Shown piece after piece: positions 1 through 64,000 of a stretch of 64,000 nt of DNA; the first letter of the stretch is position 1; the number at the start of each line of letters is the position of its first letter. The DNA comes from Minisyncoccota bacterium (GTDB lineage: Bacteria; Patescibacteriota; Minisyncoccia; Phycocordibacterales; SW-6-46-9). Below the pieces are notes generated by a model, which had not been told where the DNA came from, made no database searches, and saw only the letters and a list, made by a program, of their open reading frames with translations. The stretch covers positions 85,337-149,336 of the forward strand of contig JBBDRP010000002.1 in NCBI GenBank assembly GCA_040905385.1, in the 5' to 3' direction. The translations under genes were made by a program, and so were the position numbers.

Positions 1-110
1 AAAAAGAGAAAACCTAACCAACGATGAATTCACCCTCTTACTTGATGATGTTTTTGATCATAAATTAAAATAAGATTCATAATCATCTCTAATCTCGGTA
101 AGCAGATAGC

Positions 111-1391
111 TTATCGAGATTTTTTTAATTTCTTCAACTCTTCACGCGCAACCGTAGCTTCATCCCACGGCTCCTTTTTTCCATTCTCGCGCATGATGTA
201 CGGGTCGGTACCTTTACCAGTCAGAAGCACAACATCGCCTGCGGTAGCCTTCTGAAAGGCGGCGCGAATTGCCTGCCGACGATCCATAATAATTTCATAC
301 TTTGGAATCGAGATGGCCCGTGCCATTTCCTCGACAATCTTTTTAGGATTTTCATCATACGGATCTTCGTCTGTAAGGATGATGTGTCGACAGTGACTTT
401 CAGCCAGCTTTGCCATCTCTTTGCGCTTCCAGGTGTCTCGGCCTCCGCCAGCATTACCGATCACACACACTTTTTCTCGGCCGGAGAAGGTTTTGTACAC
501 CTGCTCGAGCGAGTCGGGGGTGTGGGCGTAATCAACATAGACGCTGAAATCAAAATCAGTATCAATGAGCTCCAGCCGACCACGAACGCCAGAAAATGAC
601 TGTAGACCCACCGCAATCTCGGCGTTCTCTATTCCGTGGGCTCGTACCGCCGCTGCGGCTGCTAGCATGTTGTAAATATTAAACTCACCAAATAGATTGG
701 TATTTATACGGGTGCCACCGATATTTATACTGGCCCCCGAGCGCGTGTCCGAGTACGGCTCGGCATGGATCAGCTGGTACGGGACGTATCGATCCACCGG
801 GACATTCATGAAATGCTCGGCATTTTCATCATCGATATTCACGACGAGTGTCGTTGGTTCCTTCTTTGATCGAGAGACCTGCCGAGCAATAGACAGCTTT
901 GCATCGCGGTATTTTTCAAAGGATCCGTGCGACTCGATGTGCTCGGGCGAGAGGTTGGTGTAGACCAGGGTGTCAATATGAATAAAGCGATGTCGGAACT
1001 GCTTTGCACCCTCGGAGGTCATCTCTACCACGGCGTACTCACACCCAGCATTTACTGCACGGCGAAAAAATGATTGCAGAAAGAATCGCCCCGGCATCGA
1101 CATCTTACGAAGGTTGCGGGTGTTCTCATCCTTTATCTGAAAATGGATGGTGTTAGAGACGGCTACAGCTTTTCCGGCACTGCGCAGCAGGTGAGCGATC
1201 AGCTCAGTGACGGTGGTCTTACCTTTGGTACCGGTGACCGCAATCACCGTGACCTCTCGTGATGGCTGACGGTAGTAGACGGATCCAGCCCAGGCCAAAA
1301 AGAGATGGTATAACGGACGAAATACGCGCACCACCCAGTCGGGAATAATCTTTTTTAGTATCGATAAAATTTTAGTCATGATTGTTTCCAA
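111..1391 (-). CDS. murE: Mur ligase family protein with hydrophobic N-terminal segment. MurE-like, UDP-MurNAc-tripeptide synthetase family
   Basis: P-loop VIAVTGTKGKTTV typical of Mur ligases. C-terminal VDYAHTPDSLEQVY resembles the MurE DYAHTPDAL motif. Overlaps ruvA by 20 nt. Confidence 0.55.
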   Translation of the reverse strand: METIMTKILSILKKIIPDWVVRVFRPLYHLFLAWAGSVYYRQPSREVTVIAVTGTKGKTTVTELIAHLLRSAGKAVAVSNTIHFQIKDENTRNLRKMSMPGRFFLQSFFRRAVNAGCEYAVVEMTSEGAKQFRHRFIHIDTLVYTNLSPEHIESHGSFEKYRDAKLSIARQVSRSKKEPTTLVVNIDDENAEHFMNVPVDRYVPYQLIHAEPYSDTRSGASINIGGTRINTNLFGEFNIYNMLAAAAAVRAHGIENAEIAVGLQSFSGVRGRLELIDTDFDFSVYVDYAHTPDSLEQVYKTFSGREKVCVIGNAGGGRDTWKRKEMAKLAESHCRHIILTDEDPYDENPKKIVEEMARAISIPKYEIIMDRRQAIRAAFQKATAGDVVLLTGKGTDPYIMRENGKKEPWDEATVAREELKKLKKSR

Positions 1392-1953
1392 GCTGCTTTA
1401 GCGCCTGCTTGACCTTCTCTTCTGTGCTGTCGACGTCATCCTCGATAGCCGCCACCGCATCACGGGCCTCCCGAGCCGAGTAGCCGAGCGCCTCCAGCGC
1501 CTCGACCGCCTCGCTGGACTCGGCCCGACCCTGGGCGGAGGCAGCGGTAGAGATGTCACCAAATGAATCCTTCAGCTCTAGAATTACCTTATCCGCAGTC
1601 TTCTGGCCGATGCCGGAAACTTTGGTCAGGTACGACGTGTCCTGATCGGCAATAGCGGCGGTGATGGTCGGGGCATCAGCCACCGAAAGAATTCCCAGCG
1701 CTGATTTCGGCCCAACTCCGGAGACAGCGATCAGGTGCCGGAAAAGTTTCAGCTGGCTGTGGGAGGTAAATCCATACAGCGTCAGCTGATCCTCACGAAC
1801 CACCAGGTGCGTAAGCAGGCTAATGCTGTCGCCACCATGAGCCGCCGCGATGACCTGTGGTGGGCAGGAAACTCCGTAGCCCACTCCATTCACATCGAGA
1901 ATAAGCTCGTTTTCACCAAGAACTTCTGGTGTACCGGTTAGCTGGGCGATCAT
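1372..1953 (-). CDS. ruvA: Holliday junction DNA helicase subunit RuvA
   Basis: N-terminus MIAQLTGT..LILDVNGVGYGV is canonical RuvA. HhH region GVGPKSALGIL is present. 193 aa. Confidence 0.85.
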   Translation of the reverse strand: MIAQLTGTPEVLGENELILDVNGVGYGVSCPPQVIAAAHGGDSISLLTHLVVREDQLTLYGFTSHSQLKLFRHLIAVSGVGPKSALGILSVADAPTITAAIADQDTSYLTKVSGIGQKTADKVILELKDSFGDISTAASAQGRAESSEAVEALEALGYSAREARDAVAAIEDDVDSTEEKVKQALKQLGNNHD

Positions 1954-2029
1954 TGCCTTTATAGTACCGTATTGGCGGTGTTTGGGAAATACCTGCCTAC
2001 GCTAGCCATATAAAGCCTGGATACAAATA

Positions 2030-2057
2030 TTGACATACTATTTATATGGTGTATAAT
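2030..2057 (+). promoter_or_regulatory. Sigma70-like promoter: TTGACA, 16 nt spacer, TGtTATAAT extended -10
   Basis: TTGACA at 2030-2035 and TATAAT at 2052-2057 preceded by TG, about 45 nt upstream of the ATG at 2105. Confidence 0.4.
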
Positions 2058-2104
2058 ATAATTAGATTAAGAAACGGTAACTTAAACGTAAAAAAGGGGT
2101 AAAT

Positions 2105-2464
2105 ATGAAAGAAGTGATTGGAATACTCGGAGCCTTCACACTTGGAACATGGATTTTTCTTGGTCTCCAATTTAGTAGCTATACTGGAGAGCCAGAACTC
2201 ATTACGTTATTCGTAGCCTCCAGGGTTGCATATGCATCTACGGCAATAACCTTATTTGTCACCATGATTTGGGCGATTTTCGGCATATCTAGCGCTGCAG
2301 GCAAGGAAGCGATTAATGTATGGGATGATATGTCTCCTAAAGAGAAAGGGTGTCTTAAAAACTACACAAAAAAGAAAGCGCACCGAGCTAATGAAGAATA
2401 CAGAAATGTAAGAGATGGCAATAAAGACAAGGTTTCTGCAGTCATTGATTGGTTCTTTAACTAA
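2105..2464 (+). CDS. hypothetical small membrane protein
   Basis: ORF with two hydrophobic helices preceded by AAGGGG SD. No recognisable family. Confidence 0.45.
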   Translation: MKEVIGILGAFTLGTWIFLGLQFSSYTGEPELITLFVASRVAYASTAITLFVTMIWAIFGISSAAGKEAINVWDDMSPKEKGCLKNYTKKKAHRANEEYRNVRDGNKDKVSAVIDWFFN

Positions 2465-2670
2465 ATCTAAATTAAAATTTCAAACAAAAGTCCCGCATTC
2501 TTGGGGCTTTTTTCGTACCTGTATTGCAAATTCCTACATATTTGGTACTATTTTGAAGCGAAAGCAGACTAAAAAACTTTTCACCCGGTTAAATAAAATT
2601 TTTGATTTTATCTCACTTGGTGAGATATTTAACCGGGTAAACTTTAATCTTTTAACTTTCTACTAATTTT

Positions 2671-2934
2671 ATGCCTGTACGAGACTCATCACGAAAAGCA
2701 GTTCGTCGCGACGAAGGACGAACCACATACAACAACCGCCGACGCCGCGCTATGCGCAAGGCTATCAAGGAGGTGAAGTCGCTCGTCAAGGACGGCGACA
2801 TCAAGTCCGCAACCAAGGCGTTGCCGGCTGCTTACAAGGCGATCGATAAGGCCGCCAAGCGAAATATCATCCACGAAAATAACGCCGCTCGAAAGAAATC
2901 AAACCTCGCCAAGCTAGCTGATCAGGCGTCTTAG
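2671..2934 (+). CDS. rpsT: 30S ribosomal protein S20
   Basis: 87 aa basic protein. RKAVRRDEGR..NRRRRAMRKA..AYKAIDKAAKRNIIH matches the S20 family. Confidence 0.9.
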   Translation: MPVRDSSRKAVRRDEGRTTYNNRRRRAMRKAIKEVKSLVKDGDIKSATKALPAAYKAIDKAAKRNIIHENNAARKKSNLAKLADQAS

Positions 2935-2960
2935 GGTTTTAAAAAAAGAGAAAGAAAAAA

Positions 2961-2988
2961 ACACCACGTCGAACGTGGTGTTTTTTTA
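2961..2988 (+). terminator. Rho-independent terminator after rpsT
   Basis: Hairpin ACACCACGTCGAACGTGGTGT followed by a T7 tract. The same stem sequence CCACGTCGAACGTGG recurs at 29769-29783. Confidence 0.6.
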
Positions 2989-2998
2989 ATGCTTGAGC

Positions 2999-3030
2999 CT
3001 AAATAACTCAACCGGATGAGTTATTTAGCT
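2999..3030. repeat. 30-bp perfect palindrome CTAAATAACTCAACCGG(A/T)TGAGTTATTTAG, copy 1 of 2
   Basis: Near-identical element at 61945-61974. Forms a 12-bp stem hairpin. Confidence 0.5.
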
Positions 3031-3094
3031 AGCGAGTACGTTTTTATTTACCGCCATTTTCGGGTATACTTTTGGTGTTAGTGAAAAGAAGAAT

Positions 3095-3168
3095 GTCCCC
3101 GTAGCTCAACTGGATAGAGCGTTTCCTTGCGGAGGAAGAGGTTGCAGATTCGAATTCTGCCGGGGACA
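3095..3168 (+). tRNA. tRNA-Arg, anticodon read as GCG
   Basis: Cloverleaf folds by hand: acceptor GTCCCCG/CGGGGAC, D arm GCTC..GAGC, anticodon stem TTTCC/GGAAG with loop TTGCGGA, T arm GCAGA-TTCGAAT-TCTGC. No encoded CCA. Confidence 0.75.
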
Positions 3169-3329
3169 CAGTGAAGTGTTAAATGGCACGTAAGTATAAA
3201 GCCTGATGCTCCAGAGGATGGGGTATCAGGCGGCTTTCTTAACTCCAATTTATATCTCGCGGAATATTAATCAGTATATACACTCAAGTGGGCGATTATT
3301 TTAGATAATTAAAATATGTTGTAGACTGA

Positions 3330-3791
3330 CTAAAATCCTAGGTATTCCATAATCTTCTGCATCAGTGGTTCCTGATGCTCTTCTTCGGGAATGAACTCGA
3401 TCATGTAGTCGCGGATTTCTTCTGGGTCAACATTCTCGATCGGGATCACGATGTAGGGCATCAGAACTCGCTCTGACATAAGCATGATTTTTTGCTCGTG
3501 GGGATTGTTTTCAACCCAGAAGGATTGAAGCGTACTGTACGGATAAAGAATACTATCAACCTTGACGCCACGGCGGTCGACCACGAAGGTCCGGATTTCT
3601 GGGTCGCGAGAGCTTTGTAGCGTCAGGGCAACACTGGCGATAATAACCAGAATTCCAAAGAGGACATTCCCAAACACAAATCCGGCCACTGATAGTGTCA
3701 GGGTAATAATACCGACAATCCAGTACCAATCGGTACTTTTTTCCTGCTTGATGAAGTCCGGCGCCTGCCAGGTGATTTCTTTATCTTCCAT
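3330..3791 (-). CDS. hypothetical membrane protein, possibly a bacterial PH-domain-like protein
   Basis: 153 aa with two N-terminal TM helices followed by a soluble domain. Confidence 0.45.
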   Translation of the reverse strand: MEDKEITWQAPDFIKQEKSTDWYWIVGIITLTLSVAGFVFGNVLFGILVIIASVALTLQSSRDPEIRTFVVDRRGVKVDSILYPYSTLQSFWVENNPHEQKIMLMSERVLMPYIVIPIENVDPEEIRDYMIEFIPEEEHQEPLMQKIMEYLGF

Positions 3792-3853
3792 ATCTGCTTT
3801 TCATTTTAGCATCTTTTGCAATAAATTTTTGCTTAATTGCTATACTAATACAC

Positions 3854-4837
3854 ATGTCCTTCGAAACGCTTAGTACTCAACTAAAAAATCTTACAGACGG
3901 AAAGTCGGGCGGGGTAGCTGCGGTTGTTTTGGATCGAGGTAACTCTGGGTTTCATTTTTTCGGTAGCTCTAACATAAATAAAGATACTATTTTTGAAATT
4001 GGCTCGGTTACAAAAGCCTTTACGGCTCTTTTGTTACTAATTCTGGAAGATAAGGGTGTGGTAGATCGTACTGATGCTGTCAAGAATCATCTTGACATTG
4101 ATTTTACTGATTCGAAGATTAGTGAAATAACCCTAGAGCAGTTAGCATTACATACCTCCGGACTGCCGCGTCTTCCTACTAATTTTTTTCCAGCTGACGA
4201 ATATGACCCCTATGCCGATTACACCAAAGAAGACCTGTATGAATTTTTAGAAACCTACGAATTACCTGCTGAGCACTCAAAAGGGAAAGAAATTTATTCT
4301 AATACAGGCTTTGCCCTACTAGGCTATGTGCTGGCAGTAGCGGCTGAGGATACGTTTGAAAATCTCCTACAAACACACATTTTCCGACCACTTAGCATGG
4401 AGGATACGAGCTGCTATCTGGATGAAAAGAAAGAAAGCCGTTTTGCTCAAGGTTATAACGATGAGGGTGGAGAAGCTGATCGTTGGCACAATGATGTAAT
4501 GATGGGTGATGGGGCAATTTTGTCTACCACAGCCGATATGGCCAAGTTCCTACGGATGTGTTGCGGGGTAGTTGAGTCACCGCTGACGCAGCTAGTCGAT
4601 GATATGTGTGCTGATTATTTTGAAATTACTGACGAGGTTGGAGTTCAGCAGGTGCTTGGCTGGTTGATAGCAACACCAAAGGATGATGGGAAGTTATTTG
4701 TAGGAAAAGGAGGGGAGACTGGTGGTTTTAAAGCTTTCTTTGGATTTACCTTTGATAAAAGTCGAGGCATCGTTCTTTTGTCGAATGGAAAGTTTGATAT
4801 TTCAAAGGCTGGGGCAGTTTATTTAGCGACAAGATAA
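3854..4837 (+). CDS. serine hydrolase of the beta-lactamase / penicillin-binding (class C-like) family
   Basis: SxxK motif [10 protein letters not shown] near the N-terminus. Length 327 aa, typical of the family. Confidence 0.7.
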
Positions 4838-4873
4838 TAAAAATCAGCACCACAAGGTGCTGTTTGTTCGCTG

Positions 4874-4958
4874 CGGTGGGAGAGGGATTCGAACCCCCGG
4901 TGCCTTGCGGCACTCCGGTTTTCAAGACCGGTGCATTCGACCACTCTGCCATCCCACC
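4874..4958 (-). tRNA. tRNA-Ser(TGA)
   Basis: The reverse complement folds as a class II tRNA: acceptor GGTGGGA/TCCCACC, anticodon stem CCGGT/ACCGG with loop CTTGAAA, long variable arm, T-loop TTCGAAT. 85 nt. Confidence 0.85.
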
Positions 4959-4977
4959 AAATATTCACTTTTTAAAC
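4941..4977. repeat. Direct repeat copy 1: tRNA-Ser 5' end (18 nt) plus 19 nt of upstream flank
   Basis: 37-nt match with one mismatch to 5123-5159: CCACTCTGCCATCCCACCAAATAT(T/G)CACTTTTTAAAC. Confidence 0.7.
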
Positions 4978-5122
4978 ATAGCAAAATATTATACGTTTTG
5001 CCTCACGCTTAACCAGTGGTCGAACAGGTACGTCCTCCTATCACTGGTCGCTTTGCGACATGCGTGATTCTAGAAGCTAAGCTTCTAGACCGGATGAAAA
5101 AGAAAATTGATTCTTTTGTCAT

Positions 5123-5159
5123 CCACTCTGCCATCCCACCAAATATGCACTTTTTAAAC
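5123..5159. repeat. Direct repeat copy 2: orphan duplicate of the tRNA-Ser 5' end plus flank
   Basis: See 4941-4977. The 145 bp between the copies contains the palindrome CTAGAAGCTAAGCTTCTAG and the motif ACTGGTCGCTTTGCGACATGCG. Confidence 0.7.
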
Positions 5160-5267
5160 TCTCAGTAAATTCACTCTTTATATAACTCACCTTGTACATA
5201 GAGATAATACGTGCCGAAAGCCGTAATCGCAAGTACAAACCTAACCTCTTCATGCTAACCTAAAGGC

Positions 5268-5666
5268 ATGAATAAGCTAATGGGAATAGACTACGGTGCA
5301 AAGCGAATTGGTATCGCCTTTGCAGATCCGGAGACAAAGATCGCCACACCCCACAGCACGATCGATAACAGCGATGGTGTCGTTGCCGACCTGCTTGATC
5401 TCTGCGAAGACCACGACGTAGAGAAGATTGTGCTGGGTGAGTCTAAGAACTTCGCCGGTGCCGACAATCCGATCATGAAGCAGATTCGGTCCTTTAAAGC
5501 GGTGCTTGAAGATCGCTCCGGTCGGCTGGTGATATTTGTTCCGGAGTTCTACACCTCGGCGCAGGCACGTCGACAGCCAGAAGCGGCGCGGACGGTTGAT
5601 GGCTCGGCCGCAGCCATTATCCTGCAGAGCTACCTTAATGACCAGCCACATGAAGACGATAACTAA
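5268..5666 (+). CDS. ruvX: Holliday junction resolvase-like / pre-16S rRNA nuclease YqgF (RuvX)
   Basis: N-terminus MGIDYGAKRIGIAFAD is the YqgF signature. 132 aa. Confidence 0.8.
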   Translation: MNKLMGIDYGAKRIGIAFADPETKIATPHSTIDNSDGVVADLLDLCEDHDVEKIVLGESKNFAGADNPIMKQIRSFKAVLEDRSGRLVIFVPEFYTSAQARRQPEAARTVDGSAAAIILQSYLNDQPHEDDN

Positions 5667-6414
5667 ACACATCACAACGGACGTCGGCGAGGTGTTTGTA
5701 TCCTACCGACCATCCAAGGAGTCACTCAAAGGCTCGACCTTGGTGTTTCTGCATGGCTGGGGGAGCGACCATCGCGTCTTCTCCGAGGTGGTGCGAGCCT
5801 CACGATCGGCGACGCTGTCGATTGATCTTCCTGGCTTTGGTCAATCATCACTTCCGACCCGGTCGCTTACGGTGGCTGATGTAGCCGATGTTGTGACGGA
5901 GGCGGTCGAGAAGTGTGAGCTGTCGAAGGTGATCCTGGTTGGGCACTCGTTTGGTGGGCAGGTAGTGACGGCACTGGCAGCCCGGAAGCCGCAGTGGCTA
6001 GAGGGGCTGGTTCTTGTGGGTGCTGCTAGTCTGCGCGAGACCGATCCACCGCTGCTTTCGCGACTCGGCGGAAAGCTGGCGCCGGTCTTTCGGCTGCCGA
6101 TACTGAGAAAGCTGCGACCGGCTCTGTATCGACTGATTGGTGCTGACCTGCCACCAGAGAATCCGGTTATGTGCGAGACGATGCGCAGCATCCTGCGTGA
6201 TGATCAGCGCGCAAAACTTTCCGAGATTGCGGTTCCTACCCAAGTAATCTGGGGAAGCCGTGACCGGTCAACCCCGCTGGCCGAAGGTGAGGAGATTGCT
6301 CGACGGCTGCCGCACTCGGTTCTGACAGTGCTGGATGGCGGCCACTACATCTTTCTCGACCAACCGACCGCCTTTGCTGACACACTTTTTTCATTTGTTA
6401 AACGTATTTCCTAA
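5650..6414 (+). CDS. alpha/beta hydrolase fold protein
   Basis: HGWGSD and nucleophile elbow GHSFGG motifs. The start was chosen at the MKTI codon; the longer ORF would overlap ruvX. Confidence 0.65.
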   Translation: MKTITKHITTDVGEVFVSYRPSKESLKGSTLVFLHGWGSDHRVFSEVVRASRSATLSIDLPGFGQSSLPTRSLTVADVADVVTEAVEKCELSKVILVGHSFGGQVVTALAARKPQWLEGLVLVGAASLRETDPPLLSRLGGKLAPVFRLPILRKLRPALYRLIGADLPPENPVMCETMRSILRDDQRAKLSEIAVPTQVIWGSRDRSTPLAEGEEIARRLPHSVLTVLDGGHYIFLDQPTAFADTLFSFVKRIS

Positions 6415-6415
6415 T

Positions 6416-7864
6416 ATGCTTCGCAATCCGCTTTACCATATTTACCTGCTGCAGCTAGAGAATTACCACCTCCGTCGTTTTGTGACGGCCGCGGCACGAG
6501 ATTGTTTCTCACCACCAGAAAAAACGCGCCATCCAATTACCTGGACCGCGAAACTAATTGGTGTAACGACGCTGGCGGTCCTTTTTGCTCTACTGCTGTC
6601 GCTTGGTGCTGGTCTTTCGGCCGGCCCTCTCTTTTCTGACCCGTCGGTGGTCGGGTGGGGAGTCGCGGTTACTGTGTTTCTTTTTATGTACATAGGTTTT
6701 TTTCTGCCGTTGGCTGTCGGGTCGGCAGTTACACTGCCACTGGATCGCGTGATTCGTTTGATTATCCGCGCTCAGGCTCGTCGAAAAGTTTCTCGGCTGG
6801 ATAATCTCACCATTATCGGGATCACCGGCAGCTACGGAAAGACCACGATGAAACGAACGCTGAAGACTCTACTGTCTGCTGGTAAAAATGTGGTAGCCAC
6901 GGATGAAAGTCACAACACACCAATCGCCGTGGCCCGGTCTCTGCTGAATGACGTCACCGACCAAACCGACATCTTTATCGTGGAGATGGGCGCCTACGGC
7001 CCCGGAGACATCAAGGCCCTGTGTGAGATCACACCGCCAGACATCAGTGTTCTGAATGGTATCAATGAAGCTCACTTCGAGCGGTTCGGCTCACTTGAGA
7101 ATACCATCAATACCAAGTTCGAGATCGCTACCAGCGTCCCGGATGCCGCGGTAATTCTGAACGCTGATGACGAGACCGTGATGAAAAATTATAAGCGGTT
7201 TGTTGGTGATCGGGAGCCGCTATTCTACAGTGCAAAAAATCACGAAGCCTGTGATTTCGAGGTCTACGACAAACGGTTTCACGAGGACGGCACCGGTATT
7301 TCCTTTCGTGTTAAGCGTGACGACCAAGCGCTTGGGTACGCAAAGGTAAATCACTTTGCCGACTACATCATCGGTAATGTGATAGCTGGTTTGTGTGTGG
7401 GGCAGGTGCTTGGGATCTCTGAAGAGAAGGTTTTGAAAGCCGCTCATCAGATAACGCCGACATCGCACCGACTGCAGCCGATTCAACGCACCTCCAGTAA
7501 TGTGCTGGTGATCGATGACAGCTACAACGGTAACCCGGCCGGTGCTCATGCAGCCATTGGTGTGCTTGAGAAGTTCATCTCTCGTCGAACAATTTACGTA
7601 ACGCCCGGGTTAGTGGAGATGGGGGAGCGAGCTCCGAAGCTACACCGTGAGATCGGCAAGCATCTGGCTGCCGTGGTTGATGTGGTGGTGCTGGTAGAGA
7701 CGAGCGTGACCGACTACATCGAGGAAGGCCTGCGGCAGGGTGGCTTTGGAGGTGAGCTTGTTACTTTTGCTAGCCCACAGGAAATGCACGCCGGAATTTC
7801 TGAGCTTCTCAAGCCGCGGGATGTGCTGCTTTTCCAGAACGACTGGCCAGAGAATTATCGGTAA
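6416..7864 (+). CDS. murF: UDP-N-acetylmuramoyl-tripeptide--D-alanyl-D-alanine ligase (MurF) with an N-terminal multi-TM extension
   Basis: P-loop IIGITGSYGKTT and the MurF signature DDSYNGNP. About 130 N-terminal residues are hydrophobic. Confidence 0.7.
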   Translation: MLRNPLYHIYLLQLENYHLRRFVTAAARDCFSPPEKTRHPITWTAKLIGVTTLAVLFALLLSLGAGLSAGPLFSDPSVVGWGVAVTVFLFMYIGFFLPLAVGSAVTLPLDRVIRLIIRAQARRKVSRLDNLTIIGITGSYGKTTMKRTLKTLLSAGKNVVATDESHNTPIAVARSLLNDVTDQTDIFIVEMGAYGPGDIKALCEITPPDISVLNGINEAHFERFGSLENTINTKFEIATSVPDAAVILNADDETVMKNYKRFVGDREPLFYSAKNHEACDFEVYDKRFHEDGTGISFRVKRDDQALGYAKVNHFADYIIGNVIAGLCVGQVLGISEEKVLKAAHQITPTSHRLQPIQRTSSNVLVIDDSYNGNPAGAHAAIGVLEKFISRRTIYVTPGLVEMGERAPKLHREIGKHLAAVVDVVVLVETSVTDYIEEGLRQGGFGGELVTFASPQEMHAGISELLKPRDVLLFQNDWPENYR

Positions 7865-7876
7865 CCATCTTTTTCA

Positions 7877-7975
7877 CTGCACTACAAATAATTCTCCAAC
7901 GGAGAATTTTATCTGCTCGGGCAATTTTTCTGCTGCGCAGAAACCATGCAAATTGCCCTGCGCAAGGCTTGTGAA
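7877..7975 (+). repeat. Family-1 structured intergenic repeat, copy A
   Basis: CTGCACTACAAATAA + hairpin + TTTTATCTGCTCGG + nested hairpin containing CATGCAAAT + CCTGCGCAAGGCTTGT. Aligns with copies at 25123, 27686, 30751(-), 32633 and 35503. Confidence 0.8.
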
Positions 7976-8027
7976 AAAAGGGTAACCGATAATTTATAAA
8001 ACGAGAGGCGCATGAAAATAGGGTTAC

Positions 8028-8335
8028 CTCATGTATTGACTACCAAGTGTAGTGAGAGACATGCAAATATATTTGCATGTCCGAACGAAGCGCCGGTAGG
8101 TAGATTGCCAAATCTACTCTTCAAGCAAAGCGAGTAATGCACAAGCTTGTTTGTATATTCGATCGACGCGTAGTGCAGATGGGTAAACTAGTGGTGGAAT
8201 CTCGCAACCTTTGACTGCCAAACGAAGCGAGTAGAATGAACGCTTGCATTTATTCTCGAGCGAAGTGCCGGCAGACAAATGGATAAATTCACTTTCAGTT
8301 TTAAACTGAAAGTGAAAAGAACCTTTAGGTTCTCT
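8028..8335 (+). repeat. Family-2 modular hairpin-repeat locus 1
   Basis: Units of the form CCAA..AG(C/T)GAG + variable hairpin + TCGA.CGA.G.GCCGG. Unit-for-unit homology to 29858-30057, but with the unit order swapped. Both loci start with TTGACTACCAA. Confidence 0.7.
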
Positions 8336-8464
8336 AGAAGTAATTCTTTGTTATCCATTTGACAAATAACCTGGTTCGCGTACTCTAATAAGACCTCCAA
8401 GGTTTCTGACCCAAGACCGACGGAGAACAATTTTACAACAGGCGCTATTTATAGGCGTCAGAAA

Positions 8465-8498
8465 GACCCACCGGCACTCTCCGGTGGGTCTTTTGTTT
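8465..8498 (+). terminator. Rho-independent terminator
   Basis: GACCCACCGG CACTCT CCGGTGGGTC followed by TTTTGTTTT. It lies at the end of the repeat-rich non-coding stretch 7986-8500, suggesting that stretch is transcribed on the + strand. Confidence 0.55.
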
Positions 8499-8586
8499 TA
8501 TTTAATAAAGTTGACATTCACCCTTAATGAAGGTATTTTCTACATAGACGTTATTCTCAACTCGAATCAAAATAAAGAGGTACAGA

Positions 8587-9170
8587 TGTTTAACAAAGAA
8601 AAAGAAATAGCCGATTTGCAAAGGCAGACATTGCACGTTCATGCATGGAATCATATCTCTGATATGGACGACGCAAAGAGCGTCTTTCGTAGTATTGATA
8701 AATCTCATATTCGCAAAAAGGCTTACAAGAAATACATAGTTTCATTGCGAAGACTTGTAGGAAGCGCTATAGCTTCTTCATTTATTAGGTCTGAGTATGA
8801 GAACAAAATCGAACAAGCTATTAAAGAGTTAATTGAATCCCTTGACCAAGAGCAACCCTTTCTTGCTAATATAGAAAAACAGACTGGACGCCTAAAACGC
8901 AATCAAAACTCTTTCTTCCATGATGAGGGGAGGGAAAATAGGAAGAAGGGAAATAACCTCAGCAGTGTTGAGGTGAAACAGCTTCTTTCTGCCTTATTTG
9001 ACATAGTTTCCTTTACCATGAAAGAAAACGGCCTGTCTCACATTCAGCCTTTTGAGAAAGAATCAATATTTAGCCTAATTTGTTCTGCTCAAACAGAACT
9101 AAAAAAAGATACCTCCTTTTCAAAATTTGTTGATGTGATGGTGGAAATACAAGCCAAGGAGAGGAGTTGA
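8587..9170 (+). CDS. hypothetical protein from an AT-rich, probably acquired gene
   Basis: 194 aa ORF with SD AAAGAGG 6 nt upstream of the ATG. Low GC relative to neighbours. No recognisable family. Confidence 0.45.
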
Positions 9171-9192
9171 AAATAAACCAAAATTTTTAATA

Positions 9193-9222
9193 GTCGGCCG
9201 TGTAAACACGGTCGACTTTTTA
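9193..9222 (+). terminator. Rho-independent terminator
   Basis: GTCGGCCGTG TAAACA CGGTCGAC followed by TTTTTATT. Confidence 0.6.
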
Positions 9223-9253
9223 TTATTCTCGTAAATTTGCTACACTTGAGAAC

Positions 9254-10495
9254 ATGACTACAGAAAATAAAAGCACGATTGGCGTTTTCTTTGGCTCACG
9301 CTCACCCGAGCATGATGTCTCTATCATCACTGCTTGCCAGACAATTAAGGGTCTGCGCGAGATCGGCTTTTCTGTTGTACCTATTTACGTCACTAAGGAT
9401 GGTCGAATGTTTCTTGGTCCCGACACCGATGACGCCACCGACGAGACGCTGGCTCGAGTTGATTACTTCCGCGATGATCTCGACAAGAAGCTGGCCAAGT
9501 TGGATGAGTATGACCTGGTACTGGCCGAGTCTGTTGGACGGCTACGTTTCGTAACGGAGATGATGTTCGCTTCCAAGTTTGTGGATGTCGACATTGCCTT
9601 CCCGACCTTTCACGGTCCGCATGGCGAGGATGGGGCGCTGCACGGGCTCTTTGATCTGGCAAATATTCCGGTGGTTGGCTGCGGCCAGCAGGCAAGCTCA
9701 ATTGCGATGGACAAGGCACTGACCAAGCTCATCTACCGACAGTTTGATATTCCGACCACTAACTTTCTGTACTTTACCCGCCGCGAATGGTCTCAGTATC
9801 AGGAGGCAATCTTAGAGGATCTGAAAAACTTCTCACTCCCACTGTTTGTGAAGCCGGCCCGAGCTGGTTCATCCATCGGTATTACCCGCGTTACCGATAT
9901 TGAGGAGCTATCTTTTGCTATCGAGGTGGCGCTGTCTTACGACACCAAGGTTGTTGTCGAGGAGGGGGTAGAGGACGTCGCCGACCTGACCGTCTGTCTT
10001 CTAGGTGATGAGGTACCGGAGCCGTCGGAGGTGCAGGAGTCGCACTTTGATAGTGACTTCTTTTCTTATGATGACAAGTATATAAATGATGGTGGTGCTC
10101 AGATTGGCGGAGCTGATAAGAAAATTATTATCCCGGCCGATGTTGATCAGTCGGTTCAGGATGAGGCTAAACAGATGGCGGTGAATATCTTTGCTCAGTT
10201 CGAGCTGTCCGGCATTGCTCGCGTCGACTTTCTTTATGACCGAGCCGAAGAGAAGTTGTATGCCAACGAGATCAATACCTTGCCCGGTACGTTGTACAAG
10301 CATCTCTGGGAGGAAAGCGGTGTCACCTTTGCTGAACTCCTACGTAGCCTCATCCGCACAGCTCGTCGTCGCCACAGTCGCAAGCAGGATACCTCCTACA
10401 CCTTTGAATCAGGAATTCTTGAGCATGCAGGTAAAGGGAAGCTTTCAAAATTAGCAGCTGATGATGACAGAGATCAGCTGAATGCTAGTAACTAA
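9254..10495 (+). CDS. ddl: D-alanine--D-alanine ligase with a C-terminal extension of about 60 aa
   Basis: N-terminus IGVFFGSRSPEHDVSIITA, ATP-grasp region, and EINTLPG near the C-terminus. At 413 aa it is longer than a typical Ddl. Confidence 0.85.
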   Translation: MTTENKSTIGVFFGSRSPEHDVSIITACQTIKGLREIGFSVVPIYVTKDGRMFLGPDTDDATDETLARVDYFRDDLDKKLAKLDEYDLVLAESVGRLRFVTEMMFASKFVDVDIAFPTFHGPHGEDGALHGLFDLANIPVVGCGQQASSIAMDKALTKLIYRQFDIPTTNFLYFTRREWSQYQEAILEDLKNFSLPLFVKPARAGSSIGITRVTDIEELSFAIEVALSYDTKVVVEEGVEDVADLTVCLLGDEVPEPSEVQESHFDSDFFSYDDKYINDGGAQIGGADKKIIIPADVDQSVQDEAKQMAVNIFAQFELSGIARVDFLYDRAEEKLYANEINTLPGTLYKHLWEESGVTFAELLRSLIRTARRRHSRKQDTSYTFESGILEHAGKGKLSKLAADDDRDQLNASN

Positions 10496-10514
10496 ACGCT
10501 AATCACTCTTATTT

Positions 10515-10838
10515 ATGATTTCATTTTCAGAATTTAAAGAGATGGATTTGCGCGTTGGAACCATTACCGAGGCTTTGGTGATAAAGGATGCTGACAAGCT
10601 CCTACTTCTTACTGTCTCGCTTGGTGATGAGGATCGTCAGGTCGTCTCCGGTATTAGATCCGTCGTCGATGACCCAGCAGAGCTCGTAGACACGCAGGTT
10701 ATATTTCTGGCCAATCTAGAGCCTAAGGAGATCTTTGGTTATGAAAGTCAGGGGATGATTATCGCCGCTCGTGATGGCGAAGACATCTCCTTAACGACCG
10801 TGGTTGATGAGGTGGCTCCTGGCAGTCAGGTTTCCTAG
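10515..10838 (+). CDS. tRNA-binding domain protein (CsaA / EMAP / MetRS C-terminal-like)
   Basis: 107 aa, DLRVGTI..ANLEPKEIFG..SQGMIIAA, typical OB-fold tRNA-binding domain. Confidence 0.65.
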   Translation: MISFSEFKEMDLRVGTITEALVIKDADKLLLLTVSLGDEDRQVVSGIRSVVDDPAELVDTQVIFLANLEPKEIFGYESQGMIIAARDGEDISLTTVVDEVAPGSQVS

Positions 10839-10934
10839 ACTATTCTTTGGCGATACAGGTTGCTCCCGTAAAGAAATTTTGCCGGAGCGGCATTCGGGAA
10901 AAATGGAAGCAAGCTTTCGTTTTATCCCTTATTT

Positions 10935-10981
10935 GCTCCCGTAGCTCAACCGGATACCTGCCTGCCGGCAGGCAGGGAGCA
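10935..10981 (+). pseudogene. Truncated tRNA-like element: 5' acceptor and D arm, then a 20-bp palindrome in place of the rest of the tRNA
   Basis: GCTCCCGTAGCTCAACCGGATA matches the 5' third of the tRNA-Arg at 3095. CCTGCCTGCCGGCAGGCAGG follows directly, then GAGC. No anticodon or T arm. Confidence 0.45.
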
Positions 10982-11010
10982 GATTTGATCAAGAGTTTTG
11001 AGCTTCATTA

Positions 11011-11082
11011 CTCCCCATAGTTCAACGGATAGAACAGGGGGTTTCTAACCCTCAAATCGAGGTTCGATTCCTCGTGGGGAGG
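11011..11082 (+). tRNA. tRNA-Arg(TCT)
   Basis: Acceptor CTCCCCA/TGGGGAG, D arm GTTC..GAAC, anticodon stem GGGGG/CCCTC with loop TTTCTAA, T arm CGAGG-TTCGATT-CCTCG. 72 nt. Confidence 0.8.
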
Positions 11083-11399
11083 CAAGAATAAAATGAGTGT
11101 CGACCACAGAAAGCAGTGTTTGCTGCTTTCGGGTGATATCGAAAGTTGCAGTGATATCACGCGTAGAGAGGCAAAGCACAGGCAAATTTTCCACATCAGC
11201 TGGATGAATATCAGTGCTATTATAAAAACCACATGAACAACGCGCTCGACCTCACACTCTTTGAAAAAATCTTGATAGCGGCTGGGCTGCTCTTCTTTGC
11301 TAACGCCGTCTGGCTGGCAGCCGGTGGTGGATTCACTATTCTGTATGTTGCCAAAGGGATGTACCTAACCGGAATTGTAATTTTAGCGTCTCAATTATA

Positions 11400-12410
11400 A
11401 TGTTTGGCATCGAACTTACAGAATTTCTACTTTTTGCGCGTCAGCTCGGGATCGCCATGGCTGGCGCGGCCGCGTTGTGGGGCTTTATCTTCAGCCAGAA
11501 GGATTTTCACTGTGGCGAAGATACGAAGTGTGTCATCTACGACTGGATTGCGGTGCGCATTATGCCACTTTTCTTGATCGGGGTGGGGATCGGGACCGTC
11601 TCGTACGTCGGGCTCTTGATGACGGTAGAGGCGGCGGCCCATCAGGGCATTGCCTACCTGCCATCAACCCCAGAGGTGGCCGCATCCTTTCCGATTCTGA
11701 CCCCGCTATTTTTCGTACTTATTCTGGCGACACTAATCGCAATTTCGCTCCCGAATAAGGGTGGTGAGAAGTACGCCAACTGGATTACGTACTTTTACGG
11801 CGCCATGTTTGTCGTCTGCTTCGCCATCACGTCATTTCCAGCCTGGCGCGGCGAGCTGGATGCTCGACAGCTTTTTTATGCCGGCCACGGTTTTCACTCT
11901 ATCTTTACGGTTGGTTCAGTAATCGTGCTGGATTATCTATACATAATGTCGACACGAGCCGAGATTCTCAAGCAGCATATCTTTGCACTTTTCCCGACCA
12001 TCAGCGCCGTTGTTTGGTACGGCCTGGCCTTTGATCTGCTCTCCTCGCTGTTAATTATCGAAGGCTTCGAGCCGACAACGAAACTGATCTTTATGCAGAC
12101 GGTAATCGGTATCCTGATTATTAACGGTGTCTTCCTCTCCGGTCCGCTGGCACGACAAATGCTTTCCTCGGTAGAGCCGGATGGGAAGGAGGTACGCGGC
12201 GGCTGGAAGCTGTGGGCCAACATTGCCGGGGCGGTCTCGGTCGTATCCTGGGTGACAATTACGTTTGTTGATTCATTTGAAAATCTCCCATTTTCATATC
12301 TTGAATACTTCGGAATTTATATCGGTGTCATCATTCTGGCAATTGCCGGCCACTCCTTTATGGAATGCATGGAGAGACGCACCGAACCACCGGAATTCAT
12401 ACACAACTAG
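11400..12410 (+). CDS. hypothetical polytopic membrane protein
   Basis: 336 aa with about 9 predicted TM helices. No recognisable family. Confidence 0.5.
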   Translation: MFGIELTEFLLFARQLGIAMAGAAALWGFIFSQKDFHCGEDTKCVIYDWIAVRIMPLFLIGVGIGTVSYVGLLMTVEAAAHQGIAYLPSTPEVAASFPILTPLFFVLILATLIAISLPNKGGEKYANWITYFYGAMFVVCFAITSFPAWRGELDARQLFYAGHGFHSIFTVGSVIVLDYLYIMSTRAEILKQHIFALFPTISAVVWYGLAFDLLSSLLIIEGFEPTTKLIFMQTVIGILIINGVFLSGPLARQMLSSVEPDGKEVRGGWKLWANIAGAVSVVSWVTITFVDSFENLPFSYLEYFGIYIGVIILAIAGHSFMECMERRTEPPEFIHN

Positions 12411-12808
12411 TTGTTGTTTTTAAAACTTAAAAATCCCCAGATGAGGCCACCAACAAATCCGCCAAGCATGTCGGTGATGGCGTCGGTGACGGTTGATGAA
12501 CGCAGCGAGTACTCGGCCGCTAGCTCCGGCATGTTTTGATTTACGGCTAGCTCGAAGACCTCCCAGGCGAAGCTTCCAAAAAGCGCAAAGCTGCCGGCCA
12601 GGAAGGTAAAGGCAAGTAGGCTGGTTGTCTGTACTCGTGAACGTGAGATGATGATCCAGACCATCGCCAGAACCGCACCGCTGATAACGTGCAGCACCAG
12701 ATCAAGCCAGACAACATCACCGGTATATAGGTCGAAGCGCACGCCGAGTATCTGACCAATCAGTACAAGAAAGGTTGCAAGGATGACAATTTTCCAGCTG
12801 TTTTTCAT
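12407..12808 (-). CDS. small membrane protein, possibly VanZ-like
   Basis: 133 aa with 4 TM helices. Its stop overlaps the stop of the convergent gene at 12410. Confidence 0.45.
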   Translation of the reverse strand: MKNSWKIVILATFLVLIGQILGVRFDLYTGDVVWLDLVLHVISGAVLAMVWIIISRSRVQTTSLLAFTFLAGSFALFGSFAWEVFELAVNQNMPELAAEYSLRSSTVTDAITDMLGGFVGGLIWGFLSFKNNN

Positions 12809-13065
12809 GGTATTTATATTATAACTTTAATATCTTAAGGTGGGTCACAAGTAAATCTACTGACGTAGATTTCTCGCGGTCCGTTATGACTGGTCGTTTC
12901 GCGACATACGCCATTTTCCCTCGGGGAAATCTCCAAAAACACAAAGCAGTTTGTGTTTTTGCCCCGGCTCGTGGTTTTTGCCTTTCGCTTCGCTCAAACA
13001 AAAAAACATCACTGCGCTTCCCACAACCTAAAAATCCGCCAAACGGCGGATTTTCTTAACTGTTG

Positions 13066-13138
13066 TGGGCGGTGCAGGACTTGAACCTGCGGCCTCCTCG
13101 GTGTAAACGAGATGCTCTACCAGCTGAGCTAACCGCCC
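13066..13138 (-). tRNA. tRNA-Val(TAC)
   Basis: Reverse complement: acceptor GGGCGGT/ACCGCCC, D arm GCTC AGCTGGTA GAGC, anticodon loop TTTACAC, T arm GCAGG-TTCAAGT-CCTGC. Confidence 0.85.
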
Positions 13139-13203
13139 TTGAACCTTTCTAACAATACGTGATTTCTAACTAATTTTCAAGAGATTTTGCTATAATCCCT
13201 TCA

Positions 13204-14130
13204 ATGATTGCTATCACTTCAGGAGAGAAATATGTTGATGTTGACGCACTTGCATGCGCCGTTGTTTATCAAGAATTACTTACTCAAGAAGAAAAGGCTG
13301 CCATAGTTGTGTTTTCAGGAGATCTTAATCACAGTATAAGCCCTCTTGTAAAAAGTCAGGAATATAATACTCGAAAAGACTTACCAGAAAATAGTATCGA
13401 AGGATTTGTTTTAGTTGATGTGTCCGATCCTGAGCATATTGCATCATTTGTTGATCTGCAAAAAGTAAAAGAAGTATATGATCATCACTATGGGTTTATC
13501 GATTTTTGGGAATCTAAAATTAGTCCCGAAAATAGCAAGATAGAAATGATTGGTGCTTGTGCAACTCTGATTTGGGAAGAATTTAAAAAAAGAGGATCTT
13601 CAGATATATCTACAAGTTCAGCAAATTTACTATCTTTGGCGATTGTTTCGAACACACTTAATCTCAACTCACCACTTACTAGTGATCGAGATAGAGCTGC
13701 CCTGGATGAGCTTGAGAAATATATTAATTTTCCATCAGATTGGAAGAAAAAATATTTTTCTGAATTAGAAGAGTTTATTTTCAGTAATCCTAAAAAAGCT
13801 ATAATCAATGACACGAAAATAGAGAAGATTCCACAGCTTGAAAAGCCGCTGGTGATTGGTCAAATTGAGTTATGGGATGGTTCTGATTTTGTGAAAAATA
13901 ATATCGATAGTATCAGAGATAGCTTGGGACAAAAGAGTAATCCTTACTGGATGATCAGTATTCCTAGCATTAAAGAGGGATGGAATTATATTTATTCAGA
14001 AAATGATATGGTGAAGATGCTAATCCAAAAAGTCACAGGTTGTTCTTTTTTGGATAATGTTTGCATAACTAATAAGCTCATTCTTCGAAAAGAGATTTTG
14101 CGTGACTTAAATAAATTGGATAATAGCTAA
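13204..14130 (+). CDS. hypothetical protein, possibly a DHH-family phosphoesterase, from an AT-rich gene
   Basis: Candidate motifs VDVDALACA (DxD) and DHH (VYDHHYG) match NrnA-like motifs I and III. Otherwise unassigned. Upstream TATAAT at 13189. Confidence 0.4.
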   Translation: MIAITSGEKYVDVDALACAVVYQELLTQEEKAAIVVFSGDLNHSISPLVKSQEYNTRKDLPENSIEGFVLVDVSDPEHIASFVDLQKVKEVYDHHYGFIDFWESKISPENSKIEMIGACATLIWEEFKKRGSSDISTSSANLLSLAIVSNTLNLNSPLTSDRDRAALDELEKYINFPSDWKKKYFSELEEFIFSNPKKAIINDTKIEKIPQLEKPLVIGQIELWDGSDFVKNNIDSIRDSLGQKSNPYWMISIPSIKEGWNYIYSENDMVKMLIQKVTGCSFLDNVCITNKLILRKEILRDLNKLDNS

Positions 14131-14139
14131 AAATCAGCA

Positions 14140-14415
14140 ATGAAAGAAATCGAGGCACATATTTACGGTAATGTTCAGGCGGTGGGCCTTCGCCAGTATC
14201 TCAAAAAGCAGGCCGACAAGCTCGGCCTTGTCGGCTGGGTAAAGAATCTTGATGACGGCAGCGTCGAGTGCATCGCTCAGGGCGAGGAGGGGGATTTAGA
14301 AACTTTTGCCGGCCACATCCAGAAGGGGCCGTACTTTGCTGACGTTGATAATTGCCTCATTGACTGGCACGATGATCCACAGGACGCACTAAGCGAGTTT
14401 AGGATTATCTCATGA
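14140..14415 (+). CDS. acyP: acylphosphatase
   Basis: 91 aa. YGNVQAVGLRQY..GWVKNLDDGSVE..QG..G is the acylphosphatase signature. Confidence 0.8.
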   Translation: MKEIEAHIYGNVQAVGLRQYLKKQADKLGLVGWVKNLDDGSVECIAQGEEGDLETFAGHIQKGPYFADVDNCLIDWHDDPQDALSEFRIIS

Positions 14416-15146
14416 CAGATATAGAAAATATTGAAATAATTTTTGAAAATGATGACCTGGCGGTGGTAAACAAGCCGGCTGGCTTGGTGGTGCATGCCGA
14501 TGGTCGTACTAACGAGCCGAACCTCTGCGACTGGATACTGCAGACCTATCCAGAGACGGAAGGTGTCGGCGAGCCAATCGAACAACGGGACGGCACCGTC
14601 ATCGCCCGGCCCGGGATTGTCCACCGGCTTGATCGGGATACCAGCGGAGCGCTGATTATCGCCCGCACGAATGAAGCTCACGCCTATCTAAAGACGCAGT
14701 TCAAGGATCGGGCAGTAAAGAAAGAGTACAATGCCTTTGTTTACGGGCGAATCGATACCTTTCGGCTGTCTATTGACGAGCCGATTGGGCGCTCGGCGCA
14801 GGATTTTCGCCGCTGGACTATTGGCTCGCAGGTGCGGGGAAAGGCTCGGCCGGCTCACACCGATGTCACGACGGTGACGGCAACTGATGCCGCCACCTTC
14901 ATAAAGGCGTTTCCAAAGACGGGGCGTACGCACCAGATCCGCGTACATCTGCAGTCAGTACGTCATCCGGTTGTCTGCGATGATCTGTACGCGACCGGGC
15001 GAGACTGTCTCTTGGGCTTCGATCGGCAGGCGCTTCATGCTCGATCGGTAACGTTTCGACTGTTGGATGAGACCGAGATAACGGCCGAGGCCGCGTATCC
15101 AGCAGACTTCCGAGTGGCAATAGAAAACCTCGAAAAGTCGGTTTAG
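14412..15146 (+). CDS. RluA-family pseudouridine synthase
   Basis: Catalytic motif HRLDRDTSGALIIA. The start overlaps the acyP stop. Confidence 0.8.
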   Translation: MTDIENIEIIFENDDLAVVNKPAGLVVHADGRTNEPNLCDWILQTYPETEGVGEPIEQRDGTVIARPGIVHRLDRDTSGALIIARTNEAHAYLKTQFKDRAVKKEYNAFVYGRIDTFRLSIDEPIGRSAQDFRRWTIGSQVRGKARPAHTDVTTVTATDAATFIKAFPKTGRTHQIRVHLQSVRHPVVCDDLYATGRDCLLGFDRQALHARSVTFRLLDETEITAEAAYPADFRVAIENLEKSV

Positions 15147-15193
15147 GTATTGATACGAGCGCCGATTCGTGATAGTTTAATGACTGTTATACT

Positions 15194-15793
15194 ATGTCAA
15201 CTACAGCAAATTCCCACAACATAATCTCGCCGGTAAACGTAGAGAAGCGCCAGAGCATCAATATCCAGAGCGGTGACACCGTTCGTGTCATGGTAAAGAT
15301 TGCTGAAGGCGACGGTAAATTCCGTCTTCAGCCGTTTGAGGGTATTGTACTGGCCTGCAAGCACGGCCATGAAGCCGGTGCTACCTTTACGGTACGTCGC
15401 GTAATCGATGGTGTAGGTGTCGAGAAGATCTTCCCGCTTTACTCACCAATGATTGACGAAATCATCATTGTGCGTCGAGCTAAGACTCGAAGCTCCAAGC
15501 TGTATCACATTCGTGACAAGGCTGCTCGACAGATTCGTCGTCAGATGCGTCGCATGATTCAGGTTGATATCTCCACTGGTTCAGCGGTTGAGGAGGAGCG
15601 TAAGGCTAAGGAGGAGGCCGAGGCAAAGGAAGCAGCCGAAGCAGAAGCCAAGGCGGCTGAGGAAGAAGAGAAAAAGGCGCAGGAAGCTGCTGCAGAAGCT
15701 GAGGAATCTACAGAAGAAGAGACGGCTGACGCTGAAGGCGGTGATGATGCTGCTGATGACGAGGCAAGTGAAGGTAAGGAAAAAGAGGAGTAG
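15194..15793 (+). CDS. rplS: 50S ribosomal protein L19 with a C-terminal extension of about 70 aa rich in E/A/K
   Basis: Core QSGDTVRV..FEGIV..LYSP.I matches L19. The tail is an EAKEAAEAEAKAAEEEE repeat. Confidence 0.9.
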   Translation: MSTTANSHNIISPVNVEKRQSINIQSGDTVRVMVKIAEGDGKFRLQPFEGIVLACKHGHEAGATFTVRRVIDGVGVEKIFPLYSPMIDEIIIVRRAKTRSSKLYHIRDKAARQIRRQMRRMIQVDISTGSAVEEERKAKEEAEAKEAAEAEAKAAEEEEKKAQEAAAEAEESTEEETADAEGGDDAADDEASEGKEKEE

Positions 15794-15892
15794 AAAAGTT
15801 AATTTTCATACAGGTTTAGAAAAAGCATCTCATCCCGGTGCTTTTCTTTTACATCTAATTGGTAGACGTTATTATACTGAGGTATAATATAG

Positions 15893-16561
15893 ATGATGGC
15901 AAAGCCTGGTCCAAAACCAAAAAGAGAAGAGGTTGTGTGGTCTCCTGAGGTTGCGTACGGTGTTGGTTTGTTTGTAACTGACGGTTGTTTATCTAAGGAT
16001 GGAAGGCACCTAGATTTTACTTCCAAAGATGTTGAACAACTTAAAAATTTTAAGAAGTGCTTTGATTTAAATACAAAAATTTCCTACAAGACTTCGGGTT
16101 ATACAAATAAGAAGTGCCCTCGACTTCAGTTTAGTGATGTTGGTTTGTATCGTTTCTTCGTGAGTATTGGAATGACACCAGCAAAGACAAAAACACTTGG
16201 AACTATTGATGTTCCAGATGAGTATTATTTTGATTTCTTACGTGGACATCTAGACGGAGACGGTTGTTTTTATAGTTACTGGGATAAACGGTGGAAATCA
16301 AGTTTTATGTTCTATCTTGTATTTGCAGCTTACAGCGAATTACATATTAAATGGATACGAGAAATCTTAAGGGAGAATCTAAATGTTTCTGGTCATTTAA
16401 ATAAACCCAGTGAAAGAAGAATATTTCAGCTGAAATTTGCGAAAGAAGAATCCTTTAAGATCTTGAAAAAGATATATTACACAGAGGACATAGTGTGTCT
16501 GAGTAGGAAGCGTTTGAAAATAGAGAAAGCGTTAGGCATAATGGGCAAGCAGTTGTCATAA
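15893..16561 (+). CDS. free-standing LAGLIDADG-family homing endonuclease
   Basis: Two LAGLIDADG-like motifs: GLFVTDGCLSKDG and LRGHLDGDGCF. AT-rich. Lies between rplS and tRNA-Leu. Confidence 0.6.
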   Translation: MMAKPGPKPKREEVVWSPEVAYGVGLFVTDGCLSKDGRHLDFTSKDVEQLKNFKKCFDLNTKISYKTSGYTNKKCPRLQFSDVGLYRFFVSIGMTPAKTKTLGTIDVPDEYYFDFLRGHLDGDGCFYSYWDKRWKSSFMFYLVFAAYSELHIKWIREILRENLNVSGHLNKPSERRIFQLKFAKEESFKILKKIYYTEDIVCLSRKRLKIEKALGIMGKQLS

Positions 16562-16564
16562 AAT

Positions 16565-16648
16565 GCCCAGGTGCAGGAACTGGTAGACTGGCACGGTTGA
16601 GGGCCGTGTGTTCTTACGGACGTGCGGGTTCGACTCCCGCCCTGGGCA
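16565..16648 (+). tRNA. tRNA-Leu(GAG)
   Basis: Class II tRNA: acceptor GCCCAGG/CCTGGGC, anticodon stem CACGG/CCGTG with loop TTGAGGG, long variable arm, T arm GCGGG-TTCGACT-CCCGC. Confidence 0.85.
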
Positions 16649-16994
16649 CAAATTACTCGGAGAGAAAAACCCCTGCAGACGCACAGGTTTTTTCTCTTCC
16701 GACGCTCGCTTCGCTCACTGCCTCTCTTTTCCACGGAATTGAATTAAGACACTTACAAGTTAAGCGCCTTAATTCAATGCTTTTACATTATGTATTTAAG
16801 TTGGGAGTCGAAAGCCGGAGGTATATCTGAGTTTGAGAATAGCGAAAGGCCTGGGTGTTTTTTGTTTTGCAAAGTAAGGGCAGCATTGATGTTGAAAACT
16901 TTACTATCGAATCATTTATGGTCGTGTTACATTATTTTCAGGTATTAAAAACATAAAAACGGCACTTTTTATCACTAAAAGCTCATCCTTATCT

Positions 16995-18269
16995 ATGTTT
17001 AATATTAATTCAGATAAACAAAATCCTGGGCTAGCATTTGGTCGCATTTTTTTTGGCTTGTGGTGGTTGTATGAAGTGGTTTTGGGTCATAACTGGAAAT
17101 GGGGAAATCCTGAGTGGGTTGGGGAAGGTGCCGGAGCATGGCTCGCAGAGGATATTACAAGTGCTATAGCGAAAGGAACATGGTCATGGGCTGAGTGGTT
17201 GCTGGAAATAGCGGTAGTGCCTCATGTTGAGATATGGAGCTACGTTGTGTTGGTGCTTCAGGTGGCAATAGCGATCAGCTTCATAACTGGTTTGTTTGTG
17301 CGTCCGACTGCATCGGTTGGTCTGGCCCATATGTTCATAATGTTCCTAATGGGTCATTCTCGCATTCCGCCGTTTTTCGTTGTTGGTTTTCTCTTTGTTT
17401 TGGCAACCAAGGCGGGAATGCATTATGGTCTAGATCGCTGGATTGCTGACAAGTTTTACAAAACCCGATCTATAATCGGATCCTTTATATTGTCGCTTAT
17501 CGACAAACCGTGCCCTGATTGGTTGCGGACACATGTTGGAATTCCGTTTGCGACAGTATTTGCAGTTTATTTCCTGCTTCAGGCAGCTGCTGCTGAAGCA
17601 GTCACCTTCCGGATGGCCGGTCTAGATTTAGCAGTCATGTCAGGTCTAGTAGCGGCCGGATTTGCTCTAGTGAAAAAGGTCGACACAATTCCACTAATCA
17701 CACGCTTGTTGAGTATGTTTGTTGGTTATAAGTTTTTGCACGAGATCTGGATACGTTTTCCGGCTGCACTCAATGGATTGCCTGGTTGGTCTAGTGGGCA
17801 GGAGTTGACTGAGGTACTGACAATTATTGCCACCAACCACTGGTCTTTCATTGCCAGTATCGTGGATACAGTATTCATTCCGTATGCCGGAGCCTGGGCT
17901 CTTGTTTTCGCTGTGGTTCAGACTGCTGTCGGTATAATGCTTATCATTAACTGGAAAACAAAACAGGCTTCTCAGCTGGGCATTGGCTATCTAGTCTTAC
18001 TACTCCTGCTTGGCTTTACTCGATATGTTCCGTTCGTTCTCGGAATTCTGATCATTACTTATGCTCTTAAGTGGGGTATTCATCTGTCACGCCACTGGCT
18101 TGGGCTATCAGTAATTGCAGTCTTACTCTTCTCCTCGATAGCTGCGATTTCGGGAATTACACCAGGCGACTATCTTGAACACATGGGTTCAGTTGTTGCC
18201 GTGATGCTCGCAATGCTTGCGCTAGCATTTGCAATTACGGCGTACATCCAGCAAGAATATGTAGAATAA
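16995..18269 (+). CDS. polytopic membrane protein; the N-terminal part resembles DoxX-like proteins
   Basis: 424 aa with more than 10 TM helices. N-terminal G-rich region FGRIFFGLWWLYE. Family assignment is weak. Confidence 0.4.
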   Translation: MFNINSDKQNPGLAFGRIFFGLWWLYEVVLGHNWKWGNPEWVGEGAGAWLAEDITSAIAKGTWSWAEWLLEIAVVPHVEIWSYVVLVLQVAIAISFITGLFVRPTASVGLAHMFIMFLMGHSRIPPFFVVGFLFVLATKAGMHYGLDRWIADKFYKTRSIIGSFILSLIDKPCPDWLRTHVGIPFATVFAVYFLLQAAAAEAVTFRMAGLDLAVMSGLVAAGFALVKKVDTIPLITRLLSMFVGYKFLHEIWIRFPAALNGLPGWSSGQELTEVLTIIATNHWSFIASIVDTVFIPYAGAWALVFAVVQTAVGIMLIINWKTKQASQLGIGYLVLLLLLGFTRYVPFVLGILIITYALKWGIHLSRHWLGLSVIAVLLFSSIAAISGITPGDYLEHMGSVVAVMLAMLALAFAITAYIQQEYVE

Positions 18270-18414
18270 GACAGAAGGAGACAAACCACTTTGTTCCAAG
18301 CCCTGATTATTATTTGATTCTCTTTCTCGTATCAAGCTGTATGTACGAAGTGCGGGAATCTACACCCTTACATCTAGGCGACTTTTCCGATACAATGACT
18401 GTCGATCAGAACAT

Positions 18415-18487
18415 GGTGCCTATGGTGTAATGGTTAGCACGAGGCCTTGTGGAGGCTTTAGTCCCGGTTCGAATCCGGGTAGGCACC
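18415..18487 (+). tRNA. tRNA-His(GTG) with an encoded G-1
   Basis: An extra G precedes the acceptor GTGCCTA/TAGGCAC and the discriminator is C. Anticodon loop TTGTGGA. T arm CCCGG-TTCGAAT-CCGGG. Confidence 0.85.
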
Positions 18488-18498
18488 CATTAAGAGAA

Positions 18499-18530
18499 AT
18501 GATCCAGGCTTGACCTGGGTCATTTTCTTT
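18499..18530 (+). terminator. Rho-independent terminator after tRNA-His
   Basis: ATGATCCAGG CTTGA CCTGGGTCAT followed by TTTCTTT. Confidence 0.55.
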
Positions 18531-18679
18531 AACAGCGTGCTACACTACCCGGATTCGAACAGTTGAAAGGGTCGGAAAACGATAGTTTTCCGTGGAGGAG
18601 AGCAGGTCCGACCACTGGTTGGACCGTTGAGAACCGTGGGTTCTTAAAGCGCAGAAGCTTTGCTTCGAGCAGTGAGCGT

Positions 18680-18694
18680 TCCGGGTAGGCACCC
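18680..18694 (+). repeat. 15-nt duplicate of the tRNA-His 3' end (TCCGGGTAGGCACCC)
   Basis: Identical to 18474-18488 inside tRNA-His. The copies are separated by about 195 bp of structured non-coding DNA. Confidence 0.6.
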
Positions 18695-18720
18695 CGCACT
18701 AGAGTCACACAGTGACAAAA

Positions 18721-19533
18721 TTAATTATCTACGTTCAGTTGATAGAAGTTTTCAAATAGTTTTGCAATTAGGATCGGGCCAGTACCTTCCGGGGTAGGGG
18801 TGTAAAACTGCAGCTTCTCCAATTCTGCTTTATGAGCTGTATCTAAATCACCGCTGATGCGTCCGTTCTTTTGACCGTATCCAAAATCAATAAACCCCGC
18901 ACCATTCTTTAGCATCTCTGGCTTGACCAGTCCGGCCTGGCCGGTGCCGGATACGACCAGGTCGGCCTCTTTCAGCAGACCCAGATCAGAACCTTTATCG
19001 AGCACGGATACTTCCGGCGCTTTCCCGAAAAACCATGTTGCTACCGGTTTCCCAACCAGGGCACCAGCACCAACAACGGCGACATGCTTATCGTGGATAT
19101 CGAAACTCATCTCTTTCAGAATGGCCTGCACTACTCCAACCGCTGGTGGAAGCACGTGCGGCTCCTCTTGGTACAGACGGCTCACTGCCAACCGGCTGAG
19201 TACGTCAAGATCTTTTTCAGGTGGTATTTGATTAATCAGTTGATTGATCTGAAACCGGCTGTCGAGCGGGAGTTGAATAACAATTCCACCCGTACCTTTA
19301 TCCGCAGCCGCCTGCTGAACTAGCTCCTTAACCGCCGCCTGATCGTGATTGCTTGTTATTCTCTTGATCACAAAAGAAACACCAAGCCTTTCAGCGACTT
19401 GCTTCTTCTGCTGTACAAACCCAAAGGACTGCTGATTGTCATCCAGAAAAACCACCAATAATTTTTCTGGCGTTGGTTGCTGGTTAAGTCGTGCTATAAT
19501 CTCCTCTGCCTTAATTTTTCCATTAATCTTCAT
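18721..19533 (-). CDS. folD: bifunctional methylenetetrahydrofolate dehydrogenase / methenyl-THF cyclohydrolase
   Basis: 270 aa. NAD(P) site VAVVGAGALVGKP, and the C-terminal motif GFIDFGY. Confidence 0.85.
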   Translation of the reverse strand: MKINGKIKAEEIIARLNQQPTPEKLLVVFLDDNQQSFGFVQQKKQVAERLGVSFVIKRITSNHDQAAVKELVQQAAADKGTGGIVIQLPLDSRFQINQLINQIPPEKDLDVLSRLAVSRLYQEEPHVLPPAVGVVQAILKEMSFDIHDKHVAVVGAGALVGKPVATWFFGKAPEVSVLDKGSDLGLLKEADLVVSGTGQAGLVKPEMLKNGAGFIDFGYGQKNGRISGDLDTAHKAELEKLQFYTPTPEGTGPILIAKLFENFYQLNVDN

Positions 19534-19662
19534 AATATTTGTGCTGTTTCCTGCGCAGTATAGATGAAATACCGTCAGCAGGCCAGGTTGTGTATCGCGG
19601 TATCAAAACATGATATTCTTTAGGTAGGTGAAGATACCCAATTAGCAGATAATCTAACGTAT

Positions 19663-20358
19663 ATGGAAGCAAATATAATTCTTGACATAATCATTATTAT
19701 CCTTGCCGTAATTGCACTTGCTGGGTTGTGGAAGACCTTTGAAAAGGCAGGTGAGAAGGGCTGGAAGGGGATCATTCCTGTCTACAATTGCTACGTCATG
19801 CTGCGCCTGACCAAGCATTCAGGTTGGTGGATCGCGGTATTTATTGCTCCGGTACTGCTGCTTATTTTGGTGAGGATTATTTACGGTGGAGAGATCCCAA
19901 ACTCTACTACTGAAAACCCGGATGCCTTTCTCTCGACCATAGGGATTCTGGTGTTGTTGCTTGTGCTTGCCATCATGATTATTCAGACCGTCGTGACCTA
20001 TGAGATGGCTCGGTCTTTTAAAAAGAGGCTTAGCTTTACTTTTGGTCTGATTTTTCTGCCGTTCGTCTTCTGGCCTCTGCTTGGATTTGGAGATGCGCGG
20101 TACGTAGGTCTTTCTGATTCGGACTGTACATGTTCTGGCGAAGGCTGCACCTGTGGTGATAAACAAGAAGCGTCGACAGATAAGGCGGACGAAGAAGAGG
20201 AGAAGGACAGTGCTGAGGCTTTTTCTGATTTTGATAGTGGTACTGATGAAGGTGAAGGAGAGTCTGAAGATGATGAAAGCAACAACAATGAAGATAACAA
20301 GAAAAATGAAGCAGAACACACGAACGGTGACTCTCAAAAGGATTCAGATCAAGGCTAG
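19663..20358 (+). CDS. hypothetical membrane protein with a Cys-rich motif and a long acidic tail
   Basis: 4 TM helices, CTCSGEGCTCGD, then about 70 aa rich in D/E/S/N. Confidence 0.5.
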   Translation: MEANIILDIIIIILAVIALAGLWKTFEKAGEKGWKGIIPVYNCYVMLRLTKHSGWWIAVFIAPVLLLILVRIIYGGEIPNSTTENPDAFLSTIGILVLLLVLAIMIIQTVVTYEMARSFKKRLSFTFGLIFLPFVFWPLLGFGDARYVGLSDSDCTCSGEGCTCGDKQEASTDKADEEEEKDSAEAFSDFDSGTDEGEGESEDDESNNNEDNKKNEAEHTNGDSQKDSDQG

Positions 20359-20465
20359 TAGTCTTGCTACTCATCAGCTGCTAAACACGACACCTGGATG
20401 TCGTGTTTTTGTATTTGGCCAAACTGCGTATAATGGAGATACTACTTACTAACCATTACGTATAT

Positions 20466-21050
20466 ATGTCTCACGAACTACCAGAACTGCCATACCTATA
20501 CGATGCACTGCAGCCGGGAATTGATGAGCGAACGATGAAGATTCATCACGACAAGCATCACGCTGGTTATGTCAAAAAGCTCAATGTGGCGTTGGCTTCA
20601 TATCCAGACCTGGTTGATATGTCTGTTGAGAAATTACTAAAAAATCTGCAGGCCCTGGATGTTTCCGACGCCGACCGTACCGCCATCCGCCAGAACGGTG
20701 GTGGGCATGCCAATCACTCACTTTTCTGGGAGATAATGGGCCCAGAAAAGGAGGTAGATGAGGAGCTTGTCTCCGAGATCGAGGATGCCTGGGGGTCAGT
20801 GGACGGCTTCAAGGATGAGTTTGCCGAGATTGCCAGCGGCCGCTTCGGAAGCGGTTGGGCCTGGCTAGTCCGTGACGAAGGCGGCGAGCTCTCCATCTAC
20901 TCTACGGCTAATCAGGACTCACCACTACTGACCGGCGATACACCAATCATTGGTCTGGATGTCTGGGAGCACGCCTACTATCTTCAGTATCAGAATGAGC
21001 GGGGGTCTTACATCGACGCGTGGTTTGATGTGTTAAAGCTACTCCCGTAG
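20466..21050 (+). CDS. sodA: Fe/Mn superoxide dismutase
   Basis: LPELPY..L.P.I...M.IHH.KHH..YV and WEHAYYL motifs. Start chosen at MSHELPELPY. TATAAT at 20428. Confidence 0.85.
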   Translation: MSHELPELPYLYDALQPGIDERTMKIHHDKHHAGYVKKLNVALASYPDLVDMSVEKLLKNLQALDVSDADRTAIRQNGGGHANHSLFWEIMGPEKEVDEELVSEIEDAWGSVDGFKDEFAEIASGRFGSGWAWLVRDEGGELSIYSTANQDSPLLTGDTPIIGLDVWEHAYYLQYQNERGSYIDAWFDVLKLLP

Positions 21051-21321
21051 CTTTAAATAGAGAGCCAATCGTGTCAGCCGGCAGATTTCTTTGTCAGCGC
21101 CTGCGGTTCTCACTCACCTTATTGTTATCATAAGGCTCGCTTCGCTCCTCGGCGCTTTCGCGAACTCTGCTCACCTGAGCACGATTTACGTTCGTGGTAT
21201 ACCGCCTACATTTTTTTTGTTTGTTTTAATCAGCCTACTTGGGCTGGTTTTGGAATAGTATTAAAAAATGCCTCCTGAATTAAATTAGCAGAAGGCATTT
21301 AAGTTGTTGTTATTTTTCAGA

Positions 21322-21621
21322 TCAGAATTTGATTTCCATATCTGCTTTACTGGGATCGGGACCATCTGGTATGAGTATACATTTCTTATTTTCTGGCATT
21401 CGATAAAGTCTGGCTGTAAAGTACTCATCTTCTTCATAATCATCTTGATTTTGAAGAGCTTTTTTTACTTCAGGATCTTTCGGCGGCAGTGCTGCTTTGA
21501 GGGTCGTTGCAACCTCTTTTTCAGTATCAGCTTTTACTAGATAAGTTGTAGTGAAAAAAGAGGTCCATTTATGCATACCGATATACGGAGTAGTAAGAGT
21601 AACTAGAAAAATAGTGTTCAT
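21322..21621 (-). CDS. hypothetical small secreted protein
   Basis: 99 aa with a signal-peptide-like N-terminus. AT-rich. Terminator hairpin at 21268-21302 on the minus strand. Confidence 0.4.
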   Translation of the reverse strand: MNTIFLVTLTTPYIGMHKWTSFFTTTYLVKADTEKEVATTLKAALPPKDPEVKKALQNQDDYEEDEYFTARLYRMPENKKCILIPDGPDPSKADMEIKF

Positions 21622-21708
21622 GATCTTGGGATTTAGTTTGGGGTTGTTACAGAACTACCTGCTAGAGTAGACCATAGATGCAATCTCTTCAAGTTTATTT
21701 TTGCTATA

Positions 21709-22464
21709 GTGGTAGCCATGAAATTAATTACATTAAATGTTTGGGGTGGTTTAAAAGAGCAAGAACTGGTGGATTTCTTTCAGCAGAAGAAGGGTGAGGT
21801 TGATATTTTCTGCTTACAGGAGGTAAATCACGATGCAGAAGGAAAGAATTCTGATTTTCCTGATGATAACCACACTTTTCTTGCCGATACTGCCGCTATA
21901 TTAGAAGGGTACGATTACTACTTTTATCCGAGTATCGAGGATCACTACGGATTAGCCTCTTTTGTACGCAAGGGAATTAAAGTGGTAGATGAAGGGGATG
22001 AATTTGTGAGTGGAGAACATGGTCAGGCGTATGACCTGGAAACAGACAAGGATCATGCTCGTAATGTGCAGTTTCTTGAGATAGAAGAAGCTGGTGCGAA
22101 TTTTTTGATTCATAACTTCCACGGTATGTGGACGAAAGAAGGAAAGATTGATACTCCAAAGCGAATTCAGCAGGCAAAAAATATTGCGAATCATCTTAAG
22201 GATCAAAAATTACCACAAATAATTGCGGGTGATTTTAATTCTCGACCAGACACCCAGAGCATGAAGATCATTGAAGAGGCTGGATTACGAAATCTGGTGA
22301 AAGAGTATGGCGTCACTGATACGCGGACAGGGTTTTATGAAAAGGAGGAGCGCTTTGCCGACTACATTCTCGTTTCGGATGGTGTGCAGGTAAATGACTT
22401 CAAGGTACTGCCAGACGAAGTATCTGACCACGCGCCGCTGTACCTGGATTTTGCTATTATGTGA
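21709..22464 (+). CDS. endonuclease/exonuclease/phosphatase (EEP) family protein
   Basis: N-terminal LNVWGG..CLQEV and C-terminal SDHAPL motifs. Confidence 0.7.
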   Translation: MVAMKLITLNVWGGLKEQELVDFFQQKKGEVDIFCLQEVNHDAEGKNSDFPDDNHTFLADTAAILEGYDYYFYPSIEDHYGLASFVRKGIKVVDEGDEFVSGEHGQAYDLETDKDHARNVQFLEIEEAGANFLIHNFHGMWTKEGKIDTPKRIQQAKNIANHLKDQKLPQIIAGDFNSRPDTQSMKIIEEAGLRNLVKEYGVTDTRTGFYEKEERFADYILVSDGVQVNDFKVLPDEVSDHAPLYLDFAIM

Positions 22465-23057
22465 TTACAATGATCGTACTTGATACGGAGACAACTGGTA
22501 TTGACCCGCAAAAATGTTCGTTACTTTCGATTGGCGCTCTTGAGTTTGAGAATCCCAAGAACCAGTTTTATGGCGAATGTAGAATTTTTGATGGAGCAGT
22601 TGTGCATGATAAAGCACTGGAAGTTAATGGGTTCTCTGAAGCTGAAGCCGTTGATCCAGAAAAGCCATCACCGGGTGAGTTGCTGAGTTCTTTCTTCGCC
22701 TGGTCGAAGAGTTGCGCAGAAAGAGATGTTGCTGGTCATAATGTTACTTTTGACACTGGTTTCTTACTAGCCCAGGCGGATCGTGACAATCTCACGTATC
22801 CTTTTTCGCATCGTGTTGTTGATACATATTCATTGGCCTGGATGCATATGGTGCAGTCGGGAGAGGAGATTCCACGCAAAGGTGATTGGTCTAGCATCGA
22901 TTCTGATTTTATATTCAACTATGTTGGTATTAGCCAGGAGCGTGGCGAGCATAATGCGTTGGAGGACGCCAAGCTCACTGCCGAGGCTATTTCACGACTG
23001 GCGTACAACAAGCAGCTTCTGGAAGAGTATCAACAATTTCCCATTCCGTGGAAATAG
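22461..23057 (+). CDS. DEDDh 3'-5' exonuclease (DnaQ / DNA polymerase III epsilon-like)
   Basis: Exo I VLDTETTG, Exo II GHNVTFDTGFL, Exo III HNALEDAKLTA. Confidence 0.75.
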   Translation: MITMIVLDTETTGIDPQKCSLLSIGALEFENPKNQFYGECRIFDGAVVHDKALEVNGFSEAEAVDPEKPSPGELLSSFFAWSKSCAERDVAGHNVTFDTGFLLAQADRDNLTYPFSHRVVDTYSLAWMHMVQSGEEIPRKGDWSSIDSDFIFNYVGISQERGEHNALEDAKLTAEAISRLAYNKQLLEEYQQFPIPWK

Positions 23058-23092
23058 ACCCACTTACTTAAAGTTTGGATAGATAAAATAAA

Positions 23093-23119
23093 CCCCGAGG
23101 CGCTGATCTGCGCTCGGGG
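23093..23119. terminator. bidirectional terminator hairpin between convergent genes
   Basis: CCCCGAGGCGC TGATCT GCGCTCGGGG flanked by A-rich and T-rich runs. Confidence 0.55.
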
Positions 23120-23131
23120 TGTTGGTTTGAA

Positions 23132-23425
23132 TTACTGATAACGAACCTTTTTCAAATGAATGATCGCATTCTTCACAATCTCGGTCAGCCTCCTTTCTTT
23201 CATTTCGTCATTTAATAAAGGATTCATAAGCCCAGCCTGCGCCCAGGAATTTCGGATAATGCTTTCTGTGTACTTTTCACAGCGAAGCTCCCTTAATGCT
23301 TCCGGTGCGTTTTCGTAGAGTTTATTGATAAACTGCATCATGATGGGTTTCTGTGCCCTTGCTTCTTTTCTTAGTTCGTCCAAGAGTTCTTTCACGGTTC
23401 TTTCAACTTTCATGGCTTTATCCAT
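23132..23425 (-). CDS. hypothetical protein
   Basis: 97 aa hydrophilic ORF convergent with the exonuclease gene. Confidence 0.45.
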   Translation of the reverse strand: MDKAMKVERTVKELLDELRKEARAQKPIMMQFINKLYENAPEALRELRCEKYTESIIRNSWAQAGLMNPLLNDEMKERRLTEIVKNAIIHLKKVRYQ

Positions 23426-23552
23426 AACAACCTCCTGGTTGTATTTATTAAAGAATTTTAGTTTAAGCTGCTCTTAGCTTGTCATGTAAAAAAGACTTCG
23501 TCAAGAGATTTTTCGTTGCAATTTGTTTTGTAAGCCTTACAATAAGCAACAT

Positions 23553-24260
23553 ATGAAAACAATACTTACAATTATAGGACTCGCAATTTTAGCCGTAATC
23601 ATTTTCTTTGTGATTGGTGGCAACACGGCCGATGCGCCGACAAACACGGCTACTTCGACTGACGAGGTGGCAACCAGCACAGAAGCAGAGCTTGAAGCTA
23701 ATGTGTCAGACGGTGAGTACACCGTCGATACGGAGAATTCAATAGTAACCTGGAAGGCCGAAAAGAGCTTCGTGGACGGATACGCTGACAGCGGATTTAT
23801 TCCCGTATCAACCGGGACAATCACTGTTGCTGAGGGGGTTGTTGCTACAAGTAGCATTACACTAAACGTGGCGGAAATAACAGCTACTGAGACCTCAAAT
23901 ATCAACGTTGGCGTGGATCGGCTTACCAGTCATCTGCGCAGCGATGATTTCTTTGCCACCGAGGAGTTTCCTGAAGCAAGCTTTACCGTTACCAATATTG
24001 AAGCAGTAGAGGGAAGTGAAACCACTTACAACGTAACCGGTGATCTTACTATCAAAGGCGAGACAAACGAAATTACCTTCCCGGCTGAGATTGGGATGGA
24101 TGATTCCCAACTGGTCGTTTCCGGCAGCACCGTGATTGACCGTACCGAGTGGGATGTACGCTTCCGATCCCCGTCATTCTTTAACGACCTTGGTGACAAC
24201 GCGATTGCCGACGAGGTTTCCATTACCTTCGATCTGGTAACACACTCTACCGCTAACTAA
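23553..24260 (+). CDS. YceI-like periplasmic protein
   Basis: Signal anchor followed by a YceI-like domain (WKAEK..., TGDLTIKGETNEITF). Start chosen at MKTIL. Confidence 0.65.
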   Translation: MKTILTIIGLAILAVIIFFVIGGNTADAPTNTATSTDEVATSTEAELEANVSDGEYTVDTENSIVTWKAEKSFVDGYADSGFIPVSTGTITVAEGVVATSSITLNVAEITATETSNINVGVDRLTSHLRSDDFFATEEFPEASFTVTNIEAVEGSETTYNVTGDLTIKGETNEITFPAEIGMDDSQLVVSGSTVIDRTEWDVRFRSPSFFNDLGDNAIADEVSITFDLVTHSTAN

Positions 24261-24308
24261 TAATTAAGAGCTAATTTGCTAATAGCTAACCGCTAAAGGC
24301 TCGCTTAT

Positions 24309-25100
24309 ATGACTTACATAGACGAACGCTATTCAACACCACTTACAAAAGTTGTACTGGCCCTACTACTGATCGTTACTTTTTTCTTTGTGGTGATGTC
24401 AGTAAACGAGATTCGTGAAGGTGCCTACATCGGTCAGTCATCTGATGTGCAGAACACAATTTCGGTAAATGGTAAGGGCGAAGCCACCGCCATTCCGGAC
24501 ACGGCCAAGTTTACGGTTGGTGTAACACATGAAGCTGATACGGCAGAGGAGGCACAGACGCAGTCGAGTGAGGCGATGAATGAAATAATTAATTATCTTG
24601 CAGATGCAGGAATTGCTGAAGAAGATATCAAGACGATCAATTACAATGTCTCTCCTCGGTATGAATACTACGAAGCCCAGATTAGCCGACCGGGTGGTCA
24701 GCGTCAGCTAGTGGGGTATGAGGTAAGTCAGACCATTGAGGTTACGACTGATGATCTTGATCGTGCAGGCGAGCTACTCAGCGGCGTTGGTAGTCGTGGT
24801 GCTGACCGTGTTTCTGGATTACAGTTTGTTGTTGATGACGAGGAAGGGGTGCTGCGAGAGGCACGTGGAAATGCCATCGCTGATGCCCGTATAAATGCCG
24901 AGCAACTTGCCGAGGATCTTGGCGTACGTCTTGATGGAGTTGTTGGTTACAACGAGCTTGGTGGCGTCTCACCAATGTATCGTATGGAGCAGGCTGCTTT
25001 TGCAGATGATGCTGGTATGGGTGGCGGTGTATCTCCACAACTCCCGACTGGTGAGAATCGAGTAGAGTCTCGTGTTCAAGTGATTTATAAAATCAGGTAG
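24309..25100 (+). CDS. SIMPL / DUF541 (26 kDa periplasmic immunogenic protein) family protein
   Basis: N-terminal TM anchor. ISVNGKGEA..PDTA.F.VGV is typical of SIMPL. Confidence 0.6.
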   Translation: MTYIDERYSTPLTKVVLALLLIVTFFFVVMSVNEIREGAYIGQSSDVQNTISVNGKGEATAIPDTAKFTVGVTHEADTAEEAQTQSSEAMNEIINYLADAGIAEEDIKTINYNVSPRYEYYEAQISRPGGQRQLVGYEVSQTIEVTTDDLDRAGELLSGVGSRGADRVSGLQFVVDDEEGVLREARGNAIADARINAEQLAEDLGVRLDGVVGYNELGGVSPMYRMEQAAFADDAGMGGGVSPQLPTGENRVESRVQVIYKIR

Positions 25101-25122
25101 TGTTCACATTCTTCTTTTGTGT

Positions 25123-25222
25123 GTGCACAAATAATTCTCCAGCGAAGAATTTTATCCGCTCGCGTGATTTTTCCACTACGTGAAAACCGTGCAAATTACG
25201 CTGCGCGAGGCGCCACAAAAGA
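25123..25222 (+). repeat. Family-1 structured intergenic repeat, copy B
   Basis: ACAAATAA + TTCTCCAGCGAAGAA hairpin + TTTTATCCGCTCG + hairpin with CGTGCAAAT + CTGCGCGAGGCGCC. Confidence 0.75.
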
Positions 25223-25372
25223 AAACGTTCTCTTTCAAGATAAAAAACCGCACAAATGTGAGGTTTTGTGCTGATTATATCAACAGATTGCTTGACCTAT
25301 ATTAAATTTTGTTCTACTCTCTACTTAGATAGATTCACCTTCACATAAATTCACAATCAAAACAGGATTCTT

Positions 25373-26128
25373 ATGAAAAAACTGACTGCATTCCTATCAC
25401 TACTGATACTCACTGTCTCTGTACCGACCATTGCTGCAGCTGTTCAGTCTGACGTAACCAATCCAACCGACCGCCTTGTCTTCCAAGGAATTGCTGAAAA
25501 TAACTTTAGTTCAGTCGATAAACGAAATCTTGCTCGTGGAGAAGTGATTGAGAAAGAATTTCTTCAACCCGCCTTCCCGGCTAAACTTTTTCCCGTGGTT
25601 GAGCGGAGACAAAAAAGTATTATAGCTAATTTCTCTGCAGATAATTCCGGGATTGTAACCGAGGTGCCTGGAACTCGAAAAGAGTCCATGATAACCGAAA
25701 GCTCCTCAAGAGGACTACTGACTTCAATAGCGTGGTTAGTAATTCCATTCGCCAGTATTTTCTTTTTTGCGCTTTCTAGACCAAATAACAAAAAGCATGA
25801 AAAGGACTTCAAGAAGTTCGCCTTATCTTCTGGATCAATTGTTCTCGTCAGTCTTTTGGCCGGTGCGTATATTGGACCAACAGTCGGCTTACTTGTTGGA
25901 GCCGTTGGTGGAGTTATCATTGGAGCCGTCTATCTTTCTTTGTTCGGCTTCTTTGCTACATTTCTGTCAGCTGGGACCGTCGGTTACTATGCAGGAATCA
26001 TGACAGGGGCTGATACATCCTTAGGGATACTTTACTCGTACTGGGGGTTATACCTATTAGTATGCGCCCTAGCGGTTTTGGCTCGATGGGGTCAGAATCA
26101 CTCTACTACTGAACTCATAACAGGGTAG
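25373..26128 (+). CDS. hypothetical secreted/membrane protein
   Basis: Signal peptide, soluble domain, then C-terminal TM helices rich in G/A. Confidence 0.5.
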   Translation: MKKLTAFLSLLILTVSVPTIAAAVQSDVTNPTDRLVFQGIAENNFSSVDKRNLARGEVIEKEFLQPAFPAKLFPVVERRQKSIIANFSADNSGIVTEVPGTRKESMITESSSRGLLTSIAWLVIPFASIFFFALSRPNNKKHEKDFKKFALSSGSIVLVSLLAGAYIGPTVGLLVGAVGGVIIGAVYLSLFGFFATFLSAGTVGYYAGIMTGADTSLGILYSYWGLYLLVCALAVLARWGQNHSTTELITG

Positions 26129-26151
26129 TAATTAAAACATTAATTTATTGG

Positions 26152-26180
26152 AACGCACTGATTTAATCAGTGCGTTTTTT
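26152..26180 (+). terminator. Rho-independent terminator
   Basis: AACGCACTG ATTTAAT CAGTGCGTT followed by TTTTT. Confidence 0.6.
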
Positions 26181-26549
26181 ACTTTTTTACCCCAAAATCT
26201 CTGGTTTGTGGGTTTACATGCAGATAAATTTTTGCTACATTTATCCATGCAGCGCCAAAGACCACAGGCAAAGCTTGCGCAATTTCTAATGACCAATTCC
26301 TAATTTCTAGTTACTTTTAGAGATTAGATATTCCGATTTAGAAATTCGAGCGTAGCGAGTAAGTCCTGTCGAGGCCGCACAGACTCCAGATTTTTTGTAT
26401 TTGGATACGTTGCGGTGGCTTGGCGCCACCGCTTTTTTTATTGAGCGGTTAGCGAAATACCAGGTTAAACATCCCGCTAAAGCGGGATAAAATCGTAGAT
26501 TTTGTTCAACACGGGTAATGATCACTTTATTCACTAGATCGAAATAATT

Positions 26550-27047
26550 ATGGCACTAACACGAACACAAAAGACAGAAGTGCTTGCAGACCTGAGAGAG
26601 ATCCTGGATCAGGATCAGACTGTCACCTTTGTTCGTTTTGATCGTCTGTCTGTTGGCCGTATCGATGAGTTGCGAAGTCAGCTTCGCGAGGATGATGTAC
26701 GCCTACAGGTTGTTAAAAAGACGCTACTTGGTGTGGCGCTTGATGATGCCGAGATTCCTGGTGATAAGCCAGAATTTCCGGGTCAGATTGCCCTCACGTA
26801 TGGTCCTGGCAAAACAGCTTCTGCCCGCGGTTTGCACAACTTCAAGGTTGATGCAGATGCTGGTGAAGAGCTCGAGATTGTCGGCGGTATCTTCAATGGG
26901 GAGTACCGAGGCCAAGAGTCAATGATGGAGATCGCTCAGATTCCATCCACCGAAGAGTTGCGAGGTATGTTTGTTAACCTTATCAGCTCACCGGTCAGTG
27001 GCTTTGCAGTAGCACTTGATCAATACGCACAAAAGCAGGAAGCATAA
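26550..27047 (+). CDS. rplJ: 50S ribosomal protein L10
   Basis: MALTRTQK..VTFVRFDRLSV..LR.QLRE..V.L.VVKKTL matches L10. Confidence 0.9.
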   Translation: MALTRTQKTEVLADLREILDQDQTVTFVRFDRLSVGRIDELRSQLREDDVRLQVVKKTLLGVALDDAEIPGDKPEFPGQIALTYGPGKTASARGLHNFKVDADAGEELEIVGGIFNGEYRGQESMMEIAQIPSTEELRGMFVNLISSPVSGFAVALDQYAQKQEA

Positions 27048-27108
27048 ACGGAAAATTTTTATCACGTCTGACGTGATCTAATTAATAATATCTAATTTCT
27101 AATTAATT

Positions 27109-27666
27109 ATGGCTGAAGAAAAAAACAACGAAGAGGAGAAGAAGGAGGAAGAGGAAAGTGAAGAGGAGGAGACCGAAGAAGCAGAAGAAGAAAAGGAAGA
27201 GGAAGCAACCGAAGAAGAAGAGTCAGCAGATGACGAAGCCGACGATGCTGATGACGCAGATGAATCTGAGGACACAGAGGAAGAAGGTGAGGATGTAGAG
27301 GTTCCAGAGAAGTTTGCTGACATTGTCGAAGAGATCGAAGGTATGCCTGTTATCGAGCTGAACGAGCTGGTAAAGCTTCTGGAAAAGAAGTGGGGCGTAT
27401 CTGCACAGGCAGTAGCTGCTGCCGGTGGTGGCGGTGGAGAAGAGGAAGAGGAAAAGGATGCCTACGATGTAGAGCTAACTGACTTCGGTGACTCCAAGAT
27501 TGGTGTTATCAAGGCAGTAAAGAGCGCGCTTGGTCTGGGTCTAAAAGAGGCCAAGGGACTCGTTGAGGACGCACCAGTTGTACTGAAAGAAAAGGTTGCA
27601 ACTGAGGATGCTGAGGCGATGAAGGAGGCGATTGAAGAGGCGGGTGGAAGTGTGGAATTGAAGTAG
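27109..27666 (+). CDS. rplL: 50S ribosomal protein L7/L12 with an N-terminal poly-acidic extension of about 60 aa
   Basis: C-terminal two thirds match L12: [48 protein letters not shown]. There is no in-frame start between the M at 27109 and the conserved domain. Confidence 0.8.
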
Positions 27667-27685
27667 CTTGAAGTTTATCTACTTA

Positions 27686-27788
27686 CTGCACTACAAGTAA
27701 ATTCCCAGCGGGAATTTCTATCTGCTCAGCATCGCAGTCCCGTGCATACGGGACATCATGCTGCGATGCTTGCGCAAGGCTTGTAAGC
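27686..27788 (+). repeat. Family-1 structured intergenic repeat, copy C
   Basis: CTGCACTACAAGTAA + ATTCCCAGCGGGAAT hairpin + TTCTATCTGCTCAG + nested hairpin + CTTGCGCAAGGCTTGTAAG. Confidence 0.75.
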
Positions 27789-27830
27789 AGATAACACTTC
27801 ACACCGCCTCGAGGGAGGTTAAGGTAAAAA

Positions 27831-27857
27831 AGACTGCCCAGTGGGCAGTCTTTTTTG
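27831..27857 (+). terminator. Rho-independent terminator
   Basis: AGACTGCCCA GT GGGCAGTCT followed by TTTTTT. Confidence 0.6.
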
Positions 27858-27949
27858 TTGGCTCGATAAGAGAAAATAAATTGACAATTCTTCTTTAAAT
27901 CTGTACTTTAATATTAAATGTAATCTTAACAACTAAATAGGAGGTGCCT

Positions 27950-29032
27950 ATGGCACGTTCACGAAAAGACAGAGTATTTGACGCCCTTAGTCCACAAGAA
28001 GAAGACTCAGCGATATTTAAAACTCGACACGCAGTCAATTGGTCACAGCACTGGAAGGTACAAAAAGCCAGTCGAGGTATCCGGGATCTGCAGGGAGAAC
28101 TGTTCGAAAAGGTAGAGAAGCGAGAGTTGTTGGAGGGGATTTTTGGTAGAGATGGTGGTTTAAAGCAAGTTCGATCTAAGTTTTGGTCATTGCTGATCTC
28201 ATTGCTGGTCTCATCCACTATTGCTAGCTTAGCGGCTGGAAAAATAGTGGAGAAGATATTCGAGATTTGGTACTGGAGGGGTTTTTTAAGCCTTCTCTTC
28301 ATCACTTCGGTTGCTTCTTTCTTGTATACTCTTTACAGAACGTATATTGATCTCTACCCGCGCGCAGCTTGGCTTTATTGGTGGAAGGTACGCAAAGAAG
28401 AGCGCGAGCCGATCAACTCTATTGAGGCGATTGAGCATTTGATCTATTTATTCAATAAAAGTTCGATTACTGAGTTGTCGGGAGCCTTCAGTGATATGTA
28501 CCATTACAACAAGTACAGAGAGGAGGCTGTGAAGTATCGGGACTGGCTAGAGAAAAACACACAGAAAGATTCTATCCACAGCCAAGAAGTTCTTGATATG
28601 TTCAAGGACCGCTTTGATGCCGTAGAAAGCATTTTTCAGAAGCTTGAACGAAAGGAAGAAGAGATACTGACTCAAGCCAAAAAGCTATCGGCAAAGACTT
28701 TCCCCAGTCACAAGAAAGAGATGGTTAGGATAGAGAGGTCTATTTCCGAGCTTGTTTCTGAAGAGTCAGGTAATATCGAGAATCTTCTCGTACAACCACA
28801 GGAGAAAAAGAGTGAAATCGAAGAAGAAATCATCACTTCTGTGAAAACGCTTCATGAGATGTTCAGTACAGCCTTGAGAATCTGTAGAAACATTCACCAT
28901 GAAAAATGGAAGAAGCGAGATGATGACTCTGTTACTCGCATGTCGACTAAGTCTCTAACGAGAATCCAGAAGATGGAGTTAACAGAAGACGACGAAGTCA
29001 AAGAGGAAGAAGACATCTCAAATGAAAAATAA
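27950..29032 (+). CDS. hypothetical membrane protein with a coiled-coil C-terminal region
   Basis: SD AGGAGG 9 nt upstream. Two TM helices at about aa 80-130. AT-rich. Confidence 0.5.
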   Translation: MARSRKDRVFDALSPQEEDSAIFKTRHAVNWSQHWKVQKASRGIRDLQGELFEKVEKRELLEGIFGRDGGLKQVRSKFWSLLISLLVSSTIASLAAGKIVEKIFEIWYWRGFLSLLFITSVASFLYTLYRTYIDLYPRAAWLYWWKVRKEEREPINSIEAIEHLIYLFNKSSITELSGAFSDMYHYNKYREEAVKYRDWLEKNTQKDSIHSQEVLDMFKDRFDAVESIFQKLERKEEEILTQAKKLSAKTFPSHKKEMVRIERSISELVSEESGNIENLLVQPQEKKSEIEEEIITSVKTLHEMFSTALRICRNIHHEKWKKRDDDSVTRMSTKSLTRIQKMELTEDDEVKEEEDISNEK

Positions 29033-29129
29033 TCACAACCCGCTCCTGCCCAGTTAATTCTGGGGAGGGGCTTTTTAAAACACACAGAAAATATTTTTCC
29101 AGAATGTTTTGTGTTAAAATCGTTTTTGT

Positions 29130-29732
29130 ATGGATATTCTCGAAACACTATTTTCCAGTGCCGCCCGGGTACGAATTCTCCGGACGTTTTTATTTCAGCC
29201 GCGCAAGACATTCTCTGCCAGCGACATTGCCGAGCGGACTGACGTAGCCTCAACGACTGCACGGGCTCACGCGCAGGATCTGGCGGCCATTAAGCTACTG
29301 CATGAGGTCGAGGCAAAAGATTACACCAACGGTCAATCAGTGACAGCCTGGAAGCTGAATCGTAACTCAAGTCTGCGACGCCCGCTGCATGAAATCGTGC
29401 TCAAGCATCAGGACATCACCCCGGATGATATTAAGAAGCGTCTCGAGCGACTGGGGGACATCTCGCTTCTAGTTCTTAGCGGAATCTTTTCCGGCACCGA
29501 TGATCGACCCATTGATGTACTGATTGCAGGCAGCGGTATCGATACCGCAAAGCTTGCCCGGTCGCTATCACGAATTGAAAAATCTTTTGGAACCGAGCTA
29601 CGTTATACGCACCTTTCTAAAGAAGAGTTTGATTATCGACGTAATGCCTACGACCGACTGATCCGCGATGTACTCGACTACCCGCACCACGTCCTGATTG
29701 ACGAAAAGAATGTTACTACGCAGCTGGATTAG
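29130..29732 (+). CDS. hypothetical protein, possibly a winged-helix N-terminus plus a nucleotidyltransferase-like C-terminus
   Basis: N-terminal ILRTF..FSASDIAERT is wHTH-like. C-terminal GSGID..IDVLIAG weakly resembles minimal NTase motifs. Confidence 0.4.
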   Translation: MDILETLFSSAARVRILRTFLFQPRKTFSASDIAERTDVASTTARAHAQDLAAIKLLHEVEAKDYTNGQSVTAWKLNRNSSLRRPLHEIVLKHQDITPDDIKKRLERLGDISLLVLSGIFSGTDDRPIDVLIAGSGIDTAKLARSLSRIEKSFGTELRYTHLSKEEFDYRRNAYDRLIRDVLDYPHHVLIDEKNVTTQLD

Positions 29733-29857
29733 CTTGCGAGTTACTAGCCTCTAGCAATTAGCTCTTAGCCACGTCGAACGTGGTAAAACATTTAGCGCAT
29801 TTTTTAAGATAAACAGCACGTGTTACGTAGCATGCTACGTAACAAGTAAAGGTAATT

Positions 29858-30057
29858 GACTACCAAACAAAGCGAGCAATACACAAGCTTGCTTGTATAT
29901 TCGAGCGACGTGCAGGAAGGTTGATTCTTGAATCAACTCTCCAAGCGTAGTGAGTGACATGGACACTTGTATCTATGTCCGAACGGAGCGCCGGGAGACA
30001 AAAAAATAACCTGCTTTCAAGCATGCTTGAAAGTAGGAAAGCTGAGAGCTTTCCAGA
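29858..30057 (+). repeat. Family-2 modular hairpin-repeat locus 2
   Basis: Begins TTGACTACCAA like locus 1. Units with ACAAGCTTGCTTGT and ATGGACACTTGTATCTAT hairpins are flanked by AGCGAG / GTCCGAACGGAGCGCCGG. The stems are covariant with those in locus 1. Confidence 0.7.
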
Positions 30058-30159
30058 GAACCCCTCGTTATCTTTTTGACAAAGACCTTATAAGATGCTT
30101 TAATAAGTTCAGATTTACATTAATTAATACGAACAAACCCGCCCCGGAGGGCGAAGATA

Positions 30160-30543
30160 ATGGAAGAAACCAAAAAAGATCTGAAGATTACCGCTGAAGA
30201 TTTGAGTGAATTGAAAGACGAACAGCACAGATTCTATGCCAGAACTGTCACCAAGCCAGGTAGTGCACTTGATAAGTTTGATGACGCACTTAACCAATTG
30301 ACAGAAAATGAAAAATGGATTCTTTTTTTGCACCATGCTGAGAACCAACCTTTCAAGGTAATTGCAACAGAAATGTCACTTCCGTACCATGATCCACAGC
30401 AGGTTAAAAATATACATGACGAAAGCATGCAGAAACTTATTGAGGAACTTGACTTGTCATCAGAGGATGAAATAAGTCACCTTTTTGTCTTTAAAGATCT
30501 TCAGCAAAAGGCTCTCAAGGTGATAAATACACTTTCTTCGTGA
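30160..30543 (+). CDS. hypothetical protein with a sigma-70 region-4-like HTH
   Basis: LTENEKWILFLHHAENQPFKVIATEMSLPYHDPQQVKNIHDESMQKL resembles a sigma r4 / LuxR-type HTH. 127 aa. Confidence 0.4.
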   Translation: MEETKKDLKITAEDLSELKDEQHRFYARTVTKPGSALDKFDDALNQLTENEKWILFLHHAENQPFKVIATEMSLPYHDPQQVKNIHDESMQKLIEELDLSSEDEISHLFVFKDLQQKALKVINTLSS

Positions 30544-30750
30544 ATAAGAAATATAGATACCGAATTTGCAATAAGCAGTTCGGTATTTTCTTTTAAGCCT
30601 GCAATTTTAATTGCTGGCGTTACCCGCTTACTTGAAGCTTCAAGTAAGCGGGTAAACCTTAAAGTGAGTATCTTTATTTCATAAGCCTCGCGCATTATTA
30701 AAACCACAGCCGTAGGCTGTGGTTGCTATTTAAGTGAGCCTTCTTATGTT

Positions 30751-30848
30751 GTAAGCCTTGCGCAGGGCAATTTGCATGGTTTCTGCGTTGCAGAAAAATT
30801 GCCCGAGCAGATAAAATTCTCCGCTGGAGAATTATTTGTAGTGCAGCA
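30751..30848 (-). repeat. Family-1 structured intergenic repeat, copy D, in reverse orientation
   Basis: Its reverse complement is almost identical to copy A: CTGCACTACAAATAATTCTCCAGCGGAGAATTTTATCTGCTCGGGCAATTTTTCTGCAACGCAGAAACCATGCAAATTGCCCTGCGCAAGGCTTAC. Confidence 0.8.
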
Positions 30849-31081
30849 ACATAAAGAAGGCGAACGACCCCTTGACTCTGAAGGTGATTTTCTTTACTAT
30901 GGCACTCAGCCTCACGGCCGCGTGGGCTTGTTTTGCGCGCGTAGTGAGGCATGTTGATTTCAGTACAGCTTCTCGGTGCATGGTCGCGAGCCAAGATTTG
31001 TTCTCGCGCGTTCGCGTCCGTGAATACCGGGACGGCTTAGAGAGATTACAAACATTACTAGAATTTAGTTTTTATTTTATT

Positions 31082-32275
31082 ATGGCAGACTTTAATCGAG
31101 ACAAACCCCACGTCAACATCGGTACAATTGGCCACGTTGACCACGGTAAGACAACACTTACTGCCGCAATCCTGCACACCCTGTACAACACTGACGGGTA
31201 CGATGCACAGGAGAAGGCGATCGACCAGATCGACAACGCTCCTGAGGAAAAGGATCGTGGTATTACAATTGCGTTGGCACATACTGAGTACATGACACCA
31301 AACCGTCACTACGCTCACGTTGACGCCCCAGGACACGCCGATTACATTAAGAACATGATCACCGGTGCCGCCCAGATGGACGGAGCTATCCTTGTGGTAG
31401 CTGCGACTGATGGTGCGATGCCACAGACTCGTGAGCACATCCTCCTGGCTCGCCAGGTTGGTGTTCCACGCCTCGTTGTATTCCTTAACAAAACCGACAT
31501 GGTTGATGACCCAGAGTTGATTGATCTGGTTGAGGAGGAGATTCGTGAACTACTAACACAGTACGAGTACGATGGAGACAACACTCCAGTACTTCGCGGC
31601 TCAGCCCTGAAGGCACTTGAGTCTGAGGATGCTGAAAGTGAAGAGGCCAAGGCTGTCATCGAGCTTATCGACGCTGTCGATGAGTGGATCGAGGAGCCGG
31701 CTCGTGAGACTGACGTACCATTCCTGATGCCGATCGAGGATATCTTCTCAATCGAAGGTCGTGGAACGGTTGCGACAGGACGTATCGAGCGTGGAGTGAT
31801 GAACGTTGGTGACGAGGCCGAGATTGTTGGTATCAAGGACACACAGAAAACCACAATCACCGGAATCGAGATGTTCAATAAGCAGTTGCAGGAAGGTCAG
31901 GCTGGTGATAACGCCGGAATTCTGCTACGTGGTCTGAAGAAAGACGACATCACCCGTGGACAGGTTATTGCAGCTCCAGGCTCAGTAACACCACACACAA
32001 GTTTTGAAGCTGAGGTGTACGTCCTCTCCAAAGAGGAAGGTGGACGACACACTCCATTCTTCTCTGGCTACAAGCCGCAGTTCTACATCCGCACAACGGA
32101 CGTAACTGGTGAAGTAACGCTAGAAGAAGGAACAGAGATGGTAATGCCGGGTGATACCGCTACCTTCAAGATTCAGCTGATTAACCCAGTTGCGCTTGAG
32201 GACGGAACTCGATTTGCTATCCGAGAGGGTGGTAAGACGGTTGGTGCTGGTGTTGTAACCAAGATCACAGAATAG
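31082..32275 (+). CDS. tuf: elongation factor Tu
   Basis: [35 protein letters not shown] and NKTD motifs. 397 aa. The ORF-track N-terminal extension was rejected. Confidence 0.95.
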
Positions 32276-32276
32276 T

Positions 32277-32609
32277 ATGGCGCAAGCTACCGACACTGAC
32301 ACAGGCCAGAAGCTCCGCATTCGTGTGCGAGCCTACGACCACAAAATCCTTGACTCATCAATTCAGCAAATCCTTGATACCGCTATTCGGTATGAGGCTG
32401 AGGTAGCCGGTCCTGTACCGCTACCAACCGAGACCAAGAAGTATACGGTGAATCGATCGACCTTTGTACACAACGATGCGCGAGAACAGTATGAAATGCG
32501 TGTACACAAGCGTCTTATTGATATTCAGGATCCAGCTGCTGACGTAATGGATGCACTGACGAACCTGAATCTTCCGGCTGGTGTCTCGATTGATGTGCAA
32601 ATGGTTTAA
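32277..32609 (+). CDS. rpsJ: 30S ribosomal protein S10
   Basis: LRIRVRAYDHKILD......G..PLPT....YTV.RS.HVHKD..E.YE.R.HKRLIDI. Confidence 0.9.
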   Translation: MAQATDTDTGQKLRIRVRAYDHKILDSSIQQILDTAIRYEAEVAGPVPLPTETKKYTVNRSTFVHNDAREQYEMRVHKRLIDIQDPAADVMDALTNLNLPAGVSIDVQMV

Positions 32610-32632
32610 CGTTCGCACCCTTCTCTTTACAC

Positions 32633-32712
32633 AGACATAAATAAAATCCTTGTAGATTTTTTATCCGCTCGGTCCGACTTGAGTCGGACCTGTGCGAGGT
32701 CTGAGTAAAAGA
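32633..32712 (+). repeat. Family-1 structured intergenic repeat, short variant copy F
   Basis: ACATAAATAAA + small hairpin + TTTTATCCGCTCGG + TCCGACTTGAGTCGGA hairpin + CCTGTGCGAGGTCTGAGTAAAAG. Confidence 0.65.
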
Positions 32713-32730
32713 GGGTGCTCACTTTAAGGT

Positions 32731-32814
32731 CGTACATCTCTCCCGAGAGATGTACGTGCCTGTCTGCCTGCTGGCAGACAGGGTAGTAGTAGAGGGTAAG
32801 TTGCATTTACCTCT
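32731..32814 (+). promoter_or_regulatory. Cluster of three perfect hairpins between rpsJ and rplC
   Basis: CGTACATCTCTCCCGAGAGATGTACG (11 bp stem), CCTGTCTGCCTGCTGGCAGACAGG (10 bp stem), AGAGGGTAAGTTGCATTTACCTCT. Sits in a 290-bp gap that other bacteria do not have. Confidence 0.5.
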
Positions 32815-32900
32815 TGAGATTGGTACAGTTTGAGCGCGAAAGTGTTGCTAAATGGTTAGGAGATCTCATTACATCTTCTGACAAATTGAAGATATAAATC

Positions 32901-33554
32901 ATGAAATACACACTTGGAAAAAAGAAAAGAATGACCCAGATCTTTGACGAGATGGGCAAGGCACATCCGGCCACCCCGGTAGCGGTTGAGCCCCTGAAGG
33001 TTGTTCGTATCAAAACGAATGATACAGACGGATACGCTGCTTACCAGCTTGGTTACGGGAGTCGTTCTGAAAAGAACACACCAAAGCCACAGCAGATTGA
33101 AGCAGCCAAGCGCGAGGACGGAACGTACTTTCGTTTCTTACGTGAGTTCCGACTCCAGGGTGATGACGACATCACGCTTGAGGTCGGTGATACGCTGGAC
33201 GTTGATGCTTTTGCTGTCGGCGACAAGGTTAATGTGTCCGGTGTTACGAAAGGAAAGGGATTCCAGGGTGTGGTAAAGCGTCATGGATTTGGTGGCGGTC
33301 GCCGCTCTCACGGTGGACAGAAGTCAGCAGAGCGCGGACCAGGATCCATCGGTGCGACCGGCCCAAGCCACGTATTTAAAGGTACCCGCATGGGAGGGCG
33401 CATGGGAGGAGAGAAGTCGACTGTTCAGAATCTTGAGATTGTGCACGTTGATCCGTCAGAAAATCTCATCTACATTCGCGGTGGGCTTCCGGGCCCAACA
33501 GGTGCTACAATCGAGATAAATGGAGAGATGCACACCAGTAAAACAGCCGCTTAA
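32901..33554 (+). CDS. rplC: 50S ribosomal protein L3
   Basis: GKK..MTQIFDE.G...P.T......V...KT...DGY.A.QLG..., FKGTRMGGRMGG. Confidence 0.9.
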   Translation: MKYTLGKKKRMTQIFDEMGKAHPATPVAVEPLKVVRIKTNDTDGYAAYQLGYGSRSEKNTPKPQQIEAAKREDGTYFRFLREFRLQGDDDITLEVGDTLDVDAFAVGDKVNVSGVTKGKGFQGVVKRHGFGGGRRSHGGQKSAERGPGSIGATGPSHVFKGTRMGGRMGGEKSTVQNLEIVHVDPSENLIYIRGGLPGPTGATIEINGEMHTSKTAA

Positions 33555-33556
33555 TC

Positions 33557-34231
33557 ATGAAATCATCTGTATACAACACAGCCGGTGAATCAGCCGACTC
33601 AATCGAACTTCCCGACGTGCTTTTCGGGCAGAAGCCGCGAGTTGATCTGCTGCATCGAGTGGTAACAGTGACGCGAAATAATCTTCGCCAGCCGATTGCC
33701 AGCACTAAAGACCGTCGTGATCGTGCTGGTGGTGGTCGTAAGCCGTGGCGTCAGAAGGGTACGGGTCGGGCTCGCCATGGTTCGGTTCGCAGCCCTATCT
33801 GGCGTGGTGGTGGTGTTACCTTTGGTCCAGATAAAGAGCGAAGCCATAAAGGTAAGGTGAGCAAAACAGAACGACGTCAGGCAGTGGTATCGGCTTTGTC
33901 CGGAAAGCATCGCGACGGTGAAGTACTGTTTGTTGATGAACTCTCTTTCAAGGAGCCGTCTGCTGCTGCCGCTCGCGAGATGATCACCAATCTTTCCGGT
34001 GTAAAGGGATTTGCCCCACTTGAAGACCGTCGCAAGAACGCAGCGCTCATTATCCTGCCCGAGTATGATGAAAATGTAGCGTTGTCCTTCCGTAACTTTG
34101 GAAACATTGCTGTACGAGAGGCAAAGGACATCAGCACACTTGATTTATTGACGTATAAATATACAATCATTGCTGACCCAGAGAAGGTTCTGGACACCCT
34201 CGTCTCTCGCGTTACGGCTAAAACTGCTTAA
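33557..34231 (+). CDS. rplD: 50S ribosomal protein L4
   Basis: RQKGTGRARHGS.RSPIWRGGGV.FGP. Confidence 0.9.
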   Translation: MKSSVYNTAGESADSIELPDVLFGQKPRVDLLHRVVTVTRNNLRQPIASTKDRRDRAGGGRKPWRQKGTGRARHGSVRSPIWRGGGVTFGPDKERSHKGKVSKTERRQAVVSALSGKHRDGEVLFVDELSFKEPSAAAAREMITNLSGVKGFAPLEDRRKNAALIILPEYDENVALSFRNFGNIAVREAKDISTLDLLTYKYTIIADPEKVLDTLVSRVTAKTA

Positions 34232-34233
34232 TT

Positions 34234-34632
34234 ATGGCTTTATTTGGAAAAGACAAAAAAGAAAAGGATACCGAAAAGAAGACGAAAGAGTCTTCAGCCG
34301 ATGACACGTCAACGAACGTCTCAGTAGCCACTGCCAAGCGAGTCGACAACAGCAATCACGATGTTTTGGTTAAGCCGCTCATTACTGAGAAGGCGACGTA
34401 TATGACTGATGACGGTATCTATGCATTTGTTGTACGGTCTTCGGCCAACAAGCCCCAGATTAAGCAGGCGGTAAAGGATGTGTATGGCGTTGATGTGGTG
34501 AAGGTTCGTACCGTCACGCTACCAGCCAAGCAGGTACCGGCCCGATCACGTCGAGCGAAGCCAGGTACCAAAGGCGGTCTCAAGAAAGCTTACGTTCATC
34601 TGAAAGACGGCGACTCAATCGAACTAATGTAA
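34234..34632 (+). CDS. rplW: 50S ribosomal protein L23 with an N-terminal K/E-rich extension of about 40 aa
   Basis: Core DVLVKPLITEKATYM..YAFVV...ANK.QIKQAV...YGVDVVKVRT. Confidence 0.85.
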   Translation: MALFGKDKKEKDTEKKTKESSADDTSTNVSVATAKRVDNSNHDVLVKPLITEKATYMTDDGIYAFVVRSSANKPQIKQAVKDVYGVDVVKVRTVTLPAKQVPARSRRAKPGTKGGLKKAYVHLKDGDSIELM

Positions 34633-34637
34633 ATAAT

Positions 34638-35486
34638 ATGAAAGACCCACGACCAACAACACCATCACAGCGACACACACGACTTTCTGATCACAAGAAG
34701 TCGGTAACTCGCTCCAAGCCATACAAGCGCCTGACCAGCGCGCGTCGAGGTACTGGTGGTCGTGGAAACACCGGGAAGATCACGACTCGTCACAAGGGTG
34801 GCGGGCACAAGCGCCGCATGCGTGGCATTGATTTCTCTCTTCGTGATAAGCAGGGAATTCCGTCAGTTGTTGAGTCCGTTGAGTATGATCCAAACCGATC
34901 CGGCTACATTGTCTTGCTTCTGTTTGCTGACGGTGAGCGGCGCTACATGCTGGCTCCGCAAGAGCTTTCAGTTGGTGAGCCGGTGGCGATTGCCGAGGAT
35001 GCAGAGGTAAAGCCAGGTAACCGATTGGCGCTTAAGAATATTCCTGTTGGTACAAGTGTTTTTAATATTGAACTAAAGCCAGAAGGAGGCGGAAAGATTG
35101 CCCGTTCTGCGGGCAACAGTGCCGAAGTATCAGCCAAAGGCAAGAAGCATGTAACGCTGAAGATGCCGTCTAGCGAGGTACGCAAAGTATCGCGTGAATG
35201 TTTTGCATCTGTAGGTACTGTTTCCAACCCAGAACACCGACAGCGGGTGATTGGTAAAGCTGGTCGTAACCGCTGGCTTGGCAAGCGCCCAACGGTACGT
35301 GGACAGGCGATGAACCCAGTTGATCATCCGTACGGTGGTGGTGAGGCGCATCACACTCGTGGAACCAAGCGAGCAAAAACCTACACTGGTCGTCCGGCTG
35401 GTAAAGGGCAGAAGACACGTAATCGCAAGAAGTACTCGAATAAGCTAATCGTATCGCGGCGTAAGAGTAAGAAGAAAAAGAAGTAG
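34638..35486 (+). CDS. rplB: 50S ribosomal protein L2
   Basis: GRN..G.I..RHKGGGHKR, MNPVDHP.GGGE motifs, and a K-rich C-terminus. Confidence 0.9.
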   Translation: MKDPRPTTPSQRHTRLSDHKKSVTRSKPYKRLTSARRGTGGRGNTGKITTRHKGGGHKRRMRGIDFSLRDKQGIPSVVESVEYDPNRSGYIVLLLFADGERRYMLAPQELSVGEPVAIAEDAEVKPGNRLALKNIPVGTSVFNIELKPEGGGKIARSAGNSAEVSAKGKKHVTLKMPSSEVRKVSRECFASVGTVSNPEHRQRVIGKAGRNRWLGKRPTVRGQAMNPVDHPYGGGEAHHTRGTKRAKTYTGRPAGKGQKTRNRKKYSNKLIVSRRKSKKKKK

Positions 35487-35502
35487 CTCATACCCTGTTT
35501 TG

Positions 35503-35605
35503 TTGCGTTACAAATAAACCACGCCAGCGCGTGGTTTTTATCTGCTCGGATGATTTTCTGCTAGCGCAGAACCATGCAAATCACCCTCCGCAAGACTTAC
35601 AAAAC
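35503..35605 (+). repeat. Family-1 structured intergenic repeat, copy E
   Basis: ACAAATAA + ACCACGCCAGCGCGTGGT hairpin + TTTTATCTGCTCGG + hairpin with CATGCAAAT + CCTCCGCAAGACTTACAAAACAG. Confidence 0.75.
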
Positions 35606-35626
35606 AGAGTATTCGCACCAATAGCG

Positions 35627-35773
35627 ACCAGCTCTTTCTAGAAAGAGCTGGTCTTAAAATAAAGATACCTTCGAAATAAGATAGATTCGCTCGAATATTG
35701 TAAATCGCCGAGCTGGCGATTTTTTAGTACGTATAAAAAAAGAAACTCGTATGCCGCTAAGCATACGAGTTTT
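35627..35773. terminator. Three consecutive hairpins after rplB, including a bidirectional terminator
   Basis: GACCAGCTCTTTCTAGAAAGAGCTGGTC (12 bp stem); ATCGCCGAGCTGGCGAT followed by TTTTTT; AACTCGTATGC CGCTAA GCATACGAGTT flanked by A7 and T-rich runs, serving both rplB and the antisense gene. Confidence 0.55.
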
Positions 35774-35788
35774 GTTGTTAGTTATTAT

Positions 35789-36256
35789 TTATCTGTGTCT
35801 TTCTGATTTGAAGATACGCAGACCCTGACCGTTTTCATCTGTTTTTTCCCAACTAAGATCATCTGGGCCAAAGTTACGAAAGTGTGCTTGCAGTAGTGAG
35901 TTAATGCAGTTACATTGGTATGTCGCCAGACACCAATTGAGGTCAATTAATTTACCTCCGACTACTTTCCAGTCCTCGGACAATACTGGTTCTTTCCAGT
36001 CTTCAATCAGAAGACTGGGATTATTGGGTCTTTGGATCAATATTGCAATTCCAATATTACCATTACTTTGTTCACATTTTATAAGTGACAATACCTCGTT
36101 GCCGCCAAATCTTCCTCTCGGCAATTGGCTTGTTACTTTCAACTTTTCAAAGTCACCAGTTACATAATGAACCTTAAGACCGTGATTAAGGTCCTCTGGT
36201 TGGAATTCAGCAGATCCGCTTCCATTAACAACTGCACTTGCTTTTTTGTCTAGCAT
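35789..36256 (-). CDS. hypothetical protein inserted antisense into the S10/spc ribosomal cluster
   Basis: 155 aa ORF between rplB and rpsS on the opposite strand. AT-rich. No recognisable family. Confidence 0.5.
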   Translation of the reverse strand: MLDKKASAVVNGSGSAEFQPEDLNHGLKVHYVTGDFEKLKVTSQLPRGRFGGNEVLSLIKCEQSNGNIGIAILIQRPNNPSLLIEDWKEPVLSEDWKVVGGKLIDLNWCLATYQCNCINSLLQAHFRNFGPDDLSWEKTDENGQGLRIFKSERHR

Positions 36257-36379
36257 TACTTACTCCTTTTGTTTGGTTTTGGTTTTATAAAAAACACATC
36301 CTCTACACATCTCTTGTGTGAAGATGCTTCCCGATTAAAATAATAGCGTATTAAACATCTTTTGGCAACTATATGTGTT

Positions 36380-36448
36380 GATCCCGTTAGAGAGTAAATA
36401 TACATCCTGTAGTGACAAAAGGCGGTTCCTGTACTCTCTAACGGGATT
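36380..36448. repeat. 17-bp inverted repeat (GATCCCGTTAGAGAGTA ... TACTCTCTAACGGGATT) enclosing 35 nt, overlapping a putative -35 box for rpsS
   Basis: Near-perfect long-stem hairpin. TTGACA at 36447-36452, then a 16 nt spacer and TACCAT. A second hairpin AAGCCTGCC TGAC GGCAGGCTT is at 36503-36526. Confidence 0.5.
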
Positions 36449-36552
36449 GACATTCTGCCCGATTTTGCTACCATGCGGGAGCAGTAAGCCTCATTTTTTC
36501 GGGGTTAAGCCTGCCTGACGGCAGGCTTTTACACTGCCAACCTAACTTACCT

Positions 36553-36894
36553 ATGACACGATCACTGAAAAAAGGACCATATGTTGATATTAATCTTCAG
36601 GAGAAGATTGCTAACACAACTCCGCAGGAAGCTGGAGTGATTAAGACATGGGCACGTAACTCGCAGATCTCACCGGACATGGCGGGATTCACGTTTGGTG
36701 TTCACAATGGTCGTGAGCATATTAAAGTAACTGTCTCTGAGGACATGGTTGGTCACCGTCTTGGGGAGTTTTCTCCAACACGCACGTTTCATCGGCATGG
36801 TGGTCGAATGCAGAAGAAACTCGAGGAGCAGAAGCAGGATGCTGAGCGTTCTCAGGCGCAGGCGGCTAAGGAGCAGGCCAAGAAGGCTTCATAA
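36553..36894 (+). CDS. rpsS: 30S ribosomal protein S19 with a C-terminal extension rich in Q/A/K/E
   Basis: RSLKKGP.VD..L..KI...........IKTW.R.S.I.P.M.G.T..VHNG...I.V.V.E.MVGH.LGEF.PTRTF..H. Confidence 0.9.
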
Positions 36895-36901
36895 TTTAAT
36901 C

Positions 36902-37237
36902 ATGAAAGCTAAACTGACACAGTATCGCCAGTCTCCACGTAAAGTTCGCCTTGTTGCGGATGAGATTCGTGGAAAGACCATAGACGAGGCGCTGCGCAAG
37001 CTTCGCTTTCTGACTAAGCGTGCAGCTAAGCCGATGGCAAAACTGATTGAGTCAGCAGTAGCGAACGCGGAAGAGAATGACGGTAAGCGTCGTGATGACC
37101 TGATTATCTCTACCGTCACCGTCGATAACGGTCCAACGCTTAAGCGTTTCCGACCCCGAGCCCGTGGACGTGCTACACGAATTAACAAGCGAACCAGTCA
37201 CATCGCTATTACACTTAGCGAGGCTGACAAATCATAA
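36902..37237 (+). CDS. rplV: 50S ribosomal protein L22
   Basis: MKAKLTQYRQSPRKVRLVADEIRGK..DEAL..L.F..K.A... Confidence 0.9.
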   Translation: MKAKLTQYRQSPRKVRLVADEIRGKTIDEALRKLRFLTKRAAKPMAKLIESAVANAEENDGKRRDDLIISTVTVDNGPTLKRFRPRARGRATRINKRTSHIAITLSEADKS

Positions 37238-37293
37238 GGTTTAATATCTAATGTCTAAAATTTTGGGCATTAGAAATTAGAAATTAGAAATTT

Positions 37294-37962
37294 ATGACTC
37301 ATACCGTACATCCATATGCACATCGAATTGGAATCCTCCGCGGCTGGAAGTCGCACTGGTTTTCTGAGAATGATCAGTACCGCAAATACTTCAAGGCGGA
37401 TACGCTCATTCGTAATTACGTTGAGCAGCAGACACGAACCCACCACGTGAGCTCTATTGAGATGGAGCGTAGTGAAGGAAAGCTTAGTGTCATCATCAAG
37501 ACCAGCCGTCCCGGTCTTGTTATCGGACGAAACGGTGAGAATGCGCAGGTGCTAAAGGATGGAATTGATAAGCTGATCCGCAAGCAGGACCTAGAAAAGC
37601 CAGAGCACATTGCGATTGATGTACAGGAGGTCCGCTCACCAGAATCAGACGCGGCGATTGTCGCGCAGATGGTACGCAGTAGTCTTGAACGTCGCTTCCC
37701 GTATCGTCGAACCCTAAAACAAACGGTTGACAAAGTGATGGCTAACCGTGATGTAAAGGGTGTCCGTATCTCGATTGCTGGTCGACTCGGCGGTGCTGAT
37801 ATGTCCCGTCAGGAGGAGGTGAAGAAGGGCCCAATTCCACTACAGACCTTCCGAGCTGATGTTGATTTTGCTCGTGATACTGCTGTACTTTCGTACGGAG
37901 CGATTGGAGTTCAGGTATGGATCTACCGTGGAGAGGTATTTGATAACGAAACCAAAAACTAA
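37294..37962 (+). CDS. rpsC: 30S ribosomal protein S3
   Basis: HP...R.GI.R.W.S.WF, KH domain, G-rich RLGGA. Confidence 0.9.
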   Translation: MTHTVHPYAHRIGILRGWKSHWFSENDQYRKYFKADTLIRNYVEQQTRTHHVSSIEMERSEGKLSVIIKTSRPGLVIGRNGENAQVLKDGIDKLIRKQDLEKPEHIAIDVQEVRSPESDAAIVAQMVRSSLERRFPYRRTLKQTVDKVMANRDVKGVRISIAGRLGGADMSRQEEVKKGPIPLQTFRADVDFARDTAVLSYGAIGVQVWIYRGEVFDNETKN

Positions 37963-37964
37963 TT

Positions 37965-38390
37965 ATGTTGTTTCCGAAGAAAGTAAAACACCGCAAGTGG
38001 CACAAGATGCGCCGGCACCCTGACAAGATCGGGGTAGCGAGCCGTGGAACAAAAATTTCCTTCGGATCGTATGGTATCAAAACACTTTCGTACGGACGCA
38101 TTACCTCAAATCAGATCGAGGCTGCCCGTCGTGCCGGAAAGCGTCACGCTGGAAAGGCTTCAAAGATGTGGGTACGAATCTTTCCAGATCGTCCATATAC
38201 TGCCAAGGCACCAGAGGTACCCATGGGATCCGGAAAAGGAGAGCTAAAGGGCTACGAGGTAGAGGTGCTTCCAGGACGGATGCTTTTTGAAATTGACGGT
38301 GTTACCGAAGATGTAGCTCGAGAGGCTTTTCGCAAGGCTGCTACCAAGCTGCCTGTAAAGACCAAGTTTGTCTCTCGAGATCATTCTTAA
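37965..38390 (+). CDS. rplP: 50S ribosomal protein L16
   Basis: ML.PK..KHRK.H.MR. Confidence 0.9.
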   Translation: MLFPKKVKHRKWHKMRRHPDKIGVASRGTKISFGSYGIKTLSYGRITSNQIEAARRAGKRHAGKASKMWVRIFPDRPYTAKAPEVPMGSGKGELKGYEVEVLPGRMLFEIDGVTEDVAREAFRKAATKLPVKTKFVSRDHS

Positions 38391-38394
38391 TACT

Positions 38395-38580
38395 ATGGCA
38401 GATTTTACGAAAAAAACCGATAAGGAGTTAGAGAAATTACTCGAAGAAAAGCGTGAAGCGCTTCGTGAGCAGCGATTTTCTCTGACAAGCGCCAGTGGTG
38501 AGGATGTTCGTGATATGAGGGAGAGCAAAAAAGATATTGCCCGCATTCTTACCGAGCTGCGCTCACGAGATCTAGCTTAA
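38395..38580 (+). CDS. rpmC: 50S ribosomal protein L29
   Basis: KELEKLLEEKREALREQRF. Start chosen at MADF, just after the rplP stop. Confidence 0.85.
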   Translation: MADFTKKTDKELEKLLEEKREALREQRFSLTSASGEDVRDMRESKKDIARILTELRSRDLA

Positions 38581-38594
38581 TTTATTTCCATACT

Positions 38595-38852
38595 ATGTCT
38601 GAAAAGAAAACAAAACCAAATCCAAAGAAACTACAAGGAACCGTCGTATCTACGGATATGGAAAAGACGGCTGTGGTGATGATCGAGCGCTTTGAAAAGC
38701 ACCCAAAGTACCTAAAATATATAAAGAGAAAGAGTAAGCAGTTGGTGCATGACCCTGAGGAGCAAGCAAGTGTTGGCGATAAGGTCATCATCGAAGAAAC
38801 TCGACCGGTCTCAAAGAAGAAGCGTTTCAAGCTTAAGGAGATTCGTAATTAA
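38595..38852 (+). CDS. rpsQ: 30S ribosomal protein S17
   Basis: GTVVS..M.KT.VV.IER...HP.Y.K.I.R..K...HD.....VGD.V.I.E.RP.SK.KR. Confidence 0.9.
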   Translation: MSEKKTKPNPKKLQGTVVSTDMEKTAVVMIERFEKHPKYLKYIKRKSKQLVHDPEEQASVGDKVIIEETRPVSKKKRFKLKEIRN

Positions 38853-38858
38853 TCAACC

Positions 38859-39230
38859 ATGATTCAGCCACAAACATTAGTAAAAATTTGTGATAACGCC
38901 GGAGGAAAAATCGGCCGCGTTTTCAAGGTAATTGGTTCTTCCAAAAAGCGCACCGCCGAGATTGGTGAGGTAGTGGTACTGTCGGTACAGGTAGCCGAGC
39001 CACGAAAGGATGTGAAGAAAAAGGATGTGAAGCACGCTGTTGTTGTTCGTCAGCGCAAGGCGAAGCGTCGAGCCGATGGATCATACATTCGTTTTGATGA
39101 AAATGCAGTTGTGTTGATCGACAAAGAAACCGGCTTGCCGCTCGGTAACCGTGTCTTCGGTCCGGTTCCACGTGAGCTGAATGATGCTGGGCATGGACAG
39201 ATTGCCTCATTGGCTAATGAGGTTGTATAG
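38859..39230 (+). CDS. rplN: 50S ribosomal protein L14
   Basis: MIQ.QT.L...DN.G.K......V.GSS.KR.A.IG. Confidence 0.9.
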   Translation: MIQPQTLVKICDNAGGKIGRVFKVIGSSKKRTAEIGEVVVLSVQVAEPRKDVKKKDVKHAVVVRQRKAKRRADGSYIRFDENAVVLIDKETGLPLGNRVFGPVPRELNDAGHGQIASLANEVV

Positions 39231-39349
39231 ACGTGCAAACCGCTTAGGACTTAAGGAGTCTTAAGCGGTGAGTGGGTCGAACAACCCGAGTACCATAGCA
39301 AAGCTAGCCACAGGAAGATCAACGAAAAAGGAAGTAAAGTAATATTATT

Positions 39350-39565
39350 ATGAACGTCAAAAAAGGTGATACAGTAGAAATAATTGCTGGCAACGACCGT
39401 GGCAAAACGGGTACCGTTGACCGCGTGATTCCGAAGGAGAATCGCGTGGTAGTTGAAGGAATTAATATCCGCAAGAAGCACACCAAGATAACTTCTGATG
39501 GTGGTGGCATCATCGAGAAAGCGATGCCTATCCATGCTTCTAACGTGCGGAAGATCAAGGAGTAA
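39350..39565 (+). CDS. rplX: 50S ribosomal protein L24
   Basis: KOW motif KKGDTVEIIAG.D.GK.G.V. 71 aa. Confidence 0.85.
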   Translation: MNVKKGDTVEIIAGNDRGKTGTVDRVIPKENRVVVEGINIRKKHTKITSDGGGIIEKAMPIHASNVRKIKE

Positions 39566-39712
39566 ATGTATATTTCGACTATGAATCTTCCGTACCCAGC
39601 CCTTTCTGTGTGGCAAAAGATGCTGTATTGTGTACACGATTTTGAAAGAGCTGGGTGCTGGAATTTCTAAGTTTACTCAAGTTGTCACTTTCGCTCACTA
39701 AGTAATTTCAAC

Positions 39713-40267
39713 ATGACTCAAACACTACAAGAAAAACAAAAAACTGCCTTCGATGCACTATCTGAAACCCAAGGATATGAGAACAAGATGGAGGTACCGC
39801 AACTGAAGAAGGTTATTATCACGACCGGAATTGGTTCGGTCTCAGATCCAGAAAAGATTGAGCTGATTCGCGATCGACTGGCTAAGATCACCGGCCAAAA
39901 GCCAGTAGCAACCAAGGCCAAGCACTCGATTGCGGCCTTTAGTACACGCGAGGGCGATGTAATTGGCTACAAAGTAACACTGCGCGGGGAACAGATGCGC
40001 AACTTTATTGATAAGCTTATTCATCTTACACTGCCGCGTACTAAGGACTTTCGTGGTATTTCCCGAGATACGATTGATGAGATGGGTAATATCACTATTG
40101 GTGTTTCCGAGCACACTGCTTTTCCGGAAACCTCGGATGAGGAGCTTAAGAATGTCTTTGGTTTAGGAGTAACGATTGTTACGACAACCAATGATAAGCA
40201 GGTTGCTGAAGGATATCTGGAACATATTGGTATCCCGTTTCAGAAGCGTGAGGAATCAGTTGAATAG
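39713..40267 (+). CDS. rplE: 50S ribosomal protein L5
   Basis: IGYKVTLRG..M..F.DKLI...LPR..DFRG. Confidence 0.9.
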   Translation: MTQTLQEKQKTAFDALSETQGYENKMEVPQLKKVIITTGIGSVSDPEKIELIRDRLAKITGQKPVATKAKHSIAAFSTREGDVIGYKVTLRGEQMRNFIDKLIHLTLPRTKDFRGISRDTIDEMGNITIGVSEHTAFPETSDEELKNVFGLGVTIVTTTNDKQVAEGYLEHIGIPFQKREESVE

Positions 40268-40380
40268 ACCCTCTATGTAGCGTCTATTTCGTTGACATTG
40301 CACCCGCCAACTGTTACTCTAGCAGTCGGTATGCAGGGGCCTCAGATGGCCTTTTTTGTATCAAAAATACGTAAAATACT

Positions 40381-40650
40381 ATGGCAAAAACATCAGTAAT
40401 AGAACGGAATAAAAAGCGACGTCGCATGGTTGAAAAATACCGAGAGAAGCGCGAGCGTCTCAAGCAGGAAGGAAAGTGGGAGGAGCTACAGAAGCTTCCA
40501 CGCAATTCTTCTCCAACGCGGGTTAATAACCGCAGCTTTTTAAGTGGTCATGCCAAAGGATTTATGCGTGATTTTGGAATTAACCGTATCGAGTTTCGAG
40601 AGCTTGCTAATGAAGGCAAGATTCCAGGAATTCGTAAATCATCATGGTAG
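40381..40650 (+). CDS. rpsN: 30S ribosomal protein S14, non-zinc long form
   Basis: MAK.S.I.RN.KR...V.KY..KR..LK......R.R....G...G..R.FG..R...REL...G.IPG..K.SW. 89 aa. Confidence 0.85.
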   Translation: MAKTSVIERNKKRRRMVEKYREKRERLKQEGKWEELQKLPRNSSPTRVNNRSFLSGHAKGFMRDFGINRIEFRELANEGKIPGIRKSSW

Positions 40651-41036
40651 ACCCTATCGCTGACATGTTAACGCGACTGCGTAATGCCGCAGCTGCGCAG
40701 AAACTATCGATCTCTCTGCCACATAGCAAACTTCTTGAGAGTATTGCGAAGGTTCTTGTAGAGGAATCCTTCGTTGAGAGGGTTTCTGTAGAAGAAGAGG
40801 ACGGCAAGAAGCAGTTAGTGATTGATTTGGCTTACGAGGATGATGGAACGTCTCATATTGAGCACGTTCGGCGAGTGTCTGGACCGTCTCGTCGTAGCTA
40901 CGTAGGGCTCAAGGAGATTCCGCAGGTACGCGGTGGTGCTGGTGATGTCATTCTGTCTACGCCGGAAGGAATCTTAACCGGTGACAAGGCGCGTCAGCAG
41001 CATGTAGGTGGTGAGGTGCTGTTTGAGATCTGGTAA
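40644..41036 (+). CDS. rpsH: 30S ribosomal protein S8
   Basis: DPIADMLTRLRNA. Confidence 0.9.
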   Translation: MVDPIADMLTRLRNAAAAQKLSISLPHSKLLESIAKVLVEESFVERVSVEEEDGKKQLVIDLAYEDDGTSHIEHVRRVSGPSRRSYVGLKEIPQVRGGAGDVILSTPEGILTGDKARQQHVGGEVLFEIW

Positions 41037-41218
41037 GTTTTTGCCCGTTGAATGAATACAGGTCATGAACGTGTATTCATTCTGAGGTTGCGAAACCTAA
41101 CCCGCGCGCAAAATCAAAGATTTTATTTTTGCGTAGCAAAAATGTTTAACCGGGTAGCGAAGTTACGAATGATATTTTTATTCGACTTCGTCTCAAAAAA
41201 TAGTCAGTAACATTCACT

Positions 41219-41752
41219 ATGAGTAGAATCGGCAAAAAACCTATCGAAGTTCCCGAAAACGTTACCGCCTCAATGAAGGACGGTGTCTTCACGGCGGAGG
41301 GACCAAACGGCACGCTGGAGCGTAAGCTGCATGATATTGTGTCTATTGAGATTGATGCTGGGGAAATTACTGTCACACCAAAAGAAAAAAATGTTTTTGC
41401 TCGCTCAATGTGGGGAACAGCCGCGGCACACATTAAGAATATGATCACTGGCGTGACCGAAGGCTTTAAAAAGCAGCTCATCTTTTCAGGAATTGGTTAC
41501 CGTGCAAATGTAGGGGGAGATACACTGACACTTGAAATGGGGTACTCACATAATATTGAACTTGATATTCCGGATACGTTGGAGGTATCAGTCGAGAAAA
41601 ACACCATTACCGTGAGTGGTCCAGACAAGGAGTTAGTTGGCTCTTTTGCTGCTGATATTCGTGCAGTACGAACACCGGAGCCGTACAAGGGATCCGGCAT
41701 TAAGTACGCCGACGAGATTATTCGTCGCAAGGAAGGTAAAAAGGCCGTATAA
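41219..41752 (+). CDS. rplF: 50S ribosomal protein L6
   Basis: [11 protein letters not shown]. An unusual 180-bp structured gap, with a GAATGAATACA..TGTATTCATTC hairpin, lies upstream. Confidence 0.9.
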
Positions 41753-41760
41753 ATTTTAAT

Positions 41761-42114
41761 ATGGGTAATCTTAATCCAAAAACAGCTCGACGACAGAAAC
41801 GACACCGCCGCATCCGAGCGCAGGTGGTTGGCACGGCCGATAAGCCACGTTTGAGCGTGTATCGCTCAAACAAGCACATGTATGCACAGTTGATCGATGA
41901 CGTTGCTGGTGAGACACTTGTGTCTGCTTCATCCTTGGAGCTAAAGCTGGACGAGTCGCTGATGGAGGCAGCCGAATTAGTTGGAAAGACGATTGCTGAA
42001 CGTGGCAGCAAGGCTGGAATTGAGGAGGTTGTCTTTGACCGTGGTGGCTACAACTACACCGGTCGTATTGAGACCCTTGCTGAAGCTGCTCGTGCTAATG
42101 GACTAACATTTTAA
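41761..42114 (+). CDS. rplR: 50S ribosomal protein L18
   Basis: R.RIR......RL.V.RSNKH.YAQ.IDD. Confidence 0.9.
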
Positions 42115-42116
42115 AT

Positions 42117-42692
42117 ATGCCAGAAGATACAAAAACAAAAGATAAAGCTGACGATAAGCCCAAGACTGATAGCAAGCCTTCAGAGAAGAAGGGTGCCAGT
42201 CGCAGCGGTAAGAAGCAGAAAAAGCGCCAACGTCGCAGTGGCGGTGGTCGTCGTGATGATTTTGAGGCAGAGATCATTGATGTTCGTCGCGTAACGCGTG
42301 TGGTTGCTGGTGGACGTCGCTTCTCTTTCCGTGTCGCAGCAGTTGCTGGAGACCACAAAGGTAAGGTTGGCGTTGGTCTCGGAAAAGCAAATGATATATC
42401 TGATGCAATTGGCAAGGCTATCAACAACGCCAAAAAGAACTCGATCAAGATAGATCTTACTGACGACAACACAATTCCGTATCCAATCTCGGCCAAGTTC
42501 AATGCATCGGTCGTAGATATGCATCCAGCCCCAGGACGTGGACTTGTGTCGGGTTCTTCGGTGCGTGATGTGGTACGATTGGCAGGTATTAAGGATGTCA
42601 GTACCAAGCTCATCAGCCGCTCTAAAAACAAGCTGAACAACGCCCGTGCTGCTATTGCGGCCCTAAAGAAGATCGAAGCTAAGGAAGAATAA
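42117..42692 (+). CDS. rpsE: 30S ribosomal protein S5 with an N-terminal K/D-rich extension
   Basis: V.R.V.GGRR..F...V.VGD..G.VG.G.GKA..V..AI.KA. Confidence 0.9.
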   Translation: MPEDTKTKDKADDKPKTDSKPSEKKGASRSGKKQKKRQRRSGGGRRDDFEAEIIDVRRVTRVVAGGRRFSFRVAAVAGDHKGKVGVGLGKANDISDAIGKAINNAKKNSIKIDLTDDNTIPYPISAKFNASVVDMHPAPGRGLVSGSSVRDVVRLAGIKDVSTKLISRSKNKLNNARAAIAALKKIEAKEE

Positions 42693-42694
42693 TT

Positions 42695-43126
42695 ATGCAG
42701 TTACACGACCTAAAACCAAAAAGCAGAGCTAGCAAAAAGCGCATCGGACGCGGTGGGCCACACGGCAAGCAGTCCGGTCGTGGACACAAGGGTCAACTGG
42801 CTCGAGCCGGTGGAACACCACGTCCACAGCTACGCGATCGCATTAAAAAGATTCCTAAGCTTCGGGGATACCGACACAACCCGGTAAAGAAGAAGGCAGT
42901 AGCAGTAAATGTTGCCCAGCTCCAGCGGGTTGCAACCAAGGGTGATGTTGTATCACCACAGTACGTGGTGGAACACGGCCTGGTACGCAAGTCTGGCGCC
43001 CAGACACCAAAGATAAAGATTCTTGGTCAGGGTGATATTTCCACCGCTGTTACCGTGGTTCGTTGTCAGGTTTCTGACGTGGCTAAAGAGAAAATTGAGC
43101 AGGCAGGCGGTGAGGTACGAAGCTAG
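42695..43126 (+). CDS. rplO: 50S ribosomal protein L15. No L30 gene lies between rpsE and rplO
   Basis: L..L.P....KK...RGRG...G.G.T.G.GHKGQ. Confidence 0.9.
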   Translation: MQLHDLKPKSRASKKRIGRGGPHGKQSGRGHKGQLARAGGTPRPQLRDRIKKIPKLRGYRHNPVKKKAVAVNVAQLQRVATKGDVVSPQYVVEHGLVRKSGAQTPKIKILGQGDISTAVTVVRCQVSDVAKEKIEQAGGEVRS

Positions 43127-43335
43127 AAATTGTCTGCATCTCACCATATATTGCTATTATGAACACACTATCCCGCATCATTAATTATTCTTCGCCGGCT
43201 AAAACAATCTTATTTCGGCTGCATAACATCGCTTCGAGTTCAATGAACTTTGATTCATTTCACTCTCCAGCTCGTTTTTCGCTCGAAATAAGACCGTTTA
43301 TAGCACGGCGTGAGATAGCAGATAATTTCTAAAAT

Positions 43336-44598
43336 ATGTTTGATACATTTATTAAAAAAGTAAAGATCGCCTTTACCGATCCGGTTATTCGCAAGCGGAT
43401 TCTTTATACGTTGGGCGGTCTTTTTCTGTTTCGTATTCTGGCAACGGTGCCGGCACCGGGAATTGGTCAGGCCAACCTGGCGCCATTCTTTGCTGACAAT
43501 CAGTTTCTCGGACTTTTAAATATTTTTACCGGTGGAGGGCTTTCTAGTATTTCCATTGTGATGCTTGGAATTGGACCATACATTACTGCGGCTATTACCA
43601 TGCAGCTTTTGACGGTAATGAGCCCACGGCTGAAGTCGCTTTACCATGATGAGGGGCAGGCCGGAAAGCGAAAGTTCACCCAGTACTCTCGGCTTCTCAC
43701 TGTGCCACTGGCGGCTCTGCAGTCATTCGGTTTCCTGACACTGCTCCAGCAGTCAGACGTCATTGGCTCACTTGAGTGGTTCCCGCTAATGACTAACATT
43801 ATTGTCATTACAGCCGGTGCGGTGCTCTTGATGTGGATTGGTGAGCTGATTACCGAGTTTGGGGTAGGGAACGGTATTTCGCTACTTATTTTTGCTGGTA
43901 TTGTTGCCCAACTTCCAAGTACGATCGATCAGCTTATTCTTCAGTATACGCCGCAGATGCTGCCGACGTACCTTGGATTTGTGGCCATATCAGCCATTAT
44001 CGTCTGGGGTATCGTGGTGGTGACCGAGGCGGCCCGACCGGTGCCAATTACGTATGCCAAGCAGCGAGGACAGGGCAGCGGTGAGGTGTCTACGTATCTC
44101 CCGCTGAAGGTGAACCAGGCCGGTGTGATGCCGATAATTTTCGCGCTGTCTATCATGCTGTTTCCACAGATGGTGGTGAACTTCCTTGGTGCTGCTCCGG
44201 ATGCCGGTGGTTTCGTGGGCTTCCTGCAGAGTATTTATGAAAGTGACTTTATCTATGCTGGACTGTACTTTATTTTGGTTTTTCTCTTTACATTCTTCTA
44301 CACAGCCATTACCTTCGAACCAGACTCCGTGGCCGACAATCTGCAGAAATCCGGTGCCTTTATTCCGGGAATTCGCCCGGGCGAATCAACACGCCAGCAC
44401 ATCACTCACATCCTCACCCGCGTTACCTTCATTGGTGCCATCTTCCTGGGTCTTATCGCAGTGCTTCCAATTATCATGCAGCAGGTTACAAACACCCCAT
44501 CACTGGCAATCGGTGGTACCGCGCTGCTTATTGTGGTGGCGGTGCTGGTTGATCTTATTAAGCGATTAGACGGCCAAATAGCTATGCGCCAGTACTAG
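43336..44598 (+). CDS. secY: preprotein translocase subunit SecY
   Basis: 420 aa with 10 TM helices. GIGQAN, GGG.S..S..LGI.PYI.A.I..QL motifs. Confidence 0.9.
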   Translation: MFDTFIKKVKIAFTDPVIRKRILYTLGGLFLFRILATVPAPGIGQANLAPFFADNQFLGLLNIFTGGGLSSISIVMLGIGPYITAAITMQLLTVMSPRLKSLYHDEGQAGKRKFTQYSRLLTVPLAALQSFGFLTLLQQSDVIGSLEWFPLMTNIIVITAGAVLLMWIGELITEFGVGNGISLLIFAGIVAQLPSTIDQLILQYTPQMLPTYLGFVAISAIIVWGIVVVTEAARPVPITYAKQRGQGSGEVSTYLPLKVNQAGVMPIIFALSIMLFPQMVVNFLGAAPDAGGFVGFLQSIYESDFIYAGLYFILVFLFTFFYTAITFEPDSVADNLQKSGAFIPGIRPGESTRQHITHILTRVTFIGAIFLGLIAVLPIIMQQVTNTPSLAIGGTALLIVVAVLVDLIKRLDGQIAMRQY

Positions 44599-44828
44599 GA
44601 ATATCTATTGCGTCTTTTAATTTGTGAACATTTTTACTCACGTGAGTGTAAGGCGCTAGCTAATTTGTTGCGAGATATATATTCGAGTCGTGAAAGCCGC
44701 TCAGCATCCCGCAAGTCGGGACGCTGAGCTTTTACTGTAATAGCTTAGTATTCTATTGCCTGTAATTTAAGTAGTAAAAAATTACCTCTGCAGTGGTGGT
44801 TTAAGAAATCATATTTTTAGTTCTAATA

Positions 44829-45389
44829 TTAATCACGCCATTGTTGGTAGGCGTCGATGACTTCTTTGGTTATTTTCTCGATACCTTTATTTGTTGTATC
44901 AATAACGAGGTCGTAGTTATCCGGATCAGTGTGATCAATATCATAGAGTTTTTTGTATCGCCGTTTTTCTCCGTCAATGCGCTCCTGCATCTCTCGGGCA
45001 GTTTTTTCAATTACGTCATGGTTCTCTCCGGATTTTATGCGTGTTTCTTTATTATCGGCGTGGATACGACGGGCGCCTTCCGCCAGGTCAACCGCCAGGT
45101 AGACTGCAAAGCTTTTGGGAATAAAGTGCCAGGCCAGTCGTGAGTCGATAATGACATTTTCAGCATCAGCCAGGCTCTTATTGCGGGCATCAATTGTCCG
45201 GTCAATTTCCGGGTTCTTCTCGGCTTCCTGGAGCAGCTTAGAAAGTGTGATGCCGCGTTCATGGGCGATTTCGCGCATGAAATCACCAGAGGAGAAGCGG
45301 CTCCAGCCCAGCTCTGCAGCAACTCGGTCAGCGATGGTTGATTTACCACTTCCGGGAAGACCACCGATGGTTATGATGGGTTTGCTCAT
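44829..45389 (-). CDS. cmk: cytidylate kinase
   Basis: P-loop ITIGGLPGSGKST. Start chosen at MSKPIITIGG. Antisense, between secY and adk. Confidence 0.8.
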   Translation of the reverse strand: MSKPIITIGGLPGSGKSTIADRVAAELGWSRFSSGDFMREIAHERGITLSKLLQEAEKNPEIDRTIDARNKSLADAENVIIDSRLAWHFIPKSFAVYLAVDLAEGARRIHADNKETRIKSGENHDVIEKTAREMQERIDGEKRRYKKLYDIDHTDPDNYDLVIDTTNKGIEKITKEVIDAYQQWRD

Positions 45390-45452
45390 TGCAGCTACTT
45401 TATCATATGATCCGGTGGATGTAACTTTTTCCCTTTGTGATATGGTGTAGCC

Positions 45453-46046
45453 ATGCAAAAACAAACATTCGTATTTCTTGGTCCACAAGGCAGCGGGAAG
45501 GGTACGCAGGCCGATCAGGTTGTTGCGTATCTGCGGGCAGAATCAGAAAGAGAGACGCTGTATTTTGAGACTGGTGCCGCGTTTCGACAGCTTGCCGAGG
45601 GTAGCAGCGAAACCAGTCATCACGTCCGTAAATCGCTAATTGCGGGCGATATACAGCCCTCTTTCTTGGCGGTTCGTCTCTGGGCAGAGGGTTTTGCGAC
45701 GGATCTCAATCAGGACATGCATCTGGTGGTGGATGGATCTCCACGGACACTGCTTGAGGCACGGATGCTGGACGAGGCCTTTGTGTTCTACGACCGAACG
45801 CCGGTAAAGGTCATCCATCTGACGCTACCGGAATCGGTGACGTACGAACGCCTGGCCGAGCGCGCCCGTGATGATGACCATCGCAGCGCCATCAAGCGAC
45901 GCCTGGCCGAGTACCAGGCCAAGACGCTACCGGTAATAGATTTCTATAAAGATTCAGATAACTACACTTACATCCAGATTGATGGGGAAGGGACCATTGA
46001 TGAAATTCAGCAGTCCATCCGCGATACAATTTCCTTACATGATTAA
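45453..46046 (+). CDS. adk: adenylate kinase, short form
   Basis: FLGPQGSGKGTQA P-loop. 197 aa. Confidence 0.85.
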   Translation: MQKQTFVFLGPQGSGKGTQADQVVAYLRAESERETLYFETGAAFRQLAEGSSETSHHVRKSLIAGDIQPSFLAVRLWAEGFATDLNQDMHLVVDGSPRTLLEARMLDEAFVFYDRTPVKVIHLTLPESVTYERLAERARDDDHRSAIKRRLAEYQAKTLPVIDFYKDSDNYTYIQIDGEGTIDEIQQSIRDTISLHD

Positions 46047-46806
46047 ACCAAAGACAACCGAAGAAATTGAGAAGCTGGCTGAAGGTGGCCACCGCCTGGC
46101 CGAGATTCTTTCTCGTCTTGCTGATGCCTGTCAGCCAGGTGTGGCGGTTAAGGATTTGGATGTCCAGGTTCAGGAGATGATTGCCCCCGAAGACAGCGCA
46201 GCCTTTTATAATTACCAGCCGGTTGGCGCACCGCGACCGTATCCGTCTCATGTCTGTGTCTCGGTCAATGACGAGATTGTGCACGGCATTGCCTCGGAAA
46301 GTGATCACGTTCTGGAGGACGGCGATGTGGTGACGGTGGATATGGGTCTACTTCATGAGGGACTAATTACCGACTCGGCCCGGACGATCGTGGTTGGGGA
46401 ATCTACTGATGAAAAAGACCGTCTTCTGAAAACCTGCCACGCGGCGCTGATGGCCGGTATCGATGCCATTACACCGGACGGTCACGTCGGTGATATCTCG
46501 GCTGCCATCCAGAAACGGATTGGTAATGACTACAGCATCTTTCGTGAACTGGTAGGTCACGGGGTTGGCTACAGCGTGCATGAGGACCCGGCTGTGCCAA
46601 ATTTTGGCCGTGCCGGTACGGGCCCGAAGCTACCGGTCGGGACAGTTATTGCTATCGAGCCGATGATTGGTCTCGGCAGCGACAGCGTGCTGGCCGACAG
46701 CGACGGCTATACCTACCGAACAAATGACGCTAGTCTTTCGGCTCATTTTGAGCATACCGTTGCCGTAACACCTACCGGCGGCCGGATACTTACCCACAAC
46801 CAGTAG
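46039..46806 (+). CDS. map: methionine aminopeptidase type I
   Basis: Pita-bread fold metal ligands (..D.G...D.., H.VGH..G, E.M). Start chosen at MIKPKT, overlapping the adk stop by 8 nt. Confidence 0.85.
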   Translation: MIKPKTTEEIEKLAEGGHRLAEILSRLADACQPGVAVKDLDVQVQEMIAPEDSAAFYNYQPVGAPRPYPSHVCVSVNDEIVHGIASESDHVLEDGDVVTVDMGLLHEGLITDSARTIVVGESTDEKDRLLKTCHAALMAGIDAITPDGHVGDISAAIQKRIGNDYSIFRELVGHGVGYSVHEDPAVPNFGRAGTGPKLPVGTVIAIEPMIGLGSDSVLADSDGYTYRTNDASLSAHFEHTVAVTPTGGRILTHNQ

Positions 46807-46857
46807 CTTCTTTACCTACCAATTTGTGCGTTATAATGGGTCTAATAACGTACGATT

Positions 46858-47751
46858 ATGCCTGGAAACTTTACACAAAAAAAAGAGCAACCACAGACTT
46901 TAAATAATAATGCAGACGTAAATGATGCGGCTTTAACTATTAAGGAGCAAATGATAGAAGCGCAAAAAGAAAGCAATGGTAATGGGTCACTTGGTGATCA
47001 TGTAGATATCGATGAAGTTGGTGAATTAAACAAGTCTGGTAAGAAAACTAATAAACTAGATAAAAAGCAAGAAGAAAAGAATGAAGGAGATGAAAGACTT
47101 CCAAAACGACCAACCAAAAATGGTCAGTCATCAAATACCGTAGAGAAGTCGGAATCAAAACCAGCGGCCAGTTCAGAGCAACCTACTGAGAAAGCTCCGC
47201 CGGCACCATACTCCGAAAATGAAACGGAGAAGAAAGTTGATTTCAGTGAGGAAAAGAATGATTCATCAGATACTAATAGTGAAGAAGGTAGCTCAGAAAT
47301 TACAATTGAATCCCAAAGAAAACCAAAGCTAGAAAAGATTATTTCGGCTGGTGACCCGGTACTTCTCTATGGAATCAAGGATTTTGATACACCAGGCGCC
47401 TGGTTCTATACCGGTGAATCAATAATGGTTAAGGAAGGCTCACAGCAAAAGAGCAAGGTGGAGATAATATATAAATATCCCGATGGTAGTGAGGGCGAGA
47501 AGCGAGAAGTATCTTGGTCGGAAATTACACCGATATATGAAAGTGCTGAAGAGTATACGCAGGCATTGCAGAAGATTCGTGACATATATGAAAAGGCAGT
47601 AGCGGAAAAAAACACTGACTACCAAGAGCATCTTGCCCATCTCTTAAAGCAGGTAAATTATTTTGCTATTGAAATTCTAAGAAAGGCTAAAGAGGAATAT
47701 GGGGCTCATTCAGAATCTGATCAAGATCAACTTGATAAAACCGCTGCTTAA
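46858..47751 (+). CDS. hypothetical acidic, largely disordered protein with a C-terminal small beta-rich module, paralogous to modules inside the giant protein
   Basis: 297 aa, K/E/S/N-rich. GDPVLLYGIKDFDTPGAWFYTGESIMVKEG..VEIIYKYPDGSEGEKREVSWSEITPIYE resembles the GDLVRYLDDGG.. and GDKVHWKNHLG.. segments of the protein at 47763-52868. Confidence 0.5.
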   Translation: MPGNFTQKKEQPQTLNNNADVNDAALTIKEQMIEAQKESNGNGSLGDHVDIDEVGELNKSGKKTNKLDKKQEEKNEGDERLPKRPTKNGQSSNTVEKSESKPAASSEQPTEKAPPAPYSENETEKKVDFSEEKNDSSDTNSEEGSSEITIESQRKPKLEKIISAGDPVLLYGIKDFDTPGAWFYTGESIMVKEGSQQKSKVEIIYKYPDGSEGEKREVSWSEITPIYESAEEYTQALQKIRDIYEKAVAEKNTDYQEHLAHLLKQVNYFAIEILRKAKEEYGAHSESDQDQLDKTAA

Positions 47752-47762
47752 TTTTATATATT

Positions 47763-50700
47763 ATGAATCCAGATAAATCAAAAATACAGAATCAACCCCC
47801 AGAAGTTATGAACCCTCCTATTGACGAGCGAGAGAGAGGTATGAATAATATGAGGAATAACATTGAAAGAAGAGAAAGGGTGCGTGAAGGTCTGGAAGAT
47901 ATAGGAGAGCTTTCTGAAGAAATCAAGCGGCTTGCAGATGAGGTTAATGAAGCTGATAAAATTATCATCAAAGAAGGTATACCATCAATCCGGAAGGCCG
48001 ATAATACGGAGTGGAAGTTCGAGATTGATAAAGAGGTGGTAGATAAAGATTCACCAGAAGCTACACCTGAGCCTAAGGAGGAACGTGATCAGGGGAAGTC
48101 GAAAGATAATCAGGAAACCGTTGATGCTGAGTCATCCGAAGGCCAGAAAGAAGAGCAAGTATATGAAAATCACCCAGAGGAAGAGGAAGTGGAGGTAGTG
48201 GCTTCACCAGATTCAGAAAAAACAGAAGCCGAGTTAGGAGATACAGAGAAAGAATCCCAACCAGAGCAGCCGAAAAAGCCAGTGACGCTAAGAAATGAAG
48301 TGGAAGCCAATCCAAAAAAGGAGTATGGAGACTTTGATCGCCTTAAAGTGGCCGAGATGCTCCGTGACGGTGCGTCAGACGAGGAAATCTGGCAGGCTTC
48401 CAAGGAGCACGGCTTCTTCTTTAAATTCGATGGCTCCAGCTATTACTTAGGTGATAACGATAAGTGGCGACATCGTAGTGCAGAAGGAAATACGCACACT
48501 AATATAGAAGAGGAAGAAGAAGCTAAAGAAAAAGTACTAAATGAACTTGACAAGTACCGCCAGATGGAAGACTGGTTCGGTAGCTACGAGGATGCGTTTG
48601 TTGCTGCTAATGCATTATATGTTAATGAGATACCCCAAAATAAGACAGACTTACTGAATAAAATGGGGCAGATTTCAGCATCATGGGAGGATATCAAGAA
48701 AGATAATAAAGATATTCGCGAGCTGGTAGCGTCAGCTTTGGGTACACCCGATGATCAGATGGCTGAAAATATTAATACAAATGATGAGAATTTATCAGAT
48801 AAAAAAGATAACATTAAAAAAGATAACATGAGCCCAGAAAAATCAGGTGTACCTAAGGATCAGGAGAGAGAGGATGTGAAACGCCCCGAGGACTCAGCAG
48901 CAGAAACTCCTGAAAATCAAGAATCAACCGAGGGAATTAAGGAGGGAGATCTTGTTCGATATTTAGACGATGGCGGAAGCAAAGTGAAGGAAGCTGTACG
49001 AGTTACAGACACAAAAGTCGAAGATGGTAAAACCTTCATTTCGTTTGATGGCGGGAAAAAATATTATCAGTTTGCCGAGTATGCCGATGATCCAAACAGT
49101 GGACTAAATAAAATCTATTCGGAATCAAATGAAGAAGAGGCTGAAAATTCAACTGAAGATCGAAAATCTGCGGAGGGAATTAAGGCAGGTGATAAGGTTC
49201 ATTGGAAGAATCATCTCGGTGAGAGGAGTGGTGAAAAAATTGTGGCCGAAATCAAGGGATCGGGTGAGGATGCCATGGTCTTCTTCGAAGACGACAGTCG
49301 TGGGTATCCAATCAGTGAAGTTTATCCAGTCGATAATGAGAAGACTGAAGAATCAGATATCGTGCCGGATGCAGAAAATGCTACTCAGGAGGAAGTAGAA
49401 AGTAATGAAGTACTTAGTAAGTTCGAATCTCGCTTTGGTATCTCTACTGAGGCACTTGAAAGTATTGATGGCTTTCCTCAGGGTAAAGCAGAGCAGCGGT
49501 GGATCCTAGAAAATCTTACGCAGCTGACAATGGGAATGATTGAGTCTGAGGGAGAAAAACGTCGTGAGAAAGCGCTTGATGCCAGTATTCCGGATGAGTG
49601 GAAATCGGATGCTGGTGGTCGGTTAAAAAACTTTTTCAATAAAGTAAAAATAGGATTTACAAAACTTCAAGAAGGAGTGGAAACGAAAAATCACACTGTC
49701 TCATTTAAGCAGCAAATTTTAGAAGAGATAGAAAATGGTGGAATTAAAGAACATGGCTCCACTATAAAAGAGCTCATAAATAGTCTGAACGAGTCTGACT
49801 TTGGTGTAAAAATTAATGAAGAAACAGATGAGCTCGAGTATGATTTTGTTTCGATGCCAGAAGCTGCTACTGAAGCCCAAGCGGAAGTAATTCAAAATTA
49901 CAATGAAGTTGCTACCAAGATGGCTAATACGCCGCGAGAATGGCAGTATGACTCCGCTACTAAATCACAACGAAAGCAGTATGAGGGGGCCAAAGCTGAT
50001 TACGATGAGGCTCGCAAAGAGCTAGCCACGTTAAAGCTTGATCATGGCGAATTAAAAGGTGACGATCTAGCAGTAGCTCAGTACCTCAATGAAAAAGACT
50101 TTGGAGTAGAGATGAATCAGCTGCTTAATACCAATCCAGAGCTGGGTGAAGAGATTGAAGATATTAGCAATCAGTCGGTGTGGTGGCAAACAATTAAAGG
50201 CGGATTCAACCAAAAGAATGCCGTAAATGCCTTGATTGGTGTTGGTGGTGCTGCTACTCGCTGGGCAACTGCTAGCGCAACCTTTGGTATAGGAGCTGTT
50301 GCTTCTGGTGCTGCTGTCGGATCCTTGCGCGGGAAGCTTGAAGCCGGGCGAAAAATACGCCAAAAAGAAAAAGATGCTCGTTACGGCGGTATTGACAATA
50401 TTCCCGGAATTGAAGATCTGACCACGGTTCGTGATCAAATTACTGCCACTGAAGAAGAAATCGCTGCTACTGATGATGATAAGCAGGTAGCAGTGCTTAA
50501 AGAGAGACGTAGAGAATTGCTAGAAAAACGCGACGAGCTTGTACAGAGAAAAGATATCAGGCAGAAGTTGTACGAAGCTGGCGCGATTGTTAACGCCGGT
50601 GATCTGATTGAGAAACTTGAGCGTGATATTAGTTTGGTTGAGGATTCTGATCCAGAATCAAACCAGCGAGAAAATCGTCTGGGATCTCTGGATGCTCGTG

Positions 50701-52868
50701 TACAGTATGTGGTTAATAAACTGGATCAGGGGATTGTGAACTTTGGTGCAAATTCAGCTGATATCGCTTCTGCCAAGATGAACTTAATGAAGCTTCTGTC
50801 TCAGGCCGAGGTAACTACCGAAACATATGGTGATGAATGGGGGGCGAAAGTATTTGATGAGTGGGTGGAACGTGTTGATCTTAAAAATCAAGAAGAAATT
50901 GAACAGGCTCGAAAAGCATTTACTCGAAAAGAGATGGCCAAGGCTGCCGGGGTTAGTGCAGCCTTCTTTGGTACAGGTTACGGATTACGGTGGGCAGGTG
51001 AGACGTTAGGATGGTGGGGGGGAGATTCAGTAGAGATTCTAGCTGACAGCCCAGAAATATCTGAAGGCCCACCTGGGGGGCAGGTACCGGACTCAACTGT
51101 CGAAGCTAGTCCTCTTAGTCCAGCTGCGGCTGATTCAGCAGATGCGGATACGACTGGCGCAAACCCATTTGTGCCAGATCTAGAAACCGCTCCAGCTGAA
51201 AGTACATCTACTGATACGTCTAGTCTCGAAGAGATTAACTTCCCTGATGCAGATTCTACTGCGGTAGACTCAACTACTGCCGACAGTGTCAGTACAGAAG
51301 CGACCGCGCAAGAAGAAAATCCACTCGAGAGTAACCTGGAAACTGCCGCCGCAGATTCAACAAATGTTGATACAACAGAAGCATCTGAGTCAGTAGCCGC
51401 GTCAGCAGCAGCCGAGACAGATGTCAATCCCGAAGTCATCGGTGTCCGAGAGGTCGTAATCGATGAACAGGGCGAGGGCATGATCCACGCTATCGCTGAT
51501 AAGCTCGAGGATGACTTTGATCTTCCGCGTGACAAGGCGATGCGGATTGGAAATGAGATGTACATCAAGGGCGAGCAGGCAGGTGAAGATTCTGTCGAAA
51601 GAATGTACAACCTGATTGGTCGAGACGCCAGCTTCTCGCTTGATTTTGGTGACCTGACGGCCGAAGACCTCGAGGGTGAGTCGGTCGAAGACCTGGCCGA
51701 GCGCATCAATTTTAGCAATGAAAGCGTTGATTCCGACCTCAAGGAGTTTGATTTACCAAAGCAGGAATCAGCTGCCGCAGGCGCTTCTGACAGCTCAGAT
51801 AACCCTTATTATGGAGAGAAAAACCCGATCGACACCAAGGATATTGATTCAGTCACTATCAATGAAGCCAACCAACAGGCCTGGGATAAGCAGATGGATG
51901 AGTCTGGTGTCATTAGGGGCGACGATCTTCCTGAAGGGGCACGTGAAGACGCAGATATGGGGCGTGCTCCGGCTCCGGAACGAGTTGATATCGGTATTGA
52001 TAAACTAAAGGCGGCCGTAGCTGAATCTGATGTGCGAGACCAAATTTATGCCGATCTCGACCAGCGGGTAAATGCCGCTCGGATGAATCCACAAGCCTTG
52101 TCTGAAGGTATGCGTGTTTCTGATCTGGCTGCCCTCCGTGATTATATGCAGGCAAATCCCGACCAGAATCTCATAGTTTCGATTGACGCCATGCGCGAAG
52201 GTGATCGGCGCATGCTGCGAACGCTTGATTTACTTATCGAGTCCAAGGCCAATGAGCCCGGAAGTGTGCTGGAAAAAGTCGACCGCTACATCTCAACCGG
52301 TATTGGTGACATGACCATCGAAGCTGATGCAGCACCTGAATCCGTACAAACTCCAGATGAAGGAGGGGATATTGATGCGGTCCGTAAGGAGATGGAGGAG
52401 GCCGGAACACCAATTGATGAAGAGCCCGAAATTGAGGTAAGAACGTCAGCCGCGGCAGTTAGTGATGGGCTAGAGGCACTGAAAACTGAAGTTGATCAGA
52501 TTCCGTCAGATAAGCTGCAGGCAATGGCAACACACATGTCAGCGCAAGCCTACGTTGAGCCAGAGTTCATCAACGTTCCATCCGAACGACTAGAGGCACT
52601 GGAAAATTACCTTGAAGAAAATGCGACGCGTTCTACTTCAGGAATGATTCAGAAAATGAGCGAAGAATCTCCAGAAACAATTACAGCTTTTGAACGAGTG
52701 ATGAATCTGGATGACAGTGGTGACATTGTTGATCGTAAGTCATTGCGACCGGTGTATAAGATGACTCAAAAGCTGATCAGCAACCTAACCGAAGAAAATT
52801 TCCCAGGCGGTATTCCGGAGTATGCACGTGAAAGCCTTGAGGCCAGCCGATCTGCAACCCAGGCCTAA
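47763..52868 (+). CDS. giant (1701 aa) highly acidic protein with two central hydrophobic segments and coiled-coil regions
   Basis: Single uninterrupted ORF with strong codon periodicity. No signal peptide. Hydrophobic stretches at about aa 820-850 (NALIGVGGAATRWATASATFGIGAVASGAAVGSL) and about aa 1060-1085 (AAGVSAAFFGTGYGLRWAGETLGWWGG). Long D/E/T/S-rich low-complexity tracts. Confidence 0.6.
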   Translation: MNPDKSKIQNQPPEVMNPPIDERERGMNNMRNNIERRERVREGLEDIGELSEEIKRLADEVNEADKIIIKEGIPSIRKADNTEWKFEIDKEVVDKDSPEATPEPKEERDQGKSKDNQETVDAESSEGQKEEQVYENHPEEEEVEVVASPDSEKTEAELGDTEKESQPEQPKKPVTLRNEVEANPKKEYGDFDRLKVAEMLRDGASDEEIWQASKEHGFFFKFDGSSYYLGDNDKWRHRSAEGNTHTNIEEEEEAKEKVLNELDKYRQMEDWFGSYEDAFVAANALYVNEIPQNKTDLLNKMGQISASWEDIKKDNKDIRELVASALGTPDDQMAENINTNDENLSDKKDNIKKDNMSPEKSGVPKDQEREDVKRPEDSAAETPENQESTEGIKEGDLVRYLDDGGSKVKEAVRVTDTKVEDGKTFISFDGGKKYYQFAEYADDPNSGLNKIYSESNEEEAENSTEDRKSAEGIKAGDKVHWKNHLGERSGEKIVAEIKGSGEDAMVFFEDDSRGYPISEVYPVDNEKTEESDIVPDAENATQEEVESNEVLSKFESRFGISTEALESIDGFPQGKAEQRWILENLTQLTMGMIESEGEKRREKALDASIPDEWKSDAGGRLKNFFNKVKIGFTKLQEGVETKNHTVSFKQQILEEIENGGIKEHGSTIKELINSLNESDFGVKINEETDELEYDFVSMPEAATEAQAEVIQNYNEVATKMANTPREWQYDSATKSQRKQYEGAKADYDEARKELATLKLDHGELKGDDLAVAQYLNEKDFGVEMNQLLNTNPELGEEIEDISNQSVWWQTIKGGFNQKNAVNALIGVGGAATRWATASATFGIGAVASGAAVGSLRGKLEAGRKIRQKEKDARYGGIDNIPGIEDLTTVRDQITATEEEIAATDDDKQVAVLKERRRELLEKRDELVQRKDIRQKLYEAGAIVNAGDLIEKLERDISLVEDSDPESNQRENRLGSLDARVQYVVNKLDQGIVNFGANSADIASAKMNLMKLLSQAEVTTETYGDEWGAKVFDEWVERVDLKNQEEIEQARKAFTRKEMAKAAGVSAAFFGTGYGLRWAGETLGWWGGDSVEILADSPEISEGPPGGQVPDSTVEASPLSPAAADSADADTTGANPFVPDLETAPAESTSTDTSSLEEINFPDADSTAVDSTTADSVSTEATAQEENPLESNLETAAADSTNVDTTEASESVAASAAAETDVNPEVIGVREVVIDEQGEGMIHAIADKLEDDFDLPRDKAMRIGNEMYIKGEQAGEDSVERMYNLIGRDASFSLDFGDLTAEDLEGESVEDLAERINFSNESVDSDLKEFDLPKQESAAAGASDSSDNPYYGEKNPIDTKDIDSVTINEANQQAWDKQMDESGVIRGDDLPEGAREDADMGRAPAPERVDIGIDKLKAAVAESDVRDQIYADLDQRVNAARMNPQALSEGMRVSDLAALRDYMQANPDQNLIVSIDAMREGDRRMLRTLDLLIESKANEPGSVLEKVDRYISTGIGDMTIEADAAPESVQTPDEGGDIDAVRKEMEEAGTPIDEEPEIEVRTSAAAVSDGLEALKTEVDQIPSDKLQAMATHMSAQAYVEPEFINVPSERLEALENYLEENATRSTSGMIQKMSEESPETITAFERVMNLDDSGDIVDRKSLRPVYKMTQKLISNLTEENFPGGIPEYARESLEASRSATQA

Positions 52869-52894
52869 GAGTCATATAGTTCTTTTATCTTTAT

Positions 52895-55669
52895 ATGCAG
52901 CAGACTACAAGAGAAAAACTAGCTCATAATCTTGCTTCACCCGAGGAGGAGATTTCACATCTTCGCCAGGAGATTCACGCTCGTCACGCCGAGGCTGGTC
53001 ATGCCTCACCAGAGGCAGCGGCTGAGCATTCTGCTGAGTCTGCTGCCCAGATGGAGCGAGAGGTAGTGCGCGAGTACGCTGACGGTGAAGACAAGCAAAC
53101 CCTGTCTCCGGAGTATCGGATGGGTGACCAGCAGGCCGAGGAGATTGTGCTGGATCTGAAGCCAGAAGCCCATGACAAGCAAATGGACGAACTTCTTGGA
53201 ATCATGGCCGAGGAGGGGCTTAAAAACACTTTGCGTATTGTGCGGGATCTCGATGATCCACATCTTGAAGATGACTTTCATCGCATTCTTATTCAGTACG
53301 TAAAGGAGGGGTATCCGCTCGACGGCGTCAAGGAAGGCACACCCCGTTTCAAGGCGCTGCATCGACGACTGTTCGAGGTAGTGCTCACCGCCGAGGATGA
53401 AGACGAGAAGGAGCGCGACATCCGCGAGCTCATCTCGGCTACAGAGCAGTTTTATGCCGGAATTCTTTCGCTTAGTAATCAGGGAAAACCAGGTGATTTC
53501 ACGATCTCAATCGAGGTGGCGGTTGAGCACTCCAGTGAGCAGGTTAGCTTCTATCTGTCGCTTCCGGATGTCCGAGCTGATATGTTCGAGAAACAGCTTC
53601 TGTCATTGTTCCCAAATGCGGTCGTTCGGGAAACCGAAGATGACTACAACATCTTCAATCACGACGGCGTATCTGTTGGCTCTCGAGCCCAGGCAGACAA
53701 TCGCAGTATATTTCCGCTAAAAACATATGATGACTTCAATCATGATTCGCTAAATGTATTGTTGAATGCGTTCTCAAAGCTAGAGCGTGAAGGGGAGGGG
53801 GCAGCTGCACAGATTATTCTTCAGCCGGCCGGTGATACGTACTACAAAAAGTACACCAAAGCCATCGAGGCCATAGAGGATGGCGAGAATCTTTCCGAAG
53901 CAATAAATGTCAGCCCGACCTTTCTTGATCAGGCCTGGGGTACCGCCAAGGATTTTTTTGGTACGAAAAAGAAAAAAGATGAAGAGGAAGAGTTTTCTGG
54001 TCTCGGCCAGCGTGAGCAGGATGCGATCGAGCGAATTCAGGAGAAAACCGACTCACCAATCCATCGCACTAATATTCGTCTGGTTAGCTCGGCCAACTCT
54101 CGTTCCCGAGCTGAAAAGATTTTGTTTGATCTCGAGTCAGCCTTTAGCCAGTTTTCTGAGCCGCATGGCAACAGTCTCTCCTTCAAGCGAGTAAAGGAGA
54201 AGTATTACGGCAGCTTCTTTCATCAGTACGTTTTTCGCCTGTTTGATAAATCCTACTTGCTGCCGCTAAACATAAAGGAGCTAACCTCATTGGTGCACTT
54301 CCCGGTGCGAGATCTCGATGATTCCCGAGAGCTCAAGCAGGGCAAATCTGCCTCGGCTCCGCCACCTCTGGACATCCCAGAATCAGGCCTACTACTAGGC
54401 GTAAATAAGTATCGTGGAAATGACACGGATATCTACCTAACGGAAAAAGATCGCATGCGTCATTTTTACGCTATCGGCCAGACCGGTACCGGTAAAACGA
54501 CACTGTTGCAGAACATGATCGCGCAGGATATTCAGGAGGGCCGTGGCTGCTGCTTCATCGACCCACACGGTGATGTTATCAATGATCTGCTTGCCGTAGT
54601 TCCTCCAGAGCGATTTAAGGATGTTATCTACTTTGACCCGGCGCATACGGCGCGACCAATGGGGCTAAACATGCTCGAGTACAATACTGATTACCCCGAG
54701 CAGAAGACATTTGTGGTCAACGAGATGCTGTCGATTTTCAGCAAACTTTTTGATATGCAGGCCACTGGTGGTCCGATGTTCGAGCAGTACTTTCGCAACG
54801 CTACCATGCTGGTACTTGAGGATCCTTCCACGGGCTCAACGCTACTGGAGATTTCACGCGTGCTGGCTGACAAGGACTTTCGCGACCGTAAGCTGTCAAA
54901 CTCCAATAACCCGATCGTAAATCAGTTTTGGCGCGAGGTGGCCGGTAAGGCTGGTGGGGAGGCCAGTTTGGAAAATATTGTGCCGTACATCACCTCAAAG
55001 TTTGATAACTTTCTTTCAAATGAGATTATGCGGCCAATTATTGCTCAACAGGAGTCCAGCTTCAACTTCCGCCAGGTGATGGACGAGGAAAAGATCCTGC
55101 TGGTAAACCTCTCAAAGGGGCGGCTGGGAGATCTGAATGCTAATCTACTTGGCTTGATTCTGGTAGGCAAGATTCTGATGTCAGCCCTCAGTCGGGTGGA
55201 TATTCCAGCTTCGAAGCGCAAGCCGTTCTATCTCTATATGGATGAGTTTCAGAACATTGCCACCGACTCAATCGCTACCATTCTTTCCGAGGCTCGAAAA
55301 TACCAGCTATCCCTGAATGTCGTGCATCAGTACATCGACCAGCTGCAGGACAGCATTCGCGATGCGGTGTTTGGAAACGTTGGTTCTATGGCAGCCTACC
55401 GTGTTAGCTCCAAAGACGCCGAGGTGCTATCAGAAATGTACGCGCCCGTTTTCTCTCAGCGGGATATTATGAATGTCGACAATTACAACTACTTTGCCAA
55501 GATTCTGGCGGATGGTCAGCCAGTCAAGCCATTTTCCGTCAGCGCGCTGCCGCCAACAGAAGGGAACACGGGGCAGGTCGAGAAACTGAAAAAGATCTCT
55601 TATCTCAAGTACGGCCGTGACCGCAAGAAGGTCGAGAAAGAAATTATGGAGAAGTATAAAAACCTCTAA
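52895..55669 (+). CDS. P-loop ATPase of the type IV secretion coupling-protein / VirB4-like superfamily (TraG/VirD4/TraD-like), with no N-terminal membrane anchor
   Basis: Walker A YAIGQTGTGKTTLL, then CFIDPHGD (the DPxGE-type motif of T4SS ATPases) and FDP..TARPMGLNMLE (NPL-like). Walker B LYMDEFQNIA. The N-terminal 470 aa are hydrophilic and unassigned. Confidence 0.55.
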   Translation: MQQTTREKLAHNLASPEEEISHLRQEIHARHAEAGHASPEAAAEHSAESAAQMEREVVREYADGEDKQTLSPEYRMGDQQAEEIVLDLKPEAHDKQMDELLGIMAEEGLKNTLRIVRDLDDPHLEDDFHRILIQYVKEGYPLDGVKEGTPRFKALHRRLFEVVLTAEDEDEKERDIRELISATEQFYAGILSLSNQGKPGDFTISIEVAVEHSSEQVSFYLSLPDVRADMFEKQLLSLFPNAVVRETEDDYNIFNHDGVSVGSRAQADNRSIFPLKTYDDFNHDSLNVLLNAFSKLEREGEGAAAQIILQPAGDTYYKKYTKAIEAIEDGENLSEAINVSPTFLDQAWGTAKDFFGTKKKKDEEEEFSGLGQREQDAIERIQEKTDSPIHRTNIRLVSSANSRSRAEKILFDLESAFSQFSEPHGNSLSFKRVKEKYYGSFFHQYVFRLFDKSYLLPLNIKELTSLVHFPVRDLDDSRELKQGKSASAPPPLDIPESGLLLGVNKYRGNDTDIYLTEKDRMRHFYAIGQTGTGKTTLLQNMIAQDIQEGRGCCFIDPHGDVINDLLAVVPPERFKDVIYFDPAHTARPMGLNMLEYNTDYPEQKTFVVNEMLSIFSKLFDMQATGGPMFEQYFRNATMLVLEDPSTGSTLLEISRVLADKDFRDRKLSNSNNPIVNQFWREVAGKAGGEASLENIVPYITSKFDNFLSNEIMRPIIAQQESSFNFRQVMDEEKILLVNLSKGRLGDLNANLLGLILVGKILMSALSRVDIPASKRKPFYLYMDEFQNIATDSIATILSEARKYQLSLNVVHQYIDQLQDSIRDAVFGNVGSMAAYRVSSKDAEVLSEMYAPVFSQRDIMNVDNYNYFAKILADGQPVKPFSVSALPPTEGNTGQVEKLKKISYLKYGRDRKKVEKEIMEKYKNL

Positions 55670-55739
55670 ACCACTACGCCGGAAGAAGTATTTTTGATAC
55701 GATGTACCCGCTTAATAAAGAATAATTAATACGATATAT

Positions 55740-56345
55740 ATGACGCATTTTAAGGAAGAACGAACACTGGTAATCATCAAGCCTGACGGTGTGCAGCGCT
55801 CACTGATTGGTGAGATTATCAAGCGCTTCGAGCGTGTTGGTCTCAAGCTGGCTGCACTGAACTTCACAGTCCCTGAGCCAGACCTGGTTGAAAAGCATTA
55901 CCTGCTTGACCCCAACTGGAAGCGGATTGTCGGCGAGAAGGCGATCGAGTCGTACGAGAAAAATGGCGAGACACCGCCGTCTGATGACCCCGAAGAGCTT
56001 GGTGAGAAGGTCTTGACCGGACTGAAGAAGTACATGAGCTCTGGTCCGGTAGTGGTGATGTGCTGGAAGGGGGCGCACGCTGTAAAGCTGGTGCGTAAAC
56101 TGGTGGGTGGCACCGAGCCACTATCATCAGATGTTGGTACCATTCGCGGTGATTTCGTGCTTGATTCCTACAAGATGTCTGACACTGACGGCCGTTCTGT
56201 ACGTAATCTGATTCACGCCTCTGGCTCGGTAGAGGAAGCCAAGCAGGAGATCGAGCTCTGGCTATCAGAGGACGACATTGTTGATTACCAACTGGTGCAG
56301 GAGAAGATTCTTTACGACATAAACCTCGACGGAATTCTCGAGTAA
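55740..56345 (+). CDS. ndk: nucleoside diphosphate kinase, extended form
   Basis: ERTLVIIKPDGVQRSLIGEIIKRFE..G.K..A, HASGS motif. 201 aa. Confidence 0.8.
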   Translation: MTHFKEERTLVIIKPDGVQRSLIGEIIKRFERVGLKLAALNFTVPEPDLVEKHYLLDPNWKRIVGEKAIESYEKNGETPPSDDPEELGEKVLTGLKKYMSSGPVVVMCWKGAHAVKLVRKLVGGTEPLSSDVGTIRGDFVLDSYKMSDTDGRSVRNLIHASGSVEEAKQEIELWLSEDDIVDYQLVQEKILYDINLDGILE

Positions 56346-56689
56346 TGACGCGTCTTAAAATGTCGCCAGTTGCAGGGTTGATCGAATCCGCCTTTTTGAC
56401 GAGGTGTCAAGATGTATATCTATCGGCTTCTCCGCTTGCGTACGAGGCTATTTCTGGCGTACAATAACTACTGAGGCCATTCAACGAAACGAGTCCTCAT
56501 TTATGACACAAGGGAGCCTTACATCGGGTAGACGTGCTGATTCGTTCAGACGTTTACTGCCAAAAATACGGCCGCAAAGATTCCACTCTTTGTCACTGCG
56601 GGCACCCACTTGGAAAATTCGTGGTCTGGTTTCCCCGATGGTCTCACAAAAGAGTGTCTCCGCATACAGGAGGCATTTTTTTATTTTAT

Positions 56690-57151
56690 ATGCGTACTAA
56701 AATTACAATAATAACCTCATTACTAGCAGCAGTTTTGCTGGTCATTGTGCATAATTTGGCTCTTAGTCAAAGCTGGTACTTTCTGTATCCAGATATAGAT
56801 ATCCCTATTCATATTATTGGCGGCTTCTCTATTGGCCTGCTTACGTATGCCATTATGGTGAAAGGAATCACATCCAACCATGGCAACTACGTTAACTCAT
56901 CACAATTCTGGGATCTCTACGTCATTGTCTTCGGTACTCTATTAGTAAGTATTATTTGGGAACTCCTAGAACTATTATTTTATTTAACCAATGATGCTGG
57001 ACTCAGCCAGGAGACACTGTCCGACATTATCTTTGGGGTAGTAGGATCTTTTATTGCCTGGCAATTTATTCAGCTTCTCCCAGCAGATAGAGATTTGGAT
57101 GCGGATAAAAAAATCCCCCACCAAAGGGGCGAGGGAGGAAGAGGGAACTAA
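56690..57151 (+). CDS. hypothetical membrane protein
   Basis: 153 aa with 4 TM helices. Start chosen at MRTKITI. The upstream 340 bp lack convincing coding potential. Confidence 0.45.
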   Translation: MRTKITIITSLLAAVLLVIVHNLALSQSWYFLYPDIDIPIHIIGGFSIGLLTYAIMVKGITSNHGNYVNSSQFWDLYVIVFGTLLVSIIWELLELLFYLTNDAGLSQETLSDIIFGVVGSFIAWQFIQLLPADRDLDADKKIPHQRGEGGRGN

Positions 57152-57159
57152 CGTTTTCC

Positions 57160-57504
57160 TTATACAACCGACTTTACAACAGCAGTAAAGGCCTCTGGCT
57201 GCTCCTTTGCTAGTCCGGCCAGTGTTTTGCGATCAAGCTCAACCTCACCTTCCTTGAGTAGTTTGATGAAACGAGAGTAAGAGATGTCGTGCCCTTTGAG
57301 ACCAGCGCTGATGACAATCTGCCACTGTCGGCGCATATCACCCTTCTTTCGCTTGCGGTGCTTGTAGGCGTTTCGTCCAGCATGTGTCAGCGCCTCCTTG
57401 GCACTACGCTTGTGTGATTTCTGCCGTCCACGATATCCCTTCGTCTTTTTCAAGACATTTTTTCGCTTCTGGGTTTTATTTTTACCTCGTTTAACTCGTG
57501 CCAT
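57160..57504 (-). CDS. rplT: 50S ribosomal protein L20
   Basis: MARVKRG...R.K.....KG..G.....R.A......A..Y..RDR...KR..R.LWI.RI.A. Confidence 0.9.
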   Translation of the reverse strand: MARVKRGKNKTQKRKNVLKKTKGYRGRQKSHKRSAKEALTHAGRNAYKHRKRKKGDMRRQWQIVISAGLKGHDISYSRFIKLLKEGEVELDRKTLAGLAKEQPEAFTAVVKSVV

Positions 57505-57542
57505 ATAGATTAATTACTTACTTGTAATAATACGTAAAATGA

Positions 57543-57737
57543 TTAGGATTCGTGTGGTAGGAAGCGAGACTTATCACTCTGCTTCAACTTGAAGTCTAGC
57601 TGTCGACGTCGTTTGTGCTTTTTCTCACCAGGTTCCTTCGCATTGAAGTGGTTTTTTCCAGCACGACGAGACTTCACCTTTTTATTTTTGGTGATCTTCA
57701 GTCGCTTCTTAAATGATTTGTTAGTCTTTTTAGACAT
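57543..57737 (-). CDS. rpmI: 50S ribosomal protein L35
   Basis: 64 aa, strongly basic. K...S..KR.K.T..GK. Confidence 0.8.
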   Translation of the reverse strand: MSKKTNKSFKKRLKITKNKKVKSRRAGKNHFNAKEPGEKKHKRRRQLDFKLKQSDKSRFLPHES

Positions 57738-57901
57738 GGTAGGTGATTTCTTTACGTTTCACCCTTCGTAGCCTTGTGCGAAGAAGGGTAGGTCTTTTTT
57801 GATATAGTGGTTGAATTCTTTACTGGTTCGTATTGAGCGAAAATTTATTTTCGCAACCTTTGGCAACTTATCTGTGCCTCCACAAAAGCCGGGTGCGAAC
57901 G

Positions 57902-58408
57902 CTACTCTGGTTCGATCATCATGTTCAGTCCTTTCGGTCCTTTACGTGCGCCTTGGGTGATTTTGTAGTCAGTACTAATAAACTTGAGAAAACGATCCAG
58001 GCGCTCCTGATGGAAGCTTCGGCCAAGGCCCTTGGCCCGTCCTCGCAGATACAGCTCAAGCTTAACGCGATTTCCATCCTTGAGCCATTTGGTGGCTCGG
58101 TTCGCCTTCATCTCCAGGTCATTTTCCGAGGTACCAATCTTTACCTGGACGGTTTTGGTTTCGACCTGTTTGGACTTGGAGTTGTCCTGCTTCTTCTTCT
58201 GTTCGTACTTATACTTTCCAAAGTCCATTATCTTGGCGACCGGTGGATTGCTTTGTGGAGCAATCTCTACCAGATCCAGCTCGGCCTCCTCGGCCATTTT
58301 CAGGGCTTCATCTCGGGACTTTACCCCCACATTCTCACCGTCCGCATCAATGATACGTAGCTCCTTTGCTCTAATGTCTGCGTTTGTGCGAGTGTTATTT
58401 CTTGCCAC
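57902..58408 (-). CDS. infC: translation initiation factor IF-3
   Basis: IR..E.R.ID..G...GV..R.EAL..A.E..LDLVE..P...PPV.KIMD.GK.KYE. 168 aa. Confidence 0.85.
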   Translation of the reverse strand: MARNNTRTNADIRAKELRIIDADGENVGVKSRDEALKMAEEAELDLVEIAPQSNPPVAKIMDFGKYKYEQKKKQDNSKSKQVETKTVQVKIGTSENDLEMKANRATKWLKDGNRVKLELYLRGRAKGLGRSFHQERLDRFLKFISTDYKITQGARKGPKGLNMMIEPE

Positions 58409-58439
58409 TTGTTAAAGTTGTTTAAATTTAAAGCAGATG

Positions 58440-58585
58440 TATTTATTGTCTAGCGAAGCGAGAGAAAAGAAAGCTAGCTTTCTTTTCCGAGCGAGCGACG
58501 ACAACAAAAGACACCAGCTTCTGCATCTTTGTTGCAGAGAAACGCGCGAGAGCACGCTTTCTGTCGAGGGTTTATCCCTCGACAA
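58440..58585 (+). repeat. Family-2-like unit plus hairpin cluster
   Basis: TAGCGAAGCGAGAG + GAAAAGAAAGCTAGCTTTCTTTTC hairpin + CGAGCGAGCGACG. Then TCTGCATCTTTGTTGCAGA and GTCGAGGGTTTATCCCTCGAC hairpins. Confidence 0.5.
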
Positions 58586-58622
58586 CGGTGTCTTTTATAC
58601 CATATAGGGGTCTGATTCGCAA

Positions 58623-60017
58623 TTATATTACCCCCTTAATCCAGCGCAGCAGTGTCTTGGTGTCGTCGCCGCGATTTTCAGCCCCCAACACAATAACAAC
58701 AATGTTTCGACTGCTGTTTTCCGCATCGACAGTATAGATTGAAAGCAGCGTATGTCGCGCGCGATCTGTGTAGCCATTTTTCCCACCATGATAATTGTCC
58801 ATACCAACTACCGGGTTGTTGTTGGTAAAGTTACGCAGTCCGTCCGAATATGGGTCCGGTGTTGTGCTCATGATCTCTGTGGTGGTATCAAGTATCGATC
58901 GGTGGTAAGACCAGATGTAGCGAGCTAGCCGCAATAGGTCGTGTCCTGTAGAGGTATTTAGATCTGAGAGACCGCTAGGGTCATCAAATATTGTAGTACG
59001 CATTCCTAGCGTGCGGGCCTTCTGATTCATTAGCTCCATAAATCTGTCGTATCCGTAATGCTCGGCGATGGCCGTAGCAGCATCATTGGATGAGTCCAAG
59101 AGCAGCGGTAGGTACAGCGTACTGAGCCCGAAGGCTTCTCCTGCTGATAGGCCACCAGAGTTTCCATATGTAGCCGCGGCGTTAGGGCTGATGTATACCG
59201 GGTCACTTGATCTGTTGTTCTCGCGAGCCACCACAGCCGTCATAAGCTTGGTGATTGAAGCAATCGCTAAAGAGCGACGGGACCTCTTATGAGCAATGAC
59301 TTCACCAGTGTCGATATCAGCAATGATGTACGCCTGTGCTGATACTGGCGGTGGTGAAGAAGAGAGAGTCTCCCCAATCTCGTTGCCGTACGAGACGATG
59401 ACTGGTGTGTCCTGACTGGCTAGGTCGTACAATCGCTGGGCATCATCGTGACGTAGCGGAATTCCACCACCGATCTCACCGGCTCCTTGGGGTTGTCCGT
59501 ACACTGAGATGTTGCGGTAGAACTGCTGTGTGTATGGGTTGCGTGTACCATTTTTTGCAGAGAGATGCCGCTCATTTCGGTAATGTATTCGGTGCTGTCC
59601 GGCCGGAAGCTCGTCTTCAGTAAGCTCGCCCCTGTCGAGAAGTATTGGATAGGTATGGGCGATGCGGCCATTTTCGTACCAGTACAGCTCCATGGCATTT
59701 AGGTCAATGCCGATAAACTGACCGTAGCGGTCTGCCTGTGCCTCTAGCTCGGGTGATGGTCCGATGGCGCGATCAACACCGGCAACGCTGCCGCGCTCGG
59801 CGATTTCGCTCCAGAATGCATTTCCTGGCTCCTGCTGGGTCAGTTCCTCGACTTGATCCTCCTGGGTAAATACACCACTAGCAAAGCCGATACCAACCGC
59901 AGTGGTAACGAGTAGTATGACGACAAATGATATGTAAAAGGGGTCGTAGGTTAGGTTGGTTTTCTTCATAAGACAGGGTGGTGTCAGTGGATAAATTGTA
60001 TCATGTAGTGGATTCAA
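58623..60017 (-). CDS. D-alanyl-D-alanine carboxypeptidase (peptidase S11, PBP5-like) with an N-terminal TM anchor and an extra N-terminal domain
   Basis: SxxK motif AIASITKLMTAVV in the C-terminal half. A TM helix near the N-terminus. The first ~250 aa are unassigned. Confidence 0.6.
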   Translation of the reverse strand: MNPLHDTIYPLTPPCLMKKTNLTYDPFYISFVVILLVTTAVGIGFASGVFTQEDQVEELTQQEPGNAFWSEIAERGSVAGVDRAIGPSPELEAQADRYGQFIGIDLNAMELYWYENGRIAHTYPILLDRGELTEDELPAGQHRIHYRNERHLSAKNGTRNPYTQQFYRNISVYGQPQGAGEIGGGIPLRHDDAQRLYDLASQDTPVIVSYGNEIGETLSSSPPPVSAQAYIIADIDTGEVIAHKRSRRSLAIASITKLMTAVVARENNRSSDPVYISPNAAATYGNSGGLSAGEAFGLSTLYLPLLLDSSNDAATAIAEHYGYDRFMELMNQKARTLGMRTTIFDDPSGLSDLNTSTGHDLLRLARYIWSYHRSILDTTTEIMSTTPDPYSDGLRNFTNNNPVVGMDNYHGGKNGYTDRARHTLLSIYTVDAENSSRNIVVIVLGAENRGDDTKTLLRWIKGVI

Positions 60018-60096
60018 GTAGGTATTGTAAATAAAAACCCCGCAAACTAATGTTAGCTTACGGGGTCTGCTGTCGGCGGGGGTATGAATTATTATT

Positions 60097-60552
60097 TTAT
60101 TTCACAGGATATGTTTCTCCAGGTATGTTTTTTCTCTCTAGAGTTATTACTCTAACTGATTTTACGAGCCGGAAATACTTTTTCTTCTCCTTAAATTCAG
60201 GAATACTTTTTGCAACCTCATCCATTTTAAGGCGGGTAGTTTTAACCTTTACTCCATTAAGCCGATCTTGGCACTCAGTAACGGTGTCTAGATTTTCAGA
60301 CTTACTACCATTCTTAACTGGAAAAAAGACTGATCGCGTACATTCCGGAGTGTTATCTTTAGGTAGGATTCTTGCTGTTCTCCACTCTAGGTGAGGATAG
60401 AGATCTTCCAGTCCTGCCTCCATTAGTTTTGTATCAGGAATTACCTGATCAGCACATTCGAGTATGAACAAAAGCCCTACTTCTATGGTTTGAACAATTT
60501 GCTTTTCTTCGGTATCTTTCAGTCCATTGATCGCTACTCTTCTTACTGTCAT
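60097..60552 (-). CDS. hypothetical protein
   Basis: 151 aa ORF with no recognisable motif. Confidence 0.4.
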   Translation of the reverse strand: MTVRRVAINGLKDTEEKQIVQTIEVGLLFILECADQVIPDTKLMEAGLEDLYPHLEWRTARILPKDNTPECTRSVFFPVKNGSKSENLDTVTECQDRLNGVKVKTTRLKMDEVAKSIPEFKEKKKYFRLVKSVRVITLERKNIPGETYPVK

Positions 60553-60651
60553 TTCTTGCTCCTTTTTATGTGATTTTTAATTAACTGCTGCCCCAAAGTA
60601 TAGAGAACTTATCAAAGAATGCAACACGTATCTGGATGATACAATGGTGGT

Positions 60652-61332
60652 ATGCAATGCGTGATTCTAGCAGCTGGTGAAGGGAAGCGGATGCGACCGC
60701 TGACCAAAGAAACACCAAAACCGCTGGTTCAGGTGGCTGGTAAACCGCTTCTTTGGCATGTGGCGCAGGCGGTACCGGATGAGATTACTGAGTTTATCAT
60801 TGTGGAAGGCTACCTCGGCGATCAGATAAAAGACTACTGTGGTGAGGAGTTTTTAGGTCGGTCGGTAACCTACGTACATCAACCCGAAAAGCTCGGTACG
60901 GCTGATGCCTTACTCCGGTGTCAGGAGGCTATCAATGGACGCTTCTTACTTTTGTACGCCGATGATTTGTTTGGTGGGGAGGGGCTGGAACGTTTGCTCA
61001 CTCACGACAACGCCCTGTTGGTGATGAAGCATGATGAACCTGAGCGTTTCGGGGTGATTGTGGTTAATGAGGCCGGAGAGGTGACTGATATGCTGGAGAA
61101 GCCTGATGACCCTCCGTCTAATTTAGTTTCGGTCGGTCCTATGGTCTTAACAAAGGAAATTTTTAATTACAAGCCAGAGATGCATAAAAGTGGCGAATTA
61201 GCAGTACCCTCAATGGTGCAGAAGATGGCCCAGGACTATCCGATTTATACCGAAGAGGCCAGCTTCTGGTTCCCGGTCGCGAACCCGGATCACGTCAAAG
61301 AGGCCGATGGGATTTTAAAAGAAAGAGAGTAA
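60652..61332 (+). CDS. sugar-phosphate nucleotidyltransferase (NTP_transferase family)
   Basis: N-terminal ILAAGEGKRMRPLT..PKPL signature. Confidence 0.7.
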   Translation: MQCVILAAGEGKRMRPLTKETPKPLVQVAGKPLLWHVAQAVPDEITEFIIVEGYLGDQIKDYCGEEFLGRSVTYVHQPEKLGTADALLRCQEAINGRFLLLYADDLFGGEGLERLLTHDNALLVMKHDEPERFGVIVVNEAGEVTDMLEKPDDPPSNLVSVGPMVLTKEIFNYKPEMHKSGELAVPSMVQKMAQDYPIYTEEASFWFPVANPDHVKEADGILKERE

Positions 61333-61396
61333 ATAAAAAAGATTTAGATATTAAAAAACGCACCAAGGAGTAATCCAAGGTGCGTTTAATCGTGGT

Positions 61397-61891
61397 TTAG
61401 TTTGCCGGTGAGGTGGTGTGGGAATCAGTTATTGGAAAAATAAGTCCAACTCCGGGAACCCTTCTTGCCATCAGTCGTACGGCTGTTTTTGTCAACTGTT
61501 GTTCCATCCAATCAGTTTTGATGTCCTTCAGTCTCTTCAGGTGCTCGGAAACTGACTTACTTTCTGTTTGTTCCAGCTCTTCGTCCGTAAACTGTAAGGG
61601 GACTAATACGATTGGGATCTTACCACTTAGCTGTGAGTACATTGGCTCACCCCATCGTAAATCGTTTTCATCACTTTCGAGTGCTTTTGTTATGTCTTCC
61701 AGTTTTACACTTTCCTTTACGTTTATTCGAAGACCTGCATAAATTATAGTGCGAGCCTTTACGCCCTGCGACTCTTTCTTTCCTTTGTTTGTTGTTGAAA
61801 TCTTATGTTTCACTTTTGCTCCTGCCTTTGGTTTGGGTTTAGTAAGAACTATTGTCTGATCTGATAGTAAAGTATTTTTGTTGTTTGTCAA
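61397..61891 (-). CDS. hypothetical protein
   Basis: 164 aa, K-rich N-terminus. No recognisable family. Confidence 0.4.
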   Translation of the reverse strand: MTNNKNTLLSDQTIVLTKPKPKAGAKVKHKISTTNKGKKESQGVKARTIIYAGLRINVKESVKLEDITKALESDENDLRWGEPMYSQLSGKIPIVLVPLQFTDEELEQTESKSVSEHLKRLKDIKTDWMEQQLTKTAVRLMARRVPGVGLIFPITDSHTTSPAN

Positions 61892-61944
61892 CTCTGGCTA
61901 TGTACAGATTGGTGACAAGCAAAAGTAGTTTTTTATGTCAGAAT

Positions 61945-61974
61945 CTAAATAACTCAACCGGTTGAGTTATTTAG
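61945..61974. repeat. 30-bp palindrome CTAAATAACTCAACCGGTTGAGTTATTTAG, copy 2 of 2
   Basis: Matches 2999-3030 apart from the central base. Confidence 0.5.
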
Positions 61975-62674
61975 ATTTTTGGGTCTTAGCATCATCCGAG
62001 TCGTACCTGGAGATTTACTATCCGGAAAAATCTACCAGAAAAGATGTAAATGGATTTACGGAAGTGGGTTGGTGAGTAGCAAGAAAAAGTTGTTATATAA
62101 CGGATTATATAATCAATTATATAAATCAGGTCGAGAGTGAGTGAGTTAGGGAAGGGTGGTAAAAAAAAGCCCACCAGATGATCTGTCTGGCGGGCCGTTG
62201 TTTTATGAAGCCCCAATAAATATTGGGTAATGTGTGAACCTGTGCAATGTCCACACAAATATAATCTAGCACATGTGATGAATTTGTCAAAAAATGTATG
62301 TTCGTGACAATTCTGCCAGAAGAGTCATCGAAGTCTCCGCCAGTGTGGCTGAAGAGCTTGGTCTGAATGTTGGTGATCGGCTGGATGTGTCCCCAGCAAC
62401 CTCGACTCCGTCGGTTGATTGCGCCATGCTTTGACGATGTATTTTACAAGCATGCAAGGTAGTTTTCTCGTCGGTAAAAAATATTAAATTGTAAAAAAGG
62501 GCCAAGATTAGAGTTTATAATGTAAATAAGCAAACTCGGCTGGTGCCGAGCTTGCTTTCAAAATATTTTATTAAAGCCAGAGAGAAGAGCTGTCGATCTT
62601 ATCTCGGCCCTGTCTTCTGACCTTACTACTATAGTAACGCGCAGGAGTCGGGTAAGTCATGTTGATAACTCATT

Positions 62675-62866
62675 ATGGCACAACCAAAAAACCACGTCAA
62701 AAAATGGACTAAGAAAGATGATTCTAAACTCAAGAAATTAGCCAAAGGTAATACTCCGACAAGGATTATTGGCTTAAAACTCGGTCGAACAGAAGATTCT
62801 GTTCGAAATAGAGCGCATGAAAAAAAGGTCTCACTTAAGCCAACGAATCAATCACCGTACGGTTAA
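62675..62866 (+). CDS. hypothetical small basic protein
   Basis: 63 aa ORF followed by a strong terminator. Confidence 0.35.
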   Translation: MAQPKNHVKKWTKKDDSKLKKLAKGNTPTRIIGLKLGRTEDSVRNRAHEKKVSLKPTNQSPYG

Positions 62867-62890
62867 TAACTCTGACTATCTGAACTGAAA

Positions 62891-62915
62891 CAAAACCCGC
62901 CAATTGGCGGGTTTT
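62891..62915 (+). terminator. Rho-independent terminator
   Basis: AACCCGCC AATT GGCGGGTT followed by TTGTGATT. Confidence 0.6.
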
Positions 62916-62975
62916 GTGATTGGATGGTCACAGCTTGTGAATTTGATGCTACAATAAATTTATAAAACCAAGCTT

Positions 62976-63455
62976 ATGAAGAAAAATATTGTAATAATCG
63001 TCCTGTTCATCGCTTTTATAACAGTGCTGCTATGGCCAAAAGGAGAGCCTTCAGGTGGCGAGCTCGCGGTTACTAGATCTCATACTCCTTCCAGCATTAC
63101 TTCTTCCGAAGATATTACTTGTGAGTATCCTCAGACCTTGAGTGCTAACTACCAAAATGAACAAATATCACACGAGATTCCTGAGCCCGAAACAAACCCT
63201 ATTATTATTACTTATAGCAACATTCAGACAGAAGAACCGACTGTTAAGTTCATTGATGCAACGCAGACAATTTCTGAAAGCAAAGTTATAAAGCTTGTTG
63301 ATGATGAAGATAAGTTCATGTTCTTGGAAGGTGCCGGTGATTCATACTTAACCGTTCACACGATTTATAAAAACACGGGGATATCTACATATACTAAACA
63401 AATCTCATTACTTGGAACACATATAGCAACTTCTGCAGTCGGGACGTGTAGATAA
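62976..63455 (+). CDS. hypothetical secreted protein
   Basis: Signal anchor MKKNIVIIVLFIAFITVLLW. AT-rich. Confidence 0.45.
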   Translation: MKKNIVIIVLFIAFITVLLWPKGEPSGGELAVTRSHTPSSITSSEDITCEYPQTLSANYQNEQISHEIPEPETNPIIITYSNIQTEEPTVKFIDATQTISESKVIKLVDDEDKFMFLEGAGDSYLTVHTIYKNTGISTYTKQISLLGTHIATSAVGTCR

Positions 63456-63474
63456 TCAGTGATATAATTTATGT

Positions 63475-63840
63475 ATGTTCAACAAGAAATTTATCGGTTC
63501 AAATATTTCTTTAGTAATTGGTATACTTGCAATCATTGCAGGTTTAGCAAATCCCTCTAGCACATTGTTGGCAGGTATTTATATAGTGCTTGGTGCAATT
63601 GCTTATAAATCTCTAAAGAAAAGAAAACTTGGTATTGTCCAGGATTCAAAAATTCGTCCGATTTTGGAGGTTGTGGCAATATTTGCAATCGTCGTCCTAG
63701 TTTTAATGCAGAATAATCTCCGAATGCACCTTATCAACGATCCGTTTCCTAATCTTGTGATACCTCTATGGGTTATCGTTTCATACCTAATCGTGTATTT
63801 CAGAGATATAAAACCTGAACAAATTCAAATCAAGGAATAG
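63475..63840 (+). CDS. hypothetical membrane protein
   Basis: 121 aa with 4 predicted TM helices. Confidence 0.45.
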   Translation: MFNKKFIGSNISLVIGILAIIAGLANPSSTLLAGIYIVLGAIAYKSLKKRKLGIVQDSKIRPILEVVAIFAIVVLVLMQNNLRMHLINDPFPNLVIPLWVIVSYLIVYFRDIKPEQIQIKE

Positions 63841-64000
63841 ATTTTAAGATGTCGCAGGCAGGGGATTGCCGTCATTTCTCAGTAATTTATCGTTGGGGGA
63901 ATTGGTCACAAGTCTTCTCACTGACGTTCGAAGCTCGTGGTGCAGATAAAATATGTATGTCGGGAATCGCCTACAAGTCCTCGCAAAACATAGTCGTGAG

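Follow-up and report, generated by a model that had tools for sequence, protein, structure and literature searches.

A family of small, non-coding repeats of roughly 100-135 bp, defined by their structure, was characterized in Patescibacteria, and with a probability of about 0.6 these repeats represent non-autonomous, mobile or convertible DNA cassettes of the RPE, ERIC and REP kind. The data comprised the window, that is, the 64 kb stretch of the source genome that was analysed, and about 30 related loci, in which the element behaves as small, selfish mobile DNA would, and not as a dedicated regulatory RNA. A mobile, MITE/REP-like origin was among the readings offered by the first-pass annotation, and it proved to be the best fit to the polymorphic sites, the insertions in dus (tRNA-dihydrouridine synthase) and the identical cores, albeit not in the form of a classical MITE.

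Copies in the window and their common fold

Six copies (A-F) had been annotated in the window, and all of them were confirmed far above chance. The covariance model built from these copies and run unfiltered on both strands recovered exactly the same six, with scores from 79.0 to 141.5 bits and E values of 1e-16 to 1e-31, while the best non-copy match in the window reached 14.4 bits. The count was incomplete, as a seventh, 5'-truncated copy at 30657-30694 (-) had been overlooked, and six full copies and one fragment lie within 28 kb. The shared blocks ACAAATAA, TTTTATCYGCTCGG and CTGCGCAAGGCTTG-like were all found in the copies, as were the quoted stem variants TTCTCC/GGAGAA, ACCACGC/GCGTGGT and ATTCCC/GGGAAT, and the assigned gene names agree with Pfam (Mur ligase, SIMPL, L7/L12, S10 and L2). 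The reported size of about 100 bp was too small: an outer stem, P1, had been missed, and because it closes each copy the unit extends to about 110-140 nt.

Structurally, P1 (12-30 bp) closes each copy into a three-way junction, and its sequence, which can take in flanking host sequence, varies from site to site. The core of 58-94 nt is held in the loop of P1 and carries two hairpins, P2 and P3, whose linkers contain the conserved strands ACAAAU and UUAUC together with the P3 base UGC.U.C.../...U.G.C.GCA. The block C(A/G)TGCAAAT, previously assigned to hairpin 2, is indeed present, but as an optional internal-loop module that is missing from copy F and from most copies of other genomes. On the sense strand, A and C are abundant in the unpaired regions, and the core folds more stably as the bottom strand.

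Copy A with its extended P1 spans 7853-7994 (+), including a covariance-model match at 7859-7989 (131.8 bits) and the core at 7877-7970. The P1 5' arm (7853-7877, +) pairs with the 3' arm (7971-7994) in both MFE and duplex folds; in the outer part, AATTATCGGTAACC (7853-7866) is complementary to GGTAACCGATAATT (7981-7994) at 13 of 14 positions and covers the 3' end of the Mur ligase gene, with its final codons and TAA stop (7862-7864). Alignments place the junction strand J1/2 (ACAAAT), which is conserved across genomes, at 7884-7889 (+) and the junction strand J2/3 (TTATC) at 7909-7913 (+). Between them lies hairpin P2 (AATTCTCC-AAC-GGAGAATT, 7890-7908, +), and hairpin P3 follows at 7914-7964 (+), both supported by covariation. 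In P3, the basal TGC/GCA leads into an irregular U/C internal loop and then a variable stem; a distal stem, which has an ACCATGC internal loop, is optional. P3c and the bulge are kept in the orthologous copy of L141.

Copy B (25103-25232, +; 127.1 bits) begins 2 nt past the SIMPL stop codon, and copy C (27668-27801, +; 119.3 bits) begins 1 nt past the rplL stop, upstream of the rplL terminator; a terminator-like hairpin with a T run lies 3' of copy C, outside the repeat, at 27826-27856 (+). Copy D (30734-30864, -; 141.5 bits) is located in reverse orientation in the spacer upstream of tuf, and a hairpin (AACCACAGCC-TACG-GCTGTGGTT, 30702-30724, -) separates it from the truncated copy, which retains the 3' part only (TGCGCGAGGCTT-arm-CTCAC-TTTAAGG). 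A similar order of full copy, hairpin and 3' fragment was observed in L012. Copy F (32612-32722, +; 79.0 bits), a short form in which P3 is a simple hairpin, begins 2 nt past the rpsJ stop codon, and copy E (35485-35616, +; 108.1 bits), which has a 2-nt overlap with the rplB stop codon, is followed by a hairpin outside the repeat (35626-35653, +) and then by AAATAAAGATAC.

The compensatory change of the stems was borne out statistically in 23 copies from the window and other genomes, where 91.2% of the cells were paired versus 58.9% in shuffles; slid-alignment controls gave 31-50%. Double changes were seen in 30 of the 31 pairs, with 7 of 8 modelled pairs of P2 changed on both sides and all 13 pairs of P3 covarying (base pair U-A in 14 copies, C-G in 7), and RNAalifold on the six window copies returned 35 pairs, 27 of them with both-sided changes. 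Even the differences between orthologous D copies amount to wholesale compensatory change. The conserved structure deduced from this pattern stands, but the step from covariation to RNA is not supported: among 636 cells, G·U (12 cells) is rarer than A·C mismatches (23 cells), and antisense and in-ORF copies also retain the fold. Since no G·U excess exists among the covarying stems, the constraint on them looks like one on DNA-level palindromes.

Polymorphic sites and exchangeable cores

Orthologous sites were found to be filled, empty or left with a bare palindrome. Among relatives of the window genome, the rplB-rpsS, rplL 3' end and rpsJ-rplC sites are polymorphic; copy E is missing from relatives with 93% identical EF-Tu, and copies B, C, D and F are all absent from a relative with 86% identical EF-Tu. 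In L145, no copy follows SIMPL (copy B site), the terminator lies about 37 nt past the rplL stop without any element (copy C site), and only TTCAC-AGAAG-CTCACTTTAA remains at the copy F site, while in L141-L144 rplB is followed by just 78 nt and no copy (copy E site). The latter four loci possess a strongly diverged orthologue of copy D (L141 5469-5597, -), whose upstream flank GAGTCAAGGGG is conserved, and L141 harbors an orthologue of copy F without P2 (7477-7566). Copies D and F have been retained and are still folded, though about half of the element sequence has changed. The element also occupies the dprA-serS spacer of L133 and L140; in six syntenic loci this spacer is empty and measures 11-38 nt.

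The most extensive polymorphism concerns one codon position of dus, between the TIM barrel and the helical domain, at which in-frame inserts occur in 66 of 106 close orthologues (40 empty, 26 with the in-frame element and 40 with other inserts). In the AlphaFold model, the inserted residues 247-274 have pLDDT <50. At the DNA level, forward copies were recognized in L016, L114, L134, L135, L138 and L140, and a reverse copy in L136, with an alignment score of 57 against a null maximum of 30. A bare-palindrome footprint is also present, as L133 equals L134 minus 81 nt between ATATT repeats. Because the dus copies are stop-free and in frame and contribute the conserved VPS codons through their 3' arm, they are translated and not removed.

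Identical or near-identical cores are enclosed by P1 stems that are unrelated to each other; the genes and genomes concerned differ, and both orientations are found. The near-identity of copies A and D that had been reported holds for the core (91/94), whereas the 20-nt flanks match at 4/20 and 7/20 positions. Likewise, L016 in dus and the intergenic L082 of a different MAG share 64/64 core positions, with outer arms at 10/20 and 9/20, and the reverse complement of L136 is identical to L138 over 58/58 core positions, in opposite orientation, within dus coding DNA that is 75% identical. L016 and L114 agree at 98/99 element positions with flanks of 69-71%, and overall the DNA around identical cores is about 70-75% identical. 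Moreover, L134 has its P1 in common with L016 but carries another 5' half-core. The core is exchangeable at one and the same site. Its identity between genomes could also reflect very strong constraint instead of recent transfer and, if driven by constraint, may be read as counting against mobility.

Homologues are confined to Patescibacteria. A loose-pattern screen of all prokaryotes gave 113 matching loci, of which the covariance model accepted four, all from Patescibacteria; all nine metagenome matches and none of the ten viral matches to the loose pattern were accepted, and phage and plasmid searches returned no match.

Mechanism and competing explanations

As a mobile cassette, the core would be copied or inserted into palindromic (hairpin-forming) sites, and both orientations would arise because the target palindrome is symmetric. 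The underlying DNA-level process may be the cutting of ssDNA hairpins by an HUH-type nuclease or short-patch recombination via the self-complementary arms. Stem complementarity might be kept either because the hairpin is required for copying or insertion or because template switching at inverted repeats mends both arms together. Host selection would spare harmless insertions, in the gap between stop and terminator, in promoter-distal spacers or in an in-frame disordered protein linker. In 3' UTRs the element would be passively co-transcribed, with P1 looping the insert out of the mRNA. With its start no more than 10 nt from the stop codon, it could have side effects on termination and on the stability of the 3' end. 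Several points weigh against mobility: the scan of about 40 window ORFs gave no transposase, integrase or HUH gene, no autonomous parent element was seen, no clean target-site duplication was demonstrable, the sense bias and the folded retention of D and F would also be expected of a host-useful RNA, and the termini are not conserved between copies, unlike those of classical MITEs.

Such an RNA, a host-functional cis-acting three-way junction in the 3' UTR, would be transcribed with the upstream gene and bound by a conserved factor or RNase, stabilising or processing operon mRNAs or tuning termination at the stop, and would have spread by its usefulness; this explanation, compatible with a mobile origin, is possible but rather unlikely. 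It accounts for the strong sense bias directly after stop codons, where about 12 independent intergenic copies start at -6 to +10 nt, for the position of copy C, past the stop codon but ahead of a separate terminator, for the A/C-rich unpaired regions, and for the conservation of the junction strands and the ACCAUGC loop alongside covarying stems, even between orthologous copies. [quoted passage not shown] 2015, as cited in PMC12306157), and ERIC and Correia elements change mRNA decay (PMC10969869). Nevertheless, G·U does not exceed A·C, five or more independent copies lie antisense or precede divergent genes, and the same core lies in either orientation inside the translated dus. Close relatives lack the element at the same genes, and the flanking genes (Mur ligase, SIMPL, ribosomal proteins, mnmA and dus) are functionally unrelated. 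The terminator-like RNA suggested earlier was rejected, as the elements have no U tract and separate terminator-like hairpins follow copies C, D and E.

A specific mechanistic version of the cassette reading invokes an IS91 or IS200/IS605/RAYT-like HUH nuclease, which would cut 3' of G(T/C)TC at the left flank and right end under the guidance of subterminal hairpins, and is considered doubtful. About 12 of 17 independent copies display G[T/C]TC at the left flank and YTC then RC at the right end, one element end consistently abuts an ORF boundary, and the conserved structure with little G·U wobble (12/636 cells) is what DNA hairpins would show. The GTTC/CTTG targets, lack of duplication and subterminal palindromes of the IS91 family (PMC13181058) parallel the element, for which no clean target-site duplication was demonstrable among the copies compared. 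However, neither the AT-rich short forms (L082, L116 and L122) nor copies A and C carry the motif, and the hairpin sequences vary within one genome, a variation incompatible with a single transposase that reads sequence. Long end-to-end pairing is not typical of these families, and no transposase, integrase or HUH gene was detected among about 40 window ORFs scanned.

Very unlikely is a classical MITE, an internally deleted DDE-type IS moved in trans via conserved TIRs with direct target-site duplications. The small size, non-coding nature, multiple copies, insertion polymorphism, inverted-repeat arms on each copy and the 7-nt direct repeat GGTAACC around copy A would suit it, but the arms differ even between copies with identical cores, and the flanking YTCRC motifs are common to the copies and therefore not target duplications. 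Neither a transposase nor an autonomous parent element was seen in the window ORFs or loci compared, and this candidate was rejected on the variable termini and conserved interior of the copies.

Slighter still is the chance that the copies are attC-like sites of an integron-like cassette system. Such sites would explain the post-stop position of sense copies, the conserved structure with variable sequence, the more stable bottom-strand fold and the genes bordering B, C and E, which are absent or different in relatives; on the other hand, RYYYAAC/GTTRRRY core sites are lacking, no integrase occurs among the window ORFs scanned, and the dispersed copies form no arrays, follow core ribosomal genes and occur inside dus. 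An independent small-RNA gene, which the first-pass annotation had also proposed, a riboswitch or a self-cleaving or self-splicing ribozyme is scarcely credible: the compact three-way junction with conserved junction nucleotides and the terminator-like hairpin downstream of C, D and E resemble an aptamer with its expression platform, but no promoter-like site precedes any copy, Rfam holds no family at the gathering threshold or at E up to 10, the downstream genes are unrelated, and the dus copies are translated, in frame and stop-free; self-cleavage would destroy the dus mRNA.

Comparison with known systems

Integron attC sites resemble the element in recognition by fold instead of sequence, variable terminal structure and sense placement directly after ORFs, but R'/R'' boxes, integrase and arrays are absent here, and copies are found within essential operons and within an ORF. 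With IS91 and IS200/IS605 it shares the G(T/C)TC-type tetranucleotide at the left flank and right end, subterminal hairpins, lack of duplication and asymmetric ends (PMC13181058); it differs in having no transposase, in lacking the motif in about a third of copies, in hairpins that vary within one genome and in ends that pair with each other. Correia elements and classical MITEs are likewise small, non-coding, polymorphic in insertion and able to invert, with long terminal stems that are potential RNase III substrates in transcripts (PMC10969869), whereas the conserved TIRs and TA duplication of Correia have no counterpart.

REP/BIME sequences are also hairpin repeats defined by structure and a short conserved flanking motif, located near stop codons and built of mosaic modules, which in Patescibacteria are bounded by YTCRC. 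REPs, in contrast, are simple 20-40 nt hairpins, the present element is a three-way junction 3-4 times larger, and no RAYT gene was found for it. ERIC/IRU sequences, at about 127 bp, are likewise imperfect palindromes that occupy transcribed intergenic regions and the 3' ends of genes (PMC10969869). Like the element, they occur in either orientation, at sites that differ from strain to strain, with internal modules that may be absent and now and then within a gene (PMC10969869). No similarity in sequence between the two was found, and ERIC copies are alike throughout, including their ends, whereas the Patescibacteria element combines variable ends with a conserved core.

The RPE of Rickettsia, palindromic repeats about 100-150 bp long, also belong to reduced genomes; they reside between genes and in frame within housekeeping genes, whose products carry them as translated surface insertions (PMC10969869). 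The Patescibacteria element is likewise both intergenic and in frame, in the dus linker. Phylum and sequence are unrelated, and dus is so far the single host gene observed; in further distinction from RPE, the Patescibacteria element conserves a branched core inside a site-specific stem and presents the same core in both orientations at one site.

Architecture and genomic setting of the repeat

A covariance model derived from the six copies was searched against both strands of the whole window with no filters and returned exactly the six copies that the first-pass annotation had located, with scores of 79-141 bits (E 1e-16 to 1e-31), and the rest of the window stayed at or below 14 bits. Copies A, B, C, E and F lie on the plus strand and copy D on the minus strand, and the neighboring genes were borne out by Pfam (Mur ligase, SIMPL, L7/L12, EF-Tu, S10, L3, L2 and S19). 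The proposed common architecture was recovered as well, but a further inverted repeat enclosing each copy, termed P1, had been overlooked. The repeat unit is a three-way junction of 100-140 nt, which runs from P1 through the junction strand ACAAAU, hairpin P2, the junction strand UUAUC and hairpin P3 before returning into P1. The closing stem P1 is 12-30 bp long, the base of P3 reads UGC.U.C/.U.G.C.GCA, and the distal stem of P3, with its internal loop ACCAUGC, is optional. The 5′ arm of P1 in copy A (7853-7866) takes in the final codons of the Mur ligase gene together with its stop, and 13 of the 14 positions in this arm are paired with 7981-7994. A 5′-truncated copy is present beside copy D (30657-30694, minus strand).

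The 5′ end of the element abuts an ORF in all cases, and about five copies are found antisense or beside the start of a divergent gene. In genomes whose spacers measure 10-40 nt, part of this closeness to an ORF comes automatically, but the polarity of the 5′ end does not. The idea that the 3′ arm of P1 serves the next gene as a masked Shine-Dalgarno sequence was discarded, since the next start codon usually lies more than 100 nt away. Nor could the earlier suggestion of a terminator-like element be upheld, as the copies carry no U tract and no T run after P1; separate terminator-like hairpins occur 20-40 nt downstream of copies C, D and E.

CG-YTCRC stands to the left of many copies and YTCRC-TTNAA to the right, and these copies are followed by more hairpin modules delimited by YTCRC. 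The combination of G(T/C)TC on the left and YTC|RC on the right was found in about 12 of 17 independent copies, being absent in A, C and three copies from other genomes (L082, L116 and L122). Copy A alone is flanked by a direct repeat (GGTAACC), and elsewhere the flanks carry the YTCRC common to many copies; no pair of filled and empty sites was related closely enough to fix the insertion boundaries.

The intergenic DNA of the window has the look of a mosaic, with YTCRC marking off one hairpin module from the next. The 12-mer AAATAAAGATAC has three exact occurrences against 0.4 expected (3976-3987 and 35657-35668 on the plus strand, 30668-30679 on the minus strand), and two of these are situated in modules downstream of D and E, where a YTCRC-like motif comes after each of them. 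A composite arrangement recurs on the minus strand in two unrelated genomes, at 30560-30740 of the window and at 4328-4466 of the locus L012, and is constructed from a full copy, CTCAC-TTAAATAGC, a hairpin, a piece resembling a 3′ fragment (..TGCAAGACTTAC..TTCGC) and a further hairpin, where the window hairpin GCAATTAAAATTGC resembles CCCACAATTAAAATTGTAGG and GGCTGCAATAAATTGCAGCC of L012.

A second repeat family consists of tandem units of about 78 nt with the consensus TTGACTnCCAAGCGAAGCGAG-[variable ~24-nt palindrome]-TTCGAnCGAAGCGCCGG, three of them just 3′ of copy A (8036-8290) and two between an HTH gene and the gene at 30160 (29856-30012). These units fold as a long irregular hairpin, in which 9 of 20 pairs are compensatory, and have no match in Rfam; the minus-strand ORFs that overlap them (8114-8278, 8188-8430 and 29860-30024) are probably spurious. 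Three further features were observed in the window. The ORF at 15893-16561, directly after rplS, has a weak LAGLIDADG_3 (homing-endonuclease-like) match. The rplL gene contains a GAAGAG-type tandem repeat (27130-27221), and its 185-aa product carries an acidic, repeat-rich N-terminal extension ahead of the L12 dimerisation domain. Finally, a 37-nt direct repeat with 97% identity (4941-4977 and 5123-5159) overlaps the 5′ end of a minus-strand tRNA (4874-4958) and could be a duplicated tRNA end of the sort left by an integrated element.

Distribution and occupancy of orthologous sites

In the Rfam search over the window, five tRNAs alone reached the gathering threshold, and at E up to 10 the region 25000-36000 gave nothing but weak unrelated matches. 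A loose pattern search of 185,579 species genomes yielded 113 loci in all phyla, almost all of them due to chance, which double as a negative control for the covariance model; the model accepted four (L012, L016, L061 and L082), all in Patescibacteria MAGs. A strict pattern retrieved nine metagenomic contigs, 9/9 of which were genuine, whereas the model rejected all ten pattern matches in viral contigs, and BLAST against phages and plasmids gave no match. Within the sample of 64 kb from the source genome and some 30 related loci, the family is lineage-restricted, multi-copy and non-coding, with a conserved branched fold. The EF-Tu of the window falls among Paceibacteria-type Patescibacteria (best match 95%), and no exact database record was found for the rpsJ product or for P0034.

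Sites of the family occur filled, empty or as a footprint. In the related loci L141-L144, whose EF-Tu is 93% identical, diverged copies are present at the D and F sites, and rplB is followed by a 78-nt spacer with no copy. In L145 (EF-Tu 86% identical), no copy was detected anywhere with filters off; a terminator stands directly 3′ of rplL with no element, and TTCAC-AGAAG-CTCACTTTAA is all that remains in the rpsJ-rplC spacer. Among eight syntenic Nomurabacteria/Paceibacteria loci, two have a copy in the dprA-serS spacer, which in the other six measures 11-38 nt.

Several differences in gene content were seen beside copies of the window. The S10 operon of the window is split between rplB and rpsS by a gap of 1,067 nt (35487-36552), which harbors copy E along with several strong hairpins, as well as two ORFs on the minus strand that have no Pfam match (35789-36256 and 36256-36474); the same place in L141-L144 is taken by one 140-aa minus-strand ORF. 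Directly downstream of copies B and C are genes of 251 aa (25373-26128) and 362 aa (27944-29032), both without a Pfam match. The former is missing from L145, where rplJ comes after SIMPL, and the place of the latter is occupied there by a 119-aa minus-strand ORF. Since copies B and C adjoin genes that are missing or replaced in L145, the repeats border variable gene content.

A further site lies within dus, the tRNA-dihydrouridine synthase gene. In L016 and L061/L114, the element follows the codons for GNPWLF and occupies 99-102 nt, in frame and free of stop codons, and the same holds for L134, L135, L136, L138 and L140 in a set that was fetched via intact proteins, from which frame-breaking copies would escape. 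Among 106 parsed close orthologues, 40 are empty with a linker of 12-16 residues, 26 carry the element in the L016/L114 frame and 40 have other inserts at the same position. At the DNA level, the site was found with copies in forward orientation, a single reverse copy (L136), a long, unrelated hairpin (L137) and a bare-palindrome footprint; the in-frame insert can occupy one and the same site in either orientation. The footprint L133 equals L134 minus 81 nt between ATATT repeats; it lacks the core, which leaves the outer arms as a bare palindrome.

In the AlphaFold model of the L016 protein, residues 247-274 (pLDDT <50) come after the last barrel strand and before the C-terminal helical domain, a prediction that fits a tolerated linker insertion, as for the Rickettsia palindromic elements (PMC10969869). 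Removal from the dus mRNA by a bulge-helix-bulge or intron-type process was rejected, as no such motif is present and the outer 3′ arm GTTCCNTC supplies VPS codons, which the empty alleles also conserve. A concatenated three-frame peptide query gave no candidates for further in-frame host genes, dus alone being seen. The insert of L137 (about 10730-10850) is a long hairpin of 54 kcal/mol that encodes RHEDTSDFELPEGPTPVLGGRAQGREIRSIF and has no detectable relation to the three-way-junction family. Since this hot spot also takes up inserts of that kind, it is used by palindromic families besides the three-way-junction one.

A proposed mobile core and the competing readings

Copies A and D, whose near-identity had been noticed earlier, agree at 91/94 positions over 7877-7970, with all three differences in hairpin loops, and their flanking 20 nt agree at only 4/20 and 7/20. 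The dus copy L016 and L082, from the spacer before mnmA in a different MAG, share 64/64 core positions against 10/20 and 9/20 in the outer arms. L138 and the reverse complement of L136 are identical at 58/58 core positions in opposite orientation, in dus coding DNA of about 75% identity, and L016 and L114 match at 98/99 positions over the whole element within dus DNA that is 69-71% identical. Identical cores are hence present in different stems, loci and genomes. Conversely, L134 and L140 possess a P1 as in L016 with compensatory changes and a different 5′ half-core. The outer 5′ arm of copy A is native sequence from the end of the Mur ligase gene, and in dus and copy A alike the arm opposite repeats host sequence in inverted form. 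Judged from these alignments, the core apparently acts as a cassette and P1 belongs to the site.

The reading we prefer, with a probability of roughly 60%, is that the core cassette is moved or copied into palindromic sites by a process at the DNA level. Both orientations of the insert would be explained by the symmetry of the target. A HUH-type nuclease acting on hairpins in single-stranded DNA is one candidate, and short-patch recombination via the self-complementary arms after DNA uptake is another; host selection would then spare harmless positions only. The arms may stay complementary, and grow, by template switching at inverted repeats, which makes compensatory changes in one step (PMC8794818). 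Pfam scans of about 40 window ORFs revealed no mobilising enzyme, and no parent insertion sequence, RAYT (Y1 HUH) gene, HUH transposase or integrase. A more specific form seems doubtful, namely that the core integrates into the centre of DNA palindromes or hairpins in either orientation, can be excised or swapped, and takes its closing stem from the target, supplied or copied. Such a system would target structure without conserved termini or duplication, would be active across Patescibacteria, and may home to the same dus codon in species whose genes are about 70-75% identical.

The covariation of the stems, which had been put forward from six copies, proved strong. In an alignment of 23 copies from the window and other genomes, fitted to the covariance model and so favoring pairing, 91.2% of cells are standard pairs against 58.9% in shuffles, and both sides change in 30 of 31 pairs. 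Pairing falls to 31-50% when the partner is slid by 1-3 columns, and MAFFT/RNAalifold on the six window copies agrees (27/35 pairs compensatory). A core-only covariance model was set aside because MAFFT misaligned divergent cores. Strong covariation by itself is no proof of RNA function, and a step from covariation to RNA is not supported: from a functional RNA of such diversity, numerous G·U pairs confined to one strand would normally be expected, whereas the pairs here are almost purely Watson-Crick (G·U in 12 cells, A·C in 23, of 636). The antisense strand folds more stably in 23/23 copies, as is expected with A/C-rich loops, and this was not read as a sign of an antisense RNA. A junction helix of ACAAAUA with UAUCUGC, with G·U pairs on the antisense strand, was considered in view of this greater stability and rejected as the main fold, since it is in competition with the base pair of P3, whose covariation is clean (14 U-A, 7 C-G), and since the loops would lead one to expect the energy difference as well.

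A host-useful 3′-UTR RNA is held to be unlikely. In its favor are the sense-orientation bias of the copies, the fact that D and F were retained while evolving in a compensatory way, and the analogy with REPs near stop codons (PMC12306157); it is weakened by the missing G·U signature, by copies that are antisense or lie inside an ORF, and by sites that are empty in relatives. Regarding mobile-element classes, the MITE/REP-like proposal stands as far as a small, non-coding, multi-copy element with filled and empty orthologous sites is concerned, but conserved terminal inverted repeats are lacking; a classical MITE is rejected because the inverted arms differ between copies even beside near-identical cores (A and D, L016 and L082). 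An integron attC origin fails for want of RYYYAAC...GTTRRRY sites, the flanks reading CGYTCRC and YTCRCTT, and of an integrase in the Pfam scans of the window. A small-RNA family, riboswitch or ribozyme is dismissed by the absence of any Rfam family and of promoters at the copies, and by the translation of the dus copies.

Significance and relation to known repeats

Few known genomes are as small and streamlined as those of Patescibacteria, and repeats of this kind seem to be undescribed there; the literature search for palindromic or MITE-like repeats in the Candidate Phyla Radiation brought up no account of any. Colonisation of ribosomal-protein operons, and of two thirds of the orthologues of dus, whose product modifies tRNA, shows that these genomes still tolerate and exchange selfish DNA. 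A conserved branched core with variable termini, and identical cores whose stems and orientations differ, point to mobility or gene conversion by a mechanism that recognises DNA by its shape, which is now directly testable. The family also accounts for odd gaps and spurious ORFs in annotations, and could be utilized as a strain-typing marker.

In kind, the element is a small palindromic interspersed repeat, as are RPE, ERIC and REP/BIME. Its layout is the opposite of that of MITEs, the branched core being conserved here and the termini variable, and the layout as a whole (conserved branched core, variable closing stem, apparent cassette behavior) is a variant that we could not match to any described family. 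In contrast with the short imperfect palindromes of 20-40 nt in REP/BIME-RAYT systems, the unit here extends over 100-140 nt. On the left, G(T/C)TC is similar to the tetranucleotides at the targets and ends of IS91-family HUH elements (PMC13181058), though it is missing from about a third of the copies. The mosaic of YTCRC-delimited hairpin modules is reminiscent of BIMEs, and the dus copies, as stop-free, in-frame palindromic insertions in a protein-coding gene of a phylum unrelated to that of Rickettsia, are RPE-like.

Follow-up and report, generated by a model that had tools for sequence, protein, structure and literature searches.

Hairpin loci in a Candidatus Paceibacterota genome are probably copies of a modular, non-autonomous repeat element of Patescibacteria

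Two non-coding loci in a Candidatus Paceibacterota MAG contain series of closely similar hairpins, and an earlier note, based on the letters alone, left two readings for them, a transcribed structured RNA or proliferating repeat modules. Which of these the loci represent is the question addressed here, using a stretch of 64,000 nucleotides referred to as the window. The presence of hairpin units at the positions described before was confirmed with a covariance model built from 12 units, which matched the five units of loci 1 and 2 on the + strand with 61-81 bits (E 1e-18 to 1e-25), far beyond chance. The window carries six copies of this 60-nt unit, all on the + strand, with three at 8040-8274 (locus 1), two at 29860-29997 (locus 2), and one at 58446-58505. 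We consider it probable (roughly 0.68) that loci 1 and 2, together with this third locus (58442-58598), are copies of a non-autonomous, modular, interspersed repeat element of Patescibacteria. Such an element would have between one and three 60-nt hairpin units and, after them, a tail that takes the form of a simple hairpin or of three hairpins within a closing stem. This hairpin-repeat family is apparently without an earlier description.

Each unit comprises two helices, P1 and P2, purine-rich conserved internal loops (AGYGAG and CGARCGRAG) with a tandem G.A pair, and a variable stem of 10 bp that is fixed in length and changes in sequence. Many of the unit stems are capped by CUUG-type tetraloops, as seen in the unit alignment, and the conserved core measures exactly 36 nt in all six window units. 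Across 17 units from 12 loci, 90.4% of the positions expected to pair do so, and 13 of the 22 pairs have changes on both sides. The paired fraction and the covariation score were reached by none of 500 shuffles, and slid controls paired at 34-52%. Both regions also fold much better than their shuffles (z = -5.8 for locus 1 and -4.7 for locus 2). The covariant stems noticed before are both correct and statistically strong. This covariation shows that the folding of a single strand is important, but it cannot tell RNA from single-stranded DNA, nor does it prove transcription.

Known structured RNAs were looked for as well. A scan of the whole window against Rfam 15 returned only five tRNAs at the gathering threshold, and no match to RNase P, tmRNA, SRP, 6S, 5S, a ribozyme or a REP/BIME class; a match to a known family was what would have refuted the earlier note. 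A permissive scan (E<=10) of 7850-8600 and 29730-30170 gave sub-threshold chance matches only, none of which overlapped a unit, and ARAGORN found nothing within the loci. Resemblances in wording to Y RNA, the twister ribozyme, SRP, 5S rRNA, and integron attC sites found no support from Rfam or from the conserved positions. An archaeal-type bulge-helix-bulge intron was rejected too, as 11-12 of 17 sequences leave the outer P2 pairs open and the bulges take the form of internal loops (2x1 and 1x3).

The two loci had been placed correctly but not delimited correctly: they span 8036-8363 and 29856-30080, and each ends in a closing stem and three-hairpin tail that had been taken for a terminator. 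All features described below for both loci lie on the + strand. Locus 1 opens with a flanking TTGAC (8036-8040), assigned by analogy with the TTTAT repeats defined by empty sites (see below), and the next T together with ACC opens helix P1. Unit 1 (8040-8099; model match 8035-8104, 80.6 bits) folds into P1 (CUACC/GGUAG), an AA bulge, P2, the tandem G.A loop, and the 10-bp variable stem with a UAUA loop. Based on sequence and fold, a linker hairpin, GTAGATT-GCCA-AATCTAC (8100-8117), separates it from unit 2 (8118-8177; model match 8113-8182, 61.5 bits), which within the repeat family is an 87% paralogue of the first unit of locus 2. The motif scan revealed an internal TTGAC (8211-8215) just before unit 3 (8215-8274; P1 CUGCC/GGCAG; model match 8210-8279, 80.6 bits). 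Because this TTGAC directly precedes unit 3, the sequence suggests that locus 1 may be two adjoining elements, 8036-8215 and 8211-8363. The tail (8277-8360) consists of a closing stem, AAATGGATAA/TTATCCATTT, around hairpins at 8290-8314, 8319-8332, and 8336-8347, as derived from the sequence, the MFE fold, and a consensus fold with the other tails. The right TTGAC (8359-8363), read from the sequence, overlaps the 3' strand of this closing stem. The right boundary of locus 1 is uncertain, since loci 1 and 2 stay similar for about 40 nt past the right TTGAC, up to TAATAAG. The strong terminator that had been assigned to 8465-8498 is a real intrinsic-terminator-like hairpin with a T tail (8461-8494). 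Roughly 100 nt separate it from the upstream element, of which it is only a candidate part, and locus 2 lacks an equivalent.

Locus 2 starts with a TTGAC at 29856-29860 (sequence and motif scan), and the common start of both loci that had been pointed out, ATTGACTACCAA, is indeed present at 8035-8046 and 29855-29866. Unit a (29860-29919; model match 29855-29924, 75.7 bits) is followed by a linker hairpin (29920-29937; sequence and fold), GTTGATTC-TT-GAATCAAC, in which the bases have changed compared to locus 1 and the pairing has been kept. Unit b (29938-29997; model match 29933-30002, 72 bits) is a 79% paralogue of unit 1 of locus 1 within the repeat family. The order of the units is therefore swapped between the loci, as had been noticed before, with 87% identity between 8122-8173 and 29864-29915, and 79% between 8043-8099 and 29941-29997. 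The tail (29999-30078), found from the sequence, its fold, and the consensus fold, has a closing stem formed by 29999-30010 with 30067-30078 (one mismatch) around hairpins, and the right TTGAC (30076-30080) was located in the sequence. The outer boundaries of loci 1 and 2 are tentative, as is the role of TTGAC as a target duplication.

The sequence near 58445, listed before as a short fragment of the motif, turned out to be a full sixth unit with its own tail (58446-58596, 66.5 bits). It is flanked on the left by the direct repeat TTTAT (58442-58446, + strand), for which the empty sites in L026 and L027 carry a single CTTTAT joined to ACCATATAG. The unit (58446-58505, + strand; model match 58441-58509) is antisense to the flanking peptidase and infC genes. 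In its tail (58506-58596, + strand) the closing stem AAAAGACACC/GGUGUCUUUU surrounds three hairpins according to the consensus fold, and the right direct repeat TTTAT (58594-58598, + strand) ends the insertion, which comprises 58447-58598, or 152 nt. Tandem extra units are found inside one element; the numbers of units per locus are 1, 2, and 2+1, and one tail always comes after them. A degenerate copy on the - strand (10879-10944; model match 25.3 bits, E 5.5e-6) has retained ...GCUCCGGCAAAAU. The short motif AGCGAAGCGAG, reported as scattered over many intergenic regions, is enriched in the window (nine matches with at most one mismatch versus 1.35 expected, three of the nine within full units). 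Only two of the scattered fragments resemble decayed units, and marginally so: tentative relics of the unit 5' half, found in motif scans on the - strand, may be present at 12982-12998 (GAGCGAAGCGAAAG) and, adjoining tRNA-Leu, at 16703-16719 (AGTGAGCGAAGCGAG). The count of this relic-type motif was three against 0.65 expected, and 3 of 100 shuffles equalled or exceeded it, which is marginal.

The TTGACT motif had been interpreted as the start of a promoter. In favor of TTGACT motifs as -35 boxes, and of the loci as promoter arrays, TTGACT(A/G)CCAA occurs in three exact copies in the window, before the units at 8036, 8211, and 29856, and with one mismatch it has six matches versus 1.9 expected, a number that no shuffle reached. 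However, TTGACT precedes only three of the six units, and a search for sigma-70 promoters (-35 and -10 boxes 16-18 nt apart) found no site at any unit TTGACT: there is no -10-like hexamer at this spacing and the promoter scan calls nothing there. Transcription would moreover start within the hairpin, the corresponding position in other genomes is TTATTA, and TTGAC is also present at the right end of both loci (8359-8363 and 30076-30080). The promoter reading is therefore very improbable. TTGAC occurs at the right ends and its last bases belong to helix P1, and it thus behaves like the TTTAT repeats that flank other copies, so that on this comparison the motif more probably represents a terminal or target repeat.

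Two insertion events are documented by a comparison of filled and empty sites. In L003, MurE contains a unique in-frame insertion of 27 amino acids (81 nt), located between GSEFF and IEETKF, which is the element itself and which is missing from the 11 closest homologues (64-86% identity). The empty MurE sites of L018 and L019 read TTCTTTATC directly followed by GAGGAA, and the filled site of L003 reads TTTTTTATT, then the element (ACC...CCCGTTATT), and then GAGGAG. The second event is the third locus of the window, a 152-nt insertion between TTTAT repeats where L026 and L027 have a single CTTTAT followed by ACC. The intergenic gap at this position is 214 nt in the window versus 62-64 nt in the relatives, and subtracting 152 from 214 leaves 62. 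A target-site duplication with one copy in the empty site was found in both cases, TTATT for L003 (single in L018 and L019) and TTTAT for the third locus (single in L026 and L027), with (T)TTAT in common. In general, the element sits at short T-rich sites between direct repeats of 4-5 nt, which are (T)TTAT in most copies and TTGAC in the subfamily of loci 1 and 2. When the ends were read by eye from the empty-site boundaries of L003 and the third locus, no terminal inverted repeats were seen: the L003 element begins with ACCAAAC... and ends with ...ATACCCG, the third locus begins with TGTCTAGCG... and ends with ...CGGTGTCT, and these ends are not reverse complements, but direct repeats if anything. 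The fixed pentanucleotide at the left junction also ends the element and may be either a duplication or a right-end cleavage motif, and the hairpin geometry is unlike that of IS608.

The presence of the element differs between related genomes, and the window holds three loci (six units) and degenerate copies in 64 kb, as expected for dispersed repeats. No units were found in approximately 67 kb from five relatives that are syntenic with the window (L020, L022, L023, L026, and L027), and the gap between MurF and Ddl is 50 nt in L023 versus 1.39 kb in the window. The ~8.6 kb adjoining the window contains no further unit copies, with about 75 kb of the 784-kb source contig covered. Among the ~25 of roughly 70 window ORFs that were scanned, there was no transposase or recombinase, including TnpA. 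Of the two original readings, the proliferating modules are supported by the dispersed family, its absence from syntenic relatives, and the two empty-site insertions, whereas transcription is not shown by covariant stems.

Outside the window, copies were found in at least 10 other MAGs or contigs. Pattern scans detected the unit and its tail in MAGs labelled Patescibacteria, Moranbacteria, and 'Bdellovibrionales', and in L003, one of the MAGs with the last label, the named closest homologues of MurE are from Moranbacteria. Other Patescibacteria MAGs carry a single unit with a tail. L016 has two units, of which the first 25 nt are identical, and a linker hairpin as in locus 1; its contig ends inside the second unit. 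The strict pattern matched 6 of 185,579 species, a figure that reflects the strictness of the pattern and is not a prevalence. In viral contigs, the relaxed pattern had no match. A phage origin had been guessed from the many small ORFs and scattered tRNAs; this was rejected, as the window has no match in the phage collection and contains murF, ddl, tuf, ribosomal-protein genes, and infC.

Insertion sites include a 5' UTR, the region behind a terminator, and the reading frame of a gene, and in L001, L015, and L016 the element directly follows a terminator T-run. Several copies occupy 5' or 3' UTRs: they lie behind murF, ahead of the tuf operon, in L015 in the stretch that separates a T-box terminator from ileS, and in L002 ahead of rpsU. 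Together with the high stability of the hairpins, such locations could point to cis-acting RNAs that arose at their present sites and regulate or protect neighbouring genes, serving as mRNA stabilisers, attenuators or terminators. However, the neighbouring genes are unrelated, and orientation is independent of them: about a third of the copies are antisense, including the third locus of the window, L005, L009, L010, and L014, as read from the flanking sequence. Moreover, one sequence family is common to unrelated sites and lineages, which requires spread by copying and not local evolution. Effects of this kind may well follow insertion, yet they leave the origin unexplained, and we regard evolution in place as improbable. 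As a separate observation, the element strand has a positive GC skew in 9 of 12 loci, which is only suggestive since it is confounded by local gene orientation.

A different picture emerges at one site. L009 and L010 carry the element at a syntenic position, where it is approximately 80% identical (hand count) versus 66% over a 460-nt alignment spanning the element and the adjacent gene, and the element stems differ by compensatory changes. Judging from this alignment, the copy looks like a resident functional element under long-term purifying selection and not a purely selfish insertion. Its retention would also fit loci that are genes for trans-acting structured non-coding RNAs, multi-copy and modular, with their own promoter, tail hairpins as their end, and loops bound by a conserved RNA-binding protein. 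Strong covariation, a strand-specific fold with G.U pairs, the CUUG-type tetraloops of many stems, and the folding z-scores given above would agree with this, as would the T-runs that follow some tails (L014 and L015). Nevertheless, these T-runs are inconsistent overall, there is no promoter consensus upstream and TTGACT lacks a -10 partner, and no Rfam family matches. Furthermore, one copy lies in frame within MurE, the third locus is a recent insertion upstream of infC and antisense to both neighbours, close relatives have no copies, and the number of units ranges from 1 to 3. We therefore consider RNA genes unlikely, though less so than cis elements evolved in place.

How does a mobile repeat of this type compare with known families? 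By architecture, which is all that was compared, the present elements resemble the BOX elements of Streptococcus pneumoniae and S. suis (boxA-boxB(n)-boxC), which are modular, with boxB in variable tandem number between fixed ends, and mostly intergenic, with occasional genic copies (PMC3049150). Variable tandem internal modules between fixed ends are also found here, as are a strong fold if transcribed and intergenic plus occasional genic sites (PMC3049150). However, BOX ends in terminal inverted repeats and is presumably mobilised by an IS transposase, whereas the present elements have no such repeats, carry a long hairpin with conserved purine loops as the module that is repeated, and belong to an unrelated phylum. 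The RPE of Rickettsia are likewise small palindromic repeats in reduced genomes of host-dependent bacteria, with both intergenic and frame-preserving genic insertions (PMC10969869). In-frame insertion in a conserved gene was seen here in one case (27 amino acids, L003 MurE) compared to dozens in Rickettsia, and many copies have stops in that frame (e.g. L014); the modular architecture and the phylum differ as well. On these comparisons, the family may be read as repeats without terminal inverted repeats that are modular like BOX and inserted in frame like RPE.

Other families share fewer features. Classical MITEs (Correia/NEMIS, ERIC, RUP) are small, non-coding, and multi-copy, with short flanking direct repeats and variable presence, and may affect neighbouring transcripts, all as here; yet they are defined by terminal inverted repeats matching an IS, which are missing, and the duplicated site here is a specific pentanucleotide and not TA. 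The REP/BIME/REPIN repeats (RAYT, TnpA-REP) are similar in being short imperfect palindromes with compensatory changes, in forming mosaic clusters, in their location after genes or terminators, and in their presumed recognition as folded single strands. REPs are 20-40 nt long with a conserved 5' GTAG and usually form inverted pairs, whereas the present units are 60 nt, all direct on one strand, with the conserved loops AGYGAG and CGARCGRAG, so they do not qualify as REPs. The PATEs derived from IS200/IS605 also lack terminal inverted repeats, and they too have hairpins at or near both ends, a specific 4-5-nt left junction, and a strand-specific structure. IS200/IS605 insertion causes no duplication, and cleavage takes place at some distance from small 20-nt hairpins, at sites recognised through guide tetranucleotides. 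In contrast to PATEs, the present elements have one pentanucleotide that flanks both ends and continues into the terminal helices, and on the left they have as their 'hairpin' a repeatable 60-nt multi-loop unit.

Tandem stem-loop units in CPR genomes are also known from TIGR arrays, where a unit requires two unpaired spacers of 8-12 nt, with box C (RUGAUGA) and box D (CUGA) as their borders (PMC12045711). It is conceivable that the loci are such Tas/Nop-associated stem-loop guide-RNA arrays, or another array-encoded guide system, in that they form tandem units in a CPR genome (PMC12045711), their tandem G.A pairs are reminiscent of box C/D k-turns, and the conserved core measures 36 nt. However, the variable part pairs with itself to form a stem and conservation falls on the loops, reading of locus 1 revealed no box C, and the units have neither unpaired spacers nor box C/D motifs. 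The k-turn register fails, because the 20-52 pair covaries (7 C-G, 8 U-A) where the k-turn pairing is needed, and the alternative register belonging to a k-turn or box C/D interpretation is paired in just 5 of the 12 sequences (hand count). No Nop-like family match was found among the neighbouring proteins examined, there is no adjoining Nop-domain gene, and elsewhere the units are mostly single and dispersed. A guide array is accordingly a very remote prospect. A type III toxin-antitoxin system, in which RNA repeats are followed by a terminator and a toxin gene, was also rejected, as the downstream genes differ between the loci, the L022 homologue of the 194-aa neighbour has no array, and copies elsewhere are single units.

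Taking these elements as mobile repeats, three features in combination suggest that a recognition system acts on a folded single strand: deeply conserved internal loops, compensating stems, and missing terminal inverted repeats. This folded strand of the unit would probably be recognised by a protein whose gene lies elsewhere in the genome, given the conserved loops, the compensatory stem changes, and a fold that is possible on one strand only (G.U/G.T wobbles). A single-stranded DNA intermediate, handled by a site-specific or HUH-type enzyme, would then recombine at a common TTTAT or TTGAC core. We tentatively take this to be the most likely form of the mechanism, doubtful as it is, and the selected form of the unit could equally be a transcribed RNA. 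After insertion, the stable hairpins would join neighbouring transcripts and may change their stability or termination. A bolder and rather unlikely version is that the unit is a phylum-wide recognition module for a dedicated protein, with elements moving by a mechanism new for bacterial repeats, e.g. TIR-less site-specific insertion, at a 5-nt core that is TTTAT or TTGAC depending on the subfamily, of a very small, folded, single-stranded intermediate made of DNA or derived from RNA, or else that the hairpins have been domesticated as a Patescibacteria-specific RNA scaffold. Such domestication would account for the syntenic copy of L009 and L010 being better conserved than the adjoining DNA.

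The genomes of Patescibacteria (CPR) are smaller than 1 Mb. To our knowledge there are few reports of repeats in them, and a full-text literature search found no paper on interspersed repeat families in this group. The genome analysed here carries at least one, and probably several, structured repeat families. These repeats fill long "non-coding" stretches, lie in the 5' UTRs of several core genes (infC, the tuf operon, ileS), and are able to lengthen an essential enzyme by 27 residues. The elements coincide with contig breaks in short-read assemblies, and an annotator could take them for sRNA genes, promoters or terminators. The annotation of CPR intergenic regions would improve with a covariance model of the element, and naming the partner protein could reveal how mobile DNA persists in the streamlined genomes of these symbionts.

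The hairpin units claimed in an earlier note for locus 1 and locus 2 (here delimited as 8036-8363 and 29856-30080) are real and 60 nt long; they were recovered both by a regular expression for the conserved unit core (G[CT]GAG, 25 nt, CGANCG) and by a covariance model built from a gapless alignment of 12 units, six from the window and six from other genomes, in which 14 columns are invariant. The regular expression gave exactly five matches in loci 1 and 2 and one at 58458-58493, within a third locus (58442-58598, the 58k locus), each spanning exactly 36 nt. These six units were the only strong covariance-model matches in the window, all on the + strand (61-81 bits), and a degenerate copy at 10879-10944(-) scored 25 bits. 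The swapped order of units between the two loci was confirmed by a repeat finder, in which the cross-matched units were 87% and 79% identical. Each unit rises from a basal helix P1 (e.g., CUACC/GGUAG) through an AA bulge, a short P2, a 1x3 internal loop (A against GRA), G-C and Y-R pairs, a tandem G.A/A.G loop, a G-C pair and a bulged A to an apical 10-bp stem of free sequence with a 4-nt loop, often CUUG. In most sequences the outer P2 pairs are open, thus this helix is effectively 2 bp. Across 17 units at 12 loci, the paired fraction of cells was 90.4% and 13 of the 22 pairs carried changes on both sides, values that none of 500 shuffles equalled, while registers slid by 1-3 columns paired at only 34-52%, confirming that the stems are covariant; the 12 seed units alone gave a similar picture. 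The Y-R pair beside the G.A loop shows a clean switch (C-G in 7 units, U-A in 8). Since G.U pairs are common and the opposite strand scores for the bare palindrome only, the fold belongs to one strand. Comparison with Rfam 15 returned no family for the repeat, at either gathering or permissive thresholds.

Every window locus ends at its 3' side in a tail, in which a closing stem surrounds three small hairpins. The tails are located at 8277-8360 in locus 1 (closing stem AAATGGATAA/TTATCCATTT), at 29999-30078 in locus 2, and at 58506-58596 in the 58k locus (AAAAGACACC/GGUGUCUUUU). A consensus fold recovered the unit, the closing stem and 2 inner tail hairpins, with both sides changed in at least one sequence for 20 of 36 pairs. 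Units are separated by a small linker hairpin, the stem of which differs in a compensatory manner between the two loci (GTAGATT...AATCTAC versus GTTGATTC...GAATCAAC). Because a third TTGACT directly precedes unit 3, locus 1 looks like two adjacent elements, at 8036-8215 and 8211-8363.

Relatives were searched for with a 54-nt IUPAC pattern in genome and metagenome collections, with by our own arithmetic ~0.1 chance match expected in the genome collection. This yielded 17 stretches, of which 11 were genuine, 2 were duplicates and 4, GC-rich coding DNA without the hairpin, were chance matches. The genuine copies (contigs or MAG stretches with L numbers) mostly comprise one unit and a tail, in the form TTATTACCAA...AGYGAG-stem-CGARCGRAGYGCCGG-UAAAAU-CGGGU...ACCCG-UUAU. 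A simple hairpin serves as the tail in L003, L005, L008, L009, L010, L014 and L015, and L001 and L002 have the three-hairpin form. L016 carries the subtype of the window (TTGACTACC...) with a matching linker hairpin, and its second unit equals the first over the 25 nt retained by the contig. Hosts are labeled Patescibacteria, Moranbacteria or 'Bdellovibrionales', and no copy was found in viral contigs. The label 'uncultured Bdellovibrionales' belongs to the MAGs L003, L005, L008 and L009, all four of which carry this otherwise Patescibacteria-borne element; for L003 it is probably wrong, since its MurE has its closest named homologues in Moranbacteria. A short-read Logan contig of the source organism that carries the peptidase gene ends ~135 nt past this gene, within the stem of the 58k unit, which suggests that the hairpin repeats break short-read assemblies.

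Two copies can be compared with empty sites. In L003, the element lies within murE and a 453-aa ORF continues straight through it, so that this MurE alone has 27 additional residues between GSEFF and IEETKF when compared with the 11 homologues nearest to it (64-86% identity). At the empty sites, GAATTCTTTATC is directly followed by GAGGAA, and the filled site reads TTTTTTATT, the element (ACCAAAC...CCCGTTATT) and GAGGAG, an insertion of 81 nt with TTATT at both flanks. Likewise, 214 nt separate the peptidase gene from infC in the window, versus 62-64 nt in L026 and L027, two syntenic relatives in which a single CTTTAT is followed by ACCATATAG; the window has GTATTTAT, the element (TGTCTAGCG...GGTGTCTTTTAT) and then ACCATATAG. 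The 58k insertion is therefore 152 nt (58447-58598) with TTTAT at both flanks, and the gap sizes agree (214 - 152 = 62). No units were present in a further 29 kb of L026 and L027, nor in 37 kb of relatives sharing the RuvX-hydrolase-MurF-Ddl synteny (MurF 68-75% identical). In the relative L023, MurF and Ddl are spaced by 50 nt, and the L022 homologue of the 194-aa gene starts 95 nt after MurF, with a conserved promoter region. Because of these short gaps and the lack of units in syntenic relatives, the block from 7865 to about 8505 is lineage-specific. The two insertions and the unit-free relatives support the earlier suggestion of proliferating repeat modules.

The copies defined by empty sites have (T)TTAT at both flanks; P1 opens with the final bases of the left repeat, and the tail stem is closed by the initial bases of the right one. 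TTGAC shows the same geometry at locus 1 (8036-8040 and 8359-8363) and locus 2 (29856-29860 and 30076-30080). TTGACT had been taken for a promoter start; a promoter scan found no -10 partner for any copy, and the other subtype has TTATTA at the equivalent position. Given also the shared flank geometry, we infer that TTGACT would be a second subfamily's terminal or target repeat rather than a -35 box. The similarity between loci 1 and 2 runs ~40 nt beyond the right TTGAC, and no exact empty site was found for either. Downstream of locus 1, ~130 nt (8364-8498) ending in a strong terminator (8461-8494) precede the promoter of the next gene (TTGACA-17-TATTTT, 8511-8539). This segment, absent in L022 and L023, may be transcribed on its own as a short RNA or may belong to the inserted block. 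Overall, the framing of the loci by promoter and terminator was not supported.

Orientations in other genomes were read from flanking sequence and not from gene-caller output. At loci 1 and 2 and in L001, L002, L003, L012, L015 and L016, elements point the same way as the neighbouring genes, and they are antisense at the 58k locus and in L005, L009, L010 and L014. The copies in L001, L015 (a T-box terminator) and L016 lie immediately 3' of a terminator T-run, which fits a TTTAT-type target. In L015, a putative T-box-like leader (AAGGTGGTACCACG) was recognized by eye at 560-660 together with a terminator hairpin and its T-run, and the element lies between this terminator and an aminoacyl-tRNA synthetase gene resembling ileS, also by eye, so that read-through transcripts would carry it in their 5' UTR. 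The local GC skew of the element strand was positive in 9 of 12 loci, which is no more than a hint of a replication-strand preference; over the window, GC skew is positive throughout. A role beyond selfish spread is suggested by L009 and L010, which are syntenic, with homologous flanking proteins on both sides (44-81% identity) and the element in both. By hand count the element is ~80% identical, versus 66% over a 460-nt alignment of element and adjacent gene, and its stem differences are compensatory, reflecting either selection on the fold after insertion or homogenisation of copies within genomes.

Other repeats are present in the window. The second family (Family 1) occurs at 7871-7990, directly 5' of locus 1, at 25119-25213, 27685-27727 and 35536-35598, and possibly at 41480-41509, with one copy in a 400-nt gap within the S10 ribosomal-protein operon and a partial copy in the relative L020 (11560-11600). 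Its order is ACAAATAA, a terminator-like hairpin with a stem that covaries among copies, TTTTATCTGCTC, a second hairpin, and TGCGCAAGGCTTG. A third small repeat of 46 nt (2983-3028 and 61929-61974, 85% identical) holds a perfect hairpin, CTAAATAACTCAACCGG(A/T)TGAGTTATTTAG, and one copy lies just 5' of tRNA-Arg. As for the scattered AGCGAAGCGAG-like fragments described before, GAGCG/GCGAG-rich words do occur beside hairpins at 18600-18700, 21130-21175, 26340-26370 and 39680-39700, but none scored with the unit model; they may be older relics or unrelated sequence. A 37-nt direct repeat (4941-4977 and 5123-5159, 97% identical) joins the initial 18 nt of tRNA-Ser(tga) (4873-4958, minus strand) to its upstream region, copied 182 nt away, which would fit an att-type scar at a tRNA gene or a duplication that arose there locally.

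The window is chromosomal bacterial DNA and not phage, encoding MurF, Ddl, EF-Tu, ribosomal-protein operons, IF-3, a VirD4/TraG-like protein and six tRNAs. Its MurF and L,D-transpeptidase/S11 peptidase are each 100% identical to proteins from a Candidatus Paceibacterota MAG. A 200-aa HTH protein encoded directly 5' of locus 2 (29130-29732) has a match to PDC-M05A, a candidate defence family of PADLOC (E 7e-16), and a weak one to Csa3. A 1701-aa protein without Pfam match (47763-52868) is followed by the 924-aa VirD4/TraG-like coupling protein (52895-55669). This pair is conserved in L026 and L027, with DUF8128 also called there, and may represent a clade-typical module for type IV secretion or DNA transfer.

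The elements are thus built of modules, insert with a short specific direct repeat, share a fold that is conserved and strand-specific, are patchily distributed and have no terminal inverted repeats. A trans-acting protein would recognise the folded single strand, and a possible, if rather doubtful, next step is that a single-stranded DNA intermediate recombines at the common 5-nt core. Such an intermediate is favored because a double-stranded circle of 80-150 bp would be implausibly stiff, and the inverted ends required by DDE transposases are missing. No transposase, recombinase, reverse transcriptase or Nop-domain protein was found among the ~25 window ORFs scanned.

The closest architecture is that of BOX elements, which likewise have fixed ends and tandem internal modules variable in number (PMC3049150), and the in-frame insertion in murE resembles that of Rickettsia palindromic elements (PMC10969869). 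Identity with MITEs, REP/REPINs or TIGR arrays was rejected, as each defining test failed: the terminal inverted repeats of MITEs are missing, size, GTAG and inverted pairs do not agree with REP/REPINs, and the spacers, box C/D and Tas gene that define TIGR arrays (PMC12045711) are lacking. For IS200/IS605-derived elements the evidence points both ways: a fixed pentanucleotide marks the left junction and recurs at the element's end, either as a duplication or as a cleavage motif of the right end, and the hairpin geometry is unlike that of IS608. Full-text literature searches, including one on CPR structured RNAs, returned no paper on interspersed repeats in Patescibacteria or on structured intergenic elements of this phylum. 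The family is a new, phylum-specific form of bacterial interspersed structured repeat, and its RNA may have been co-opted by the host.

Follow-up and report, generated by a model that had tools for sequence, protein, structure and literature searches.

Lineage-typical breaks in the S10-spc ribosomal protein cluster of a Candidatus Paceibacterota bacterium, with a repeated RNA-like element, a promoter insertion and an antisense orphan gene

The window analysed here is a stretch of 64,000 nucleotides in which the gene order rpsJ-rplC-rplD-rplW-rplB-rpsS-rplV-rpsC-rplP-rpmC-rpsQ-rplN-rplX-rplE-rpsN-rpsH-rplF-rplR-rpsE-rplO-secY is retained, as from rpsJ to secY in the S10-spc-alpha operons of E. 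coli and B. subtilis, the textbook organisation of ribosomal protein genes. Unlike in these operons, rpmD (L30) is absent and no S10-leader family was detected. Relatives of its RplB are encoded in Paceibacterota MAGs, and the product of orfX, an antisense gene between rplB and rpsS, matches an NCBI Paceibacterota protein exactly; judging by these proteins, the source is a Candidatus Paceibacterota bacterium (CPR, tiny-genome). The usually compact cluster has gaps here that hold an RNA element absent from Rfam, a MITE-like insertion in a promoter and a site-restricted orphan gene. The features listed in a first-pass annotation were all recovered in place, including the rpsJ-rplC spacer, given as 290 bp.

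32277-32609: rpsJ, followed by a spacer of 291 nt, with rplC starting at 32901
35486: end of rplB, followed by a gap of 1066 nt, with rpsS starting at 36553
35789-36256, minus strand: orfX, encoding an orphan protein of 155 aa under purifying selection

The statement that rpsJ and rplC normally have no gap between them was too strong, the gap having a median of 91 nt and a maximum of 3575 nt in 61 related loci and reaching 480 bp or more in 14 of them. Gaps of at least 480 bp also separate rplB from rpsS (22/57 related loci) and rplE from rpsN (9/38), and the cargo genes found in the break-point gaps of relatives are nearly all mutually unrelated. Unlike in E. coli and B. subtilis, the boundaries in the window fall at these three junctions, whereas rpsQ|rplN, the E. 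coli boundary, is tight in this lineage (median 4 nt); non-ribosomal genes also lie within the S10-operon span, unlike in E. coli. The synteny comparison proposed in the first-pass annotation thus shows long gaps recurring at both junctions it named. On the loci compared, the Paceibacterota S10-spc cluster is recurrently broken at rpsJ|rplC, rplB|rpsS and rplE|rpsN, and the split layout, described as unusual for so conserved an operon, is indeed unusual if E. coli is taken as the model, yet is the norm for this lineage. Archaea transcribe S10 together with EF-1alpha and have a separate operon for L3-L4-L23-L2-S19... The window may be likened to this arrangement in that tuf and rpsJ are separated by 1 nt and would share a promoter, rplC lies behind a long spacer, and in many relatives genes have been inserted into this spacer; it differs in its bacterial host and in the second break, rplB|rpsS, which is not an archaeal pattern.

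Folding of the spacers gave z-scores of -7.05, -6.56, -6.53 and -4.72, with no shuffle equally good in each case, and terminator-like sites numbered 27 against 14.5 +/- 4.1 expected. The promoter scan as a whole showed no enrichment (21 sites observed, 17.4 expected), so the case for promoters depends on conservation. One element of about 115-140 nt, Family-1, is built as a three-way junction around a terminator-like hairpin; its six copies in the window score 87-148 bits (CM), and each, folded alone, gives the same junction.

7861-7994, plus strand: copy A, overlapping a Mur-ligase gene at its stop codon
25103-25237, plus strand: copy B, 3 nt past the stop codon of a SIMPL/DUF541 gene
27668-27806, plus strand: copy C, 2 nt past the rplL stop codon
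30729-30864, minus strand: copy F, reversed, just 5' of the tuf promoter
32612-32727, plus strand: copy D (CM 87.5 bits), 3 nt past the rpsJ stop codon
35485-35621, plus strand: copy E, overlapping the rplB stop codon

In forward orientation, copies begin 0-5 nt past the stop codons of rpsJ, rplB, rplL and secY. Orthologues of copy D lie behind rpsJ in L088-L090 and L020, and a reversed orthologue of copy F occupies the equivalent place in L088-L090. Family-1 occurs at matching positions in L020, L016, L036, L081, L088-90, L092, L093 and L001, its position and orientation being kept even at RplB identities of only 54-58%; bit scores of the distant copies are just 25-45, with rough E-values. 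Across 16 copies, compensatory changes were seen in 29 of 31 pairs and in all three helices, counts inflated by fitting of the alignment to the model, and with the same fitted alignment paired cells reached 92.7% against 41-53% in slid controls, a level attained in 0 of 500 shuffles. Family-1 is best described as a conserved 3'-UTR RNA, its three-way junction clamped around a terminator hairpin, that would mark and terminate the 3' ends of units and protect the upstream mRNA. Copy F, reversed and behind no gene, is at odds with a purely 3'-UTR function, and the likeness of copies A and F, whose cores are nearly identical and whose P1 differs, could reflect mobility or gene conversion, not RNA-level selection. 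Proteobacterial REP/BIME palindromes can act as transcription terminators or make the mRNA upstream of them more stable. Family-1 is likewise dispersed, structured, extragenic and placed at gene 3' ends, but it is a three-way junction and not a simple palindrome, its stems vary between copies yet stay complementary, and it begins 0-5 nt from stop codons, with orthologous copies that persist across deep divergence.

Copies D and E are accompanied by further signals around the ends of the two upstream units.

30872-30926, plus strand: tuf promoter TTGACT-17-TACTAT, then a hairpin with a T-rich tail; the tuf-rpsJ unit would start here
32731-32756, plus strand: perfect 11-bp hairpin CGTACATCTCT-CCCG-AGAGATGTACG, without U-run
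32759-32782, plus strand: perfect 10-bp hairpin CCTGTCTGCC-TGCT-GGCAGACAGG, without U-run
32801-32829, plus strand: weak promoter-like site TTGCAT-17-TACAGT (7/12 matches), 5' of rplC
35626-35653, plus strand: perfect 12-bp hairpin GACCAGCTCTTT-CTAG-AAAGAGCTGGTC
35702-35725, plus strand: intrinsic-terminator-like hairpin AAATCGCC-GAGC-TGGCGATTTTTT
35742-35773, either strand: bidirectional terminator with a 13-pair stem and T-runs on both strands, where the rplB unit and orfX converge

The first unit, tuf-rpsJ, would run from the tuf promoter to copy D. The rpsJ-rplC spacer does hold a Family-1 copy and three hairpins, as had been reported, although their stems are of 8, 11 and 10 bp instead of 10-11 bp and the shortest, GGTCCGAC-TTGA-GTCGGACC, is the distal hairpin of copy D. 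The promoter-like site before rplC falls under the threshold of the promoter scan; CTTGCAT-N17-TATAGT lies at the equivalent place in relatives. Because this site and the terminator are both weak, the rpsJ|rplC boundary is uncertain, and read-through from copy D to rplC, or weak re-initiation at 32801-32829, would be likely. The second unit, rplC-rplD-rplW-rplB, would end in the P2 hairpin of copy E (35518-35540, ACCACGC-CAGC-GCGTGGT followed by TTTTT), which has the form of a canonical intrinsic terminator, with two more terminators as backup. Copy E and the hairpins or terminators noted 3' of rplB are thus present, and the three terminator-like hairpins among them support the view that the S10-spc cluster is here not one operon.

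Downstream of orfX, the next predicted units are introduced by promoters with structured leaders.

36378-36450, no strand assigned: MITE-like insertion with duplicated TTGA flanks (element 36382-36446, 65 nt)
36447-36474, plus strand: rpsS promoter TTGACA-16-(TGc)TACCAT, extended -10, conserved in L001, L081, L082, L085, L088 and L093
36487-36530, plus strand: rpsS leader, hairpin AGCCUC...GGGGUU, then AAGCCUGCC-UGAC-GGCAGGCUU and UU (4-U run in all)
40292-40354, plus strand: rpsN promoter TTGACA-17-TACTCT and leader hairpin GGGGCC-UCAGAU-GGCCUUUUUU

All close relatives keep the rpsS promoter, as do about 25 of the 28 Paceibacterota loci at greater distance; that of rpsN is conserved in four genomes (the window, L001, L085, L088), and both are kept across the class, even where the rplB-rpsS gap is only ~100 nt. 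A third unit, rpsS to rplE, would start at the strong rpsS promoter, back-to-back with that of orfX (-35 boxes 9 nt apart in relatives), and a fourth at the conserved promoter 5' of rpsN. The inverted repeat described as 17 bp long and overlapping the TTGACA box (ATCCCGTTAGAGAGTA/TACTCTCTAACGGGAT) has 16 perfect pairs; when folded it gives a stem of 22 pairs, directly next to the TTGACA at 36447. A reading as operator or leader is rejected in favour of a mobile-element insertion, the site being empty in two relatives: L081 and L082 read TATG(A/T)G-TTGACATTCT, and the window TATGTG-TTGA-(65 nt)-TTGACATTCT. The element (TCCCGTTAG...CTAACGGGA) lies between TTGA copies at 36378-81 and 36447-50, of which the second is part of the rpsS -35 box; it has inserted into that box, and the duplication has rebuilt TTGACA. 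Its termini recur in 17 further copies in other Paceibacterota loci, making 18 in total, of which 13 lie immediately next to an ATG or GTG that opens a reading frame of 60 codons or more. Bacterial MITEs can land in or create promoters, for example the Correia elements of Neisseria. The window element is similarly short and non-coding, with terminal inverted repeats, a target duplication, multiple copies in related genomes and a location in a promoter; unlike these, it has TCCCGTTAG... termini, a 2-4-bp (T)TGA duplication, a striking preference for start codons and no known transposase partner, a search for an autonomous one having found none.

Three spacers further downstream are also structured.

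39231-39349, plus strand: rplN|rplX spacer, its hairpin (39239-39269) a perfect 14-bp stem without U-run
39566-39712, plus strand: rplX|rplE spacer, containing a long stem-loop (about 39588-39660) without U-run
41037-41218, plus strand: rpsH|rplF structured spacer, common to L001

The hairpins said to interrupt the operon here are present (folding z of -3.07, -2.51 and -4.7, respectively), without boundary signals. The same spacers measure only 3-5 nt for rplN|rplX in L001, L085 and L088, 2-14 nt for rplX|rplE in relatives and just 9 nt for rpsH|rplF in L085 and L088, and none holds a plus-strand promoter-like site except within the last 18 nt before rplF. Since the first two have no U-run and all three no promoter, they look like derived, lineage-specific insertions inside units and not unit boundaries, with a possible role in processing or stability, or none. 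The proposed splitting of the cluster into several units is supported after rplB, before rpsS and before rpsN, is not supported at these three spacers and is uncertain at rpsJ|rplC.

The AT-rich gene reported on the opposite strand has a GC content of 40% (rplB, 52%) and a dN/dS of 0.11-0.25, and its expression signals are conserved.

36263-36368, minus strand: orfX signals, comprising the SD AAGGAG (36263-36268), a 5' hairpin with U-run and the promoter TTGCCA-17-TATTAT (36340-36368)

The orfX family keeps the SD and promoter boxes throughout; most members also have the hairpin, which was judged by eye for the window and L081-L083. By these signatures, orfX is a real gene with its own promoter, SD and terminator; it would be transcribed convergently with the rplB unit, ending at the shared bidirectional terminator. 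Altogether, the cluster probably consists of several transcription units at lineage-typical breaks, with units one to four, orfX, the MITE-like element and Family-1 acting as outlined. It could also be argued that the gap contents are all repeats of a selfish or neutral kind, such as MITEs or REP-like palindromes, with no role, and that the cluster is still transcribed in one piece, considering that one element is demonstrably inserted with target duplication, that three spacers are recent insertions and that Family-1 is multi-copy with two near-identical cores. This is rather unlikely given the class-wide rpsS and rpsN promoters, the canonical terminators behind rplB, and the persistence of Family-1 in place and orientation with compensatory changes in three helices.

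Identity among orfX homologues ranges from 66% down to 26%, and all detectable ones are antisense neighbours of rplB, rpsS or both genes. The full cluster is visible on four contigs, from three families; the remaining contigs, 1-2 kb long, cover a single flank or just the ends of the two. The family is small (6 representatives among 1.84 billion), and its more distant members are 26-41% identical where RplB, if comparable (L085, L086, L088), is 80-90% identical. From these comparisons, orfX is a fast-evolving gene found only at this spot. In the L001 clade the rplB|rpsS slot holds an unrelated orphan family, and in other loci diverse cargo. Fast evolution, small family size, low GC and such a variable slot would suit conflict-related cargo (toxin, immunity, anti-phage or host-interaction) in a hypervariable hotspot with no functional ribosomal tie. 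However, the homology and structure searches suggested with immunity or toxin families in mind gave no match in PADLOC, Pfam or NCBIfam, none significant in PHROG and no matching fold; orfX has no partner gene or mobility signatures nearby, no member of its family departs from the fixed position and its dN/dS is well under 1, and conflict-related cargo is considered unlikely.

Under the preferred division into several units, the leaders also have to be placed. A hairpin with a U-run lies within about 10-30 nt downstream of each promoter, a layout that is generic in the lineage and also found 5' of tuf and orfX; on this evidence such leaders are not specific to ribosomal-protein genes. The leader may act as a 5' stabiliser or promoter-proximal attenuator; against such a role, a hairpin and U-run this close 3' of a promoter would be expected to end the very transcript that starts there. 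The ompA leader of E. coli and the aprE leader of B. subtilis are 5'-terminal stem-loops that stabilise mRNAs, and promoter-proximal attenuators are also known. The stable hairpins near the predicted transcript starts of rpsS, rpsN, tuf and orfX may be compared with these, although their trailing U-run makes them terminator-like. In E. coli, the S10 leader with L4 and the spc operon with S8 are precedents for autoregulation, and the spacers might be leaders of this type, mimics of rRNA sites by which a ribosomal protein represses its own sub-operon. Structures do lie directly 5' of rplC, rpsS, rpsN and rplF; the rpsS and rpsN leaders keep structure while sequence differs, that of rpsS having another stem sequence at the equivalent position in relatives, and a similar stem, AAGCUC...GAGCUUUU, stands before rpsS in many relatives. 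Set against this are the matching layout at tuf and the non-ribosomal orfX, the Family-1 copies behind Mur-ligase and SIMPL genes, the absence of the rplN|rplX and rplX|rplE hairpins from close relatives and the lack of any match to Rfam leader families, even at E <= 5, which leave autoregulation quite improbable.

That the arrangement is an assembly artefact, or orfX a spurious frame as the first-pass annotation allowed, is scarcely credible despite the missing functional annotation and a poor first structure model (pLDDT 44.7): conservation of the SD, promoter and coding sequence refutes the latter, the gene occupies the equivalent place in independent assemblies from NCBI, Logan, JGI and ENA, and 15 residues are invariant across 8 sequences, with which the model rose to a pLDDT of 77.9.

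The S10-spc cluster is complete on the plus strand of the window, and the ORF map places rpsJ to rpsQ in the order known from the E. coli-type S10 operon. Its genes and spacers are given below in window positions, together with orfX, the antisense ORF between rplB and rpsS.

Genes and spacers of the S10-spc cluster
tuf: about 31082-32275, plus strand
rpsJ: 32277-32609, plus strand
rpsJ-rplC spacer: 291 nt
rplC: 32901-33554, plus strand
rplD and rplW: between rplC and rplB, plus strand
rplB: 34638-35486, plus strand
rplB-rpsS spacer: 1066 nt
orfX: 35789-36256, minus strand, 155-aa ORF
rpsS: 36553-36894, plus strand
rplV to rplO: 3' of rpsS, plus strand
rplN-rplX spacer: 119 nt
rplX-rplE spacer: 147 nt
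rplE-rpsN spacer: 113 nt
rpsH-rplF spacer: 182 nt
rplO-secY spacer: 43127-43335, 209 nt (median in relatives 5 nt)
secY: from 43336, plus strand

Compared with dinucleotide shuffles, folding gave z-scores of -7.05 for 32610-32900, -6.56 for 35487-35788, -6.53 for 36370-36552 and -4.72 for 41037-41218, with -3.07 for the rplN-rplX and -2.51 for the rplX-rplE spacer; the first 150 nt of the rplO-secY spacer are not structured (z -0.2). Every hairpin listed in the first-pass annotation was found in the window, and its general observation of an interrupted S10/spc cluster is borne out by the gene map, the hairpins and the folding scores. Predicted intrinsic terminators, with a G+C-rich stem-loop followed by a U-run, lie at 35518-35540, 35702-35725 and 35742-35773; the hairpins at 32731-32756, 32759-32782 and 39239-39269 have no U-run and do not qualify. 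Scans against Rfam (the window and seven related loci at gathering score, two window regions at E <= 5) returned tRNAs and chance terminator-like matches only, and no ribosomal-protein leader, the L4-responsive S10 leader included. In the same cluster, rpmD (L30) is absent between rpsE and rplO (42692-42695), L23 (34234-34632) is extended at its N-terminus by about 40 aa ahead of its Pfam match (residues 43-130), and S19 (36553-36894) ends in a C-terminal tail of about 30 aa rich in lysine, glutamine and alanine.

CPR phylogenomics is built on the syntenic ribosomal-protein block, which is commonly taken for a single conserved operon. An E. coli-type single S10 operon has tight junctions without internal promoters, terminators or foreign genes, whereas the 1066-nt gap of the window contains predicted terminators, a convergent gene and a conserved promoter. 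Matches to RplB came from MAGs of Candidatus Paceibacterota and of other Patescibacteria, the top one (82% identity) from L001, one of the related loci that are designated here by such handles. When all 22 cluster genes were located and every junction measured in 80 related loci, three junctions were recurrently large, in Patescibacteria only: rplB-rpsS (gap of at least 480 nt in 22/57 loci, maximum 4591 nt), rpsJ-rplC (14/61, maximum 3575 nt) and rplE-rpsN (9/38, maximum 2450 nt). The operon boundary of E. coli, rpsQ-rplN, is by contrast tight in the surveyed relatives (median 4 nt). ORFs in the large gaps lie on either strand, and hardly any is related from one genome to another; those at rplB-rpsS include a peptidase M3, QueA, an IS200-type transposase, an SDR, ATP-grasp enzymes, ParB_N, a sigma-70 and a DksA/TraR finger. 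Because the same three junctions are recurrently large with unrelated cargo across Patescibacteria, the split that had been called unusual is real but characterises the lineage, not the window genome in particular. Here the block appears to be partitioned otherwise than in the E. coli model, with junctions acting as long-lived hotspots of gene gain. Within the window, the proposed division into several transcription units is supported at rplB-rpsS and rplE-rpsN, as judged from predicted signals, and uncertain at rpsJ-rplC; three further boundaries, proposed from hairpins downstream, find no support. Literature searches on CPR turned up no account of this split, nor of the MITE and the structured RNA treated below.

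The putative rpsS promoter (TTGACA-16-TACCAT with a TG extension, 36447-36474) is also present in L001, L081, L082, L085, L088 and L093, and of 28 remoter loci with a strong promoter match, about 25 have TTGACA-16/17-TAnnAT before rpsS, including some whose rplB-rpsS gap is only about 100 nt. In these distant loci, the promoter is followed after 7-10 nt by a G+C-rich hairpin and U-run, often AAGCUC-loop-GAGCUUUU. The window hairpin, AAGCCUGCC-UGAC-GGCAGGCUU (36507-36528, then UU), differs in sequence from the one at the equivalent place in L081 and L082 (UCCCGCC-GUG-GCGGGAUUUUU), so that structure has been kept and sequence not. The layout of promoter, hairpin and U-run recurs before rpsN (40292-40354; conserved in L001, L085 and L088), tuf (30872-30926) and orfX, and therefore belongs to promoter-proximal regions of the lineage in general; it is not a dedicated ribosomal-protein leader, and its role may be that of a 5' stabiliser or attenuator. 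In the window, rplC is preceded by no more than a weak TTGCAT-17-TACAGT site, where relatives have CTTGCAT-N17-TATAGT. Between that promoter and rplC, many Paceibacterota (L004, L010, L011, L012, L013, L017, L024 and L025) carry (C)ATGTCC, a stem-loop and GGACCA(A/C)TGG, a motif that is a candidate leader of an rplC-rplB unit and is absent from the window and from Rfam. Another recurrent sequence, ...TCGCTTGCGCTCAC(T)TAAGAA..., lies just 5' of ribosomal-protein start codons in several loci (L008, L009, L012, L025, L036, L039 and L045; window 39680-39712), often enclosed by GATTTTTA...TAAAAATC. The related GCTCACTTWAA, which resembles boxA, closes copies D and F of the Family-1 repeat described below; as a general motif it shows no enrichment across the window (3 matches vs 2.7 expected).

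Further down the cluster, comparison with relatives indicates that the rplN-rplX, rplX-rplE and rpsH-rplF spacers are derived insertions into once-tight junctions. The first measures 3-5 nt (ATATT or ATT) in L001, L085 and L088 vs 119 nt in the window, the second 2-14 nt in the same loci vs 147 nt, and the third 9 nt in L085 and L088, about 180 nt in L001 and 182 nt in the window. The first-pass annotation had seen the operon interrupted by hairpins at all three. The spacers contain no terminator-like site, the rplN-rplX hairpin has no U-run, and promoter-like plus-strand sites are likewise missing except near the rplF start; the three are read as structured spacers inside units. That they are repeat copies is ruled out within the window, where no significant second copy was detected (the best match being 19 nt near rpsT). 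Upstream of rpsT (S20, 2673-2930) lies a hairpin, ACCCGGTTAAA...TTTAACCGGGT (2585-2640), resembling ACCCGCGC...TTTAACCGGGT in the rpsH-rplF spacer and ACCCTGTTAAAC...GTTTAACAGGGT in L001.

The 17-bp inverted repeat that the first-pass annotation saw ahead of rpsS is a MITE-like mobile insertion in the rpsS promoter. The closest relatives, L081 and L082 (rpsS dS to the window about 0.5), have an empty site, ...GGCAACTATATG(A/T)G-TTGACATTCT..., and the window a filled one, ...GGCAACTATATGTG-TTGA[TCCCGTTAGAGAGTA...TACTCTCTAACGGGA]TTGACATTCT...; the 69 nt missing from the relatives are accounted for by an element of 65 nt (36382-36446) and a TTGA duplication, whose second copy restores the rpsS -35 box. 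In relatives with the empty site, the divergent promoters of orfX and rpsS have their -35 boxes 9 nt apart; the insertion adds 69 nt between them. Terminal inverted repeats of 16 perfect pairs, a target-site duplication and an empty site in relatives are all as in MITEs, and no autonomous transposase-encoding element with the same ends was seen in the related loci compared. The termini, TCCCGTTAG...CTAACGGGA, are common to 18 copies in 12 genomes, the 17 outside the window (L008, L014, L020 x4, L025, L030 x2, L032 x2, L036 x2, L048, L059 and L061 x2) being usually 95-127 nt long. Copy number is one in the 64-kb window and four in 20 kb of L020. The start codon (ATG or GTG) of a frame of at least 60 codons adjoins 13/18 copies, most of which have ATGA or ATGG repeated at the left flank; the L025 copy sits on TTGAC, with TTGA repeated. 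The family thus appears to favour start codons and promoter boxes, and the element may survive there because the target duplication rebuilds the signal. At start codons (in L008, L014, L020, L030, L032, L036, L048 and L061) the element usually ends exactly at the codon, ...CTAACGGG being directly followed by ATGAAx. The left TGA of the L014 copy is the stop codon of the gene upstream, so the duplication keeps both stop and start, and L020 has a tandem pair with one ATGA in common.

The antisense ORF, orfX, is preceded by AAGGAG 6 nt ahead of its ATG and has a predicted promoter (TTGCCA-17-TATTAT, 36340-36368) and a predicted bidirectional terminator (35742-35773); Shine-Dalgarno sequence and promoter are conserved among family members. 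Its protein exactly matches an NCBI Paceibacterota hypothetical protein, and homologues numbered two among 5.8 billion proteins searched and six among 1.84 billion representatives (profile search). Members are 66, 58, 41, 36, 30, 31 and 26% identical to the window protein, and every one looked up is antisense and adjoins rplB and/or rpsS; the whole cluster is visible for three orfX families, on four contigs. RplB is 80-90% identical in the orfX-bearing loci compared (L085, L086 and L088). The closest pairs give dN/dS of 0.11-0.25, with dN about 3x that of rpsS, and fifteen positions do not vary (H30, D86-W87, C109 and C115 among them). Conservation, signals, fixed slot and dN/dS together argue that orfX, as the first-pass annotation had proposed, is a real gene, and that it is fixed in position and fast-evolving. 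A toxin-antitoxin or defence-system protein is not indicated: nothing significant was found in Pfam, NCBIfam, PADLOC or PHROGs, a sequence-profile search of the PDB gave no match, and orfX has no conserved partner gene, its neighbours being always rplB and rpsS. AlphaFold was unusable with 3 sequences (pLDDT 44.7); with 8, one model of five was good (pLDDT 77.9, pTM 0.75), and Foldseek against PDB and BFVD returned nothing below E = 0.1. The same antisense slot by rpsS is occupied in L001 (2033-2509, minus strand), L091, L092 and L093 by a second orphan family of 158 aa, conserved, divergent from rpsS and with an invariant NCHC motif. The L001 ORF matches nothing significantly in Pfam, NCBIfam, PADLOC or PHROGs, and was rejected as a diverged orfX (BLAST E 29 or worse, hmmsearch E 4.6, hhalign probability 0.3%).

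Family-1 comprises six copies (A-F) in 64 kb, all intergenic, which, folded singly, share one predicted shape: stem P1 on the outside, then P2, a terminator-like hairpin with UUUUAUCYGCUCGG behind it, and P3, a long hairpin that YGCUCGG/CCUGCGCR closes. Their covariance model scores are 87-148 bits. The five forward copies begin 0-3 nt past the stop codons of a Mur ligase gene, a SIMPL gene, rplL, rpsJ and rplB. The same genes, rpsJ and rplB, precede Family-1 across genomes: copies detected with the covariance model follow rpsJ in L088-L090 and L020, a Vogelbacteria MAG (5 nt past the stop), and rplB in L001, L081, L092, L093, L016 (3 nt past the stop) and L036. Family-1 also follows secY in L001, and a reversed copy lies upstream of tuf in L088-L090, as copy F does in the window. 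Distance to the stop was checked at base level for the five forward window copies, L001, L016, L020 and L036; starts lie 0-5 nt past the stop in L001, L016 and L020 and 127 nt past rplB in L036, the context being otherwise consistent apart from the reversed copy F. Across 16 copies, in an alignment fitted to the covariance model, 29/31 pairs have changes on both sides, and 92.7% of cells pair vs 41-53% with partners slid, a value reached in 0/500 shuffles; distant matches are weak. Covariation-supported structure, in this model-fitted alignment, and consistent genomic context are as in Rfam-type structured cis-acting RNA motifs, and no Rfam family matched at gathering score in the window and seven related loci. 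Family-1 thus appears to be a conserved three-way-junction element abutting stop codons and absent from Rfam. It is dispersed and extragenic like REP/BIME palindromic units, but these have a conserved stem sequence with a 5' GTAG-type tetranucleotide that a RAYT recognises, whereas Family-1 stems vary and lack a 5' GTAG. P2 is a textbook terminator in copy E, a weak 6-bp A/U-rich stem in copy D and missing entirely in the L088 copy after rpsJ. Copies A and F have near-identical cores and different P1 stems, which hints at copying or gene conversion. In metagenomes, the pattern TATCYGCTCG-N15-45-TGYGCRAGG gave chance matches only (at least 120 stretches matched; among the matches listed, 0/80 loci examined passed the covariance model).

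The first-pass annotation is thus extended by a predicted stop-codon-abutting RNA absent from Rfam, a MITE in a promoter with its empty site, and a junction-only orphan family. It seems improbable, if conceivable, that Family-1 is an undescribed class of cis-acting RNA at sub-operon boundaries and, jointly, that orfX is a lineage-specific factor tied to the ribosome. Family-1 would then be, in Paceibacterota, a three-way junction clamped round an intrinsic terminator at stop codons and serve as a conditional boundary between ribosomal-protein sub-operons, for example through translation- or protein-dependent termination or processing. With a compact divergent promoter region in common with rpsS, and never found outside its slot, orfX would not be a passenger and could be tied to the ribosome or to ribosomal-protein expression. 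Transcription and function of the cluster, Family-1, the MITE and orfX are in each case read from sequence and comparison. CPR bacteria are uncultured and few of their regulators are known, so such cis-elements may be among the few handles on control of their ribosome synthesis; the position-fixed, covarying RNA, the MITE family and the orphan family antisense between rplB and rpsS can each be put to the test.

Other repeats occur elsewhere in the window. A second family of five copies (CCAAnnnAGYGAG, a variable hairpin, CGAnCGAAGYGCCGG) is arranged in tandem at 8043-8270 and 29864-29997, upstream of a 228-aa ORF (8484) and of a small sigma-70 region 4 ORF (30160); its flanks are conserved and its hairpins vary by copy. 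A 37-nt direct repeat, 97% identical (4941-4977 and 5123-5159, 182 nt apart), overlaps the tRNA-Ser end (4873-4958, minus strand); it has the look of a tRNA duplicated in part, as integrating elements leave behind.
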